In this document: one piece after another, positions 1 to 64,000 of the stretch | How positions within the stretch are numbered: position 1 is the stretch's first letter | How the letters are laid out: every line of letters begins with the position of its first letter | From: Lytechinus pictus | Lineage: Eukaryota | Length of the DNA stretch: 64,000 bases | Assembly: GCF_037042905.1 (NCBI RefSeq) | Contig: NC_087248.1 | Location: 10,850,001-10,914,000, forward strand | Direction of reading: 5' to 3' | Notes under the pieces: generated by a model | What the model saw: only the letters and a program-made list of their open reading frames with translations | Database searches by the model: none | Told to the model about the DNA's origin: nothing | Position numbers and translations under genes: made by a program

Positions 1-88
1 TAGACAAGTTTAAAGCAAATAAACACAAGTAGATTGAAAATTAAGGCATTATTGAATTCCTTAATAGTTTTCTATGCTCTGGCAGCAC

Positions 89-241
89 CAGGGCCCCATA
101 ATAGAAAGGTTAGCAATAAATCGCTAAAATGAAATGGCATATGAAGACCACTGTTGCTCAGTAGACTTACTAGGAACCAATCAGAAATTTTTTTCTTCAA
201 ATTAGCGATTAATCGCTAACCTTTGTGTTATGAGGCCTAGG
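89..241. mobile_element. MITE (GGGCCC-ended family)
   Basis: Imperfect terminal inverted repeats: ggccccataatagaaaggttagc ... gctaacctttgtgttatgaggcc. Confidence 0.65.
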
Positions 242-600
242 TTATGTTGTTTACAAGTATTGGGTTTTTTCTAAACTTCATTATCATAATTATGCAATTT
301 TACAATTCAATCTATCAAAATTGCAGCATTTCTATCATTATTTATATTAAAAAGCAGTAACCTCAAGATTTTATGTTGTTCAAACAATATAATTCAGTTG
401 AAATTTTGTAGAAAACTAAACAGCAGAAACCAGCATTTCTATTGACACTTTATAAAAAAATTAATTCATCAGTTTCGTAGCTACTTTATATTTCTGGAAA
501 GTAATCTGGATTGTCATACATGTACTGAAATGCAAGCAAACAAATTTCTAATAGTTAAACATAAGAAAGTAATTGAAATTGGAATGCATGCACAACTTAC

Positions 601-3600
601 TTATTTAGTGAATTGTTTTGAGATGATGGTAGATCCACTACTGCATCAAACAAGGCTCTCAACTCCACCTGGGGTGCATACGGTAAAAGAAGACACAGAA
701 CTTCTGATGATGCAGCAGCAGGAATTCTGTCTGTTGATGTAGTACCATCATCATCATCGTCCTGGTTACCAGGATCTTTTAAGATATCATTCACAAGAGG
801 TGTCCAGCAGAGTTTTTGGAGATGCTTCCTGCATCGGAGACCTTGACAAGGAAACAAATAGATCTTTCAAATCTCACACAAATTTTGAAACCAAACTCAC
901 TGCATACAGGTATAGCATTGGGACACAGCGTGTCACACCGATAGAGTCTCATTTTTGTGCTTTAAGTACATAGCCAATGGCAGATGAAATTCTTAAAAGG
1001 GTGGTTACTTCTTATTCTGGACTGCTTATTGAATTGCATTTAATTTAATTTACGGTAAGGTTTGGTTGTTTAATGGTAAGTAGTGAATTTTGTTGGAAAA
1101 ACAGAGAACAAATGATGAAGAACTAAAAATTTGATTTTGCAATCTTTTTTTTGTGAAAACCTATAATGATGACATCTGGAAAAAAATATAAAAAACTCAT
1201 AAGTGAATTAGGAGTCAAATATTCAAATTTTGTTTTTTTTTACAAATACATTTACATATTTTATTAATAAGTGTTTCAGTATAAGCTTGGACTTACTTCG
1301 CTTATTATCTCCAGCTGAGGACAGATAAGCTGCTATTGATGGGTACAAACTAGCTATGCTATCTTTTCTTGTTTTCTTCTGTGAGCTATCCATGATCCAG
1401 TCCTCAAATTGGCAAGGATTGGCCTTAATAAGGATTGGAGTGATCTCATCTCCCATCTGAAAAAAAGGAGAAGAGAGAGGGAGAGAGATGGAGGGAGGGG
1501 GGAATGATATGAATACATAAATTGAATATAGACAATCAATTTGTACAGATAAATTTAATTACAGAGTAAATTAAATTTTCTATAGAGTTTTTCAAAGCTG
1601 TAAGAACTTGTAAGGACTTCAGGACAAAGGGGCTGATAATGATACATGTACTTCAATCTAATTTCACTATTCAGTGTAAATTTCATTAATACAACATTCC
1701 ACATTACATCTTCAAATTATTTCTTTTCGATCTTCAAATCGTTTTTTTCATCTTCTTCTTCTAAGGAAACATGGACTAGAACTCTTTACCTGCTTACGCT
1801 GCTGTCTGGAAGCTTCCAAGCAAACAGAGAGGGCTCCCTTCATATCAGAATCTAACGGCAACAGGTGAGTGTGCTCCTTCAAGAGTTCACCAATGGCTTT
1901 CAACAAAGTCCATGACTTCCGTTCAACCGCTATGGCTAGGATATCCTTGACATCTATAGTGTTCAAACAGTCTGACCCTGAGGGATGTTGGTGTGGCACT
2001 TCTTTGACAGCTGCATAAGTGCCTCTGGAGGATGTGACCTTTCTGTGATCCAGGCTCCTGTAATTGGACTCTGAAGATGATATCCTTGATGCTATAAGGA
2101 GGTATTCCCCTGTTAAACATAGTAGTCCTCTGGATTCAAAGTCATAATTTTGGTCCTTGGCGATTTCTTGCTTCATGAAGGACACAACTTGCCTGAGGAC
2201 ACATAGACATCTTCCTGGATGGATGTAACCCTTGAGACTAACCAGGAGATCAATGACGACTCTGGAATGTGCCTCATTCTCAGATGGCACCAACAAAGTC
2301 CGAAGCATATTCTCTGCAGCTGCAACTAGTACCCTCAGTTCTCTCTCAAGTTCAACTTGGGGTACAAACTCCTTCAACACAGTCAACACCTCCCTGACCC
2401 TATCTGTACATGGGTCGTATCTAAGCCCACATATGATTGGATGCCTCAGGATTACAGTACTCAACTTGAGCCAATCGCAGTCCTCTTTACTATAGCTATC
2501 TTCATTATCTATTTGGATATCCATGGCATCGGTATTTTCCTGTGATGGTTCACACTGTTCTCTCAGCTCTTTGCAGACATCTTTTGATTTTTCTTTTGCT
2601 TGATGAAGTACAGCCATAAATATGTCAGTGTAGAACTGTGCAGCATCATTGGAGCTCTAAAAAACAAACAACAGGATAGAATAAGGTGACATCATAAATC
2701 TCATATTATTTTTTTTTTCCAATGCAAACATTTTTTCTTTTCATGAGTATACTAAAACAATAAGGCTTTCAGTTTCAGGATAGTGAAAATTATTTATTCA
2801 TAAATTAAATTTGAATGATGATGGTTAGTGAACACTTAACTTGGACAATTTAACCTGAGAGAACTGGGCCCTGTCGCATAAAGCTTAGCAATTGATCATA
2901 AGGCTAATTTTCAATTGTTCACACGTAATAATGAATGTAAATCAATTGCAGATATCAGGCCTACATGTATGATCAATCGCTAAACTTTATATTATTATTA
3001 TTATTATTACTTATTATTTGTACTGCGCTTTTCCCATTAGGCCCAAAGCGCTTACAATGAATTAATCAAATGTAATATTTTAAAAACTACAAAGTACGAA
3101 AGAGATGAGTTTTTAATGACTTTTTGAAAATTGCTAATGTTGGAGACTGTCTAATTATTAGTGGCAGGTCGTTCCAGGATTTTGAAGCCGACACCGTAAA
3201 AGTTCTGTCACCAGCTAATGTACGAGTTAATGAATATGTGAGGCGAAGGTGATCACTGGCCGACCTAAGTGCTCTAGTAGGTGTATACAGATTCAAGCAG
3301 TTACTTAAATACTGTGGAACCTGTTTATTCAGTGTTTTGTAGACAATCAAGAGTAATTTGAACGTAATTCTCTGTTTAAAAGGAAGCCAGTGAAGAGAAT
3401 TAAAGAGTGGTTGGGAAGGATGATCTCGGGAAACCTGTAAAATTAATCGTGCTGCCCAATTTTGTAGTCGTTGAATACGAATTAATTGATTAGAGGGAAT
3501 TGTAGAAAGGAGCCCATTGCAATAATCGATACGAGACAGAACCAATCATAGGTCCCTGACCAAGCTTTGGTTACAAAAAAAAAACCCACCTATATTGCTG

Positions 3601-6600
3601 ATGGCTGATGTGATGACAAGCAAATTATTCCACTTAGTCACAAAAAAGTGGAATTTGATAGCAAATAGCAAAAGTCACTGACCTCTTGATTGGTGCACGA
3701 TCCTACATAAAGTAGACACTGTTGTATGATGGGATGGACTGCATCCTGACCAATAGAGGGCACACTATCCATGATATCCTGTTTTATGTTCACATCCTTC
3801 TCTAGCTTTGCCCTATTCATGAAGCTTTCTTGGAGTAAAGAGGAAAATGTCTTCAGTGATGATGAGGACTGCTTGGCCTTTAGCTGCCATTCAAGAGAAA
3901 AAGAAAGGTTTGAAATCAACAAATACTATAAAAAAAACAAAGGTAGAAAATATACATACCACAGATAACTCTGCATGTCCCATGACAAAAGGAAGCAACT
4001 CCTTGCAAAGAAATTTGAGTAAATGAGGAAGATTTGTCATTGTTTTTATTCAGGGATACCTGGTTTTAAAACATCTATATTTCACAAATTGGGTCCTATC
4101 TGTCTCTTATCTCGGAGCATCATGTGGAGCATACAGAAAATATCCAATATCAAGAAAAAAGTATTTAAAAGAAATTAAGAGTTGCTACCTTCTGTCATGA
4201 GATGGCAAAACTGATATTCTCAAGAAATTTATGATTATATAATTTAAAGGCAAAAGGGCTATAATGATAAAGTAACATTGAAAAACACAATGACAATAAT
4301 CCAGATGATGTCATCCCACAAAAATAGAAATACAGCAAAATAAACCTAGACATAACAAAATAATAACATTTATAATTACCTTGGATACTTTGATTTGTCT
4401 TGACTTTGGAAGCCACTCATTGCAGTATGATAGCAGGCGGTTCCAGCTGGATATGACCGGTTTGGTCTGGTTCTGGCTGGATTGATAAACCAGGTGACAA
4501 ATGACCCTTGGATCATGCTGTGTGTTGAGGATTGATGTGAGGACTCTGGAAAGGTAGTCAGCAACTGAGAATGAAGAAATTCAAATAAATTAAACGGTTA
4601 AGAAAATGGAAGAGCAAATGATTTATTCGCATTTCTAGTTAAAATAAATAATAACTCAAATTTGTATTTTCTATCCAGGGTACATGTAGCTTCTTCAGTG
4701 TAATATGCTGGTCTTCCAGAGGCCCTGAATAAAATGTCTTTTTTCATTACCCTGTCCAACCTATTTTTAATATGCCTAACTCCTGGATAGACGGCAGGTC
4801 ATCCAATTATAAAAGTTTTGGTGGAACTCGGCCAGGGGATCGAAGCCACGATCTGTCACAAGGCGGGTGCTCCACCACTGATATGCCACGCCAGGAAACC
4901 CAAGAACTATGTTATCAAGCTCGCCCCTGCATGTGCACATTTGAGGCTGAATTCTGAAGAGTAATATTCAAGACCTAGAATTGTCATCATGGAATATCCT
5001 TTGTTCAGTAGCTTTGACTGTTCAAAAGTTAACATGCACATAGGCTGTTTCACTAACTATTCATTTGCTAAAATTGTAAATTCTACCACACCTTCAAAAA
5101 CATTTGTCCTATCATAGCAAATATGATAAAAAAAGGATCTTATCATATTCTTTTGTCTTGTTCCTATCTAAGTTTGCAGTATACAGTATATGAATGTTAG
5201 GGTGAAATTCTTCTACAATCCTGATACTTGAGAGAAATCCTAATACCCAATCATATCTGTTTCTTTGCTCTTATTTCTCTACCAGGAGCAATTAAATGCA
5301 AATACCTTTTCCATTTTCCTCCATTGCACTGAACTCTTCTAATGATGCCGGTACAAGGGCACTACAGGGTAATGATCCTGATTGACCCAGGTCAGGGGTC
5401 ATTACCACCTGTTCTTCTTGTAATTGGTCAGTTTGCATGACATCATCATCTTGATGGGAAGCAATGATTGGTATCTCATCCATGTCTAAGATAGCTGTGA
5501 TACAAGGAGAGAGAAAGACTTGTAAATCACCATTGCAAAATACCAAAGCCAAAGTCACTTCTCTCCAAAAAGGAAGAGAGACTATTTTAAAGATTCTTTA
5601 GCTCATCATCATNNNNNNNNNNNNNNNNNNNNNNNNNNNNNNNNNNNNNNNNNNNNNNNNNNNNNNNNNNNNNNNNNNNNNNNNNNNNNNNNNNNNNNNN
5701 NNNNNNNNNNNNNNNNNNNNNNNNNNNNNNNNNNNNNNNNNNNNNNNNNNNNNNNNNNNNNNNNNNNNNNNNNNNNNNNNNNNNNNNNNNNNNNNNNNNN
5801 NNNNNNNNNNNNNNNNNNNNNNNNNNNNNNNNNNNNNNNNNNNNNNNNNNNNNNNNNNNNNNNNNNNNNNNNNNNNNNNNNNNNNNNNNNNCATCATCCA
5901 TCTTCTAATCCCCCTCATCCTTTCATTCCCCTCCATCACATTATGAAATCAACAACACAAGCAAGTTGTCTAAAAAACAATTGCAATCCCACAACCAAGT
6001 GCAATGACTGCAAGAGCCTGTAACAGTTATCAAAACTTGTTACTGATAACAAAGTTTTAGCAAAGTTTTGTAAAGGAGTATCCTGGGCCCCGTCTTACAT
6101 AGTGATCGGATCAACGACAACTATGGAAAGCCAGCAACGTCAACATCTATTATGCATGTTTGTTCAAAATATTTTCCAATTTTGATGTATATTCATACAT
6201 TCATTGTTTTCTTGAAAAATCAGTGTGCTTCTCATTGTTTACAAAGGACATTTTTCAAATTTCTTGGCTGAACTATTATGACAATGATGGATTTCCATAG
6301 AATCGAGGTTGGTCGGATCAATCGTAACTCTTTGTAAGATGGGATCGTGATCTCACCTGCCAATCCTGCTTCAGAAATGCTCCTGGAATCCTCCTCCGCT
6401 TCCTCCATCTTCCCATCATCCTCTTCCTTCATAGCCATCTCTGTGACAGCTTCCATGATGCGATCATTGTGAGGGTATGGATTCCTCACCACCTTGCTCA
6501 GAATACGCTGCAGGAAGCCGGTCACGACCTTGGGGTCATGGGTCACCGAGGTCGGGGCAGAAAAGGCATCAAGCCAGATGATTGGTTCATCGGGGCATTG

Positions 6601-9600
6601 GTCAAACTGACCGGTGTGCTTCAGGACCTGGAATGAAGTCACAATCAACATTTAGGAATCAGTGATACAAAGAACAGACATTAAATTTGTAAAATTTTCA
6701 ACATTATGTTTAGTTCTTTCTCATATTATTACATTACGTTCAATTCATGAACAGTAGCTACAGGAAATTTTTTGTATATTATACAACAACACTGCAAAAT
6801 CAGAAGATGAATTATGTTGGAAATCAAATATTCCAAATATGGCTATGATAAAATATAACAATTGTATATCGTATGAAAGAGGAAAGTATATCCTTTGTTT
6901 TATGCATAGAAGCAAAAAAAGTAACAGAATTTCATATCAAATGAAAGTAAATCATCTCATTTCTTGGAAAAAGTACAAGGGTTCAAAGTATAATAGACTT
7001 ACCTGACAGATTAATTGCTTGGATACATGAATCAGTTTAGAATCAGAAGAGGTCATCAAAACAGTCAGGAGCTGTCCCATGGCTGACCCTTCACCTTTGA
7101 CCTAAAAGAAAGAGCGAGAGAATGAATCATGACTAGATGAGATATCAAGCATGATTTAGTTTGAACGTTTCAGTTATAGAAACTTGCTTAAGCATGAATG
7201 ACAGAATGGCAGTAACAATCTTATAAGAGTTTGAACAGAGTCCCATAAAATGATAATTCAATTGATTTGTATGTAAATATCAGCTTAATCATAAAAATGT
7301 CTAATTGCTATATGGAAAAAATAAGCATGGTATTCCAGCTAGGTGTCGGGCCTTTTTTCCAAAGCAATATACACTGTCCCACATGTGCTGATCTGTGTTG
7401 GTGATCTTCAGTGTGATAATTTTCAGCTTAAATTTCTTAATTTCAAAGAAAAAGGTTTAAGTAATGATATCAGATACATAGATTTACAATGACATGGTGA
7501 GAGATCACCTTGATTTTTCAGACTTTCCTGTGAAATCATTGCTTACTGCAACTACAGGTACTTAAGGCCTGGTCCCACTGGCTGAAGGACACAAAACGTA
7601 TTCATAACAGACACAGCGGACAAGCAAAATCTCGGAGTGTCTCCATCCGTTTTCATTCGCTCCAGACAATGGACAAAATGGGCGAACAATGAAATAACAG
7701 TGGACGGATGCTCTGTGGATATAGAGCATTTGAAACACGTATGCAAAGAGTACACAAAGGATACATAGCCTATTCGAACGGATGGCAAGATTCTTTTCCG
7801 TTTTACATCCTCTCTGCATCCGTGAGTGCAGTGGGACCAAGCCTTACGCGCTTTGTATAAAGATCATCCACCTCTCAGAGTCAAAGGGGAAAATATCTTA
7901 ATATCGAAATGCTCACCTCCTTGAACCAGCGGAAACGGCCCACATCAAAACCCATCAAAAGTTTCATGGTCTCGTACTGAAGCTGCAAGGCATGCTGGGT
8001 TGATGTAGCACTGCCCTCTTTGGCAGTCATGTGATCAGAGTGGAATATTCCGTGAAGGAGCCGACTGAAGTCAAATGCTGTTTGGAGGAAGGCCGATGGG
8101 AGAACAATGGTATACGCAGCCAGGATTCTCATGATGTGTACGAGAATCTCTGCCGGCTCTGGCTGCGCTAATCCTGAATCAAACAAATGAATAAACATTA
8201 AGTACTCATTAATTCATCCATGTTTAGGAAATGTAACCACAATTGAAAAAAGGGATAAATAAAGCAGGAACAACAATTGAAAAGGTACATTCTTCCATGA
8301 TCCCTCATTTAATGGAGTGAAAAATTCAAGGCAGCTCTCATCCCCAACAAGTTGATTTCAATATATTCCACTAACATCACGGTAAGTCTCTATGACCATG
8401 TGAATCCTTCTTCAAATTGCTACTTCTTATATTAAACAGAGAGGTTCTCTATCTGTATACATTGAAATATTTGAACTGAATGTAAGAAATATTTAACAAG
8501 TAGTGAGTATGTGTATGTTAAATGCCTAAATGCCTAGTTAATGCCCAGTATATAAGGCATGACCGCATTTGTCAGATCATGCCAAGAGGACACGCACTAC
8601 TGCATATTAATCAATAAAATTGTGCATTACATATCATATACATGTCAGCATTTAAGTGCGAATCTATGTCACACTTAAATCTCTGTGAAACACCTCCACG
8701 TACAGCATATTTGTGTTGAATTGCACCCAACCTTTAGCTACAACAAAAACAGCTCATTGCCAGTATCAATTCATCCTGACATATCTTTTACCTGAAGATA
8801 TTTCCTGATCTGATTGTGAAGCTTGCGTATGATCCGACACAATGTCCTCTGCTTTGTGTTTGCTGCCCTCTTTTATCCTGATGAGGTATCTCTCCCAGCA
8901 CGACAACAAGGTATCAACATCCGGTAGAACCTGATGACATTATAGAAATACTTGATTAAATTAGTACCACAGAAGAAACGAAATGTACAAGCATTAAAGA
9001 GAAAATGCATTAGAACCTAAAATTTCAAAATACATAAAGGATATAATAAGTTACAAAGTGAAAACAACTGCTTGAAACAATGAGCATTAAAGCTCGGCTA
9101 AAACTTTGAATTATGCTGGAGTATCATCTGACTTCCAGCACACAAGTAGCCATTGAATCTTTTTTTAACATTCAAAATTCAAATTTGGCATTGTTTTGTA
9201 TCTAGCCCCCTCTCAAAACAATGTTTCCACTAAAAAAAAAAATGCACACATACAAATTTTGTTACTGGATATCAGACAGCTACACAAAGATTATCTCCTG
9301 AAATCATCAGCCTTATGCCAGAAAAAAAAACATGCAGATTTTTATCATATGAAATGCTATTACAATTTCTCAGAAAATTGGATTGCAATGGATCATGTGT
9401 TGTTTACCACACTTTAGGCGCTGAGAATGCATCCTTGTACAACTGACCTTTAAAAGCGACTCCTGATATTGCTTCACGAATATGTGCTTTTCTGTATGAG
9501 AAAGTGATGCACCTGCAGTTCTGCTCTGCTCCATGTTGCCTCTTGCTTTCTGCATCACTTTATCGATTAGCTGTAAACCTGTCAGACATACCAGATTGCT

Positions 9601-12600
9601 TGTGTGCTATAGACAGAGAGAATTATATAACAAATTCAATCAGAATTCAATAATCATATATCAATATCAAGTTTGGGATATACATGTAGGTGATTTGACA
9701 GCTCGTCATGGGGAAAGCAAGCACCAAAGAGCATAACAAAGGCCAACAGATGGATACTAATTCTGGTTTTAGCAGTGCGTACTTATATCATGAATGTCAT
9801 CAATACAATCTTCATGAATTCAATTACATGGGAAAATTTTGCTATCAAATTTTATTAGCAGTTTTGGTCATGAGAGAAAAGCTCTCAACTAAGTTCTGTA
9901 CAATCCCATGTAAAAATCTGCTAAACAAAATACTTTTTCTGTAGCAGTCTTTAAAATAATGTGGAGAAAATTGCAATGCAATAGGGAAAATTATTCCCGG
10001 AATGATCATATGCACCTATCACCACTACCAGTACCACAACCATCACAACTACCACACCCACAACAATCTCCAAAATGACAAAAATTTTAACATCATAATT
10101 ATCTCTTCTTGGAAATCAGATATCACATTTTATTTATTCTCTAGACATACCTTGATACATTGCAGTAAGAATGCATGATTAGCCACAGCAGGTACTGTTG
10201 TCACCATCACCATGGAAACCAGCCTAGACACGCCCACTTTATCCGACCTGGTAAAGGCAGGACTCACAGAAGACTGCCCATCAAATATCTATTACATAAA
10301 CGACAAAAAATTGACAAGACAGAATGTGAGGGCCTAGTAAAACTAGGTGATCATATGCGGCAGTACTGAATACACGGTAAGTTACTAAATCTAACTGTTG
10401 AATTCAAAATCTGTAATGTTGAAATGGCTAACAAAAGATAGAAATCAATTGTAATGAGAGCATTTTTCAAACAAAATATCTGGCTTCAAACTTAATACTG
10501 TTGGTTTGACCTGAGTTGACCTTAAAAAAATTGAACAATCACTCCAAGTCAAAGTAATATTTCATACTACAATGCAAATCATGTGTTACATCTTCTAAGT
10601 TGAAAGTCACCCAATTCAAACAAATTTCTGTGGTGCCAAGTGCGAAGTCATAATAAATTCTTTAAAATGAAAGTCAATTATCACCATATAGTTTTAAATC
10701 CAGATGTAATAACTTTATCAAAATGTAACTTTGTGTAATCAGGAAATACAAGAAAAGTGAGCACAATGAAGACTCCCCACATCAATAAGGACCATGCAAT
10801 ATTATTGCTTGGGAAAACCCCTACACTCTGGTTAAAATGTTGTGTTTAGTTTGCTACATGTAATTTCTTAATAGCAATTACACATTTTTTTGACCCACCC
10901 ATAATCATTGGGCACATATTTCTACTGATGTATAGGCCCTACTATTACAATTGGGTGGCCAATTTATTGGATTCTGATCACACTCAAATACTGGCATTTA
11001 CATTTAAATATACAATTTCCTTGGCAATCAGATAGACTGAAAAGCTCTGTCTGTAGTCTGATATGCTTGTTGTGACATCTGCCGCAGGTCAAGTACCCAG
11101 GGGTGGATCCAGGATTTTGAAATAGAGGGGACCAGAGTAGTTAATTTGAAAATAGAGCTCAGATTACAATTTTAGATTTCACTATAATATATATATCAAT
11201 ATATATGTTTAATGGGTAATTCTCAATATAGAGGGGACATGTGCCCTTTGCTCCCCCGCCTGGATCCACCACTGAACTACCTACCTCTACTTCTTGATAA
11301 AATGGGTAGGCCCTCCAATATCTTGTCCAACCAACATTACCTACCTTCTCGATGAAACCCACGTTGGCCAGCCATGATGAGGACGCTCTCGGTGTGAAGG
11401 AGAAAGGACAAGAGGAGAGGTACTTGGATAACAGGTCCGGACATGTCTTCAAGATATGGACCACAAGGTCTGCCACAAGGTCATCCGTCGTTGCGGTCTT
11501 CAACATCTGAAGGAACTTCAAGAGGGCGCTGTTTAAATTCCTGTTTGGATATTCAAAGTACAAAAGAACTAACTTATATCTGAGTACTTCAGAGAGAAAA
11601 AAAAAAGAACAATTAAATACCCATAAATTCAGTAAAGTCTGATTTACAAAAAACATCAGCATTGAAAAATTGCTACTCTTTTGAAATATCCATAAAGAAC
11701 TAACTGATATTAGAGTACTTCAGAAAGAAAAAAGAACAGTTAAAATACCAATAAATTCAGTAAAGTCTGATTTACAAAAAACATCAGCAGTGAATTATTG
11801 CTATTCTTTTGAAATATCCATAAAACCCTTGTTATTTGGTTGTTAGTAATACTGTTACTGTTAATTTCCAGAGAATGACAATTACACTTTGAATCACAGA
11901 AGAGCAATTGAAATGACTAGTAGAGACAGGGGAGCATCTCATGAAGAGTTTGGGCAGATATTTTCACTAAGTTGGCTCTCAGCCAATCAAATGCAACGAT
12001 TTCAGTAGCTTGTAAAAAAAAAAATGATTTGGGGGTTTCATGAAATGCTCCCATAGGCAAAATTTCCAGAAAGCTTTTTGGCACAGACAAGATGTAATTC
12101 TTTGACAATCCCATGAAATCACCGCTTTTCATTGATTGAGGGAACTGGTAACTGGCTGCTGCTATGAGAAATGTCAGACAGACATTAACAACTCATCATA
12201 ATATGTTAGGTTTCAATAGGCAACTAGATAATTGGTGCCTCATAAATGCTTTTTATTATTATAATTCTTATTACTATTATTATGTTACCATAGAGATGAT
12301 ATCAATAAAGATCAATTTCACTCAATTTGGTACTACATTATTAAAATGTAGTATTTTCTTCAATATATTTATAGAGCGAGGTTATCTTTTTATAAATTTT
12401 ACATGAATTTATGCAAAACTTGGTGACATTATTACTTGTTATCAATTGACTGCACCATTTTAGTTGATAGTGCCATCGCCAGTACATTGTGAGATACAGA
12501 AAACATGTTTTGGACCCAAAAGAAATTGCTCTTTCTACTTCAACCTTGGCAGACTAATCAAACGTCTTTTTGGGTTTGTTCTTTGAAGAATATCTCCACT

Positions 12601-15600
12601 GATTCTGTCCTTAAAAGGTGATTGCAAAATTATCTAAGGCCATGTTATTGGTACCAAGTTTTTATGAAATATGGCCTTAGTTGCAGAAAGAGAGATGTCT
12701 TACTTTCCACCAAGTCCTATTGATTTATCCAGGAAGTTGATGCCATGTTTGGTGGAGGTGGTGACTTCTATCAGGAATGAATGAACCTTGCGCCGGACAG
12801 CTTCTCTCCCGGCCTGCTCCAGGTCTTCCGCTGCCTGTAAGGTAGAGGGCGAATCACAAGATGTATTAATTGTGTTATTTGACCTCATTCACCAAAATCT
12901 ACTTTGAAATCCTTATTCAACCAATATCATCCAGGCTACATTGAAATCGCAATATCACACAGTTGACCGACAATGTAATCTACAAATTATAGTGCAATTG
13001 TTGCAAATTTATTCCCAGTCATTTTAATTCACTAATTATCAAATAAAAATAATAAACAACATTTATAAAGCGTTTCGTACGCATTGTTTCTAAGCGCGGG
13101 ATACATAGATAAAAATAAGTACAAGTACATGTCAGCGAAATACAAAATAAGATATAACATCAACTTAAGACTAACGAAAATTAAAGGAAAATGCATAGAG
13201 GATAAATTAACAAATTAAAAGCACTATATCATAAATAACAACGAAAATTGATATGATTTGCTACTGATTAAAAAGGTAGGTTTTCAATTTAGTCTTCAAA
13301 ATATGCTTATCATATGTAGGCTATAGAGGGTTGGTAGTATTAGCAGGACATAATTTTCATTAGAGTATATCAAAGCAACCCTGACACTAGTGCATTTTTT
13401 TTTCTGTATTCGAAAAATTTTGCTTCAATTAGAAGTATCACTAAAGGTGATCAATGCACATTGGACTAAAGCATAACAACACAAGGGGTGTCATTCTCAC
13501 AGCATTGATGTTATGTATTGTACAACGCCTACTTAGCTTGTTGTACGCGAGCAAATGGGAGGCTGAATGTCAAACATTCATACCGTTGCACAAAAGACGT
13601 ACCATCCAAAATGTACCGTTGCACAGCTTTAGGAGGTGACGTCACAATACAATTTAATTCATTGCGCTTGGTAAAAATGAACAATACGCGTATAAGCCAG
13701 CTGGCTAAATGCGTGCTTGTGGGATTTTGCTTTCTGCTTTCGGTATTTTTGCTCCCTTTTCATAGATTACTATAGGGATAAACTCTTTGTTTTTTCATAT
13801 TTTCGCTAAATTCTGAGGCGTTGTACAACACAAATAGCGAATATTATTATTCGTGCAATGGTGCGAGATTTTGCATTCGGTGAAAGAAAGAAACGCTCTA
13901 TTCAACTCGGCTCACGCCTCGTTGAATAGAGCATCTTTCTTTCACCTCATGCGAAATCTCGCACCATCGCACTCATGCCTATTCGCTATTTGTATACTAT
14001 ACTTGTATATTCTATGTATATAAAATCATTGTAATTATGATATTTTGTTATACTCTCATACCCAGAGAGGGGGGGGGGGGTCAATAGAGTTAATAAATCT
14101 TATCTGATTAGTTAACCTTACACCAAACTATTTTTTATTGCTTGTTGCCAAATTCATTAATGATTGAGGTAAATAGCACAATGAATGAAACGACATGAGA
14201 AGATGATGATAATCTGAATATGGAATGAATTTGAATGAATTCTGAAGAAAATTATGTTTGTCACAAATGTTTGATGAAATAGACGAATAGCAATACGCAT
14301 CAACATGATGTAAGATTTTTATTTATTCTCAGGTTAAACCTAGGTTTGATTACAATAATACTAAGTTAACCAAGGTACATGTATCTACTACATAAAATAC
14401 AATACCTAACAAGAAAACAAGAAGTAGAAAATAAAACAAAAGCGAACAAAACAACAAAGTCAAAAAACCTACCTCTACTTGTTCATCCTGTATATCATGC
14501 ACTCCTTTCCATCTGCCGTAGAGGTGCGCAATTTGGAAAAGTGTGAACTCGTTCAACACCGGTAGTTTCTGAGTCTTTGTGACATCGGGATTACGCACGA
14601 GATGCTCCAGAAGGGCATTGAGGAAGAGTTGAAGAGTAGAGGCTCTATCTTCCACCAAGCCTTTGAAGAAACCTTTCAAGAAATCTAATCAAAGAGGATT
14701 AAAATGAAAATTCACTTTACAGATCACTACATTAGTACTTCTGATACTACTTTCAAAGCAATTTTAACCTGGTGGGTGTTTCATAAAGCTGTTCGTAAGT
14801 TAAGAGCGACTTTAGAACAACTGGTGATCCTTTCTTGTGGTGAATGGTATACACCAAAATGTTCACTGACGATGGTTTAGCGCATAAGAAAGGATCACCA
14901 GTCATTCTTAAAGTCGCTCTTAACTTACGAACAGCTTTATGAAACGGCCCCCTGGTTTTCATGATTATACTAACAAAATAGCAGCTTGGATTATAATGAA
15001 CCCAATATGGATCAGGAAACCGGTACAACTAATGAAGTGATGAGTTCACACAGAAAAAACATCAGGACAATTTGTGTAAGTATATGCTGCAGAGCTGTGA
15101 AGTTGGCTACTGTGATACCAAACGTGTCTAACTGTTTGACTACACTGTAAGAGCAAGTAGACATATTTTTGTAAAATGAAACAGAGGGTCGTGGGTTCGA
15201 ATCCCAGCCATGGCGTAATTTCCTTCGGCAAGAAACTGATCCACAATGTGCTGCACTCAACCCAGGTGAGGTAAATGGGTACCGGTAGGAAGTAATTCCT
15301 TAAAAAGCTGTGTGCGCTATGAACGCCTAGCTTAGCCGGGTAATATAGGAGCGCAATTGAGCACCTAACAAGGTGGATATGTGCGCAATATAAATACCCT
15401 ATATTATTATTATATTAAAATGTGGGAGAAATGGTATATGAACTCAAATGAGTGTGTACATATCAGTCACTGACCAAATCTGAATTAAAAATGTCTGTTA
15501 GTATGATGGGCTTTTTAAAAATGGCTCAAATCCGGAAAATTAACTTCATTTGGATACTTTTGCAAAAAAAAGCTTAGTAAGGAATAATATTGCTGATTTA

Positions 15601-18600
15601 ATGATTTTATACCTGCCTTAAAGATGACGCGATATGGAGTTGATTTTGAAGCAATCAGACTATGGGTGTCCTACCAGATCTAGCAATCTCTCTCTACAGC
15701 CAGCATGTTGAAATGCTTAATAAACTATTTGTTTAATATAATTTCAACTACTTTCAGAAACAAATATATTTCTAGGTGTACATTTTCAACAACAATACAA
15801 ATAATCATACTTGCTTAAAGTCAGGATTCTTGAAATGCTCTACAAACTATGAAGCATAATTACCCTAGCAGAGCAGCTGTTACCCACTTCAATGTTTTGG
15901 GGAATATATTCCTGTCAGGAATCATTGTATTTACCTTTGTTGGCTAAGAACTGCGTAGTAGTGTGCTGGTCACCAGAAACAAGGAAAGCCACGGCAAATC
16001 TCATCAGGCATGTTCTAACATCTTCCTCTGCCTACAAAAAGAACACATGGTATTTTTAAAAGATAACAAATCAAATCAAAGAGAAGAAAACGGTTCTTGT
16101 GATAGACAACAGATGAATAGTTATAACAAAGCAACAAGTCATTTCATAAAATATTCCCCAGGTGGGTGTTTCATAAAGCTGTTCTTAAGTTAAGAACGAC
16201 TTTAAGAACGACTGGTGATCATTTCTTGTGGTAAAGAGTATATACCAAAATGTTCATTGGCGATGGTTTTAGTGCGTAAGAAAGGATAACCAGTCGTTCT
16301 TAAAGTCGCTCTTAACTTACGAACAGCTTTATGAAACGGACCCCAGGAGTCAGTAAACAAATCCAAGGGCCTATTTCATGAAATATCATCTAAAGCTCCT
16401 AATACCCTTGCATCTTGAAGTGTTATTTGGTAGAAGAGGATGATATCATTTGACATGTTCCTTGGGGGAAATATAAATCTTATTCCGACATTCACTCTGT
16501 GCTTTACCTTACTGTTTCGCCTGTTATACAGGGGAGTCAGGGATCCATGGTCAAACTTGAACACGTTCAAAACCTCGTGAGCTGAGGACGTATCAAGCGC
16601 CACCACCGCCGTCAGGAAGCGGAGGGCCGCCATGATGACCTTGGCCGTGTTCTTTGGGTTGAGGGCGCGGTAGACATGACGCATGTGCATGCGTAGGAGG
16701 ACGTGGAGGGACGGGAGGAAGAGGGACCGGAAGTGATGGAGATCATCGGCAAGCCGTAGGATGATAGAGGTCAGGCAGTTGAAGATGAGTTGAAGCTGCA
16801 GGCAAGAAAAGACACGAACAGAAAATCATCAATATTAAGATTTATGGAATTTCCAAGACACATTTTCTCATCTTACAGGTATAGTCTAATATAGTTTACT
16901 TAAGGTTTTGAAGTTTATTGTATTATTTAGTATTATCAATACCTCATGCAGAAGCCTAATACATTTTTCAATTATCAAGCTTATCGACTGAAAGTGAAAA
17001 CAAGATGCAAGTTCAAAATACAGACAAATTGAACAAAGTTGGTTCAATTTTCTTTTCCAACTGCTACAATATTCTGATACAAATTGCTGATGAGATTGGT
17101 ATGGAAAGTTTCAGGCTCTGGTTATTTTTTTTTGTGGTTGAAGTGTTTGGGTATCCCATATCAAACCTCCTTTTTTAATTGTGGTGCTGTATCAATTGCA
17201 GAAATTGTGACAACCTTTTTCCAGCAAAAAATAAAAAATAAAAAATGGAATATGTCCAAATTTATTTGAAATGCGCAATGCTTTAAAACAACTAAACCTG
17301 CTCCCTTTCATAAAACTAATATCACAAATTATTAGTTACTTATATTATCACACTTGATGGGCTGATTGCTAATTTTATCATTGAAATTTAGTGTGGATTT
17401 GATGGCAAGATTCATTAAAAGAAACCCATATTCTAAGGTGAATTCTTTACCTCGCCATTCGGCCTCTTGTCAGTGGTGAGGAGCTCTGTGATTTCTGCAC
17501 ACTGCGGTGAATGCTGAAGATATTCCTGCACGGCATCAATGTCACCTACACCACATGTAAATGACTTGGCACAGGCGCAGAAGCTTCCTAGAACTGCACA
17601 ATGAGAAAGAAAATAAAAATTGTAATTCAGATAGCAACAAAAGCTGGTAAGGAATCATAATCAACGTTATTTGATCAAAAGATCTAGACAGTACAGGAGC
17701 AGAACTGTTTAATATGAGATACAGATATTTTCTCCAACAATTTCCTTCAATTTAAAGGGCAGGTCCACCCCAATAAAAAAATGATTTGAATAAGAAGAGA
17801 GAAATCAAAGAATGACAGCTAAAGCTTAATGTCGACAACAGACAACGAGCCAGCCATTAGGTCCCTCACTGGTTTATATCAAGCTGTGCAAGAATCTTCA
17901 AGTTTGAAGGAATCAGTAAAAGAAAAAGGAAAGAGATGTTATGTAATTTAATTTTTTTATATTTTGTCAGAGCAAAGTACAAAGCAATTTTGAGTATTCC
18001 ATCGTCTGTAAACCCTGACACTGTGCACATGTTTAGACAACAAATTTAGAGGAATATTTCACGAATTTGAGAAATAGGGATGACAATATCACAAGGAGTC
18101 TCCTCTAAGTCCTTTATCACATCTTCTATCCAGAACTCATCTAAGCCTACTCTAATTGTCGCTCATCTACAATGTACTCATCAGTGCTAGGACTTCCCAA
18201 TACATTTCAACTTGTGCACTTCTGCTCCATGTCATCATTTCTCATTCCCACATCCAATAATATATGAAATAATGTTCCTTGTCAATTGCAGTACCCCCAC
18301 ATGACCAACGGTTGGCCGTTTGCCTCCTGTACGTAAAAATGCATTTTATATAAATCTTTAAAATTATGAGGTAGGCCCTAAAAATTAATTTGCTAAATTA
18401 TGAATATTTGGGCTGACTAACAATAAGTTGCCCTTACTCGTGCCAAATTAAGTCCTGGGCCATGATGCATTGCATTGCATGTTATTGTATTAGATCTACC
18501 ATGATTACAACCGATCTTGACATATTACAATAACTTGGAAAATAATGCCTCTCAAAATGAATATGACATTAAGGCAGAGCAAGACAACTGAGTGATATTA

Positions 18601-20418
18601 ATATCAAGACAAGGGGGAAAATTGTAGATTCTAGACTAGACTGATAAATCCGCTGTTTCGGAGGAGTTTTTCAACATTTTCTAATTTTTTTTGTCCTAGT
18701 ACACAGAAGGATGATGGCCATTGGGCTCGTGTAATGATGGAGCAAACACCGCCGCTTAACTACAGCATGGAACTATTACAAATGGACATTCAACGAGAGC
18801 ATTTTATGGCCACCACCTGTTTCCAGCTGTCAAAATTGCTGTCACACAGTTAACTTTCTCTTTGCGCTTTTTTACGACGAACGCCCGGGGCGATTGTTTA
18901 CTCAATCCCTTCTCGGACCATGACAGTCACTGCTCGATCTCTGGCCCTCTTTCGACCAGATGCGGTCGCGATATATGTGGCAGGCTGCCAGGCCGGCTGT
19001 GTGTTGATTTTTGTGTGTGTCTGTGTGTATAATGAAGGAAAATAGCGGAAAAAATATGCTACGTCTATCGTCCTATAGGGCGGGGTCAACTGGGCAGTTT
19101 TGCCGTAGTGTTCGGGGCGCCAATTTGTTCTCTTTTTCTTTATTTTTGGTCATGTTAGACAATATTAAAATACAATTACAAGGTACACCAGTAGTCATCT
19201 TTGAATTAAAAAAAAATGTATAAAACATTCTCCTCCTTTTTCTTCTTCTTCTCCTCCTTCATCTTAAGTTAATACAGACAGTTCTTAGATTTGATACACA
19301 GTTGACAGTTTAAAAGCGTCTGAACTAATGTCCAAACTGACTGAATGAAAAAAAAATTGGCTCCCAGTTCCATGAATGTGGCTCCTGGTCATCCAAAAAT
19401 TAAACGGGACCAGGAGCCGCTTGCCTTCATGTGGCTCCTGGTCCACGTCGAGTTAATAAAAAGCTCGAGCCTAGACTAAAATTATTTTATTTTCCTCTGC
19501 TCTGGGAAAACCTCCATAACCTCACCCCCTTGGCCTTGCACATCCATGACAGCGTGATCTATGATTATACCTAGAAGGTATAGCTAAATATCATATGTGC
19601 ATGATCATCAGACATCGATCAGCATGATCAGAATTAGACCAAAAGCTTCGGTCTCTGTTATGTTGGTTGTTCAGCTGAACTCCGTTGGCTTCACTCACCA
19701 AATACAGAGACCGAAGTTCTAGCGCGATCTGTACAGGGGACTCAATGGCAATATGTTTATGTACTTAAGATCGGATAAAACGGGGAAGTGAATTTGCGCG
19801 ACAGCCGAGGTAAGTCACTGTTTTTGTTCCTTTTAACTTGATTTTTCACCATTTTTTGGCAATTAATGCCAAGAGGGAATATTAATTTGCATTTTGGTCG
19901 CGTTAATTTTCAAAAATTTTATTCATTAAAGACAAAAATTGAAGAGCCCCGACGGGGGGATTTTGCATTGCAAGTCCCCTAATGGTGGCTGCACGCTAGC
20001 GAGCCGTCTGTGTACGAGGAGAAATTGAAAAAAAAAAAAAGTTAAAAAAACTCCTCGAAACAGACGGCTGCCAGCTGTCTAGATCAGAATAAGCGTGGAC
20101 TAATTCAAGTTTAGGGCCGACAGGCGCCCGCAGTCGTTCGCCAGCGCAGCGGAGCTAGCTGAACTTCTACCCCGTGTCTGGCCCTCTCGATTCTCTCACC
20201 ATCTCGTGTACTGATCACTCACCTTCCGAGAGTAAAACGCCGTCTTTTTTCAATTGGCTGATGAAGTCTGTAGGATCAAAATTTATCTTTATCTTCTTAC
20301 AGTCAGTTTCCGGGGTATTGATTTCTTCATTTTCCTCACTTTCATCCATTTTTGCTGCATGTTTACGTTTTCTAGCAGCCTTTTTCTGGCGCACATGTTT
20401 GCCATCTTCTCGACCCAT
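601..20418 (-). CDS. URB1: Nucleolar pre-ribosomal-associated protein 1 (URB1/Npa1) homolog, multi-exon, 3'-partial
   Basis: Manually spliced GT-AG exons with consistent phases: 20223-20418, 17451-17593, 16508-16795, 15935-16031, 14473-14684, 12704-12834, 11345-11540, 10151-10288, 9448-9606, 8792-8930, 7917-8173, 7003-7101, 6357-6627, 5306-5494, 4380-4564, 3683-3883, 1790-2656, 1297-1456, 601-841. Basic N-terminus (KKAARKRKH). Segments such as EYLQHSPQCAEI, AALRFLTAVVA, DVRTCLMRF, TKTQKLPVLNEFTLFQIAHLY, TSTKHGINFLDKSIG and DLVVHILKTCPDLL...FTPRASSSWL resemble the Npa1 N-terminal region as I recall it. No stop is reached inside the window. Confidence 0.88.
2992..3547 (-). mobile_element. 5'-truncated L2/CR1-clade LINE 3' end (RT C-terminus and TAA-repeat tail)
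   Basis: ORF 3087-3545 (SRIDYCN...QRLQNWAARL...LHWLPFKQRITFKLL...RTFTVSASKSWNDLP) is typical of the post-RT region of L2/CR1 elements. (TTA)n tail at about 2992-3009. Lies in a URB1 intron. Confidence 0.85.
4672..4892 (-). mobile_element. Degenerate tRNA-derived SINE
   Basis: Reverse complement shows A-box-like tggcatatcagtgg and B-box-like gcttcgatcccc. Confidence 0.5.
5613..5891. other. Assembly gap (N run) in a URB1 intron, flanked by (CAT)n
   Basis: N run with catcatcat on both sides. Exons 6357-6627 and 5306-5494 join in phase across it. Confidence 0.9.
6083..6345. mobile_element. MITE, same family as 24003-24281
   Basis: gggccccgtcttaca ... atcaatcgtaactctttgtaagatggg, with an internal sequence similar to the 24 kb copy. 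Confidence 0.75.
7563..7847. mobile_element. MITE, PIF/Harbinger-like
   Basis: TIRs taaggcctggtcccactg / cagtgggaccaagcctta with TAA/TTA flanks. Confidence 0.7.
11098..11274. mobile_element. MITE with CAGGGG(T/C)GGATCCAGG termini (hAT-like family)
   Basis: caggggtggatccagg ... cctggatccaccactg. Related to 27835-28225. Confidence 0.65.
11560..11825. repeat. Local tandem duplication (~130 bp x2) in a URB1 intron
   Basis: aagaactaac...gagtacttcag...ataaattcagtaaagtctgatttacaaaaaacatcagca...tttgaaatatccataaa occurs twice. Confidence 0.8.
14769..14955. mobile_element. Palindromic MITE (second copy at 16159-16346)
   Basis: gtttcataaagctgttcgtaagttaagagcgacttta ... taaagtcgctcttaacttacgaacagctttatgaaac. 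Confidence 0.8.
15178..15413 (+). mobile_element. 5'-truncated tRNA-derived SINE
   Basis: B box ggttcgaatccc, body matching 53069-53353, (TAT)n tail. Confidence 0.8.
16159..16346. mobile_element. Palindromic MITE (copy of 14769-14955)
   Basis: Same long TIRs and internal sequence as the 14.8 kb copy. Confidence 0.8.
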
Positions 20419-20693
20419 TTCGCAATGTTAATCATTTATGGAACGCTAACTGGCACCGTTTCCGTGCCAATTAAATTTTACCACAACGTCCGATATAGAA
20501 ATCATATAATAAGATATATATCTACACGACTTTTCCTCTAATTATGGGCGTCATTCCGAACTTGGGCTGGGGGGGGGGGGGGGGAGGGGCCGAGAGGGGA
20601 TTCGTCAGCTTCCCATATATACTTATTGCTATACCCCTCCCCCAGCTCCATCACCAAACCATCTCACTAGATATCACCCCACCCCCCTCTCTC

Positions 20694-21618
20694 CCCGGGG
20701 GGGCCACTCACATTGACGAGTGGATACCATGCGCGACCAAAAAAACACGTAAAAAGGATGTCTTTTTCAAGATAGCGCACGTTACGTACGTAACGTAATA
20801 AGGGTGTCAAAAACACTAAAATAATGAAAAAGGGTATCTATTTCGATAGGAAAGCTACGTGTTTATAGGGTCAAATTTGCGAGGGTATAAGAAATCAAGA
20901 CTAAAATGTTTTATAAAGGACGTACTTTTTGCCCCAGGAGTCAACATTACGTGTTTAGAGTACGATTTGCGCGAGTTGGGCTGTACTAAACCCAATGGTG
21001 TAGGTAAAGGTAAAACCGACGTCCCTGTTTGAAATATCGCTGTACTTGTTTAGGGGGGGGGGGCCACTTACATTGACGAGTGGATACCATGCGCGACCAA
21101 AAAAACACGTAAAAAGGATGTCTTTTTCAAGATAGGGCACGTTACGTTCGTAACGTGATAAGGGTGTCAAAAACACAAAAATAATGAAAAAAGGGTATCT
21201 ATTTCGCTAGGAAAGAAAGCTACGTGTTTAGGGTCAAATTTGCGGGGATGATAAAACAAAATTAAATGTTTTATAAAGGATGTCCTTTTTGCCCCAACAC
21301 TACGCGTTTAGAGTCCGATTTGCGCGAGATGTGGAAGGTGGGGCCGTACTTAACCAAATGATGTGTAAAGGTAAAACCGACGACCGACGGACCCGTGACA
21401 TAACAATAAAATATTGCTGTACTTGTTTAGGGGTTCATTTCAGGGAATACTTGCCAAGAGTATCGTTTTGTTCCAATACTTGTTAAGGGTAGGGTTTCAC
21501 ACGCCAATACTTGTTAAGGGTTGCATTTTCAGAATATGGAAAATACGTGTTTAGGGTGCTTTTCGAGACCCCATGGTCGCGCATGGTATCCACTCGTCAA
21601 TGGAAGTGGCCCCCCGGG
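20694..21618. mobile_element. Non-autonomous hAT-like transposon upstream of URB1, with an internal tandem duplication of its left part
   Basis: TIRs cccggggggggccact...cattgacgagtggataccatgcgcgacc / ggtcgcgcatggtatccactcgtcaatgg...gtggccccccggg. 8-bp TSD cctctctc/cctctcta. The left ~355 bp is repeated from about 21053. Confidence 0.8.
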
Positions 21619-22034
21619 CCTCTCTAGCTCTCTATAGTCGTGCTATTTCGCGTTGTTTTAGTTTCTTTGTTGAGCATTTCATTTATTGTTTTATCAGCTT
21701 TACAAGCATTAGTTAAAGTTCAATAATTTTGATAACATCTGGGGAATTTAATCATTATTTTTTTTCTTTTCTGGTACCATTTTTTTTCACCAACAATCTA
21801 TGATCCCGGAGTATGATAAAAAACCCGTATTTGCTGTAATCCTAAATCACTTACTCAAAATTGCAATGTTTTGCATTCTCTTCAATAACAACAAGAATAT
21901 AAATGCATTTGTAACTATGTCAAAGAGAAGATATTAAAGAACAAGTAATTCGCCCCAACAAAAAGTTGATTTGAATAAAATGAGAAAAATCGAACAAGCA
22001 TAATAAAAATTTCAAGAGTTTTATTCACATCGGG

Positions 22035-22649
22035 TACCGTAAGGGCACTAGTATTCAACCCGTTTGGAGAGTTTCCTCAAATATATAGAAATATAGAATT
22101 TACCTGAATTTCAGACCCGTCTTATTTCCAAGAGCAAATGCTGGTTATTCTTTTTCCGTTATTTTTTTCTTCAACCAGTTGACTGTGTGCGCGGGCGATC
22201 GAATTATACGGCGACAGATTTTGGTACTAGTATTCAACCCGTCGGCACTAGTATTCAACCTAGCGATGAAAGATGGCCCTGTCTCTCAATCTGCCCTTGT
22301 CCCATCCGACTATGGACTAGACCATTTGAGATGAGACCAAACAGGGAATTAATCAAAGCCAGAGACTTACATAGATCTAGATCTAATTTAGCAATCTAAA
22401 CCCTTTTGAGATTTGCTATCAATCCTCACTAGGTTGAATACTAGTACCATTCAGTGCAAAAGGCCATCGCCGCATAATTCGATCCTCCGCGCATACAGTC
22501 GACAGATTGACAAAGAAAATATCGACAACAGATTACCCTGGAAATAACAAAGGTGTGAAATTAAGATAAATTCCCTATTTCTAAATATTTTGGGGAATAT
22601 GTCAAAATCTTTGAATTATGCCGGGTTGAATACTAGTACCCATACGGTA
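22035..22649. mobile_element. TA-flanked MITE (Tc1/mariner-like) nested in an older TTAA-type MITE (~21934-23050)
   Basis: TIRs taccgtaagggcactagtattcaacccg / cgggttgaatactagtacccatacggta. The host element matches the uninterrupted copy at 50068-50641. Confidence 0.75.
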
Positions 22650-23409
22650 TGCAAATGAAGAGACTGACGATGTTACCAACTCACTATTTTTTTTTTTTTA
22701 TCATATGAAATATGTAGTATTTTAAGTTTTTCCTCATTGTCATGTGAAATAATTAAAGCTTTATTAATCCCTGAACATGTGGATTTTTATCATTGCTTTA
22801 ACATTTTGTTGTTCAGACAAGTTGCATTATTGTCAAATCTATAAAAAATAAAATTATAATTCAAACAATAAAATAAAGTTAAGAAATAGTGAATCAGTGA
22901 GAGAGGGACATCATCGACTCTCTCATTTAAATACCACTGGGTTGTGAATAGGGCCTATAACTCTTTTAATATTAAGCTAAATTCTAAAATGTCATAACTT
23001 TCTTATTTTACATCTGATTTTGATGAAATTTTCAGCATGCTTATTTGATACCTGTCCTATTCATGATTTCAGATAAAACGCCTAGAAAGTCCAGTTTTTC
23101 AGGTCGGTGTATGTTGGAATAACAGAAATTTTCAGATTGCGCTTCACGCCTGCATTAATTGTTTAGTGAGAAACCTATCACATTCATGACTTCAAAGAAG
23201 GCTTAGAATGCTTACGCTTCGCAGTAGCAATATTTGATTTGTGTGATGTAGTTACAGCAAACAGTCACGTACTCATGAGATCCATTTTCGGGTCAGTGTA
23301 TTATATTTTTTTCAGCTCAATTGTTTAGTTAGATACACCATGTAATGAGCCAAAAATGTGAGGGTGCTATATGGCACATTGCTTAAAATTAATAAAAAAG
23401 TTTCGACAT

Positions 23410-23502
23410 TTGTATTACAAAAATCTGAATTTGCGATAGATATTGACATAATATTCAGAAAATAATTTCACCCTTTTGTCTTTTTTTTATAAATCTTGGT
23501 CG

Positions 23503-23540
<38 letters not shown>

Positions 23541-25750
23541 GGGGGGGGGGGGAAGCCCTCCATCTGTACGCCAGTGCGAGACACAACATTAATCTATCAC
23601 GTTCATGATTACAAAAAGTGCTTAGAATGTCAAATTTTCAGGTCGGAATATAAAAAATTCTGCTCACGCTTCGCACTCGCATTATAGACTAAATTAGGCC
23701 TTATGATCGAAATACATTACCTTGTTTGTAAGAATAAACAAAATGAAGGCCTTCTTAACACTTTAGTCTTTGGTTGGGACTATACCCCCTCAAAAACCAA
23801 CAAAATTTAGCTGTTAGCGATCGATCTGGGGAAAAAATTGACCCCCCCCCCCCCCCCCATTGGCGAAAGCTGGATCCGGGGATCCGCCCCTGTATTATAT
23901 CTGTACTACCGATCGATACGCTGAACAACAAGGTTCCGAGATTGAAGAGCGCACTCTTCAGTGAAGGAGTTTCCACCGTACTGACGGCGAAATTTGCCAT
24001 CCCAGGGCCCTTGTCTTACAAAGAGTTGCGATCGATCCAATCAATCGTAAATGTGGAAAGCCGGCAAATTCAACATATAAAATGCATGTTTTTTTAAAAG
24101 ATTTTCTAGATATGAATGTATATCCATAAATTCTTTGATATCTGGACAATTTGGTGTGTTCTCCTTTGTTTACAAAGGACATTTTGCAAATTTCCTGTAG
24201 AAAAAAATTATGGCACTGATGGATTTCCATAGAGTTACGATTGATTGGATCAATCGTAACTCTTTGTAAGACGGGGCCCTGTATGGCGCTATGAGACAGT
24301 TGATCAGTGATGAGACATACTTTTCTACAGGAGACTAATAATCAAATTTTAATTTCAAACTACTCCCCGATGCTCTTAACATGGCATAATTTGATTACTG
24401 CAAAGTAGCTGGGCCAAACTGTTCTCTCGGTCTCAATGACATGCTTACTAAATTCAGAACAGATCATGGCAATGGTGAGAAAGTGGTGACCCAGTGCGCC
24501 TAACCACGAACTAGCATCTCTGACATATTCTCTACCCTAATATGGAAAGATCTTTTTTCCCGATGGCTTGTTTTCACAAGATGAAGAATATGAATACTTT
24601 TATCCCCCCCCACTCTGAAGTGTCAGACTAAACGGCGGAGATCAACGCCCGATGCATCGGACACAACAAGCCAACGGCCGTTACCGGGGTATGTCTCTGT
24701 AATGATACCTCAATTAAGAATGATGTAATGATACCTCAAGACATTTTTATTACAAAAAACCAAATTTGTGATAGATATTGACATAATATTCATAAAATAA
24801 TAGTATAATTATTTCATCCTTGTCTCTCTCTCTCTCTCCTTTTCTCTTTTTTTTCTTTTGGTCGTGACTTTTTTTTTTTGGGGGGGGGGGGGGCAAGAGC
24901 CATCTGTACACCAGTGCGATACACAACATTAATCTATCATGTTTATGATTACAAAAGGTACTTATAATGTCAAATTTTCAGGTCGGAAAATCAAAAACAT
25001 TTGCGCTGGCATTATATTTAGGCCTTATGAGGTACATTACCTTGTTTGTAATAAGCTAAATGTAGGCCTACTTAACACTTTAGTCTTTGGTTGGGACTTC
25101 CCCCTGAAAAACCAACAAAATTTAGCTTTTAGCGGTCGATCTGGGGAAAAAGTGGACCCCCCCCCCCTATTGGCGAAAGCTGGATCCGGGGATCCGCCCC
25201 TGTAATGTATCTGTACTACCGGTACGCTAACAAGGTTCCGAGATTGAAGAACGCACTCTTCAGTGGAGGAGTTTCCACCGTACTGCATGACGGCGAAATT
25301 TGCCATCCCTGATGGCGCTATGAGACAGTTGATCAGTGATGAGACATAATTTTCGACAAGAGACTAATAATCAAATTTTAATTTCAAACTACTCCTAGCT
25401 GATGCTCTTACCCCGGCTCTTACCATGGCATACTTTGCTTACTGCGAAGTACAGCTGGGCCAAACTGTTCTCTCGGTCTCAATGGCAGGCTTACTAAAAT
25501 TCAGAACAGAATGGCAATTCCAGGGCGCCCAACCACGAACTAGCATCTCTGACATATTCTCTACCCTAATATGGAAAGATCTTTTTTCCCGATGGCCTTT
25601 TTTCACAAGATGAAGAATATGAATACTTTTATTTCCCCCCCCCACACTGAAGTGTCAGACTAAATGGCGGAGATCAACGCCCGATGCATCGGACACAACA
25701 AGCCAACGGGCCAACGGGTTACCGGGTTATGTCTCTGTAATGATACCTCA
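23410..25750. repeat. ~1 kb tandem segmental duplication (about 23410-24740 and 24745-25750)
   Basis: Colinear, high-identity blocks. The MITE at 24003-24281 is present only in the first copy. Confidence 0.85.
24003..24281. mobile_element. MITE (GGGCCC-ended, CWG target)
   Basis: cagggcccttgtcttacaaagagttgcgat ... atcgtaactctttgtaagacggggccctg. Empty site gccatccctgatggc at about 25302-25316. Confidence 0.8.
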
Positions 25751-26525
25751 TGCAGAATGGAATAATGTAATGTAAGAACGATCAACGACAGTCGACAGAT
25801 AATGTTCCTCAACTCATGTTGGACATCATGTAACTAAGAAGAATTCATAGTCGATTGTAGTACTTTCAAAGGGTTAAACATTGATTTATTTACACTTTAC
25901 CTTAATCATCACCACAGTTTTACTTCCAATGTGATTTTACCTATACATCTTTATAAAACAAACTTCTTGTTTACTCTTCCTTGGATTAAAAATAGCTTTT
26001 TAGAAATGCACGTAACAAATACGAAATTAGTTATGATTATATCAAACATAATGGTAATGTGCAGTTCTTATCATTTCAATAGATGCATTGCAATTTTTCC
26101 GATTGATCATATTTTACTGAATGCAAAATATACCTTTAAAGCTGAAGAAATGACCAAATAATACCCGATAATTTTTGTTTTGCATTCTCACAGGTAAAAT
26201 AACAAAATACATTCAGAGAAAGTAACATGATTGATGTATTGACATTAAACAAGCTATTTATATAAAATAACCAAATATAATATACAAGTCTACTATATGA
26301 AGTCTGATATTATAAGTCCACTATAAGACTAATATTCAATTGATATGGAACATAATATTCATTTCATATTTCATATAAAAGTGAACTCTTGTTACTCTTC
26401 TCGTATATATTTATTTCGAATCTCTTTACAATATGTAGCATAATGGTAACCACGCGGTGATGTATGTTAATTGACATTACAGTGATTCATGTATTATGAT
26501 GTGTTATGTTTTGTTTTGAATAGAC

Positions 26526-27118
26526 TTAAAGAAATGGTCCGGGCTGGAAATATTGATATCTTAATACATCAAGTAGAATTCACTGAGCATAATCCCGAAA
26601 ATTTCATCAAAATCGGATAACGAATAATAAAGTTATTGAAGTTTAAAGTTAAGCAAAATTTTGCGAAAACTTTTGTCATGAATATTTATTAGGTGGGCTG
26701 ATGATGTCACATCCCCACTTTCTGTTTTCTTATGCTATTACATAAAATCATAATTTTTTTTGTGTGTGAATAATATGTCTCCCTTATAATGAAATAAGTT
26801 GCAGCAATAAATGTATGTAATAAATATCTAATGCACTAAATCAGTTGTCAATCCCATTTTTCTAGTTCTTGGAGGAAAAAATTTGAATAAACCTAATTTC
26901 ATATAATAAAGTACAAAAGAAACAAGTGGGGATGTGACATCATCAGCCCACCTAATAAATATTCATGAAGACTGTTTTCACAAAATATTGCTAAACTTTA
27001 AAATTCAATAACTTTGTTATTTGTTATCCGATTTTGATGAAATTTTTGGCATTTTGCTTAGTGAATTCTACTCTATTTATTTAGCTATAAATACTTACAA
27101 CACGGATCATCCCTTTAA
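26526..27118. mobile_element. TTAA-flanked MITE (piggyBac/Kolobok-like) with long TIRs
   Basis: ttaaag...aatttcatcaaaatcggataac...ggtgggctgatgatgtcacatccccactt is mirrored at the right end, which finishes ctttaa. Confidence 0.75.
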
Positions 27119-27834
27119 AGCATAATGGTCTCCAACTCAACATACGGTGATGTATGTATAATACATTACAGTGATCCATTATGATATATTATGGTTGGTT
27201 TTGAATAAATTTATTCAAATTCATTCAATTCATTAAAATTTATTCAATTCATTTAAATTTAAATTCATTCAAATTCATGCCATTATAAAATACATTCATA
27301 ATCAATTGTCAGAACAAGTGTTGCCAAACTCTGGCATAAAGCGTTCTCTTTTTCTTTCATGTAAATTTAGTCTGTATAAATATGATTCAAAGCATTCAAA
27401 TTAATAAAGGTAAAGAAGTATGAAGCATTTGCTGACGACCAATTATGGTATTTCTCTTTTTTTTAAATTATAAATAGTATCCCATGAGGCGAAGTCTATC
27501 TTAAACTTACAAAAAGTTTTCACATTTACATACTTTATATCTCCATATTTTTATTCTGGCAATTACAGTGATGTCGAGCGGTAATAGTAATTTTCATGAC
27601 CTATGAATTAGTAAAATAGATATTAAAACAATGAATGGTCATATAAATTTTCCTTTCATATTTTTCCTGCGTCTATAATTTAATTGGTTGTCGATCATGA
27701 ACACATATTTGGGGAGCGTTTCATCAACTATTTCATCCGACAACTTTCCTCGATTTTGATTGGCCAGGAAGATGTTAACTGTCGGAAAAAGAGGATTTAT
27801 CGGACAAAACGTCCGACACTTCCTTTCATGAAAC

Positions 27835-28225
27835 CAGGGGCGGATCCAGGATTTTCCAAAAAGGGGGCAAATTTTTGGAGGAAAATTTTGACAAGCCCCC
27901 CCCCAAAAAAAAAAATTTTCAACCACAAATTAAGGATATTTCGTACCCGAGAAAAATTTGACAATCAAAAATTAAGGATATTTCGTACCCGAAAAAAAAT
28001 TGACAAGCAATAAGAAAAAAGGTTTTCAACCACAAATTAAGGATATTTCGTACCCAAAAAATTTGATAAGCAAAAAAAAAAAGTGCTTCAATTTCAAAAG
28101 AGGGGGGGGGGGCACACCTCGGATTCATTTTACATTGACATTTTTACATTACAAATTTTAATTTTTCTTCTCAAGGGGGGGGGGGGCACGTGCCTCCTAT
28201 GCCCCCCCCCCTGGATCCGCGCCTG
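27835..28225. mobile_element. hAT-like MITE nested in another MITE (27709-28242)
   Basis: TIRs cagggggcggatccagg / cctggatccgcgcctg with an exact 8-bp TSD catgaaac. Host TIRs ggggagcgtttcat / atgaaacgctcccc. Confidence 0.8.
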
Positions 28226-28358
28226 CATGAAACGCTCCCCTGAACAGAATTGAGGAATGAAACAACCCCGATCTATTTATTTTTTTCATTGGGGAAAAGG
28301 GAAGTTGTATAATGATTTCAATATCAAAACTATATGAAGCTTGACATCCAATCCCATC

Positions 28359-30473
28359 TTATTCGAGATAAATGCGTTGGATATTCCGGAGGGACCCCTC
28401 TGACGCAAACATCTTAACTTTCTCTTCTACACTGCCCTCATAGTACTCCTTGAACGCCAACGATTTGTTCCAGTAGTAGGAGCTCTGCCGATCACCAATG
28501 AAGGATTCTACCACTTGTTGGTTGTCGTAGTGAAGGAAATCATCTTCGCGATCGCATTCGGCATATTCTTGGTATTGGGTGGCACTTGATGTTTCACTAC
28601 TTGAGACCAGAGACGTGTTGTTGTCATCTGTACCCTGCGATGAATCTTCGTATACTCCAGAGTAGCCATCTGAACAACTGCCTTCAGGATCAACATCATC
28701 CTTCAGTTTCTTCAGCTCGCTAATATCTTGCTTCGGACGTGGTGGAAGAGGTTTGGCAGAGGACTTTCTGCGGACTGTGCAGTTGCGAGGCTGCTCATAG
28801 ACGGGCTCTTCAGAATTGCTGCATTTTGGGTTAGGGAAGATTCCTTGTTGAAGGTTTGTAAACTGAACTGTGTCCGGATGCCTGTTGAAGGGTAGCCGAC
28901 CTTGCCTCGTTGCCCTCTGTATGATCAGGACCAGTGATATGGAACACATCACAAGCACAAAGCCAACACTAACCGCAATCAGAAGCATCCAGAAGATATC
29001 CCAGAAGTCAAAGGAGGAATCTGCAGCTTTTGTAGGTTCACTTATTCGCAATCTGGAAGTTAAAGAGGCTGTAACTTTGGTGGTTAAGAGAGACAGTCTA
29101 GATACCTGAGATGATGTCTTCATAGGACTCCCAGTTGTAGCTCTGTCGACATTTGAAGTAAACGTACAGGACTTTCCTTTGACCGATGCTCCATTATTTA
29201 TTTCACACGTCACAACATGAGGGTCTCTTCCAGACAGAGAGTTATTTGGCAATTCATATAAGTCTCTCTGTAACCATGGCAATATTTCCTTCAGATTGCT
29301 GCTGTTGCTTTCCTGAACTGGATTTCCATCTAGGAACCATGTAAGGAAAAGACTCGTCTCATTTCTGTCAATGAATGCACAGGTAAAGTGATATACCCCT
29401 TTGGCGCGGGAGTGGAAGAGATATATCCCTGTGTCAATATCGGCTACACCATGCTGGTTTCTTGATGAACATTCGTTTCCAGAATTGATGAGAGGGCTAC
29501 CAAATATGATCTTCGACGTATTATGGGAAGTGCCGATTGTGTTCATTGCTGTACATGTAACATCGACACTAAAGTTTCTAAATCCAACGTGTGCTAGTGG
29601 TATGGAAATGTTCTGTTCAGTTGACCCGCAGGTAGAAAGGGCTCCCTCTGGTAAGCATAACCACCTGAATACATCTACTGGCGGATTAGCATCTACCAGA
29701 CACTGGAGAGATATTGATCTCGTCAAAGATGGTACCAGTATTTCAGAATATCTTGGGCTCACCTCAACTTTGGGTCGGTACAAGACCTCATATGGACCCA
29801 AAGAGCAGTTGGATTGGCGTCCTGGGAAGTTCGAGTTTGTCACGACGCAATGAATCATCTCCCCCTGAAGCCTTCGGTCAATGGTGACCATCCAAGACAA
29901 AGAACACACCTCCTGGGATAGAACTGTGTGATGAAGGGCTCTTCGGTTGGACTGCTCCCATGTCATGTCCAATGGGAGGTTGCATCCAGGTACCTCACAG
30001 CTAACAGTCACTGTGCTGCCAACTGCGACTGCGAGATCGTCTTGGGCATCGCAAATCAACTCTCCTTCTCCTGGAAAGTGCACAACATCCAACTCTCCGA
30101 AATCAGACGAAGCAATCATTATTCTATCTCCTCCCAAAAGTAAAAAGGTGCATCGGTATGCACCATCCAGGTCTCTAAGTGCCCCTTGGATGGTCAAGTT
30201 CGATGTGATCAAACCATTATTGAAATGCGTGTCAACATGGATGAATCCTTGAGGATAGAGAATCTCACTTTTTCTAGTTTCCCAAAATGATGTTGCAGTC
30301 TTTACGTCGGACCTGATTTGACATTGAAGGGTAATGTTTTTTCCTTCCTCTACGCTGTTGCTGCTTGGGTTAATATCAAATACAATAGAAGCATCACATT
30401 TATAACCGTATGGGGACAAAATGGTGTATATCAACAGGAGAGTTTGCAATGAGAATCCAAAAGACGATTGCAT
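28359..30473 (-). CDS. Type I membrane IgSF receptor A: signal peptide, 4 Ig-like domains, S/T stalk, TM, ~180-aa Tyr/Pro-rich tail; single coding exon
   Basis: 739-codon ORF from TTG at 30578. Likely start is MQSSFG at 30473; an alternative ATG lies at 30539. Ig motifs: EEGKNITLQC..W..SNLTI..DGAYRC; VTVSC..MTW..IHC; ISLQC..ANPP..FRW..VTCTAMNTIG; FTC..LTWFLDG..VTCEI. TM WMLLIAVSVGFVLVMCSISLVLII. Tail contains EPVYEQP, KPLPPRPK and GYSGVYED. Confidence 0.85.
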   Translation of the reverse strand: MQSSFGFSLQTLLLIYTILSPYGYKCDASIVFDINPSSNSVEEGKNITLQCQIRSDVKTATSFWETRKSEILYPQGFIHVDTHFNNGLITSNLTIQGALRDLDGAYRCTFLLLGGDRIMIASSDFGELDVVHFPGEGELICDAQDDLAVAVGSTVTVSCEVPGCNLPLDMTWEQSNRRALHHTVLSQEVCSLSWMVTIDRRLQGEMIHCVVTNSNFPGRQSNCSLGPYEVLYRPKVEVSPRYSEILVPSLTRSISLQCLVDANPPVDVFRWLCLPEGALSTCGSTEQNISIPLAHVGFRNFSVDVTCTAMNTIGTSHNTSKIIFGSPLINSGNECSSRNQHGVADIDTGIYLFHSRAKGVYHFTCAFIDRNETSLFLTWFLDGNPVQESNSSNLKEILPWLQRDLYELPNNSLSGRDPHVVTCEINNGASVKGKSCTFTSNVDRATTGSPMKTSSQVSRLSLLTTKVTASLTSRLRISEPTKAADSSFDFWDIFWMLLIAVSVGFVLVMCSISLVLIIQRATRQGRLPFNRHPDTVQFTNLQQGIFPNPKCSNSEEPVYEQPRNCTVRRKSSAKPLPPRPKQDISELKKLKDDVDPEGSCSDGYSGVYEDSSQGTDDNNTSLVSSSETSSATQYQEYAECDREDDFLHYDNQQVVESFIGDRQSSYYWNKSLAFKEYYEGSVEEKVKMFASEGSLRNIQRIYLE

Positions 30474-30894
30474 TCTTCTAATTTTGCAATTCAAGCTAAA
30501 ACAATTGAACACTGCTTTTCCTAGAGTTTTCGCCATCATCAAACAAAGTGTTAAGAGCCAAATAAACGGTTCCGTCAATATTCTGTAAAACTTAAGTTAA
30601 GTTCATTCTCTATACGAGGAAGATGTACCATGGCGATGATGAAAAAAAAAATCGTCAAATTTCCACTGACCAAACTCGCTAGGAATATTTCATTCTCTCC
30701 TCGAAACTCTTTCAAGTGGAAATAAGCTGAACCCAAAAGAGATTGATGGAGGTTTGAAACCGATCTTCCCCATAAAACTGTTTTGAAGTTCTGCATATTG
30801 ATTAGTTTTTATGGCGATGACCATTCTATTTTGATTTATTGGTACCATACCAGTTTCAAAACAAGATCAACGTCAGACGTTGATTAAAAGCTTA

Positions 30895-31090
30895 GATTAA
30901 TAGCTCAGTCGGTAGAGCGGGGGATTCGTATTCCGGTGACCCGGGTTCGATTCACACTTGGTGCGCTATTGCCCTTTGGTAAGGCATTAATCCTCATTAC
31001 CAGGTCCTTCGGAGAGGACCTTAAGCCGTCGGTCCTCTGGTTGCTTGCTTACAAGCATTCATGCTTTCTTAGCAATCAGGTAAAAAATCC
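30895..31090 (+). mobile_element. tRNA-derived SINE
   Basis: A box tagctcagtcgg and B box ggttcgattc, followed by a non-tRNA body (gccctttggtaaggcatta...). Confidence 0.7.
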
Positions 31091-32535
31091 CAACCAATAT
31101 ATTACCTAAACATTTCGGATGGCCGTATCGGAAAGTCGATGCATTGTGACATTGAATGGTGTTTACATTAATTGAACATACGTAAAAAATAAGTAGTGTA
31201 TATTTTAACGAAGGAAACAAACATACGGTACACGAAAATGCATGCAGACGGGGCCGCACTGCCTACATTTTGCACAAATTGAAATATTAAGCGCTTATTT
31301 TTTTCGAAGCCGTTCGAACTGCGTTATTTCTTTTATACCTTTATTTTTAAATTGTTCTCTTTATATGGGTGTCTATTTCTTGCAACCATAGGAAATTTTA
31401 ATAGTTGTTATGCCAAATTCAAAGTCAAGGCGTATGCCCAACTTTCCACCTTTTAGTGTGAAAACGAGCATTTCTTGTTGCAAATAATGATAAAAAGGTG
31501 CTTTTTTGCACCTTTTTCACTTATAGGGTGCAAAATACAACTCCATAAGGTTGGTACAAGTGCCATTTAAGGTTGAAAAAATTGTGTATAATGTTTTATC
31601 GTGAAATTTGAAAGAAGTTGAAAAGTGTCAGAAAAAATTGCCCCCCCCCCCTCCAAACGAAAATATGTTCAGAGCCGCCCCTGCTTTTACTTTTTAAATG
31701 TATGTTAATCTAATTTGTAAAATATTCACGCACAAACACTCTGTATGGGTTATGCTTTTTCAACTGGTTAAGTTTTTTTTTTTTTTTTTTTTTTTGGGGG
31801 GGGGTTGTTGTCCATTTAAAAAAAAAACATCTTTCTCATCACAAAATAAGAGATTAAAAAAAAGTGCAGCATATTTTTCATTTAGAGAAAATCATAGGTG
31901 ATCGATCGTGTACGTGTACATGCAGTGGATCTTATGCGTGTATCCGGTGCGTTGGTGTACAAACAAATGGTGCCAAACAACACGGAGGCAGTGCGCGCGC
32001 ACACTGGACATAATTTTCAATAAGCTAGGGAGCGAGTTACGGTATAGCATGAGTTTACAGTTTAAGACCTTAACAACCCTTTCTGGCAAAGTCCAAAACT
32101 TCATGAAGATAGACAAGACATACACCCTTGTATAGTTGTAATAAATTATGTATTTTGCTGTTCGTTTGTACTTGTGCTTGCGATTTGATAAATGTGTTCC
32201 AAAATATTAACGAAATTAATGAAATTGCTAGTCGAAACCATATGGTATAAAATGTAGTTAACCTGTCTACAATTCAATAAAAAGTCATTTAACTTAGATC
32301 ACTTTCTCAAGAGTGGAAAATGTTCTCTCACTAATTTACACACTCCAATTTTATCAGTAATGCGTATCGTGCATACACAGAGGGACTAGATCTTTCATCA
32401 TCCGAGTCAAATTTTGACAAATAATAGAATCTGCATTATCTAATTTGAAGGTAGGGGAGAAAACTAATTATTACGATTGTTGAATTTAATTGTACGAATG
32501 TGCCAGATTGCAACATCAGCGCGCAAAGGTTTAAA

Positions 32536-32690
32536 GGTGATGTGGCCGAGTGGTCTAGGCGCCTGGCTGACACTTGAAAGCCCGCGGTTCGATCCCCGGC
32601 CACAGCACCTCAGTCTTCCCGAGAGCAGTGCATTTAATTGACTTTGCTCTTTTATCCTGTATTCAAATAAATGGAAATGCTATATGCATT
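32536..32690 (+). mobile_element. tRNA-derived SINE
   Basis: A box tggccgagtgg and B box ggttcgatccc, followed by a non-tRNA body. Confidence 0.65.
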
Positions 32691-33419
32691 TTTTTATAAA
32701 TGTTTGTTAACATTGATTTTATCGAGAACATCATTAACAATCAACTAAAAAACACGTAATTCGTGTGAAAAGACCCTTTCACAACCTGACCATGCATCAT
32801 AGGGAAGTTACAAATTGATGCAGAGGTTCGAGGTTCGAACCCTGGTCACGTCTTTCGGATGGTGACGTTAAAGGTCGGTCCCAGACGTAAATAATCATAT
32901 ATGATTGATACACTTCTGACAAAAACTCAAATACATACATACATGACCATGGCAACATTTGTGACTAATTGGTGACATAATATTTTGCACAAGATACGAA
33001 TAGATAAATGACACTGCCACCTCCAAATTCCCTTTTGGGGCGCCCACATCGTCCCAAAAGCCGACCCCAATCCACTCATCACAACAAATCATATAGTTGT
33101 TATCAATCATTACAAACATACCCTTCGATCCTCGTTGAGAGAAAAACAAATCATATTCAATATTTACAATCTTAATCTTACAAATACCATAATTTTGCAT
33201 ATCTTAGTCAAACATCAAAGTTCGCCATGAAATCTGTAAGTGCTCTTTAGATTTTCACGTGATTGTTATGACGAAATGACACCGACATGGAATTGGAGGG
33301 AAATGGATTTTGACATTATACAAGATACTACTCAAGGGATCTATGTGTTCACAGTCATGAAAATCATATATCAATCACAGTGAGTTGGGATACTCATTTT
33401 AGAGGCTTCAAATTAGACG

Positions 33420-34938
33420 ATGGTATGTATTTCTTTTTCTTCTATATTTCTGCATCAAATAAAATATTGTAATTGATAGTCAAATCTGTGAAGACCATTT
33501 TATCAACCACTGTTACCCCTACTTGTTTTCTGTATCTGTAGCTGAAAAGTTAAATCATTCCATATTGGTATAATTGTATTCTTGCTCAATAAACCTAGTT
33601 CAGAGGTTATCGCTTGCACGTATATGTATATATGTTTGTTTCATTATAATTCAGCAAATTAAAATCGGAGAAAGACGGAGAAAAACGAAATATCAAATAA
33701 AACAGCATTCCTAAGACGTTGCCATATAACACCATCGGTTATTCATGATTCACTATAGGGTTTTATCTTAGCCATATCTGTATCTCAATTTTAGTTTTTG
33801 TTAAGTATCTATGCTGATCAGTGATTTTCTCAATTATGAACTACAATCCACTCCATTTCTCCTATTTCAGGAACGTCGTCATTATCAGCATGCACTGGTT
33901 TCAAGGAATTCCTTTTTGTGTCACAAAATCGTTACCATGGTTACTGTCTTTATCATCATATCAGTCAATCTGAGACAAACTGTTGTCGCTGATGAGGTAT
34001 TCCGTCTCGGGAATGATGCAATTATCGAATTTTCGTATTTATTTACTGATGATTATAAACACTGTTGGGAGATCTTTAGAGTGGGCATCAGTGATCCGTT
34101 CAATATCAATGGAACTATGAAACCAGATGCTCTGAATCCCTCACAAAGAGAGCGATTTACTGTTAGCGCTATGTGGGGGACAGATTATTTGGGTGCTCAT
34201 CTGCATATTCGCAACATCACGAAATTAGACAGAGGTGTATATATATGGGCTGTGAAGAGCCATGGGAGTGGAGTAGAACCCTCGGTCTCAACATTTGATG
34301 TATTTGTAGATGTTATAGTACCACCGGGAAGAGCACGATGTGTAATACGTCTATCAGTTTATTCATCTAACTGGCGTGAAGTTCATTGCGTCGCAACAGT
34401 AGAAAGTGATAGATATGATGGAGGGGTACAGCTCGTCTGTTACCAGGATAGCGAGAAGGCAACATTTCAGAGTGCACCTCTTGAAACATCAACCCATGTG
34501 AAGGGTGTATTTTGGATGAATGCAAAGCAAGCTATTAGGTGCTGTTCGCATGAAGGTAACTTCGTGAAGGTTCCAGGAGATTGCAATGACTTTATAAAAG
34601 ACGCCCTCATTCATGTCATTGAACCTGATGTTAGACGATCGACGACAAGAGTACCGCTCTCAACAACTTTCAACTTCGTAATTGATCGTGAAAAAACTTG
34701 GTCTGTGTCACCCAATGAGAATGAAATTACCAGTTACTCTGCTACATCTAAAGTAGAAACTGATTCCTCCAATCAATGCGTTTGTCCAAAAAATATTCCA
34801 AAATATTCTTTCTACATACCCTTGATCATGTTGATAGTGACATTTATTTTATTAATAATTTCCTTCGTTTTTAATATGAAATTCGTGTTAAAAAATAAAA
34901 ATAAAACGGGACTCGAGCACAACAAAATTAACAAGTGA
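33420..34938 (+). CDS. Short IgSF membrane protein C: signal peptide, disulfide-less V-like domain, Cys-rich second domain, stalk, TM, short basic tail
   Basis: Predicted exon 1 ends with ATG at 33420-33422, followed by GTATGT. Acceptor tttcag|GAA at 33871 is in frame with ORF 33811-34938. Motifs FRLGNDAIIEF..W..RERFTVS..LHIRNITKLDRGVYIW. TM YSFYIPLIMLIVTFILLIISFVF. Confidence 0.8.
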
Positions 34939-36310
34939 ACCAACCGACGTGATGCTGAAGGTATATTCCACCATACGACTACGTATAGTTTTTCCAGAAC
35001 CCTATATTAACTATTATTTCGTAATGGAATGAGCTATCAGGAACAGAACAGTGTTCAATCTCCCCGAAACCTTTAACGGCCATTTTCTTCTATTCTGCAG
35101 CTTTCAAATAACCTACTGTACGCTGCGCATGCTGATATTATATGGCATTCCGGGTATGGCATCCGTCATCCGTTCTTCTGCTGCCATGGCTGCCCTAAGA
35201 ATGTTTTCATCAACATTTGAGCTTCATTCTATTTCAGTGACTATAGTACTACATTCTACCTTCATGGCCTGAGAAACAAAAAAAGCTTGATATAGCTGCG
35301 CTATCTTGGAGTTTACAAAATGGCTACCGCAAATACGGTTTCCTTATTCAACCGCCTCTCATTAGCATGGTGATCGTGGTGATAAGATTTTTTCAGCCAA
35401 AGTTCCCCTTCGTTACCTCTTTCATCAAAACAGTGAAGTGTCTTTAGAAGAGACGACTTGAAAATGAACCTTTAAAAAGTAATAACCTTTTCATCAAAGA
35501 GAACACTAACCAACAACGCAAGTCTTGTTCTCACGAATCACACTCCTAAATAATGTCTTATTTATTTGAGGGCCTACATTTATGGTGAAATCTATAATCC
35601 TTTTCACGTATCCCGGTATAGCAATTTATTTAAAAACAAGTTGCGGTGTATTTTATTTATTTTTATGAATAAAAAAATCAAAGAAATAATAAAATTAAGT
35701 AATTGAAGAGATGTAAAGCACGACGAATTCGTTTTGATCACTTTCTTCTTTGAAAATCGGCATCATAATATTTGTGCCCACCAATTTTTGCAAACTTTAT
35801 GTAAATGGACAGTGCATGCACACTCGTAACTTTTGGTTTTCAATAAAACTGACAACTCATAGAAAAGATCGAATCCTTATAACAAATGTCCGAATATAAA
35901 TATCCCCATTTTGTAAATATCTAAATCGCCAGGACTTTCACAAAGTATAATCTGTTTATGGGACAGATTTTTTCATTCTTTCTGAGTGCAAATCTGATAA
36001 TAAAACTGATTTTCTGAAACGTGTGTGTGTGTGTGTTTATGATCACGAAATTGCCTCTTTTTGCGAAGTAATTGTGAGCGTAATGTGGGTTGTGACCAAA
36101 TTATCTACATTCATATGGATGAGTGCTTAAGTGTTAAGAAAACAGTGAGCGTGAAGTTGATTTGAACGTGCGAGAGTATGATAGTGGGTGGGTGCATTAT
36201 GTATGTCAGATATAGGTATACATTTCCATAATTCAAGAGGGCGCTGTTGGACATACGCGCTCGCTTCAAGCGGCGCCAGCTTGCTGTCCATTGAAACTAT
36301 ACGTCGCTTA

Positions 36311-36475
36311 TACCTTGGTCACATTTGTTCTACGGCGGCCGTACGGCGAGTCGAAAACAGCCGTTTTATTGGTTTTAATTCAAACCACCTATATGTAGTT
36401 GGAAAAAAAATGTTAAAAAACGGCTGTTTTCGACTCGCCGTACGGCCGCCGTAGAGCAAATGTGTGACCAAGGTA
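36311..36475. mobile_element. Palindromic MITE (copies at 38879-39043 and 43400-43557)
   Basis: taccttggtcacatttg..tacggcggccgtacggcgagtcgaaaacagccg is mirrored at the right end. Confidence 0.8.
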
Positions 36476-36655
36476 TTACGCAGATGCTCATTAGAGGTAT
36501 TTTCTGATTACATACAATCATGCATCAAAAGTTGTGGCTCTTTAATTTCAGCAATACAATCGTTTGCATGGTTTGGGTAGAAATGAAAAACATCACATCT
36601 TTCGCTTTTTATTTCAATGTTTACAGAAACAACGATCGGTTTCCCTCTCCGCACC

Positions 36656-39240
36656 CCCGGGGGGGGGGGGGGGGGGGGCACGTGCCTCCTATGCCCCCCC
36701 CCCCTGGATCCGCGCCTGCATGAAACGCTCCCCTGAACAGAATTGAGGAATGAAACAACCCCGATCTATTTATTTTTTTCATTGGGGAAAAGGGAAGTTG
36801 TATAATGATTTCAATATCAAAACTATATGAAGCTTGACATCTAATCCCATCTTATTCGAGATAAATGCGTTGGATATTCCGGACGGGAGGGACCCCTCTG
36901 ACGCAAACATCTTAACTTTCTCTTCTACACTGCCCTCATAGAACTCCTTGAATGCCAACGATTTGTTCCAGTTGTAGGAGCTCTGCCGATCACCAATGAA
37001 GGATTCTACCACTTGTTGGTTGTCATAGTGAAGGAAATCATCTTCGCGATCGCATTCGGCATATTCTTGGTATTGGGTGGCACTTGATGTTTCACTACTT
37101 GAGACCAGAGACGTGTTGTTGTCATCTGTACCCTGCGATGAATCTTCGTATACTCCAGAGTAGCCATCTGAACAACTGCCTTCAGGATCAACATCATCCT
37201 TCAGTTTCTTCAGCTCGCTAATATCTTGCTTCGGACGTGGTGGAAGAGGTTTGGCAGAGGACTTTCTGCGGACTGTGCAGTTGCGAGGCTGCTCATAGAC
37301 GGGCTCTTCAGAATTGCTGCATTTTGGGTTAGGGAAGATTCCTTGTTGAAGGTTTGTAAACTGAACTGTGTCCGGATGCCTGTTAAAGGGTAGCCGACCT
37401 TGCCTCGTTGCCCTCTGTATGATCAGGACCAGTGATATGGAACACATCACAAGCACAAAGCCAACACTAACCGCAATCAGAAGCATTGTTAAAAAATAAA
37501 AATAAAACGGGACTCGAGCACAACAAAATTAACAAGTGAACCGACGGGATGCTGAAGGTCTATTCCACTATACGACTACGTATAGTTTTTCCAGAACCCT
37601 TTGTTAACTATTATTTCGTAATGGAATGAGCAATCAGTAACAGCACAGTGTTCAATCTCCCCGTCACATTTAACGGCCGTTTTCTTCAATTCTACAGCTT
37701 TCAATTAGCCTACGTTGCACATGCTGATATTATATGGCATTCCGGGTATGGCATCCGTCATCCGTTCTTCTGCTGCCTTATATAAGAATGATTTTATCAA
37801 CATTTGAGCTTCATTCTATTTCAGTGACTATAGTACTACATTCTACCTTCATGGCCTGAGAAACAGAAAAAGCTTGATATAGCTGCGCTATCTTGGAGTT
37901 TACAAAATGGCTACCGCAAATACGGTTTCCTTATTCAACCGCCTCTCATTAGCATGGTGATCGTGGTGATAAGATTTTTTCAGCCAAAGTTCCCCTTCGT
38001 TACCTCTTTCATCAAAACAGTGGAATGTCTTTAGAAGAGACGACTTGAAAATGAACCTTTAACAAGTAATAACCTTTTCATCAAAGAGAACACTAACCAA
38101 CAACGCAAGTCTTGCTCTCACGAATCACACTCCTAAATAATGTCTTATTTATTTTAGGGCCTATACATTTATGGTGAAATCTATAATCCTTTCCACGTAT
38201 CCCGGTATAGCAATTTATTTAGAAACAAGTTGCGGTGTATTTTATTTATTTTTATGAATAAAAAAATCAAAGAAATTATAAAATTAAGAAATTGAAGAGA
38301 TGTAAAGCACGACGAATTCGTTTTTATCACTTTCTTCTTTGAAAATCGGCATCATAATATTTGTGCCCACCAATTTTTTCAAACTTTATGTAAATGGACA
38401 GTGCATGGTTTTCAATAAAACTGACAACTCATAGAAAAGATCGAATCCTTATAACAAATGTCCGAATATAAATATCCCCATTTTGTAAATATCTAAATCG
38501 CCAGGACTTTCACAAAGTATAATCTGTTTATGGGACAGATTTTTTCATTCTTTCTGAGTGCAAATCTGATAATAAAACTGATTTTCTGAAACGTGTGTGT
38601 GTGTTTATGATCACGAAATTGCCTCTTTTTGCGAAGTAATTGTGAGCGTAATGTGGGTTGTGACCAAATTATCTACATTCATATGGATGAGTGCTTAAGT
38701 GTTAAGAAAACAGTGAGCGTGAAGTTGATTTGAACGTGCGAGAGTATGATAGTGGGTGGGTGCATTATGTATGTCAGATATAGGTATACATTTCCATAAT
38801 TCAAGAGGGCGCTGTTGGACATACGCGCTCGCTTCAAGCGGCGCCAGCTTGCTGTCCATTGAAACTATACGTCGCTTATACCTTGGTCACATTTGTTCTA
38901 CGGCGGCCGTACGGCGAGTCGAAAACAGCCGTTTTATTGATTTTAATTCAAACCACCTATATGTAGTTGGAAAAAAAATGTTAAAAAACGGCTGTTTTCG
39001 ACTCGCCGTACGGCCGCCGTAGAGCAAATGTGTGACCAAGGTATTACGCAGATGCTCATTAGAGGTATTTTCTGATTACATACAATCATGCATCAAAAGT
39101 TGTGGCTCTTTAATTTCAGCAATACAATCGTTTGCATGGTTTGGGTAGAAATGAAAAACATCACATCTTTCGCTTTTTATTTCAATGTTTACAGAAACAA
39201 CGATCGGTTTCCCTCTCCGCACCCCCCGGGGGGGGGGGGG
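36656..39240. repeat. Young tandem duplicate of ~28176-36660 carrying a 5.9-kb internal deletion
   Basis: 36660-37486 matches 28176-28988, and 37487-39240 matches 34886-36660. Junction agaagcat|tgttaaaa. Confidence 0.9.
36779..37486 (-). pseudogene. Truncated copy of receptor A (TM plus cytoplasmic tail only), open 235-codon ORF
   Basis: Near-identical to the last ~209 codons of receptor A. The ectodomain is deleted, and a 4-bp insertion near 36882 alters the C-terminus. Confidence 0.75.
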
Positions 39241-39766
39241 CACTCGACCAAAAAAGTAGTGGGTATGTGCCGCAGGCGAGACAAAAAACGGGGGCCTTGG
39301 AGCGGGCTTATTGTAAAAAGGAGGGTCCTCGAAACGGGCATCGGAACGACAAATGTTTGTGAAAACGGGGGTCCTTGGAACGGGTCGCTTGCGTGTGCAT
39401 CCCTATGGAACGGGCGTACGTGTATATGCAGCTATCCCAGCGGCACGGGCGCCGGGTGCGCTCGCGCAGAGGCGATGGTCGGACAGCGCTCACCGGCCGC
39501 TTTTCACCAAAATTGCAGCTCATTGTGGCGGATCAATGCGACCGGAACGGCGTAACGAATAATATGCGAAGCTTGGGAGCGGATTTCTCTCTTCTTTTCT
39601 CTCGATAAGAAGAAAATGCTATGCTTCGGAGCGGCTTTCTTAGTTCTTTTTCTTAATAAGATGAAAATGCTATGCCCTGGAACGGAAATTTGGGTGTAAA
39701 AATGGGGGTCCCCTCCGCGGCACATACCCACTATGCATTATATACTGAGTGCCCCCCCCCCCCGGG
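39225..39766. mobile_element. hAT-like non-autonomous element with CCCGGG-polyG TIRs
   Basis: cccggg(g)n-cactc..agtgggtatgtgccgc / gcggcacatacccact..gagtg(c)n-cccggg. TSD tccgcacc on both sides. Confidence 0.8.
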
Positions 39767-40867
39767 TCCGCACCAAACCAGATCACTCCCTTAATAATCG
39801 AGATATAAAATACACCCCTGATAACCTACTGATTCAAATTAAGTTAAAATAAAAATGATAAAGTAATAATGTACATAAAATTATGCACCTTAACCTCATC
39901 AAATACATTTGTAATCTTTCATTTTCATTACTCATTAGATATTGATCACGAAATTCTGTTATCAGATTATCACATATGCTCTTTGACACGAATCACATGA
40001 CGAAAGCGACTAAATTTATTTCTAAATACGTAGATTGGAGGGAAGTCAGTTACGATTTAGGGAATCACAGCAATGAAGTCGTTATGAAGAGAACGAGATA
40101 GATCCTGATCGGATTCAACTTCAACAATCCCTGAGAATTATAAAATGGTATGTTTTTTCCTTTCTTTATCTCTACATTTATCACTGTGGAAATGAAAACT
40201 TTACTTTTGAATCGATTTTATTCGACAACAGGCCTGCCTATATGAGATTAAAAACAGAGAATTGTTTTCATAACCTAAGATTTTTGTGTTTCACTGTTAT
40301 TCAAAATTCTTGGAGTGTTTCAGGCAGGGGTATATTCAAGTCCTGTACTTCCAGAGTCACGAGGCCGCTGGAGAAAACATTATCCAAAATAATTTGTACA
40401 CATACTCGGACCGAGGCAAAGACCAATGAGGGCAAAAATGGCCTCGAAGGTAGCCTCTTGTCGAGGCCCTGTCGGCTGCTTTCCGATCGAACATGGCGAA
40501 GCAAGGGAGAGAGAGCGAAGCAGAGCGCCGCGCGCGCCAGGCCTAGAAATCCCTCGCTTCGCTCGGGAAGCAGCCGCCAGGGCCTCGACAAGAGGCTACC
40601 TCGAAGGCGGCCTCGTATACATCCCTGGATTCAAGGCGACTACGAGACACATTATGTTCTTGCGATAGCTCCTACCTGCCTAAAGCTGCCAAAAATTAAA
40701 ACATTAAAACTACAAACATGTTCATCATATGTTCTGCTATCTAGCAAATTGACTATTGTAACTTCCTATAGTCATTCAAATAGTTGTTTTAACTCTTAGG
40801 TGATGTCTAATCTTCTCAATAATCATCACCTTCATTGTCACGTTTTACTCTTGCAGGAACGTCAATT

Positions 40868-41947
40868 ATGGCCTGGCTCCAGGATGCAGTTTTCTTCAAT
40901 AGATGCACTGTCATTTCTATAATTATTACATTAGTCTATCTGAGACAAACTTTCGGGCAGTCCACGAATTATAAATATCGTCTCGGATCAGATGCCAACA
41001 TCCCATTTTCGTATGTATTTACTGACGATTCTCAGCACTCCTGGGAAATCTTCAGAGTAGGCATCCATGACCCATTTAATATCAATGGAACCATGAACCC
41101 GGATGCTTTGAATCCAACCCAAATGGGTCGAATTATCGTAAGCGCCACATGGAGAGCAGGTTCTTTAAGTGTTAATCTGCATATTTTCAACATCTCAGAA
41201 TTAGACAGAGGTGTATATGTTTGGGTTGTTTCAAGTCATAGAAGAAAGGTCAAACGGGAGGTGAGAACATTCGATGTGTTTCTTGACGTAATTCGTCCAC
41301 CTAGTAGAGCAGTTTGTTTTGTTTCCATATCTCCGTATGATGCTGGTTTACGAGAGGTCCACTGTCAAGCAAACGTGGGAAGCGACGGGGCTGCTCAACT
41401 CATTTGCTACCAGGATGGTGAAAAAGCTACCTTTCAGAGTGCACCTGTTGTTTCATCTACCAAAGTAACTGGTGTCTTTTGGATGAATGTAAAGAAGAAT
41501 ATCCGATGCTGTTCTCATGAGGTTAACTATGTAACGGATCCCGGGGAATGCAAGGACTTTACGCGATCCGCCACAATTGAGTCAACATCAACTACAAAAC
41601 CAGTAACACCCATCTCAACAACTCTCAACATACTAATGAGTAAAGGGAAGACAGTGTTAACTGAACTCACAAATGACAGCAAACTTGTCACTGATTCTTC
41701 CACTTACACTCCAACGACATACGGCGATCATTATATCTACAAAGAATATACCATCAATCATATTACAGTTGTCTTTATCAGTCTATTTGTAATATCATCG
41801 TGTGCGTTGATAGCAACCCTATGTCTTATACGTGTCAAATACAGACCTCGTAAAATGAAGATATTAAAGGAATCTTCACAAGTGGAGATGCAACCGATGA
41901 ACCCAGATGGAAGAAGACAAGAAGGCCTGACGGAGACACAACCTTAG
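40868..41947 (+). CDS. Short IgSF membrane protein D, paralog of C
   Basis: ORF 40835-41947 with first ATG at 40868. Aligns with C over both domains (RLGSDANIPFSYVFTDD..WEIFRVGI.DPFNINGTM.PDALNP; LDRGVYVW; CYQD.EKATFQSAP; GVFWMN..IRCCSHE). TM ITVVFISLFVISSCALIATLCLI. Confidence 0.82.
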   Translation: MAWLQDAVFFNRCTVISIIITLVYLRQTFGQSTNYKYRLGSDANIPFSYVFTDDSQHSWEIFRVGIHDPFNINGTMNPDALNPTQMGRIIVSATWRAGSLSVNLHIFNISELDRGVYVWVVSSHRRKVKREVRTFDVFLDVIRPPSRAVCFVSISPYDAGLREVHCQANVGSDGAAQLICYQDGEKATFQSAPVVSSTKVTGVFWMNVKKNIRCCSHEVNYVTDPGECKDFTRSATIESTSTTKPVTPISTTLNILMSKGKTVLTELTNDSKLVTDSSTYTPTTYGDHYIYKEYTINHITVVFISLFVISSCALIATLCLIRVKYRPRKMKILKESSQVEMQPMNPDGRRQEGLTETQP

Positions 41948-42234
41948 GAAACAAAGACACTTACGAAGACTGAGTTTCCTGAAACGATGAAGGAAAGAGA
42001 ATGACGGAAAATAGAGTTTCGCGCAAAAACATATTAACCTTTATCACTTTCACCGTTCTCGGCATGTTAAGCTGTGACAAATGGACCATCAGCGAGATTA
42101 TTCAGTGATTGTTATAAACAGAAAGAAAAAAAAACAATAGTGAACTATGGGTTATAGTATTGGGATTGATACTAACAAAGGTGAATTACATATCTAGTGC
42201 GCGGCCTACTGGAACACCCATACTCAAACCCCAT

Positions 42235-42304
42235 CCACACACACACACACACACACACCCACTCACACCCACACTCACCCACCCTCACACACACACACAC
42301 ACAC
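42235..42304. repeat. (CA)n microsatellite
   Basis: Direct reading of the sequence. Confidence 0.9.
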
Positions 42305-42745
42305 AGCCTTATTAGTCCATCGCGACATATCTGCTTATAGTGGTAACCGCTTGAAATAGGCTTGATTCTTTCCTTGCTATCCTTTTCCCCCTTTCTTTGT
42401 ATTGCCATGTGAGAAAATGTGAATAAATTCGTACTCCTAAAAAAATGCATGCAATACATGTATATAAAAAAAAAGGAATTAAGAAAATTGCTGGAGAGGT
42501 TTCAAATGAAGTTTGTTTACATTTTTTTAGTTTATGTTTTTTCCCTAGATCCAACTGACACAAACAACCGAAAGTTATGTTTACGTCGGGTGAAAATATT
42601 CACTTCAGTAGCAAGGTTGTTCAAACAAGTTGAATATATATGTTTTATTTCCATGAATAAAAAATGCCAATAAATAATAAAAATGTACAGCAGGGGTTCA
42701 TTCGTTTTATTGCCTTGTTCTTTGGCGGAGCGTTAAAATCAGCTG

Positions 42746-43351
42746 ATACTAATCGTCAGTGCGCGTGCGAGATCACTAGGGTTTTTGATTTTTTTTCTAA
42801 CGGTGTCTTCAATGGGACAAATACGCCGGGAAAATAGAATGAAATTGAAATTCGAGTTTCGTTTTAAGCCGGCAAGTGCCTTAAATAAAATGTATTGGAC
42901 TACAGTTTTAACATAACAAACAAGCGAATTTTGACTACTGTTTTAACATAGTCACATTCCACATATTTGACCTGACTCAACCCGGACCTTAGAAGTTCGT
43001 GTGTTTGTGACCAATAACTTCAGTTCAGTACCACACGATCAAAATCGAGTGTGCGGAAAGAGAAGTACATGTTGGAGTAAATGGGAGATAATGATGTGTG
43101 ATGTACACAAAATTCAACAGAAATCAGGTCAAATATGTGGAATGTGATTATGTTAAAACAGTAGGCCAGTACATTTTATTTAAGGCACTTGCCGGCTTAA
43201 AACGAAACTCGAATTTCAATATATTTTCCCAGCGTGTTTGTCCCGTTGACGACACCGTAAGAAAAAAAAAAACCCGCATCGAAGAAGAAGAAGCATCGAA
43301 ATCTAAAACCCGAGTGATTTCGCACGCGCACGCGACCCGACTGATTAGTAT
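42746..43351. mobile_element. ~600-bp foldback element
   Basis: Arms atactaatc..gcgcgtgcgagatcact..cgagtttcgttttaagccggcaagtgccttaaataaaatgta..cacattccacatatttgacctga are mirrored at 43124-43351. Confidence 0.7.
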
Positions 43352-43605
43352 AAGCCTTAAAATCATCATTTTGCACGAACAAATTTCTGCGAGCTTTACA
43401 CCTCAGTCACATTTCCCCTACGGCGGCCGTACGGCGAGTCGAAAACAGCCGTTTAAACATTTTTGGACCAGCTACATATAAGTGATTTGAATAAAAAATT
43501 AAAACGGCTGTTTTCCACTCACTGCTTGGCGCCGTAGGGGAAATGTGACTGAGGTGTAAAGCTCGCAGAAATTTGTTCGTGCACAATGATGATTTTAAGG
43601 CTTTA
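43351..43605. mobile_element. Nested palindromic MITEs
   Basis: Outer arms aagccttaaaatcatcatt.tgcacgaacaaatttctgcgagcttta and their inverse enclose a copy of the 36311 family. Confidence 0.7.
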
Positions 43606-44194
43606 AGCGTAATATTCGTTAAATAATATACTTCCATCTGATAGATGAGACCGAATCCAAAATGCAAAAAAAAAAAAAATTGTAGTACGCATGGAATGTG
43701 TGTGTATGTGTGGGGGGGGGGGAGGTGGGTACGAGTGTGTGCTTGTGTTCACGAAGTTGCAACTGTCTGGGTATAGATTGTTTCGCGTGATTTGGATAAT
43801 GACCTATCACATGTATGTACAGTAGAGTGTTTTAGAGGACAGTGCGCGTGGAGATAATTTGAGTGTGGGTGAGTGTGATAGTGAGTCGATTGATGACTTA
43901 TGTCATAAATTTGTTTTATGCATTCTACCACGTTTCTTTAACATTGGAATATGAATGCATTTTTTAGGGGGGGGCGGTAGAGAGAGAGGAGAGAGAGTTT
44001 AGTTTCAATAATATTCAAGGGGTGATTTTCGTTGGGTTACTATGCGAGAGTGTGCGCCGTGGATATAAAATGCAATAAATTATGTAACACAAAAGGGAAA
44101 CTGGGTCATGACAGATATATTATACCTGTCATGACCCAGTTTGATATTGATGACAGAATTGATCATTGCAGTCATCGTAGCTACTCGGTAGATA

Positions 44195-44373
44195 ATGTCT
44201 AATTTTCTCAATAATCATCATGCACCTACATATTCACGTTTTACTCGACAATCAGGAACGTTTATTATGGCCTATAATTAGTCTACCTTAGACAACTTTC
44301 GGGGAGCTCAAAAATTACAAATTTTGTCTCGGATCAGAAGCCAACATCCCATTTTCGTATGTATTTACAGACG
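44195..44373 (+). pseudogene. Decayed 5' fragment of a third C/D-family gene
   Basis: Matches 40804-41027 (atgtctaat.ttctcaataatcatca..cacgttttactc..caggaacgt..attatggcct..tctcggatcaga.gccaacatcccattttcgtatgtatttac.gacga) with deletions, then similarity stops. Confidence 0.8.
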
Positions 44374-45287
44374 AGGGAGTGCAGCAAGGAAAATATTTGG
44401 CCTCCAAATGTGTTAACAACTTACTCCATTGATTAGCCGTTAGCAACAACTTATTCCCTTGATTATCAAACCATATTTGTAGATTACCTTTGTAAAAGGT
44501 CCATAATCATGTTAACATCCCCCTTTCCCTTTCTATGTATCGATATATTCATCTGTATTTCTACCTATTCATCTTTTCATCTCTCTATCTCACCCACTCT
44601 CTGTCTCCTTTTTTCTCTTCACCCATCCAACACACTCTCTCTTTGAGAATCCCATTCCTTGTTTCCACTCTCTTAATCTGTTTATCCATAGTTCATATTT
44701 AAACTACCATGCCTCTAAGTATTCAAATTGTGCATCTCCCTCATCCACATCTCTTTGAAATAAAAATAGTCGTATTAAATGCAATGTACCATATTTTATT
44801 GATGGATTATAAAAAACGTGCCTCCTCGATTTTTTTTCTTCACATTATTATTAATCAAATTTCGTTTTCCACTTGCCATTGACCGTAAAAAGAATTACAA
44901 TTTGGATTTTGTCACCATACTTGGATAGTAAAATGTGCTCGTCGATCTAAAACAAGTAGTGTCTATTTGCATATCGAACAATAATTCAGATAAATGCTTA
45001 AGAATAACTGGGAAGTTATATATATTTTTTTCTTAGTAACCTTGCTGGATAATCGTTGATAAATTATATATTAAGGTAGCATTACCATTCAAATATTCTA
45101 AGGACATGAAAGGTAATACCAACCAAGACGTTCGATACAATACATCGTACTTATATTACGGTGACGTACACCTACTACGGCATTATGATACAATATCATG
45201 ATTACATGAAAAATTACGTAATCATGAATTGCATACAAGAGTCTTGTGTCTGGTGGCTCTGACCCTCACTTTTGAAACAGATCATCA

Positions 45288-45470
45288 CGATCGTATGACA
45301 AGCCGTTTTAACATTTATTCACATTTTCCGATATCAAGAATTCGATTTCTTGATATCAAGAATTCAATTCTTGAGCCGTTTTAACATTTATTCACATTTT
45401 CTGATATCAAGAATTCGATTTCTTGATATCAGAAAATGTGAATAAATGTAAACGGCTTTCCATACGATCG
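45288..45470. mobile_element. Small MITE with internal 21-bp repeats
   Basis: TIRs cgatcgtatgacaagccgttt / aaacggctttccatacgatcg, with internal gatatcaagaattcgatttctt units. Confidence 0.65.
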
Positions 45471-46675
45471 CACATTACTTTCATTATGATAAGCAGGAAA
45501 TTCGTCCAAACTGTACAGCACTCAACCCAGGCGAGGTGAGGTACCAGACAATGTTTTTTGTGATAGGTAACGAGATAAACTACGCTTTATAATTGATTTT
45601 TTTTCGTAATTACTATATACAAACTACCAAGTGATTAAAGGGTTTTCACCGCGATGACATAGTTATGTATATGCATCATGAACGGGCCTACAACTATTGC
45701 TTAAATAATATGAAAATAGATTGCTACGATATTATAAGAGTAATGAATATAAGCTGGCAACTAAATATAGTTATCATGGGCGCTGAATTAAACAAAAGAG
45801 GTGTTAATTTGGATTAAAAAGTTGGAATCAAGAATGGTGAATTATTACCTCTCGATGAAGCATCGCTTCCAATTTTAAGATGGTTATTATTTTTCTACAG
45901 CCTGCAAAACCGGTTTCCAATTTTACAAAGTCCTGAGACTCCGCAGCTCTGAATAGATTTCTTAATTTGACAATCACCTTCTAAGTGGGTTCAGTTCTTT
46001 TAAAGCAGACACGAACCAGTAGCCTCCTCAAGTCTTTAACTACTCAAATCTGGCCAGGTTGCTAACCCATAATGCAACATTTTGAGCAGTGTAGTCTTGT
46101 CATTTAGGCCCATTGGAACGATATCACACCGATTCACTAGCTAATTTATTCTCTGTATTTCTCTGTATTATCAATAGTTATCTCAAAACGTATATTTTAA
46201 GACTAGCTATTTATAACACACAGTGAATGAGAGACACCACACAGTTCGCTCCCTCTTTAAAGTCAATGTGCCACAACCCTTTTAAATAGAGCCAGCGCAA
46301 GTACTATCTTACAAAGGTCATTTGTCCTTGCCGAGTATACAGTGCTTTGGTATGTAGTCTAACGATACTGTATGAACTATACATTTTGTAAAATACCTTA
46401 CAACATTCATATCACAACATTAAAGGTATGAAAACAAATAATGGTTTCCGCAATCTTAATTGCAATAAAGATTGAATGAAAATCGCAATTATCTCACAAA
46501 AGTTAATAAAACACAGTCTGAGTATTCTTTTGAATGGTATTATGTACCAAGGGTAACCATATAGTAAGCACAGACCATATGACCAAAGTTTCACTATGTG
46601 TTAGAGTTCCTTGGATATGTTGGAGCTCCGTGACACTTTAAGACAATCATCAGCAGTGGGAGAGAAATCATCAAA

Positions 46676-48961
46676 CTATTGTGCAGTCTGAAGATCATCC
46701 AGGTTGAGTGTCTTTGACTTGTAGTAAGCACTTTGTTTTTCGGAGGCTCCAAGATGGACCACATTCTTGTTCTCGTACACGTTTGATCCCGAGATCGACG
46801 AGATATCACTATACTCTCCTTCATACGAGTTGCGGATGTACGACGCTTCGTCCTCTGCGGTGGAAGAGTCCAAGCTTCCTGGACAACTGTAGCATGAGTT
46901 CCGGAACTCCATCGGCGGAGCAAATTTAATGGGAGACTCATCAAAATTATAAGAAGCGATGTGTGCTCGTCGGAGGTAATTCCTTGAAGCATTCCTAGTA
47001 TTGGTCATCTTGTCTTCATCAGGAGTGGCGTACAAAGGTTCGTCTTCCACGTGGCCATTGGTTCTAGGTTCTGGTGCAGGAGAGGATCGAGGTGGAGATG
47101 CAAAAGACCTGGCCAATGTCGTATGATACACACCGTCTAGCATATTCAGGGTGTTCCTTGATCGGCTCCAAACCTTCTGGAAAGCGAAGACAACACCAAT
47201 AACACAGGCAAGGAGAGTAAATCCTACGACGACGGCTACCACCAGCATCCAAGCCATATTCAGAGACCCTCTTGTAGAACTCGTCACCTCGTCAGAGTCT
47301 TTCAATATGGCAATTGCATGTGTCTTTGAAACTACAGTGGATGACTTTTCCTTGTCATGCCCTGCCGCTATTGAAGAATTCGTTAATATAAAGTTAGTTG
47401 TAGTTGGCGTCCTTTTCTCGGGGATGTTCTCAACATCTGTGACAGAAGAGGTCTGCAACATTTTATGTGCTGTTATTGGTGTTGTTGTGGTTGTTGTTGT
47501 GATTGTTGGTGTGTCAGTGTTTACTCGAGTGAAATAGTCGAACATGCAGGAAGCTATGTAATTTTCCTCCAGACTTCTTAGTTCGCATGCTACTACATGC
47601 ATATCTCTTTCGGTATTTTCAATTGATCTGCGAGGGAGCACCAATTGCCAATCGAGAGGGTCCTTAGCATTGTGATCATGATACTGGACACGAGAACCGT
47701 TGACGAACCATATAATCCGACTTACCCTGGGGACAATGTGGTAATTTCTGTTCTGAAATGAACAATGGAAGACATCACTCGTAGATCTCCATTGCCTTTC
47801 GACGACCAGACGATTATTTATGATTGTATCATTATTTACGGACTGTCCTTTCTCCTTATCATTCTCCAAGACTTCTTCTAACTCCTTAACAATGACCTCT
47901 CCGTTTGCAGTCAAAGAAGAGTTGGGACTCTTTTCGTTTTCTTGGCAAGTCTTCAGAGAAGACAAGTCAACGTAACTCACATCAATGGTAACAGTGTTTT
48001 CATCGCTACCCACAATATTCATTGCAGAACATGTCACTGTGACGTTTGCATCAGTACCTTCCAGATATGGCATTGTCAAGGATGCATCCAGATATGGACT
48101 GGAAGACTCACATGATTCGAAAGCGTCAGGGGGATCACAGGACCAGGACATTGCACTGACCTCGGGAAAGGAATTGGCTCTGCATCTCAGTCTTGTCTCT
48201 GAAATTATAGGAGGTGTCAACGAATCTCGGTCAGTCGTAACTTTTACACGAGGGGCATGGATGACTTTAAAAGGTGCTAGAGAGCAATTGACGTGTTCCC
48301 CTTCGAAGGCAGAACTGGTAGCAATGCAGCAGATTTCCCTATCATGGAGCTGTGGCTTTGCTCTCAGGGTATTCCTAATAAGTGTTTCGTCGGCATTTCT
48401 AGTTGAGTCCTGTGCCCCTAATAGGGTTGTAACTGAAGATTTCAGATGGCTGCACAACATCCATTTAAGAGTGATAGGTGGATTCGTATTCGGACCTTGA
48501 CACTCGATAGTAATTCTCTCATTTTCTCGGTAGAACGATTCAGGGTCCGGGAACCTTTTACACTCCATATCCGTTTCCTCCAAGAAGTACTGGACATTTA
48601 CTCCAACCAGAGGAGACGTTAGGGAGACATCTTCGCCATCTGCGAAACGGATGGATACCGTGCACTTGAAGTATTTCCGAGAATGGCGGTTTGTGTCCAG
48701 TAGTTGGAGGTTAGAGGTTACCACTGTCGAATTCAGTTCTTCGCTGATCAAGATAGACGCATCTAAATTCTGGTATGTTTTGTAGTTATCCGACCAAGTG
48801 ACTGACGCTGATTCGAATGGTGACCGAGCTTTTACAGAACAAACAAATATTGCAGGTCGACCCTCCTTCACAGTAACTCGGTAAGGCTGGATCAGAAATT
48901 CAGCCCGGTGTAAACCTTGTGCAGCAGGGGACATCAGGATGATCAAGAGCAGTAGCGACAT
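46676..48961 (-). CDS. Type I membrane IgSF receptor B (761 aa), divergent paralog of A; single coding exon
   Basis: Signal MSLLLLIILMSPAAQG. Four Ig-like domains colinear with A (KEGRPAIFVC..VTW..TSNLQL..FKC; ITIEC..LKW..ICC; LRCRANSFP..SWSC..VTCSAMNIVG; FHC..IWFVNG..VVACEL). Thr-rich stalk. TM WMLVVAVVVGFTLLACVIGVVFAF. Tail contains EPLYATP, YEGEYSDI and NVYENK. Confidence 0.87.
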   Translation of the reverse strand: MSLLLLIILMSPAAQGLHRAEFLIQPYRVTVKEGRPAIFVCSVKARSPFESASVTWSDNYKTYQNLDASILISEELNSTVVTSNLQLLDTNRHSRKYFKCTVSIRFADGEDVSLTSPLVGVNVQYFLEETDMECKRFPDPESFYRENERITIECQGPNTNPPITLKWMLCSHLKSSVTTLLGAQDSTRNADETLIRNTLRAKPQLHDREICCIATSSAFEGEHVNCSLAPFKVIHAPRVKVTTDRDSLTPPIISETRLRCRANSFPEVSAMSWSCDPPDAFESCESSSPYLDASLTMPYLEGTDANVTVTCSAMNIVGSDENTVTIDVSYVDLSSLKTCQENEKSPNSSLTANGEVIVKELEEVLENDKEKGQSVNNDTIINNRLVVERQWRSTSDVFHCSFQNRNYHIVPRVSRIIWFVNGSRVQYHDHNAKDPLDWQLVLPRRSIENTERDMHVVACELRSLEENYIASCMFDYFTRVNTDTPTITTTTTTTPITAHKMLQTSSVTDVENIPEKRTPTTTNFILTNSSIAAGHDKEKSSTVVSKTHAIAILKDSDEVTSSTRGSLNMAWMLVVAVVVGFTLLACVIGVVFAFQKVWSRSRNTLNMLDGVYHTTLARSFASPPRSSPAPEPRTNGHVEDEPLYATPDEDKMTNTRNASRNYLRRAHIASYNFDESPIKFAPPMEFRNSCYSCPGSLDSSTAEDEASYIRNSYEGEYSDISSISGSNVYENKNVVHLGASEKQSAYYKSKTLNLDDLQTAQ

Positions 48962-50067
48962 TATTGCCGCTAGTATTGGTTTAACATAAGCAATATAGTC
49001 TAGAAAGCAGTAAAAGTAATTTTAGGGAATCTGTATAAACAGCATGTCATGGCAATGAGGGGGAACCCTGGCTCAGCACAACTGACCCTCAATGCTGTGA
49101 TTGTGATGGGGTTTAATGTTTGTATGTAAAACATTTACAACGTCGAGCCTAGGGTCTACGTTTATTATATTCTAAGAAAGTCCAGATAGAGACATACACA
49201 CGATTACCGTCGTAATTTATCATGATGATAGTTTCCAAGTTTGTTGATGTCTTGGTTTCAATAACAGACCAACTTTCTAAAGCCGCCAAGTAGGAATTCT
49301 GACAGACTTTTGTTATTAATAGCGAGAGTGAACCATTAAGTAAAATCCATCTTAGGATTCAGTTCCAATACCAGTAATTTATCGTTGGAAGTGATGACAA
49401 CAATAATCAAGGGTGCTCAATAAGCAGCAATCGGAAGAATCTTGAAGAAGGAAATCATTTAAGATAGATTAATCAGTCCAGTGGTGATGATTTCAATCTG
49501 ATTTGTTAATCGTCATCAGTAGAAGCCGCCATAATTTTTTATGGCAAAGGTACTTTTCCAGGAATCAAAGCGCCTAAACTGATGCGGGTCCCAAATTTTA
49601 TAAATAATTGGAGGGGGCAGCGAGGCATGAGAAAGTGTTTTGATTTGCTTTGCAAGTTTGCATAGATGAAAGGGTGTCAATGACGATGGCGATCTCCCTT
49701 TTCAGATGCAAACAAAATGTTGACGTTAATTATGTTAATAACTGTATTTTGCCTCCCACTACAGCCAAATCCAAATCAAGCAGCCTATTCGAAATATATA
49801 CATGCGTTTTTTTCCTATCTTAAGTGATAGTCGGTGATTAACAGTGCCCGTTATCAGGTTATTCATTTTTTTTTTAAGTTCTCTTATTCTTGATAATATG
49901 GGGTGTGTTTCATGAAAGTTGTCAGCGCTGACAATTTCAGTCGAATCCTTGGTTTTGATCGGCCCAGTAGCTCTGGCCTCTGACTGATTCTATGGTAACA
50001 GTCGGAGAAAGAAAAATTGTCAGTACTGACAACTTTCATAAAAACGTTCCCACGATCCATCTTGACT

Positions 50068-50641
50068 TTGAAGGACAAGTCGACCACAACAAAAAATGAT
50101 TTGAAGAAAAACAAAAAATATCCAACACTGAGAATTTCATCAAAATCTGATGTAAAATAAGAAAGTTATGATATTTTAAATTTTTGCTTAATTTCACAAT
50201 ACAGTTATATGCACATCCTATGGTCGGTATGCAACAAGGAGACTGATGACGTCATCCTCTCACTATTTCTTTTGTACTAGTATTTTATTATAAGAATATT
50301 TCTCCTCATTGTCAAGTGAAACAACGATTAATACCTCCCTGAAAATGTGGAATTGGCATTGTTCTATTGTTCAGTCAAGTTGGTCTTTATTGTCACATCT
50401 GTAAAAAATGAAATATTGTATAATTCAAACAATAAAAAAAGAAATAGTGAGTGATGGACATCATTGACTGTCTCAATGAGCTGTGCATATCACTGTTTTG
50501 TGAAAAAATAAGCGAAACTTTAAAATGTCATAACTGTCCTATTTTACATCCGATTTTGATAAAATTTTCAGCGTTATGCTAGTTTGATGTTTCTCTATTT
50601 ATTCAAATCAACATTTTTTCTGGGGTGGACTTGACCTTTAA
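50068..50641. mobile_element. TTAA-type MITE with long TIRs
   Basis: aaggacaagtcgacc / ggtggacttgacctttaa, with subterminal aatttcatcaaaatc.gatgtaaaata mirrored. Relatives at about 17752 and 21934. Confidence 0.75.
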
Positions 50642-53068
50642 CAACACCCTCTTCATTTTCTTTTCACCTCCGATGGGTGATAAATTGTCGGATCCCCCCA
50701 TTTTTAAATGTTTATTATTGTTTGTTGCATCTCTTTCTGATTATTCATTTATTCGTTGATGAGTACTCTTTAGCTTGTACCTCTTCTATGAAACGATTAA
50801 GAGCCTGCTCAAGGTTCCCTTAATTTTAGTTCTATTTTCGATCTCTCATACACCACTTTGTTTGTGGACACTTAGGTGTTCTCAAAAGTACAAAAGATTT
50901 GCTCGATTGTATATTAATATCTGGTGATCGAAACTCGACTTAAGATTTGAAGGCTTTCGATACTAATTACCTTATTATATTTGATGTTACTGCAAATGTC
51001 CATTTGATAATACATTTCGTTTGGCCGAGAACACGTAATAAACAATGTAGGCCTTTAGACCATTCGAGAAATGACATTTCGTTTTTAGATGCCTGCACCA
51101 AATCTATGAAAATAAACATCAACTCAATAATGATATTACCTCCACCCAGATTTACACCAATGATATATTCATAGAGCCGAAAACTTGATTTGTTTAAATT
51201 CAATCTTTTCTTCGAATAACGAAATTTCGTTTACAAAAAAACTGACATTCTTTTCGTATTAGACTATTGCAATTATATAGTTTCGTTATCTATGGATTTT
51301 CTTCAGTATGATATATTCTATTTTGCTAGATCAAAAATAGAAACAATTTCTTTCGTTTCATAAATCATTCCTGAAAGTCATCATTGTCTTTTCAAATGCA
51401 AATAAATTTTACGCATTATCTTGAAAAAAAAATCAGATTCCTCGAATAAAGTCTTATAATATCCTCTTTATCTTTGCGAAACGATTGAAGTGATGAAATT
51501 ATTTAGTAAAATAAAATCGAACTTTGGCAAATAAACAATTTAGAGCACAATTGTCCCGATTACCTTTTTGGACTTTGATTTCTTATCTGTTTCTGGTACT
51601 TTTATTTGAAACCCTGTCACATGTGCAAGATCGACCACAAATCTAATAAATTTCATTCTACAGGTTCCATTAGGTAATGTTAACCATCTGTCGGATATGT
51701 ACGCTATAGTGTAACTGAAGCTTATCAGTCTCCTTTATTGTCGTTACAGCCCTGTTGACTCTTTACATTTGATAAGTAAATATTAACTCCATACATATTT
51801 CATCGATGAAATATAACTTTATACGTGACTGTTCGCACGCACTGATTTTTCTACATTTTTCGGTTGCTTTTCATTTATCATGTGTACATGATAGAAATGA
51901 TAGAAGCGTGGGCTGAAGATAGCGGCTTGTTTTTGGTGAAGATATTTTATATGCCATTTTGACAAGAGTTACGACAAATTTTTGTATAATACTATAATTA
52001 TCTTTTTCATATTAGAAGGATGCACACAAAAAACACGATATATGTGTACATCATATTGGTAATAATATCATTATGTGAGAAGTGAGATATTATAGATAGA
52101 GTCAATGGCGACAATAGTCAAATATGACTAATCGCCACTCAACCAACATAAGAAGAAGAAGGTGGATCGATAGGCCAAAACAGGGTGTCCAGAAAACACG
52201 TGAATATTGTGGATTTCTATTTTGTTGCCTTCAAAATATTGAATTTTGTATTTGCACCATTCTTTTAAATATCTTCAACTAAACAAAATATTACACCAAG
52301 TTCCTTTGATTTAGTGCGTTAATTAATACTATATGCCTATTCCAATGACTTGAAATTCAGACATGTTAGATTTTCGGAAAGTTTGTTGGGTCGAAAGATT
52401 TAAAACGGATCGTTCTCAAAATTGCCATTTGTGTCAGACGGATGTGCATGGATATTGCCGGGAAAGTTTTTTTTCTCATAAATATGTGTACAAGACAACT
52501 TTTCTCAATCGTTATACGGATAAAAGATTAATAAAAGGCGAAATGATATACAACGCATTAATTCAATGCTCTCGGTATCGTTCTTTGGCAGTCAAAATGC
52601 TTTAATAAATGATTTATCAAGAAAAAATTCTCTTTAAATGAAATAAATAGAGCTTTTCTGGTTTAATTGGACACCAAATATACAGCTTCATGTTGGTGCT
52701 TTAATAATTATGTCACATATCTAATGAAACATGTGCGAAAAATATAGCCCTTATGTTTGACATTGATTTTGTTTCTATCGAGCTTATCGACATGAAGAGG
52801 AATTATGTCGTTCCTTACATGTCTCCCACAGCACCCTTTCCTTATTGCTCCTTCAGATAATGTTTTTTCTCTCACTGGTGTACAGATGGGGGCTTTGGGC
52901 CATGTAACCCCCCCAAAAAAAAAAAAAAAAAAAAATCATGACCAAATAAGAAAAAGAAGGAGGAAAGGGGGGCATAGGGTATTATTTTCTGAATGTTATG
53001 TCAAGGTTTAACACAAAATTAGATTTTTGTATTAAAAAGTTTTTTTATTTAATATCATCATCATCATC

Positions 53069-53353
53069 GTGGAGCGGTGTGGCCCAGGGGATTAGTCTTC
53101 TGACTTTGAAACAGAGGGTCGTGGTTCGAATCCCAGCCATGGTGTAATTTCCTTCAGCAGGAAATTTATCCACATTGTGCTGCACTCAACCCAGGTGAGG
53201 TGAATGGGTACCCGGCAGGATTTAATTCCTTGAATGCATGAGCGATGAAAGGCAGCCCGAGCTAAAGCCGGGGTAATAATAATAATAACATCGCGCCTCG
53301 GAATAGAATATTTCTAGATAGATGGCGCTATATAAATGCCTATCATTATTATT
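53069..53353 (+). mobile_element. Full-length tRNA-derived SINE
   Basis: A-box-like tggcccaggg, B box ggttcgaatccc, body shared with 15178-15413, (ATT)n tail. Confidence 0.85.
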
Positions 53354-54165
53354 AAAGGCAAAAAATTTGGATCGCTCACTTCTCTCGTTCGCAACATTTT
53401 TATACAAAATTTGCCCGATACGCCATGTAGGGCTCCCTTATTCCTTTTGTTTTGTTCAGTCATTACGCCACGGTTTTCTTACTAAAATCACAAATTTATG
53501 ACTAGCTGTATTGGCAGATATTTGGATAAAGATAATGTAAAGCACATTCTGGATTATACAAAGTCGAGCGCCATCACGATCGATCTTGTAACTATGGCCA
53601 GAAAAGGAATCTCGAAATTACTGTCATAAGCTTTGACATATTACATTTGGAAGGTCAATATCACAACCATTATAATATATAATATTTGTCACTTCTTATT
53701 ATTATTTTTAATCATTTTTCAAAATCAAAATCAACATTATCTATTGTTCGTCATTATAAAAAAAAAAATATATAAAAAATTGATTAGCAGCGTAATTACC
53801 ATTGTCGTCAACACACTGACTGTATCTAATTTTTTTTTAGCTCCATGGACTGACGGTCAAAATCTGCATCACTTACATTACATTACATGAAGGGCACCAT
53901 GAAGTTTCGTGTGTGTTTCATGTTGTTTCACACAACCATAAATGTACTGCTTGGCCTCACTATAGAAAAGTTATGTTGCCATTTTGTTTCTATCGATTTT
54001 ATAGGATTCCGTCTGCAATTATAATTATTTTGCATGAATTTTCTAATCTCTGAGAAGTGAACTTGATGTGAACTGCACACCGCAGTATTAAAGTCCCCTA
54101 TTATCATCATAATTTTTCTCGCCAACTTATCAAATCACCACTCTATTAAATCACCACCTTCTGTT

Positions 54166-54181
54166 TCATCATCGTTATCAT

Positions 54182-54213
<32 letters not shown>

Positions 54214-54297
54214 TTAATATCATCATCATCATCATAATCACCATCATCATCATCATCATCATCATCGTCGTCGTCATCACAGTCAATCATCACCATC
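54166..54297. repeat. (CAT)n/(ATC)n microsatellite
   Basis: Direct reading of the sequence. Confidence 0.9.
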
Positions 54298-57200
54298 AGT
54301 TTCATATTTATCTTCATAATATCCTTAAAAATTCATCATTATTTTTACACACACCCTCACCCACACGCCCCCACACACGTTAATAAACGCACATTCAATC
54401 ACCCTTCGACACACACTTCATCACCTCATCCAATCAATATAATATGCGATTTCATTTCATATTTCACATGGTGTTTTGAGTGACATGAGGGCCGAGCTAC
54501 ACATTGGTAACCGTCCCCTCCGAGCCCCCGCCCCGAACTTGCGCATGCGATTTCATTTTATAATGCACATGGTGTTTCGACATGAGGGCTGAGCTGTACA
54601 TCGGTAATCGTAAACATCAATGACCTTTCCCACTACTTATTTTAAGATTTGTCGTATACTTTGCCCAAAGGAATGAGTGAGGAGATTACTTCCAAGCAAT
54701 CTGCCGCCATCTGTCGACAGTTTGCACTATCATAAGGTGTCACGCGCGTAAAACATTCCCCATAGACTTGTGTGTTAAAATGGCACTTTTGAAAAATTCA
54801 TGAAAAATAAACGTGAAATTAGAGGGTTGAATGTTTACTACCATTGGATAGAATATATATCTGACATTCCATATCTGACCAAAGAAGGGTATCGTAGCCA
54901 GCTCATTTTAAAAATAAATCGCAATTTATGAAGATAACTATGATGGGATCAAATTTATCAACTGAAACAGTAAAATAGCCCTAATTCTTCCGCCAGTCAA
55001 AAAATAGTTCCAAAGTAATTTTTGATCTTCCCAATTTGGGCAAAGGAAGTTCAGTAGTTACCGTTTCTAGAATCAGTGTTAGATTTTTAATTATGTTCAT
55101 AGTACCACTTTTGTCAATCAGCAATATCAAATTGAAAAAAATTCGAATGGGTTGGGTCGAATGAATATCTTTAGCCCTCCTGTTTGTCGTAATTAGGCTC
55201 ATGGAACCATAACTGTTATTTGGACAATTCCATGTCGAAATTCAACCCTTTGCAAAGAAATAGCAGCCAAAGGTATTTTGGAAGCCACCATTTGCCTTAC
55301 AAATACTTTGTCTACTTTTATTTGGTCTTATATTGTGTTTAAATCCTTAGTTTGTCAGCAACCGATTCATCTACTAAGCACTATTAGGGATAATTGTCAT
55401 TTTACCATGTTTTTTAATTTACCGTTAGACTAGACCCATTTCGCCTAATCAATATCCACTTGGTCTTACACCAAGGGCCTGGGGACGATTTTTGAAGAGG
55501 GGGTGCTGAATTGAAGAAAAAAAATGACAAGCAAATAAAAGGGTTTCACTCCAAAATCAAGGTGATTTGTGTAAAAAATGACAAGCAAAGAAAAAAAAAA
55601 GGTTTTCGCTTAAAAATGAAGGTGTTTGGGGTTTAATTTCTACATTTTAGCATACCAACCTAATTTCAGGGGGTGCTGCCTATGGTGTATAACATACACA
55701 TCACTAACACCCTTCCTTCCCTGCTGGAAAGAACAGTGTCACGCAGTGTGATCACAGTGTGTTCACTGCTAAAACGCTCAAATTCAACAGTGTAAAGATA
55801 TGTTCGCACTGTGGACAAAGTGTTCAGGACACAAGGGCGGATCCAGCCTTCTGCCAATGGATGGGGGGGGGGCGGAAAAATATTTTCAACCACATTTTCC
55901 CCGATTGGTCGCTACAAGCTGATTTTTGTCGTGTTTTTTTAAAGGGTAGTCCTAAATAAAGACTGAAGTTTGAAAAGTATAGGCCTACATCTTAGATTAA
56001 TTCTTGAAAAGAAGATCAGTAAATAGCATAAAGCCTTTCCAGTAGGGTAGGACAATGCTTACACTTCTTATTATGGTCTTTATGAATCAAATATTCATTA
56101 TTAGACCAAATCTTTAGGTAGCCAAGAGAGCTTAGTCATGATGATATAAAACGATGTGAGAGTTAGACGGATCGAGGTCGAGAGAGAGAGAGAGCTACGC
56201 TCCTTTTAAAATCTAAGATTTTATTGCTACGGCATTTACGTTACTAAACCATTTGAGATTGTATATACACCAACGGAATTCAGTGAAATTCGTTCGCTTG
56301 CCAAACATTGTAAAATTTACTATATCTTCAGGAATATACATAATACCATGACGAATTTGATATAAAATGAAAGAGCGTATTAAGCTTTTTCACATGATTG
56401 GGATGCCGTTGGGATAAAAGCATATTGCAGGTGGAATTTCCTTTGAAGAAAAAAAAGTAAAAATCGTCCCAAATGTATTCTGTTGTTTGTTATTATATTT
56501 TCAAACATCGTTTCATAGAAATAATATATCTCAAATCTATGATTTATATTACATTTTCTATCACGATATGTCACCACTGAACAAAAAAGTGTAATCTAAT
56601 ATGTTTGTGTTGAGAAGTAGTTAGCATAAATATGAAATGTTTTTGTCAAGTTTTTATTTTTGATTCGTCTAAAAATATGGAAATTTTTTTGGGGAAATGA
56701 CACCTCAATATTTTTCAGCTCCTGATGACAAAGCAATGTGATGAAGGGGCATGACATACTCATTTGTTTGATATCAAATTCGTCTTGATAGCACAAATAT
56801 TTTATAAGATATAATAAATTTTATGATGCTTGGCAAGTGTTAATTGGCAATTTCCTGGGTGTATGTAAACTTCTGACCTCAATTGTATATATTGACCAGC
56901 GATTAACCAGCATACGAATGTTCACAGTGTCATTACTGAAGTTTATTTTAAGCGAAATCCATTAAAATTACAATACTTTAAATAAATTCAATTCAAATAG
57001 TCGCATGGTTGGAATACCACAGATCTGTTGATTGCCTAATTGTATTCACATCTCAATTTCACCTTATGAAGAGGTACTTGATACTACATTTATGTTCTCT
57101 CATATTTCCAACAACATTTCCATGAGGTCAATTTACATCATTAGGATAAACTCAAAATGGTATATCATTTACGACACAATTCAAATCTTAATTTTAGATT

Positions 57201-58654
57201 TATTAAGTTTATTGATGAATGCAATGGGATCCGATCAATTAACCATAGATCCGATAATCGAGATCCTGAAAACACTTTAGTTATTATGCATTCCATGGCA
57301 TCCATAAATATACATTATCATCTTACTGAAATGATAAAAGAAGAGAAAACACCTATTAAACATATTAAACAAATTTATAAAAAAAGAAAGAGCAAGTACT
57401 GGAGTTTTTGTAAAGTTCCCTAAAATCCCATGACATAGTGTGAAATTTAAGGAAAAAGAATAAGACGGTGTTTCTATGATTATCTTTAAATTCAAAATAT
57501 TGATTCAAAGAGGCGTGATTTTTTCCAAATATTTTTATGGAGGATTATCTATCTCTTTTGAATTACAATGCTCAGATTTCCGTCTTAATCTCTCTTGCTT
57601 GTCTCCTCATTGTGAATGTCCAATCTCAACAAGGACCCACATTTTGCATGCACTCTTCTTGTGATTTAAACAATGATTTTAATCACTCTCAGATGCAATT
57701 TGATTTTTCTTTTCAATTTAAATGGCTCGTATTAATAATGTCGTTAAAAATTGTCTGAAGACTAACGATGAAAGTGTTCACACCAAAACGTTTAAATAAA
57801 AGTGATAAAAAATGTCGGAACTTAATTTACATGTTTAGCAGAGTACCCTCCCCTGTCATATATATTGTCCTATCTAGACAACGTTCATTGCACATAAAAT
57901 TGTACTGTTGTATATCATGTATATTACAGTCTTATGAACTAATGCAAAGAAGTAAGTCTATAACGACTTTATGATATATGATTTAAGATCTTATCATCCG
58001 GTACATTTCATTAACATGTCAAGGATATTATCTTTTATACCGAAATTAGGGCCATATTTGAATAATCCAGAACAAAACACCGCAGCAACAACGGAAATTC
58101 ATTTAACCAATTAAAATCAACTAAATCTGGGACAGTATGCACAAAGACAACGGTATACCTTACGATTGGTCTGCGACCCGATTTTGGAATAAAACGTAGT
58201 AGAAATTGAGACATGAAATATCTTCCTGTGTAATGTTGCAAATCATCGAACGAATACCTAATTGTGTGACTTTGCTATCATCCTTATTGAAATAAAAGCG
58301 AATTTAAAATGTAGACATAATGACGTCATAGCAATCGTACGATTGGCTACGATTTGAAACTAATTGACTTTATGATACATGATTTAAGATCTTTTCATCA
58401 GGTGCATTTCATTAACATGTCAAGGCTTGCAATTATCCGAAAGTACTATATCAGTATTCTTACAGCTAATTTGAGCCTCAAATAAAAAAAACATACTTTT
58501 CACTCACATTTTCAGAAAATGAGCTAAATGCAATTTGTTCCAAAATCGGATCGTGGACCACTCGTAACGTGTTGCCTTTACGTGTTATGTGGCAAGTGAG
58601 GGTGTCGAGATTACCATGGAGTTATAAAATGCGTACTGTTATAGCCCCTTACTT

Positions 58655-59040
58655 GTCATAATCGCAAGCTTCTTGAGATTGCACCGGTTCTTATACTTTA
58701 TACATATATATAACATTCCAATACCCTTAATATATGAATTGATTTGAATTCCATTTCTCCTTCAAGTTTAAACGGAGTATGTTGAGTTTTTCACGGAGGA
58801 ATGGGTACTGCGAGTCCGTCAGTTACCTGTCAATCGCAAGCTTCTTAAGAATGAATCGGTTGTTATTCTGTATACATAACATTCCAATACCTTTAATAAA
58901 CGAATTGATTTGAATTCCATTTTCCTTCAAGTTTAAACGGAGTATGTCGAGTTTTTCACGGGCGGGTACTGCGAGACCGTCAGTTACCTGACAATCGCCA
59001 GCTTCTGGAGGTGGCACCCGTTCTTATACTTTATGCATAT
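58655..59040. repeat. Local tandem duplication (~165 bp, slightly over 2 units)
   Basis: aatcgcaagcttct..ataacattccaatacc..gaattgatttgaattccattt..ttcaagtttaaacggagtatg..gggtactgcgag.ccgtcagttacctg is repeated. Confidence 0.8.
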
Positions 59041-59336
59041 TTCACTTCTAATTATAATTTATATTCCTCGCCTGCATGGCATTGAAAGTGTCAGATACGT
59101 GATCAGGTGATAAGTTGGCGATGAATGGTTGAAATAATGAACAGTGAGTTATGTACATTAAAAAAAAAAAACGAATGCCAGTATGGCATGTGGTATTATT
59201 TCATACAAATTGATCGACAGTTGATCAACCATAAATTATGCAATAAAGAATCGGGGCATACTACAAGTCGTAAGAAGAAATGTCATCACAGACTTTGTGC
59301 TTCAGATCTTAATGTTGCCTTAACCACGTAGTCCTG

Positions 59337-59852
59337 GAGCCTGTTCAGACCGGCAGAGATAGCGCGATCTAGCGCGCGCTAGATCGCGCTATCTCTGCGG
59401 TGTGGAAGGTACAACGTCGTTTCGGTCCGCCCAACAGCGAGCCACGGCGAGCCAAAATGGCGTGCCACTGGAGCACCTCTTGGGGGTGGTCCACGAGAGA
59501 TAGCGCGGTCTAGCGCGCGCTAGATCGCGCTATCTCTGCCGGTGTGAACCCGAGCTACGATAGCACGCCGGAAGTCATCGTTCTACACGCGGGGAATAAT
59601 AGGCACAGCGATATCGAGCTCTCAACTAACTAGTACGGGTTCGTAATAGCGCGCGAAATCTTTGACCGCTCTGACCTCATGACGTCACGCGTCATGGCAA
59701 CAGGACCTCTCAAAAAAGGGGGTGCTACGATAGACCGCGCTATCTCACTGCGGTGTGAATCCGGCGAATGCCAATGGGCGGACCGTGGATCGCGCTACGA
59801 TAGCGCGATCCACGGTCCGCCCACGGTCCCCCCTTGCGGTGTGAACAGCCTC
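59337..59852. mobile_element. GC-rich palindromic MITE (Harbinger-like termini)
   Basis: TIRs gagcctgttcagaccg / cggtgtgaacagcctc, with internal palindromes built from gatagcgcg units. Confidence 0.75.
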
Positions 59853-59856
59853 ATGG

Positions 59857-60969
59857 TCATGCGAGTGTAATGTTCGACGACAAGGACGGTCTAGTCTTTG
59901 AGGAGGACATATAACATTCCCTAGATTTCGACTCTGTAGAGCACGTACACCTCTTTACTAAACACTTGATAATGTCTTTAAAAGCATTCCTAAACCGCAA
60001 GTTCCTCCTGGCATAGACAAGCGGGTTGATGGCCCCGTTCAAGAGCCAGAATGTCTCCGAGCTTCGCTTGACAACAATCCACGTTGTCCAATTGATAAGG
60101 ACGGATACCCCTATTCCTTCGAAGAAGTACCTTGTGGCCGTCGGCAACCAACATATGACAAAGAGTACAATGATGATGCCGATTGTCTTTGTGGCTTTGA
60201 ACTGTCTGGCGTCGTTGCTGCTCTGGCTGTCGGATCTTAGAGATTTTTTATTTCCCAGGGCAAAAGATTTTTCTCGTTCCGCCTCCATATCTTGCCAGTG
60301 GCCCCTCGCGATCCGGTAGATGTGTAGGTAAATTAAAGTGATGACGAGGAACCCCAGCGTCAATAGGATGAAGGAAACGAACGAAAAGGTGGGCGATGAA
60401 CCTGCTTCCTTGCAGTCGGGCCGCATGGTATCTGTGCCAGTTGGTTTCAAGACGGCACTCGCACCGATCAGGAGACTCATCAACCATATGAACACCTCAA
60501 GGAGAACGATGCGTTTCATTGTAACGATATCATGGTATCGCAACGGCTTCAACACACCGATATACCGTTCGAAAGTGATTGCTATGATGTGAAAGAAGGA
60601 AGCCGCTGCACAGGTGTATGTCAACACAAAGAAATACTTCCGAGTCCCGATCGAACATGTGTACCGATTCTCCACGATCACGGCGTATATCGACGGCGGG
60701 TAGCCGAAAAGGGGAAAGATTAAGTCCGTGACGGCAAGGGTGGCGATCAGGGCGTAGGTCGGTTGTCGAAGGTTGCGCTCGCGGAAAACGGCGAGCACGA
60801 CCAGGGAGTTGCCGAAGACTGTGAGTATCCATAGCGGAGTATGAATAATGAAGATGAGACTGATGTATAAGGGTGTGACCATCCCGGTGACGTAGTCCGA
60901 GGAATTGTATGGAACATCATCTTCCAGCGTGTCCAGTTCCAGAGAGTATTCAGTCGTCATAGAAGCCAT
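59857..60969 (-). CDS. Class A (rhodopsin-like) GPCR, biogenic amine/adenosine receptor-like; uninterrupted coding region
   Basis: 370 aa with seven hydrophobic segments. Motifs GNSLV (TM1), LAVTD (TM2), ERY (TM3), W (TM4), KATKT..F.ICWLP (TM6), NPLVY (TM7) and FRNAF (helix 8). Confidence 0.92.
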   Translation of the reverse strand: MASMTTEYSLELDTLEDDVPYNSSDYVTGMVTPLYISLIFIIHTPLWILTVFGNSLVVLAVFRERNLRQPTYALIATLAVTDLIFPLFGYPPSIYAVIVENRYTCSIGTRKYFFVLTYTCAAASFFHIIAITFERYIGVLKPLRYHDIVTMKRIVLLEVFIWLMSLLIGASAVLKPTGTDTMRPDCKEAGSSPTFSFVSFILLTLGFLVITLIYLHIYRIARGHWQDMEAEREKSFALGNKKSLRSDSQSSNDARQFKATKTIGIIIVLFVICWLPTATRYFFEGIGVSVLINWTTWIVVKRSSETFWLLNGAINPLVYARRNLRFRNAFKDIIKCLVKRCTCSTESKSRECYMSSSKTRPSLSSNITLA

Positions 60970-63900
60970 GCCTGCAATGGGTTTTCTTTCCTACCTTGTC
61001 CTTTACATGGCGCAGACTGAACACCTAAAACTTCCTCACAAATTCGTTCGCCGTTTGCTTGGTTAGCCGTATGTGAACTTCACTCAGAATTCCCTCTTCT
61101 ATAATTTCAGACGACGACAAGGCACTGAGTACTCGTGGTTATTTTCACAATGCTGATAAATATAGTCTTTATTTTCATATCACCAAATCCGGTGTAAACT
61201 TTCTTCACATCAACTGTTTCCTCTTTGGTCGTTCAACCGCTCTGCCATATGGACTTCATAGACTACCCTTATGTTCACATAACTCATATTTCAATATTTA
61301 AAACTGCATGACACAGCCAGTATATACTCCTTGCAACGGTTTTGATCTCTCTGTTCTTAAACTATTAATCCAAATATATGCAGTGTATCCCGTAATAATT
61401 TCAACGTCACGTTTTAAACATATTTCAGGTACTCTGTTGGTTAAAAATGAATAATCGAAGTTACACAAAATGTAAGTTCTTAGAGAAAATCGTGCACGTC
61501 GCTGCGATGATTAAAGAATGGCTGGCGTTGAGTTATTTCCCCTTATTGTGAAACACAGAATCTTAAAATACATCGGGCTTAGCTGAACTGTGAGTCACAG
61601 CAAATCCTTCACTTCACCTTTCATAACAAAATGGCAGTTTACTGACTCATGAGGTCGGAAAGGCATTAAATTCCCTTCTTGTACACATTTTTTATCCAAA
61701 GGTGTCCGATAGATCGAAGAATACACAATTTCAACTTTCAGGTCATTCGTTGACTCAATCCTCTGGTGAGATCACGAACTGATGACCTTATGGTTGCAAA
61801 ACGGATAAACTTCAATTCAAACTTTAATCGTAATAATTAGTATCTAGAATGTAGCTGTTTTCTCCACTTTATGCACTTCTTTATGGAGTTTTCGGTGTTT
61901 TTCATTCTAGTTTACAATGGTATGTGCGTATCAAGAAGTATTTGACAATCGTCATGGTCTATACGGTTTTTGACTGTATCATCAAGCTTACATCACAGGT
62001 AGACACAATTTAATGAGATAAGTGCACAAGAATGGTGTTATTCATGTTTCCACTTCATCCAATTCGTTACTGAGTTTTTATGCAAGTTTACAGTGAAATG
62101 CATTTCAAAATCTCCCAAACTGAGTCAAACATGCACACGATGAGCAAAGAATCTGGTGCAGTGACCTAGTTCACAAAACAGGCAGACACAATTTAAGGAG
62201 ATAATTACACATGCAGCTGACGTTTCCTGTGTATTCCGTTTTCTTTATGGTCCCGCACCGTTCTGATGATCTTCTATACCACTGTTGACCATGCACCTCA
62301 AGTTCACAAAACTGACTAAAATAACTTTCTGATGGGTGGTTCATATCCGTGTTTTCTCAAGGTAAAATATACTCCGTTACAACCACCCTGGATCGCATTA
62401 GTTAAACATACAGGTATCTTACCTTGTGTGACTGTCATGCTCAATATCAGTGTATGTCTCAGTAATCATGACGGTCAGGAAGCTATCACTTATCGCGCAG
62501 CTACCATTTGAAATCACCCTGTGTCGTGTCAGTCAATACGGTGTATACATATTATTAAATTGTCTAAGATGCACTTCCTGCTAAAATGTTGCGCGAAAGG
62601 TACAGGCCTACCGAATCCAACGGGAAAGGCGAGAACATTAGAAGAACAAGTTCAAACATTTCTAACTATTCAATTTTAGTCAGAAGGGGACATCATTGGA
62701 AACCGTCTATCGATCATCTGCCCAATAGCACGAAAACAAAAGTTCGTTATTAGAAGTTAAGTTCATACGAGTTGCTATAGAAACAACAGTGAAGTGATGA
62801 CAAAATAAACAAGAGTGACCCATTAGTGACGAAACAGTTTCACGAAGCTTTATCTTTCCCGAATGATTTCATGCTGGCTAGGACAAATGACCTATAAAAA
62901 CAATTATCAGTTCACAGTGATTCTGAAAATATCTCAATAATATCCTAGCAAAATCCGAACAGTATTATGTCTTGAGGAATGCACTGTATCTGCACCTTGT
63001 AATGCAAGGATATACCCACTATCCCCGCAGGCCTCGTTGTTTCCTTGACAACCAGCCGGCCGCTTGCCGCAAGATTTTGGCTTAGTGCCTGGTGAGGCAA
63101 GGTTAGGTTCCGTCGGATATGTATAGACACGTTTAGATATATATATTTGAGTCAGCGATGAAAACAGCAGTATCTCAAGTTCACCAGGCGTAGTAATCCG
63201 TCACAACCAGACAGAAATCCCAATTTGGATAATGAAATTTGGCTATTATTTTATGAACCACCTTGCCCTATTCATTTTGTAGTGGCATCCGAATCCAGAT
63301 ATTCACCTTGCAAGTTAATGAAATTGACTCTCTGTGTCTGCAAGATGTTCATGACGCAGAAATACAGTCACTGACAAAATTGTAATTGCACTTCTCGAAT
63401 TAATTTGATAACCATTGGCAACACTGAATGGGTTGTGTAGGCTCTGCATCCCGGTCGAAATACGATTGTTATTTCATTCGTATGCCACTCATACCTTCAC
63501 ATCCATCGAATTATTATGGTGTATAGAAAGACGAAATTCAATCCAGTCATATTAGATAATGACGATATACTACAGAGGAAAAATGAGCTTACAAAAAACA
63601 AGTCCAGTATGAACATGCATGGTGAAAATAATCAAAGGACGCTTCCCCTTTTCAATCGAAAGCTGGTCAGTCATTTTTATTTAAAAAAAAATCGTCTGGA
63701 AGAACGCGGGAAGGTAGTTTCATATTAATATTCCATCCTTCAGCTAGTAAGTGCATGAAAAGCCACATTTACATGTACGTAATATGATGTTGAGATATAT
63801 AAGAGTATATCACGTGTTCAACAATGTCACGTATTTCGTCTCATTTTCGGGTAATAAAAACACTTTCAAGGTCTTTACTTGATAACTTCCTCATATACAC

Positions 63901-64000
63901 ATTTTCTTATAATTTCTTCCTCTTCAAGTTAGCATGGTCGTTATTCAAACTTAAGTATCGAAAACCGGTGTAACATGATTTATTATGAGGAAATTCAATA

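What the first reader, a model, noticed from the sequence alone, without database searches (positions are those of the whole stretch)
28359..48961. Two-family Ig-superfamily receptor cluster: long signalling receptors interleaved with short CD2/SLAM-like partners
Seen: within ~21 kb, two 4-Ig receptors with Tyr-rich tails (A and B, minus strand) bracket two short-tailed 2-domain Ig proteins (C and D, plus strand). A and C are head-to-head; D and B are tail-to-tail. A truncated A copy and a decayed third C/D fragment are also present. Paralogs keep the Cys/Trp framework but diverge elsewhere, A versus B especially. Established: clustered, rapidly turning-over IgSF genes are typical of immune and allorecognition loci (vertebrate CD2/SLAM, SIRP and Siglec clusters; Hydractinia Alr genes). 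Inference: this may be a lineage-specific receptor/ligand or paired-receptor recognition locus in an invertebrate deuterostome. I do not recognise either family as a named gene.
Basis: partly seen in the sequence, partly recalled or inferred. Interest (0 to 1): 0.85.

Follow-up and report, generated by a model that had tools for sequence, protein, structure and literature searches.

The report
Sea-urchin KirrelL-like Ig receptor cluster
This stretch of a sea-urchin chromosome holds four intact genes for cell-surface Ig proteins, two long with signalling tails and two short. They belong to a roughly 200-gene, largely unnamed expansion related to the cell-fusion gene kirrelL, and nobody yet knows what the long and short forms do or whether they bind each other.

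Summary
A (28359-30578, -) and B (46676-48961, -) are type I membrane proteins with three confident Ig domains, a weaker fourth, and tails carrying 11 tyrosines each. C and D (+) have a two-Ig ectodomain that Pfam misses but AlphaFold/Foldseek confirm, and short tails. The truncated A copy and the small D fragment are real.

The genome is Lytechinus pictus. Neither family is an orphan:
- A/B-class profile against the echinoderm KirrelL/Kirrel2L group: hhalign probability 99%, E 2e-18.
- C/D-class profile against the same group: probability 95.6%, E 1e-8.

Both are large families of single-coding-exon genes: about 35-40 A-class and at least 110 C-class. On the window's chromosome, 91% of A-class genes have a C-class gene within 20 kb.

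L. variegatus keeps the same A-C-D-B order. dN/dS is 0.40-0.59, so the genes are constrained but evolve fast.

A-class tails carry conserved YxxP and YxN motifs and no ITIM or ITAM. C/D transmembrane segments have no charged residue. Classical paired receptors are therefore not supported.

Receptor-ligand pairing and an immune role remain untested. The RNA lay and the complex prediction gave no answer.

Verdict: a new, undescribed branch of a known echinoderm Ig adhesion family.

The parts
28359..30578 (-). Gene A: long A-class receptor. Signal peptide, Ig D1-D3, a weaker fourth Ig-like domain, Ser/Thr stalk, TM, and a 186-aa tail with EPVYEQP (YxxP) and LHYDNQ (YxN). The first ATG is at 30539; the likely signal-peptide Met is at 30473.
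   Evidence: ORF; Pfam Ig domains; AF2 model; tail motifs; L. variegatus ortholog 86% identical
33419..33421 (+). Start codon of gene C at the end of a 5' exon, followed by a GTATGT donor. The intron runs to 33871.
   Evidence: Gene model P0001 begins M-ERRHY; sequence; the L. variegatus frame has a stop upstream of ERRHY
33872..34938 (+). Gene C main coding exon: a short C-class protein. Disulfide-less V-like D1, six-Cys C2-like D2, stalk, TM, and a tail of about 20 aa.
34886..36672 (.). First copy of a 1.8-kb tandem duplication (the 3' end of C plus downstream DNA).
   Evidence: blastn self-comparison, 95.9% to 37487-39240
36667..37486 (-). Fragment copy of gene A (TM, tail and 3' flank), 98.5% identical to 28175-28988. 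It has no ectodomain and its end is frame-shifted, so it is a likely pseudogene piece. It is absent from L. variegatus.
37487..39240 (.). Second copy of the 1.8-kb duplication. It begins with the last 17 codons of C.
40835..41947 (+). Gene D: short C-class protein, 54% identical to C, with a 38-aa tail. The start is either the ATG at 40868 or an upstream ATG exon as in C.
   Evidence: L. variegatus ortholog 77% identical
44295..44378 (+). Decayed fragment of a third C/D-type gene (28 codons, 71% aa identity to D residues 39-66).
46676..48961 (-). Gene B: long A-class receptor, 23% identical to A. The 169-aa tail carries EPLYATP (YxxP) and NVYENK (YxN).
   Evidence: the L. variegatus tail is 91% identical

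Best explanation
**What it is.** The locus holds four functional genes of a large sea-urchin expansion of KirrelL-like Ig-superfamily surface proteins, each encoded by a single coding exon. The family grew by local duplication and now has two architectures.

- Long form (A, B): a nectin/Kirrel-like ectodomain of three Ig domains plus a variable fourth, a stalk, a TM, and a long tail.
- Short form (C, D): a V-like domain without the usual disulfide, a cysteine-rich C2-like domain, a stalk, and a TM or lipid-anchor-like end with almost no tail.

**Shown:** family membership, folds, copy numbers, the interleaving on one chromosome, conserved synteny, and purifying selection.

**Inferred:**
- The long forms act as adhesion or recognition receptors.
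- Engagement of their N-terminal Ig domain leads to phosphorylation of the conserved YxxP and YxN tyrosines.
- That would recruit Crk/Nck-type and Grb2-type SH2 adaptors to remodel actin, as in Kirrel/nephrin signalling.
- The short forms would be non-signalling surface partners: ligands, cis-modulators or decoys.

Direct long-short binding is a sub-hypothesis at about 0.3. The biological setting is open: developmental cell-cell recognition or immunity.
For: **Family membership**
- A-class profile vs the KirrelL group: hhalign probability 99%, E 2.4e-18, 271 collinear columns over D1-D3.
- C-class profile vs the KirrelL group: probability 95.6%, E 1.1e-8.
- A vs L. pictus KirrelL by BLASTP: 23% over 304 aa, E 8e-5.
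- The best solved sequence relative of the A-class is SYG-2 (nephrin homologue), E 3.8e-17, followed by nectins and Necl.
- Fold matches: CADM4, KIRREL1-3, Roughest, SYG-1/2 and Necl-4 at TM 0.61.

**Copy number and linkage**
- 117 C-class matches and about 35-40 strong A-class matches in the genome.
- Median distance from an A-class gene to the nearest C-class gene is 6.8 kb, against 868 kb for random placement.

**Evolution**
- The A-class is monophyletic against the KirrelL group (100/100).
- The A(-) C(+) D(+) B(-) order is conserved in L. variegatus.
- dN/dS: A 0.40 (0.29-0.60), C 0.59 (0.39-0.97), D 0.55 (0.41-0.84).

**Tails**
- YxxP in 17 of 20 A-class tails and YxN in 11 of 20.
- C-class tails are 1-78 aa.

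**Known relative**
- KirrelL is a single-exon Ig protein needed for skeletogenic cell fusion (PMC8903837).
Against: - There is no expression evidence for any of the four genes. Three RNA-seq runs gave no reads on the A or C coding sequence. Those runs are probably from a sister species and were laid at 95% likeness, so the result is not informative.
- No binding evidence: the complex prediction scored 0.00, which counts as no answer.
- The tyrosine motifs are short and could recur by chance in Tyr-rich, acidic tails. Phosphorylation is not shown.
- About 40% of C-class genes sit in clusters on other chromosomes with no A-class neighbour. The short forms therefore cannot depend on a neighbouring long form.
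- C and D split recently (54% identity) but A and B anciently (23%). The A-C and B-D pairs did not arise as duplicated units.
Confidence: 0.6

Rival explanations
1. An immune or allorecognition receptor-ligand system. The long forms would be immune-cell receptors. The short forms would be self or partner ligands, comparable to nectin/Necl with CRTAM/CD226, to CD2/SLAM, or to Hydractinia Alr.
For: - Large, clustered, lineage-specific families.
- Protein divergence is much faster than for KirrelL: 77-88% against about 97% identity to L. variegatus over the stretches compared.
- dN/dS is 0.4-0.6.
- The C fold is closest to CRTAM, CD200, CD80, PD-L1 and butyrophilins.
- The CD2-like layout is present: a V domain without the disulfide plus a Cys-rich C2 domain.
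Against: - No ITIM, ITSM or ITAM in the tails.
- dN/dS is below 1 in every Ig domain, with no excess in D1.
- One-to-one orthologs and gene order are conserved between two species.
- The only studied relative acts in embryonic cell fusion (PMC8903837).
- No expression or polymorphism data.
Confidence: 0.2
2. The two architectures are neighbours only because both descend from one tandemly duplicating ancestor. They act independently, for example each through homophilic adhesion, with no long-short interaction.
For: - Both are remote relatives of the KirrelL group.
- Within clusters, the number of A-C adjacencies equals the random expectation: 44 observed against 39.9 +/- 3.9.
- Many C-only clusters lie on other chromosomes.
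- C/D and A/B duplicated at very different times.
Against: - 91% of A-class genes keep a C-class gene within 20 kb across about nine clusters and on contig C21.
- Members from the same chromosome region group together in both trees.
- Both observations are also expected from block duplication alone, so this rival is not excluded.
Confidence: 0.35
3. Classical paired inhibitory/activating receptors: near-identical ectodomains, a long ITIM tail in one form, and a short tail with a charged TM residue in the other.
For: A long Tyr-rich tail next to a short tail in adjacent genes.
Against: - The A-class and C-class profiles match only weakly (probability 62%).
- Domain numbers differ, 4 against 2.
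- No ITIM.
- No charged residue in the C or D TM segments.
Confidence: 0.03

Closest known systems
Echinoderm KirrelL / Kirrel2L / Hypp1164 / IgTM proteins (Ettensohn & Dey 2017, from memory; Khor & Ettensohn 2022, PMC8903837)
   Same: - Single coding exon.
- V-C2-C2 ectodomain with an extra Cys before and after D2.
- TM and a Tyr-bearing tail with a PxY(A/E)xP-type motif: Kirrel2L FPIYAKP, A EPVYEQP, B EPLYATP.
- Significant profile-profile homology.
   Different: - A/B form their own clade (100/100), carry a fourth domain, and are 20-25% identical to KirrelL.
- C/D have only two domains, no D1 disulfide and almost no tail.
- A-D evolve several-fold faster than KirrelL.
- They lie in large clusters on another chromosome.
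- PMC-specific expression is unknown.
Bilaterian IRM family: Kirrel/Neph/Roughest/SYG-1 with nephrin/Sns/SYG-2
   Same: - Best solved sequence match is SYG-2, and fold matches include KIRREL1-3.
- It is a two-family heterophilic adhesion system that signals through tail tyrosines to Nck/Grb2 and actin (established knowledge, from memory).
   Different: - IRM proteins have 5 or 8-9 Ig domains (with FN3 in nephrin), multi-exon genes and PDZ-binding ends.
- A ends in IYLE and B in TAQ.
- Gene numbers in IRM are small and the genes are not interleaved.
Nectin/Necl (3 Ig) with CRTAM, CD226, CD96, TIGIT (1-3 Ig)
   Same: - The A ectodomain fits Necl-4 and nectin-1 best (TM 0.59-0.61).
- C fits CRTAM, CADM1 and CADM4.
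- In that system, long and short homologous Ig proteins bind through D1.
   Different: - No detectable specific sequence relationship.
- No afadin/PDZ or ITIM/ITT motifs.
- Binding is untested here.
Drosophila Dpr (2 Ig) / DIP (3 Ig) and Beat / Side interactomes
   Same: - Two expanded Ig subfamilies of different length that form a heterophilic recognition code.
- DIP structures are among the top matches for A.
   Different: - Dpr/DIP genes are dispersed, multi-exon and mostly lack signalling tails.
- No homology beyond the Ig fold has been shown.
CD2/SLAM family
   Same: - V domain without the intrasheet disulfide plus a C2 domain with extra disulfides.
- Clustered genes.
   Different: - No CD2 or SLAM member among the top fold or sequence matches.
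- No ITSM.

Membership tests
Echinoderm KirrelL-like intronless Ig family | Sequence homology to KirrelL/Kirrel2L across the Ig domains | tested here: met
   hhalign: A-class probability 99%, E 2.4e-18; C-class probability 95.6%, E 1.1e-8. BLASTP A vs KirrelL: E 8e-5.
Echinoderm KirrelL-like intronless Ig family | Coding sequence in a single exon | tested here: met
   A, B and D are uninterrupted ORFs. In C only the ATG lies on an upstream exon. Paralogs are almost all open frames without stops.
Echinoderm KirrelL-like intronless Ig family | Three-Ig ectodomain, TM and a Tyr-bearing tail | tested here: inconclusive
   A/B meet it, with an added fourth domain. C/D do not: two Ig domains and a short tail.
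Echinoderm KirrelL-like intronless Ig family | Orthology to kirrelL itself, and expression in skeletogenic cells | tested here: not met
   The kirrelL ortholog is at C5:12.37 Mb, 98% identical to the Lv KirrelL piece. A/B form a separate clade. Expression was not testable.
Bilaterian Kirrel/Neph (IRM) | Five Ig domains, a PDZ-binding C-terminus and a multi-exon gene | tested here: not met
   Four domains. The C-termini are ...RIYLE and ...LQTAQ. Single exon.
Paired inhibitory/activating receptors (KIR, LILR, SIRP, Siglec type) | Near-identical ectodomains; ITIM in the long tail; charged TM residue in the short form | tested here: not met
   A-class vs C-class profiles: probability 62% only. 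No [SIVL]xYxx[IVL] in A or B, and no charged TM residue in C or D.
CD2/SLAM family | V domain without the disulfide plus a C2 domain, ITSM tails, and specific sequence or fold kinship | tested here: not met
   The architecture is alike. There is no ITSM and no CD2/SLAM hit among the top matches.
Allorecognition loci (Hydractinia Alr, Botryllus fuhc) | Extreme allelic polymorphism and positive selection in the distal domain | not testable with these tools
   Only an interspecies dN/dS was available: 0.29-0.45 in D1. No population data.
Heterophilic two-family Ig codes (nectin-CRTAM, Dpr-DIP) | Direct D1-D1 binding between the long and the short family | tested here: inconclusive
   The complex prediction scored 0.00, which is no answer and is not evidence either way.

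The most novel reading that the evidence does not exclude
The roughly 35-40 long and 110 or more short genes form a sea-urchin-specific heterophilic recognition code, comparable to Dpr/DIP or nectin/CRTAM. The tailed 4-Ig receptors would read the short 2-Ig ligands encoded beside them, and the pairs would co-evolve in cis on one chromosome. The code would specify immune or developmental cell-cell recognition.
Probability: 0.2. Interest if true: 0.8.

Novelty: new variant of a known kind. Interest (0 to 1): 0.55.

Why it matters
Sea urchins are known for very large innate immune gene families (TLR, NLR, SRCR), but no comparable Ig-superfamily expansion is widely recognised.

This work shows that one well-studied developmental gene, kirrelL, is the visible tip of about 200 single-exon Ig genes. 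That number includes a family of 110 or more two-domain members that Pfam does not detect at all. The long signalling forms and the short forms are interleaved on one chromosome.

If the two forms interact, this would be an independently evolved cell-recognition code in a deuterostome.

Lytechinus pictus can be bred and gene-edited in the laboratory, so knock-outs and binding screens are feasible.

If the two forms do not interact, the result still gives names and a family to about 150 genes that are now annotated as 'uncharacterized'.

Tried and rejected
**RNA evidence**
- Two run searches found no run on record as RNA that holds C or A.
- The single read-laying run (28950-34949; three RNA-seq runs and one contig set) gave zero depth on both coding sequences and depth only on SINE-like repeats.
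- I do not count this as silence, for three reasons. The runs carry another species label. The L. variegatus orthologs are only 87.5-93% identical in DNA, below the 95% threshold used. The conserved A tail, which probably held the shared words, lay outside the laid stretch.

**Complex prediction**
- A D1-D2 with C D1-D2 scored 0.00, which is no answer.

**Searches that reached little**
- The word-index protein search found only 2-4 relatives for A, C and the C-class alignment.
- The exhaustive profile search was needed to find the family.

**Data I could not get**
The C-class tree therefore has only 14 genes, and no formal co-phylogeny was possible.
- The ENA contig of P0003 gave no DNA.
- Ettensohn & Dey 2017 is not held. 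Its statement about a family of intronless kirrelL relatives is cited from memory.

**Readings rejected**
- Classical paired receptors, CD2/SLAM membership and bilaterian Kirrel orthology (see the membership tests).
- tRNA genes in the intergenic space: ARAGORN finds none.

**Earlier scan notes**
- The scan had noted similar things elsewhere in this genome (s1-317500, s1-320165). I did not check them.

Full report
**The observation**

The window has five long ORFs at the stated places:
- A: 28359-30578 (-), 739 aa.
- C: 33811-34938 (+), 375 aa.
- A 235-aa copy of the A tail: 36779-37486 (-).
- D: 40835-41947 (+), 370 aa.
- B: 46676-48961 (-), 761 aa.

Pfam finds Ig_3, I-set, Ig_2 and C2-set_2 in A and B, and nothing in C, D or the fragment. 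A and B are 23% identical over 619 residues (E 7e-34). C and D are 54% identical.

A self-comparison shows how the fragment arose. An 820-nt piece (A's TM, tail and 3' flank; 28175-28988) is copied at 36667-37486 with 98.5% identity. It sits between two copies of a 1.8-kb block (34886-36672 and 37487-39240, 95.9%). The fragment's last 35 codons are in another frame than in A, so it is a dead piece. A 28-codon remnant of a third C/D gene lies at 44295-44378.

C's reading frame upstream of ERRHY is intron. The gene model P0001 starts M-ERRHY. An ATG followed by GTATGT lies at 33419-33421, and a pyrimidine-rich acceptor ends at 33871. The L. variegatus frame has a stop just upstream.

**Whose genome**

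The nearest named protein is from Lytechinus variegatus, 84% identical to C. A Lytechinus pictus RefSeq protein of the same family lies on a contig of 32,991,779 nt, which is the length of the window's contig C4. The window is therefore L. pictus.

The flanks hold URB1/Npa1 exons (Npa1 E 1.6e-14) and an intronless rhodopsin-type GPCR.

**Folds**

The C ectodomain was modelled with an alignment of 14 family members. It forms two beta-sandwich domains at pLDDT about 90, then a disordered stalk and a TM helix.
- Foldseek against PDB matches antibody light chains, PD-L1, TCR and BTN2A1.
- Against Swiss-Prot models it matches CRTAM, CADM1/4, CD200, CD96 and CD80.

C and D are therefore Ig-superfamily proteins that Pfam misses.

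The family alignment explains the miss. In C and D, domain 1 has no Cys pair. It keeps the Trp and the D-x-G-x-Y motif, with Trp in place of the F-strand Cys. Domain 2 has six invariant Cys (PPGxAxC ... C ... CYQ ... FW ... CCS ... CxDF).

The A ectodomain was modelled with 23 sequences. It has three Ig domains at pLDDT about 90 and a fourth eight-stranded domain at 55-80.
- The best superpositions are Necl-4 (TM 0.61), nectin-1 and DIPs.
- Among Swiss-Prot models the best are CADM4, KIRREL1-3, Roughest and SYG-1/2.
- By sequence profile the best solved relative is SYG-2 (E 3.8e-17), followed by Robo, NCAM and nectins.

**The named relative**

A literature search led to kirrelL. It is a single-exon Ig gene needed for fusion of skeletogenic cells and is conserved in all echinoderm classes (PMC8903837). 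That paper's source data give KirrelL, Kirrel2L, Hypp1164 and IgTM protein sequences.

A 63-residue piece of L. variegatus KirrelL finds its ortholog in this genome on contig C5 at 98% identity. It also weakly finds several genes that A finds too.

Profile-profile comparison then shows:
- A-class vs KirrelL group: probability 99.0%, E 2.4e-18, 271 collinear columns over D1-D3.
- C-class vs KirrelL group: probability 95.6%, E 1.1e-8, from D1 into D2.
- C-class vs A-class: probability 62%, E 7.6e-5.

The tails also share a motif:
- Kirrel2L: FPIYAKP.
- Sea-star Hypp1164: ALYAKPDK.
- A: EPVYEQP.
- B: EPLYATP.

So the two 'families' are diverged branches of one echinoderm Ig family. From memory, Ettensohn & Dey 2017 stated that kirrelL belongs to a family of closely related intronless genes. 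That paper is not held.

**Size and layout of the expansion**

| Profile search of the genome | Result |
|---|---|
| C-class | 117 matches at E<=1e-5, over 100 of them below 1e-20, nearly all open frames of 280-410 aa; 69 on C4 |
| A-class | about 35-40 strong matches, 33 on C4 |
| KirrelL-like | about 45 further genes, mostly on C5 and C4 |

On C4 the two classes fall into the same clusters: 0.35-0.42, 0.60-1.01, 1.80-1.93, 5.59, 5.86-6.02, 10.0, 10.88 (this window) and 21.16-21.44 Mb.
- 91% of A-class genes have a C-class gene within 20 kb.
- The median distance is 6.8 kb, against 868 kb for random placement.
- Within clusters the two kinds are mixed as expected by chance: 44 A-C adjacencies against 39.9 +/- 3.9.
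- The one strong A-class gene on C21 also has a C-class gene 4.6 kb away.

The reverse does not hold. About 40% of C-class genes lie in clusters on C9, C10, C16, C19 and C11 without A-class genes.

The exhaustive profile search of 1.84 billion representatives finds 156 clusters at E<=1e-30. Sampled members come from L. pictus, L. variegatus, Strongylocentrotus purpuratus, Diadema setosum and D. antillarum. Nearly all are called 'uncharacterized protein'. The C-class is therefore at least euechinoid-wide and unnamed.

**Evolution**

The L. variegatus locus (CM031018.1: 27.24-27.27 Mb) has the same order and strands: A(-), C(+), D(+), B(-). Amino-acid identities are 86%, 84%, 77% and 91% (only the tail of B was covered). 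It has no A-tail fragment.

| Gene | dN/dS (NG86) | Bootstrap 95% interval |
|---|---|---|
| A | 0.40 | 0.29-0.60 |
| C | 0.59 | 0.39-0.97 |
| D | 0.55 | 0.41-0.84 |

dS is 0.13-0.20. No Ig domain exceeds 1, and D1 is not the fastest (A D1 0.45, C D1 0.36, D D1 0.29). KirrelL is about 97% identical over the 123 residues I could compare. A-D are therefore constrained but evolve several times faster.

In the A-class tree:
- The class is monophyletic against the KirrelL group (100/100).
- A and B join the genes at 9.997, 5.975 and 5.984 Mb (97/91).
- Branches are very long.

In the C-class tree:
- C and D are sisters (99/99).
- They sit with the genes at 4.13, 6.02 and 10.0 Mb (73/74).

Neighbouring regions are thus related in both classes, as block duplication predicts. 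The C/D split is much younger than the A/B split, so A-C and B-D are not duplicated pairs.

**Tails and likely mechanism**

A and B have tails of 186 and 169 aa with 11 Tyr each.

Across 20 intact A-class tails:
- A membrane-proximal Y-[E/D/A]-x-P is present in 17.
- A distal Y-x-N is present in 11 (A LHYDNQ, B NVYENK).

Both motifs are conserved in the L. variegatus ortholog and in the 65%-identical P0005. pYxxP is the Crk/Abl-type SH2 consensus and pYxN the Grb2 SH2 consensus. This is established knowledge; phosphorylation here is inferred.

No ITIM, ITSM or ITAM pattern is present.

C-class proteins end in a TM with 1-78 residues of tail, in a terminal hydrophobic stretch that resembles a lipid-anchor signal, or with no anchor at all. 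The C and D TM segments have no charged residue.

The most economical reading is this. The long forms are Kirrel/nectin-like adhesion receptors that signal through phosphotyrosine adaptors to the cytoskeleton. The short forms are non-signalling surface proteins. Whether the short forms are ligands of the long ones is open.

**What could not be settled**

- Expression. The lay is uninformative for the reasons given under Tried and rejected.
- Binding: the one complex job gave no answer.
- Polymorphism: no data.

**Comparison and novelty**

The locus is not an ortholog of a conserved adhesion gene, and it is not a paired-receptor or CD2/SLAM locus by their defining features (see Membership tests).

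It is an undescribed, much larger and faster-evolving part of the KirrelL-like family, with a derived two-domain architecture. I rate it a new variant of a known kind.

The scan noted related things elsewhere in this genome: s1-317500, head-to-head intronless Ig receptors with a long against a nearly absent tail; and s1-320165, a single-exon Ig gene with a V domain lacking the Cys-Trp-Cys core. These fit the family described here, but I did not check them.

Noticed in passing
window 30900-31090, 32540-32610, 32800-32935: tRNA-derived SINE-like repeats lie in the A-C intergenic space. They are the only places with RNA-read depth in the laid stretch (about 100-400x, most reads only partly on them). 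ARAGORN calls no tRNA gene there.
   Followed up: partly
window 59857-60969 (-): Intronless rhodopsin-type GPCR, 370 aa (Pfam 7tm_1, E 1e-37).
   Followed up: partly
   Followed up: partly
L008 (C4:933116-935274), L010 (C4:896909-898994), L009 (C4:21421403-21423296): C-class genes often come as two different sub-types in tandem. One has the D1 Cys pair and one lacks it. Their ORFs lie roughly 50-100 nt apart or even overlap. Diadema gene models of 588-605 aa (P0008, P0011) hold two such units. It is unclear whether these are fused four-Ig proteins or merged gene models.
   Followed up: no
G000 C5 (0.05-0.16, 6.2-8.5, 12.3-12.4, 17.3-17.6 Mb) and C4 (8.28-8.69, 17.7-18.0 Mb): About 45 further single-ORF KirrelL-like genes of 437-1099 aa, including the kirrelL and kirrel2L orthologs. 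Together with the two classes this gives roughly 200 genes.
   Followed up: partly
window 26526-26748 and 26896-27118: Inverted repeat with 223-nt arms, 83% complementary, 147 nt apart, in an AT-rich stretch just upstream of the cluster. It is probably a small transposable element.
   Followed up: no
L038 (Logan contig of 2590 nt) and L059 (1468 nt), from neighbouring run accessions: Short contigs from an unidentified third sea-urchin species each carry a complete A-like (65% identity) or C-like (42%) reading frame with flanks. The sizes look transcript-like, but there is no poly(A) and no library record, so this does not prove expression.
   Followed up: partly

Follow-up and report, generated by a model that had tools for sequence, protein, structure and literature searches.

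Lytechinus pictus genes C and D belong to a large, apparently echinoid-specific family of putative membrane proteins whose V-type immunoglobulin domain mostly lacks the canonical disulfide

Disulfide-less immunoglobulin (Ig) V domains are textbook curiosities, described mainly from a few vertebrate families. These include CD2, CD58 and SLAM, and the N domains of the CEACAM proteins. The C-type domain of CD2 has an additional disulfide. In nectin/CADM, CAR/JAM and DIP/Dpr proteins, V-first Ig ectodomains mediate cell–cell recognition through the V domain. Sea urchins are already known for their expanded innate immune families. The window analyzed here is a stretch of 64,000 nucleotides from the sea urchin Lytechinus pictus (contig NC_087248.1, positions 10,850,001 to 10,914,000). 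A preliminary description of part of it (33990-34590), made from the letters alone, proposed a V-like Ig domain lacking both canonical cysteines, followed by an unusual Cys-rich second domain. It read this architecture as either convergent with or deeply homologous to that of CD2/CD58/SLAM and CEACAM, with an aromatic Phe/Trp pair in place of the disulfide.

The stretch 33990-34590 falls within a 375-codon open frame on the forward strand (33811-34938) and codes for the complete ectodomain, with both of its domains, of a type I membrane protein, denoted gene C (Table 1). We considered the possibility that gene C is a single exon starting from the in-frame ATG at 33811. This model was rejected because contigs from public runs contain the splice 33422|33871, which is present in three runs from two studies (the runs are not on record as RNA). 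The junction matches the annotated 356-aa product P0001, which starts MERRHYQ. Upstream of 33870, one X3 contig and two X2 contigs carry the letters of 33410-33421; run X1 has a joint from 33423 to 33878. The depth of X3 was ~60 across exon 2 and the 3′ flank, and 4-8 in the intron and upstream, with 7-8 in the intron itself. Gene C is thus transcribed and spliced, as read from run contigs mapped to 33000-36000, which give no expression level. The mature protein is identical whichever ATG (33420 or 33811) starts it. A QCVC motif at 34777-34785, close to the membrane and shared with P0003, could form intermolecular disulfides.

Table 1. Positions of genes A to D and of the parts of gene C within the window.
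Feature	Position	Strand	Remarks
Gene A, intronless gene for a multi-Ig type I membrane protein, Tyr-rich tail	28359-30578	-	Pfam matches; interleaved family
Gene C, 5′ exon (5′ UTR and annotated ATG 33420-33422)	33319-33422	+	Run X3 contig 33319-33423
Gene C, intron, GT...AG	33423-33870	+	GTATGT donor from 33423, AG acceptor 33869-33870
Gene C, coding exon 2 including stop	33871-34938	+	With the exon 1 ATG, gives the 356-aa product P0001
Gene C, signal peptide hydrophobic core and predicted cleavage region (MVTVFIIISVNLRQTVVA)	33937-33990	+	Sequence; cleavage inferred
Gene C, domain 1, V-type Ig without disulfide	33991-34311	+	Phe 34030-34032 at B-strand Cys site, Trp 34246-34248 at F-strand Cys site
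Gene C, domain 2, diverged IgC, six invariant Cys	34312-34611	+	Codon starts 34339, 34387, 34438, 34540, 34543, 34582
Gene C, Ser/Thr-rich stalk, membrane-proximal QCVC motif	34612-34809	+	Sequence; P0003 has the same CVC motif
Gene C, transmembrane helix (about)	34810-34872	+	Kyte-Doolittle mean 3.0
Gene C, cytoplasmic tail, 21 aa, Lys-rich, no Tyr	34873-34935	+	Sequence
Gene D, paralog of C, same architecture	40868-41947	+	359 aa, 40-aa tail; Phe at 41006-41008, Trp at 41222-41224
Gene B, second multi-Ig member, long Tyr-rich tail	46676-48961	-	Pfam Ig_3, I-set, C2-set_2; domain 2 CC doublet at expected F strand

Gene D lies ~7 kb downstream of gene C. Over 281 residues, the C and D proteins share 54% identity (E = 1e-98), and their common motifs are therefore not due to chance; their DNA is only 73-75% identical. 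The sequence DAIIEF in gene C (34015-34032) corresponds to DANIPF in gene D (40991-41008), and DRGVYIW (34228-34248) to DRGVYVW (41204-41224). The Phe (TTT) and Trp (TGG) that end these motifs in both genes are each one base change away from Cys (TGT). The other V-set marks listed in the preliminary description could also be read in both proteins: the C-strand Trp (CWEIF in C, SWEIF in D), RF or RI on strand D, and L-x-I-x-N on strand E. Domain 1 of gene C contains a single Cys, at a position where D and the L. variegatus ortholog have Ser, and domain 1 of gene D contains none, making an intradomain disulfide impossible in either. Domain 2 of gene D holds all six Cys of gene C.

The closest public protein to gene C is an uncharacterized L. 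variegatus product with 83-89% identity, considered to be its ortholog. Comparison of gene C with ortholog-like contigs gave 12 synonymous and 19 non-synonymous differences, corresponding to a dN/dS of roughly 0.5 from this partial list; the differences in runs X1 and X2 recapitulate substitutions of the L. variegatus ortholog. Relatives were collected in an alignment of 86 sequences (A1), on which all residue counts below are based and in which paralogs are only 20-35% identical. Taken together, the low paralog identity and the dN/dS ratio indicate fast yet constrained evolution.

The 210-residue ectodomain of gene C was modeled with AlphaFold2 using the A1 alignment, yielding two all-β domains with a mean pLDDT of 95.1 and a pTM of 0.83. 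Domain 1 (pLDDT 95-98) has seven main strands, with 25 residues that include two short bridges between strands C and D. This is the V-set arrangement, a two-sheet Ig sandwich with strands A–G and a C′/C″ excursion. When the ectodomain model was compared with the PDB in Foldseek, only two-domain Ig chains were returned, with PD-L1 first (E = 1.4e-8, TM = 0.49), followed by Fab light chains and TCR chains. The Ig β-sandwich that the preliminary description expected for the ectodomain is thus what the model and its closest matches display. In the ESM Atlas search, the best match was the family's own cluster (TM = 0.74), which has no Pfam family and whose 93 members are all from Echinodermata; butyrophilin, CADM3, CRTAM and CD80-like clusters came next. 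A language-model search led to V-set clusters. Overall, the folds closest to the ectodomain are of the B7/PD-L1/butyrophilin/nectin-like/DIP kind.

A profile of the family, hereafter the V–C family, matched solved PDB chains of pIgR, CEA/CEACAM, VEGFR, CAR, PD-L1 and JAM-A at E-values of 1e-11 to 1e-5. In the profile alignment, the Phe column sits on the B-strand Cys of pIgR D1 and the column following Y-x on its F-strand Cys. The Phe and Trp read directly in C and D thus occupy the two canonical positions, and the proposal of a V-like domain without both cysteines was upheld; both Cys are present in only 1 of the 86 relatives. The D-x-G-x-Y motif is well kept (Asp in 85/86, Tyr in 81/86), and the C-strand Trp is found in C and D but in only 5/86 relatives. 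Neither C nor D matched a Pfam Ig family at E ≤ 1. Among the 86 relatives, 29 matched the Pfam V-set family at E ≤ 0.01 (best 1.9e-7), and fewer matched Ig_3, ig or I-set. Judged from these matches, the V–C family is not outside known families. The preliminary description had named a match to a described Pfam/InterPro family as counting against it; C and D themselves and domain 2 have no such match, and a third of the family is recognized as V-set.

The V–C profile matched 123 places in the L. pictus genome. Of these, 112 reached E ≤ 2.5e-19, giving a family of at least 112 coding regions; about 69 lie on the contig that contains the window (C4). Uninterrupted frames of 280-410 codons make up the majority, and stop codons occur inside ~20 of the stronger matches. 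A HMMER scan of 1.84 billion representative proteins gave 133 clusters at E ≤ 1e-3, and all 15 of the named relatives are echinoid (L. pictus, L. variegatus, Strongylocentrotus purpuratus, Diadema antillarum and D. setosum; for example, XP_063954958.1 from L. pictus). Word-indexed homolog searches with a single sequence and with the profile, which returned 3 and 10 proteins, respectively, did not widen this taxonomic range. From the sequences collected here, the V–C family is apparently restricted to echinoids. Named relatives are annotated as "uncharacterized", except for a few long models in which the module is fused C-terminally to ankyrin-repeat proteins (P0084, P0104, P0114, P0144 and P0145, from S. 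purpuratus, L. pictus and Diadema). Annotation fusion is the probable explanation, odd as their recurrence across three genera is; one such S. purpuratus model was later shortened to 434 aa. Our literature searches found no publication describing the family, and database names were equally uninformative. The V–C family belongs to the Ig superfamily; notable are its size, a second domain that sequence models do not recognize, and the interleaving with a second family.

The topology of the family is not uniform. A clear transmembrane segment is absent from 34 of the 86 relatives, which could be truncated models or secreted or GPI-anchored forms. Several paralogs (L004, L009, L011, L014 and L015) end in a hydrophobic C-terminus with no cytoplasmic tail, which suggests that they may be GPI-anchored and that both transmembrane and GPI-linked proteins may occur in the family. 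Where present, the cytoplasmic tails are short (median about 36 residues) and mutually unrelated, with ITIM-like motifs in 5/52.

The state of the two canonical Cys sites varies across the family. At the B-strand site, 77 sequences have Phe, 6 have Tyr and 1 has Cys. The F-strand site holds Leu in 31, Cys in 24, Phe in 9, Val in 8, Trp in 5, Ile in 3, Ser in 3, Tyr in 2 and Ala in 1. Domain 1 contains no Cys in 22 sequences and the F-strand Cys alone in 13; about a dozen share an alternative Cys pair between the B–C loop and the start of strand E, a subclade feature, and the canonical pair is found only in P0060. In a maximum-likelihood tree, the family falls into two halves with strong support (99/98), one of 32 rows in which the F-strand Cys is mostly kept and one of 54 rows with a hydrophobic residue at this site. 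Trp at the F site is confined to a five-row subclade (100/100) comprised of C, D, the L. variegatus ortholog and two unnamed sequences. Since one major clade retains the F-strand Cys and one member retains both, the disulfide was lost inside the V–C family, independently of CD2/SLAM or CEACAM, rather than its absence being inherited. Of the two readings offered in the preliminary description, the data therefore favor convergence over deep homology. Its Phe/Trp replacement needs a similar adjustment: Phe at the B site is general, and the pair itself is, as far as the alignment goes, a local variant of a Phe-plus-hydrophobic solution. The family thereby provides a graded series of Cys states (both, F only, alternative pair, none) for how Ig cores tolerate disulfide loss.

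The V–C genes are interleaved with a second Ig family, represented in the window by genes A and B, which match Pfam Ig_3, I-set and Ig_2, with a CD80-like C2-set in B. The gene A ectodomain has at least 30 matches in the L. pictus genome, 28 of them on C4, and 20 of these 28 multi-Ig paralogs are located within 10 kb of a V–C gene, compared to a random expectation of 0.7. A further multi-Ig and V–C pair lies side by side on contig C21. A homolog search with gene A gave one close unnamed homolog and a weak CD22-like match, and the name KirrelL could not be attached to it; kirrelL is described as an intronless echinoderm Ig gene (PMC8903837). An alignment of D1–D2 from 16 multi-Ig members (A2) shows no exception at either V-domain Cys and a nearly invariant C-strand Trp. 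An hhalign comparison of the V–C family with multi-Ig D1–D2 gave a probability of 95.6% (E = 1.2e-8 over 179 columns), a score whose value as proof is limited by the generic likeness of Ig profiles. It places the Phe and Trp of gene C on the invariant multi-Ig Cys and, in domain 2, aligns one Cys of the CC doublet as well as the A-, B- and G-strand Cys. The shared non-canonical A- and G-strand Cys and the Pro-rich linker that precedes the A-strand Cys point to common descent of the V–C module and the first two multi-Ig domains.

Domain 2 is less readily recognized. Ten members from across the V–C family had no match to any Pfam Ig family at E ≤ 10, and a domain-2 profile found no Ig chain in the PDB at the same cutoff. 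By its predicted fold, domain 2 is an Ig constant-type (C1/C2-set; B7/BTN-like) seven-strand sandwich with a putative B–F disulfide, in line with the preliminary description, which had seen in it a C-type domain with extra Cys. The six Cys noted there are present in C and D and invariant in 85-86 relatives, the exception being one aberrant sequence. All elements of the family signature, PPGKAxC...HCxA...CYQ...FW...CCS...CxDF plus Phe at the B site of domain 1, occur in both proteins. Domain 2 would thus be a case of IgC drift beyond every sequence model while the fold stays. Pfam-based searches would miss most of the V–C family, which bears on invertebrate Ig gene counts.

The pairing of the six Cys was considered by comparison with the multi-Ig family, in which domain 2 has four invariant Cys on strands A, B, F and G (A2). 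The non-canonical pair in these proteins can only bond mutually, giving an A–G bond. The V–C family has exactly two more invariant Cys: one lies on strand C, on or adjacent to the site of the canonical Trp, and the other is the second Cys of the strand-F CC doublet. These two strands run antiparallel and side by side, and residues 150 and 185 of the mature fragment would face each other directly in two of the three plausible registers. From this homology and strand register, the likely disulfides are 117-198 (A–G), 133-184 (B–F) and 150-185 (strand C to the second CC Cys), in mature-fragment numbering. The choice of the canonical Cys within the doublet differs between two comparisons with the multi-Ig family. 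In clade I, many members carry an additional Cys in the G strand of domain 2 (CxCxDF), leading to an odd Cys count and possible intermolecular disulfides.

The region between C and D contains a mosaic of duplicated sequence. Positions 36695-37486 repeat the 3′ end of gene A (28202-28687 and beyond) at 99% identity, leaving an open frame for a transmembrane segment plus tail at 36779-37486, and 37539-38892 is a 91-100% (mostly 98-100%) copy of the 3′ flank of gene C (34942-36324). The mosaic (36695-38892) is recent, and could be either a real segmental duplication or an assembly artefact. We considered whether gene D arose by duplication of an A–C unit; this was rejected, since the A-like fragment is a 99% copy, compared to the much lower C/D identity at the DNA level. 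Elsewhere in the window, an ORF start (MHQKLWLFNFSNTIV...) followed by Pro/Gly-rich low-complexity sequence occurs twice, at 36520-36723 and 39088-39555, and belongs either to the duplicated mosaic or to a repeat element. An intronless rhodopsin-family GPCR gene of 370 aa is found at 59857-60969 on the reverse strand (Pfam 7tm_1, E = 1e-37). Also on the reverse strand, a 152-aa ORF at 3087-3545 resembles the C-terminal part of a LINE-type reverse-transcriptase ORF, and we take it to be, probably, a retrotransposon remnant.

In our view, C and D are probably functional genes from a large sea-urchin-specific family within the Ig superfamily, encoding type I membrane glycoproteins with a disulfide-less V domain, a diverged IgC domain and a role in recognition or adhesion. 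Behind its signal peptide, each protein would have an N-terminal Ig domain of the V type and an IgC domain nearer the membrane, then a Ser/Thr stalk, a single transmembrane helix and a short tail in which no motif is obvious. The B–F disulfide of the V domain would be replaced by packed hydrophobic residues, with Phe at the B site family-wide and, at the F site, Trp in the C/D subclade and otherwise Leu, Val, Phe, Ile or a leftover Cys. Three disulfides are predicted for the IgC domain: the canonical B–F bond, an A–G staple in common with the multi-Ig proteins, and a family-specific bond from strand C to the second CC Cys. On the basis of the architecture, the structural neighbors and the cell-surface topology, a V–C protein would most likely act as a recognition or adhesion ligand or receptor at the cell surface through its V domain. 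Because the tails are short, unrelated and rarely ITIM-like, and some paralogs are tail-less, any signaling would presumably depend on partners rather than on the protein's own tail.

It is very improbable that C and D are instead strict homologs of vertebrate CD2/CD58/SLAM or CEACAM that inherited a disulfide-less V domain from a common ancestor. The layout is indeed the same, a V domain without the disulfide followed by a C-type domain with extra Cys, and the hydrophobic, tail-less C-termini of some paralogs are reminiscent of GPI-linked CD58, CD48 and CEACAMs. CEA, CEACAM1 and CEACAM6 appeared in the profile search, and CEA was the top PDB sequence match (E = 2.6e-11), but this score is the sum of seven weak stretches that match a generic E–F motif, each at E ≥ 8. 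The specific link to CD2/CD58/SLAM drawn in the preliminary description found no counterpart, in that no such chain appeared among the best 50-60 rows of any sequence or fold search. The F-strand Cys clade and the member with both Cys, moreover, put the loss inside the V–C family, and the closest relatives detected are echinoid multi-Ig genes with canonical Cys. Least probable of the alternatives is that C and D are decaying or non-functional duplicates whose missing Cys reflect degeneration. The family is large, tandemly duplicated and fast-evolving, ~20 of its stronger genomic matches are interrupted by stop codons, and recent rearrangements adjoin gene C; such surroundings would suit decay. 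However, the frames of both C and D are intact, and gene C is spliced, has a conserved ortholog and gave a highly confident AlphaFold2 model. The six Cys of domain 2 are invariant, and D-x-G-x-Y nearly so, in 85-86 sequences from several genera, and Phe is kept at the B site in 77/86.

The interleaving of the two families raises another explanation, in which the short-tailed V–C proteins are ligands or cis-partners of the Tyr-tailed multi-Ig receptors and the two co-duplicate and co-diversify. We regard such a paired system as unlikely, although it has more to recommend it than the alternatives above. The tails are complementary, short and motif-less in one family and long and Tyr-rich in the other, and the proximity on C4 (20/28 within 10 kb, against 0.7 at random) and the pair on C21 are consistent with it. 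Adjacency may, however, reflect only common descent and tandem duplication, given that the families are homologous over D1–D2, and the relative orientation of neighbors is not conserved. A complex prediction for D1–D2 of gene A with D1–D2 of gene C gave an ipSAE of 0.02, below the mark, which argues neither for nor against binding. In its widest form, the >110 V–C and roughly 30 multi-Ig genes would constitute a co-duplicating ligand–receptor system private to sea urchins and serving immunity, allorecognition or cell identity, in which release from the V-domain disulfide freed the binding domain to diversify; this we hold to be slightly more doubtful still. More than 110 clustered V–C genes interleaved with putative signaling receptors nevertheless make a candidate recognition repertoire.

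Compared with described systems, the functional V–C membrane proteins that we favor most resemble B7, PD-L1 and butyrophilin in the shape of the ectodomain, with an identity of only 10-14%, so that the likeness may be generic to V–C modules. The B7/BTN proteins keep the canonical disulfide in V and have one disulfide in IgC, whereas the V–C family has neither a B30.2 domain nor a B7-type tail. Nectin/CADM, CAR/JAM and DIP/Dpr likewise place the V domain first; Necl-4 gave the lowest rmsd to the gene C ectodomain model (3.6 over 179), and CAR and JAM-A align with the V–C profile across the D1–D2 boundary. These proteins, however, contain canonical disulfides, carry PDZ or 4.1 motifs in conserved tails and are phyletically widespread, in contrast to the variable short tails and, so far, echinoid-only distribution of the V–C family. 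CD2/CD58/SLAM and the CEACAM N domains have in common with it a V domain in which hydrophobic residues replace the B–F disulfide, with a C-type domain after it; in the CEA N domain, Leu occupies the F-strand site, as in 31/86 V–C members. The C2 domain of CD2/CD58/SLAM has two disulfides (four Cys), compared to six Cys in V–C domain 2. Like the V–C genes, the multi-Ig genes A and B belong to chromosome clusters, have intron-free coding regions, and encode the A- and G-strand Cys of domain 2, the former following a Pro-rich linker (PPGKAxC in V–C, YFPxxxELxC in multi-Ig). They differ in retaining both V-domain Cys and the domain 2 C-strand Trp, in possessing several more Ig domains as well as long tails rich in Tyr, and in lacking the C-strand Cys and the second CC Cys of V–C domain 2 (gene B has the CC doublet). 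On this sequence comparison, the nearest real relatives of the V–C family are the echinoid multi-Ig genes that adjoin it.
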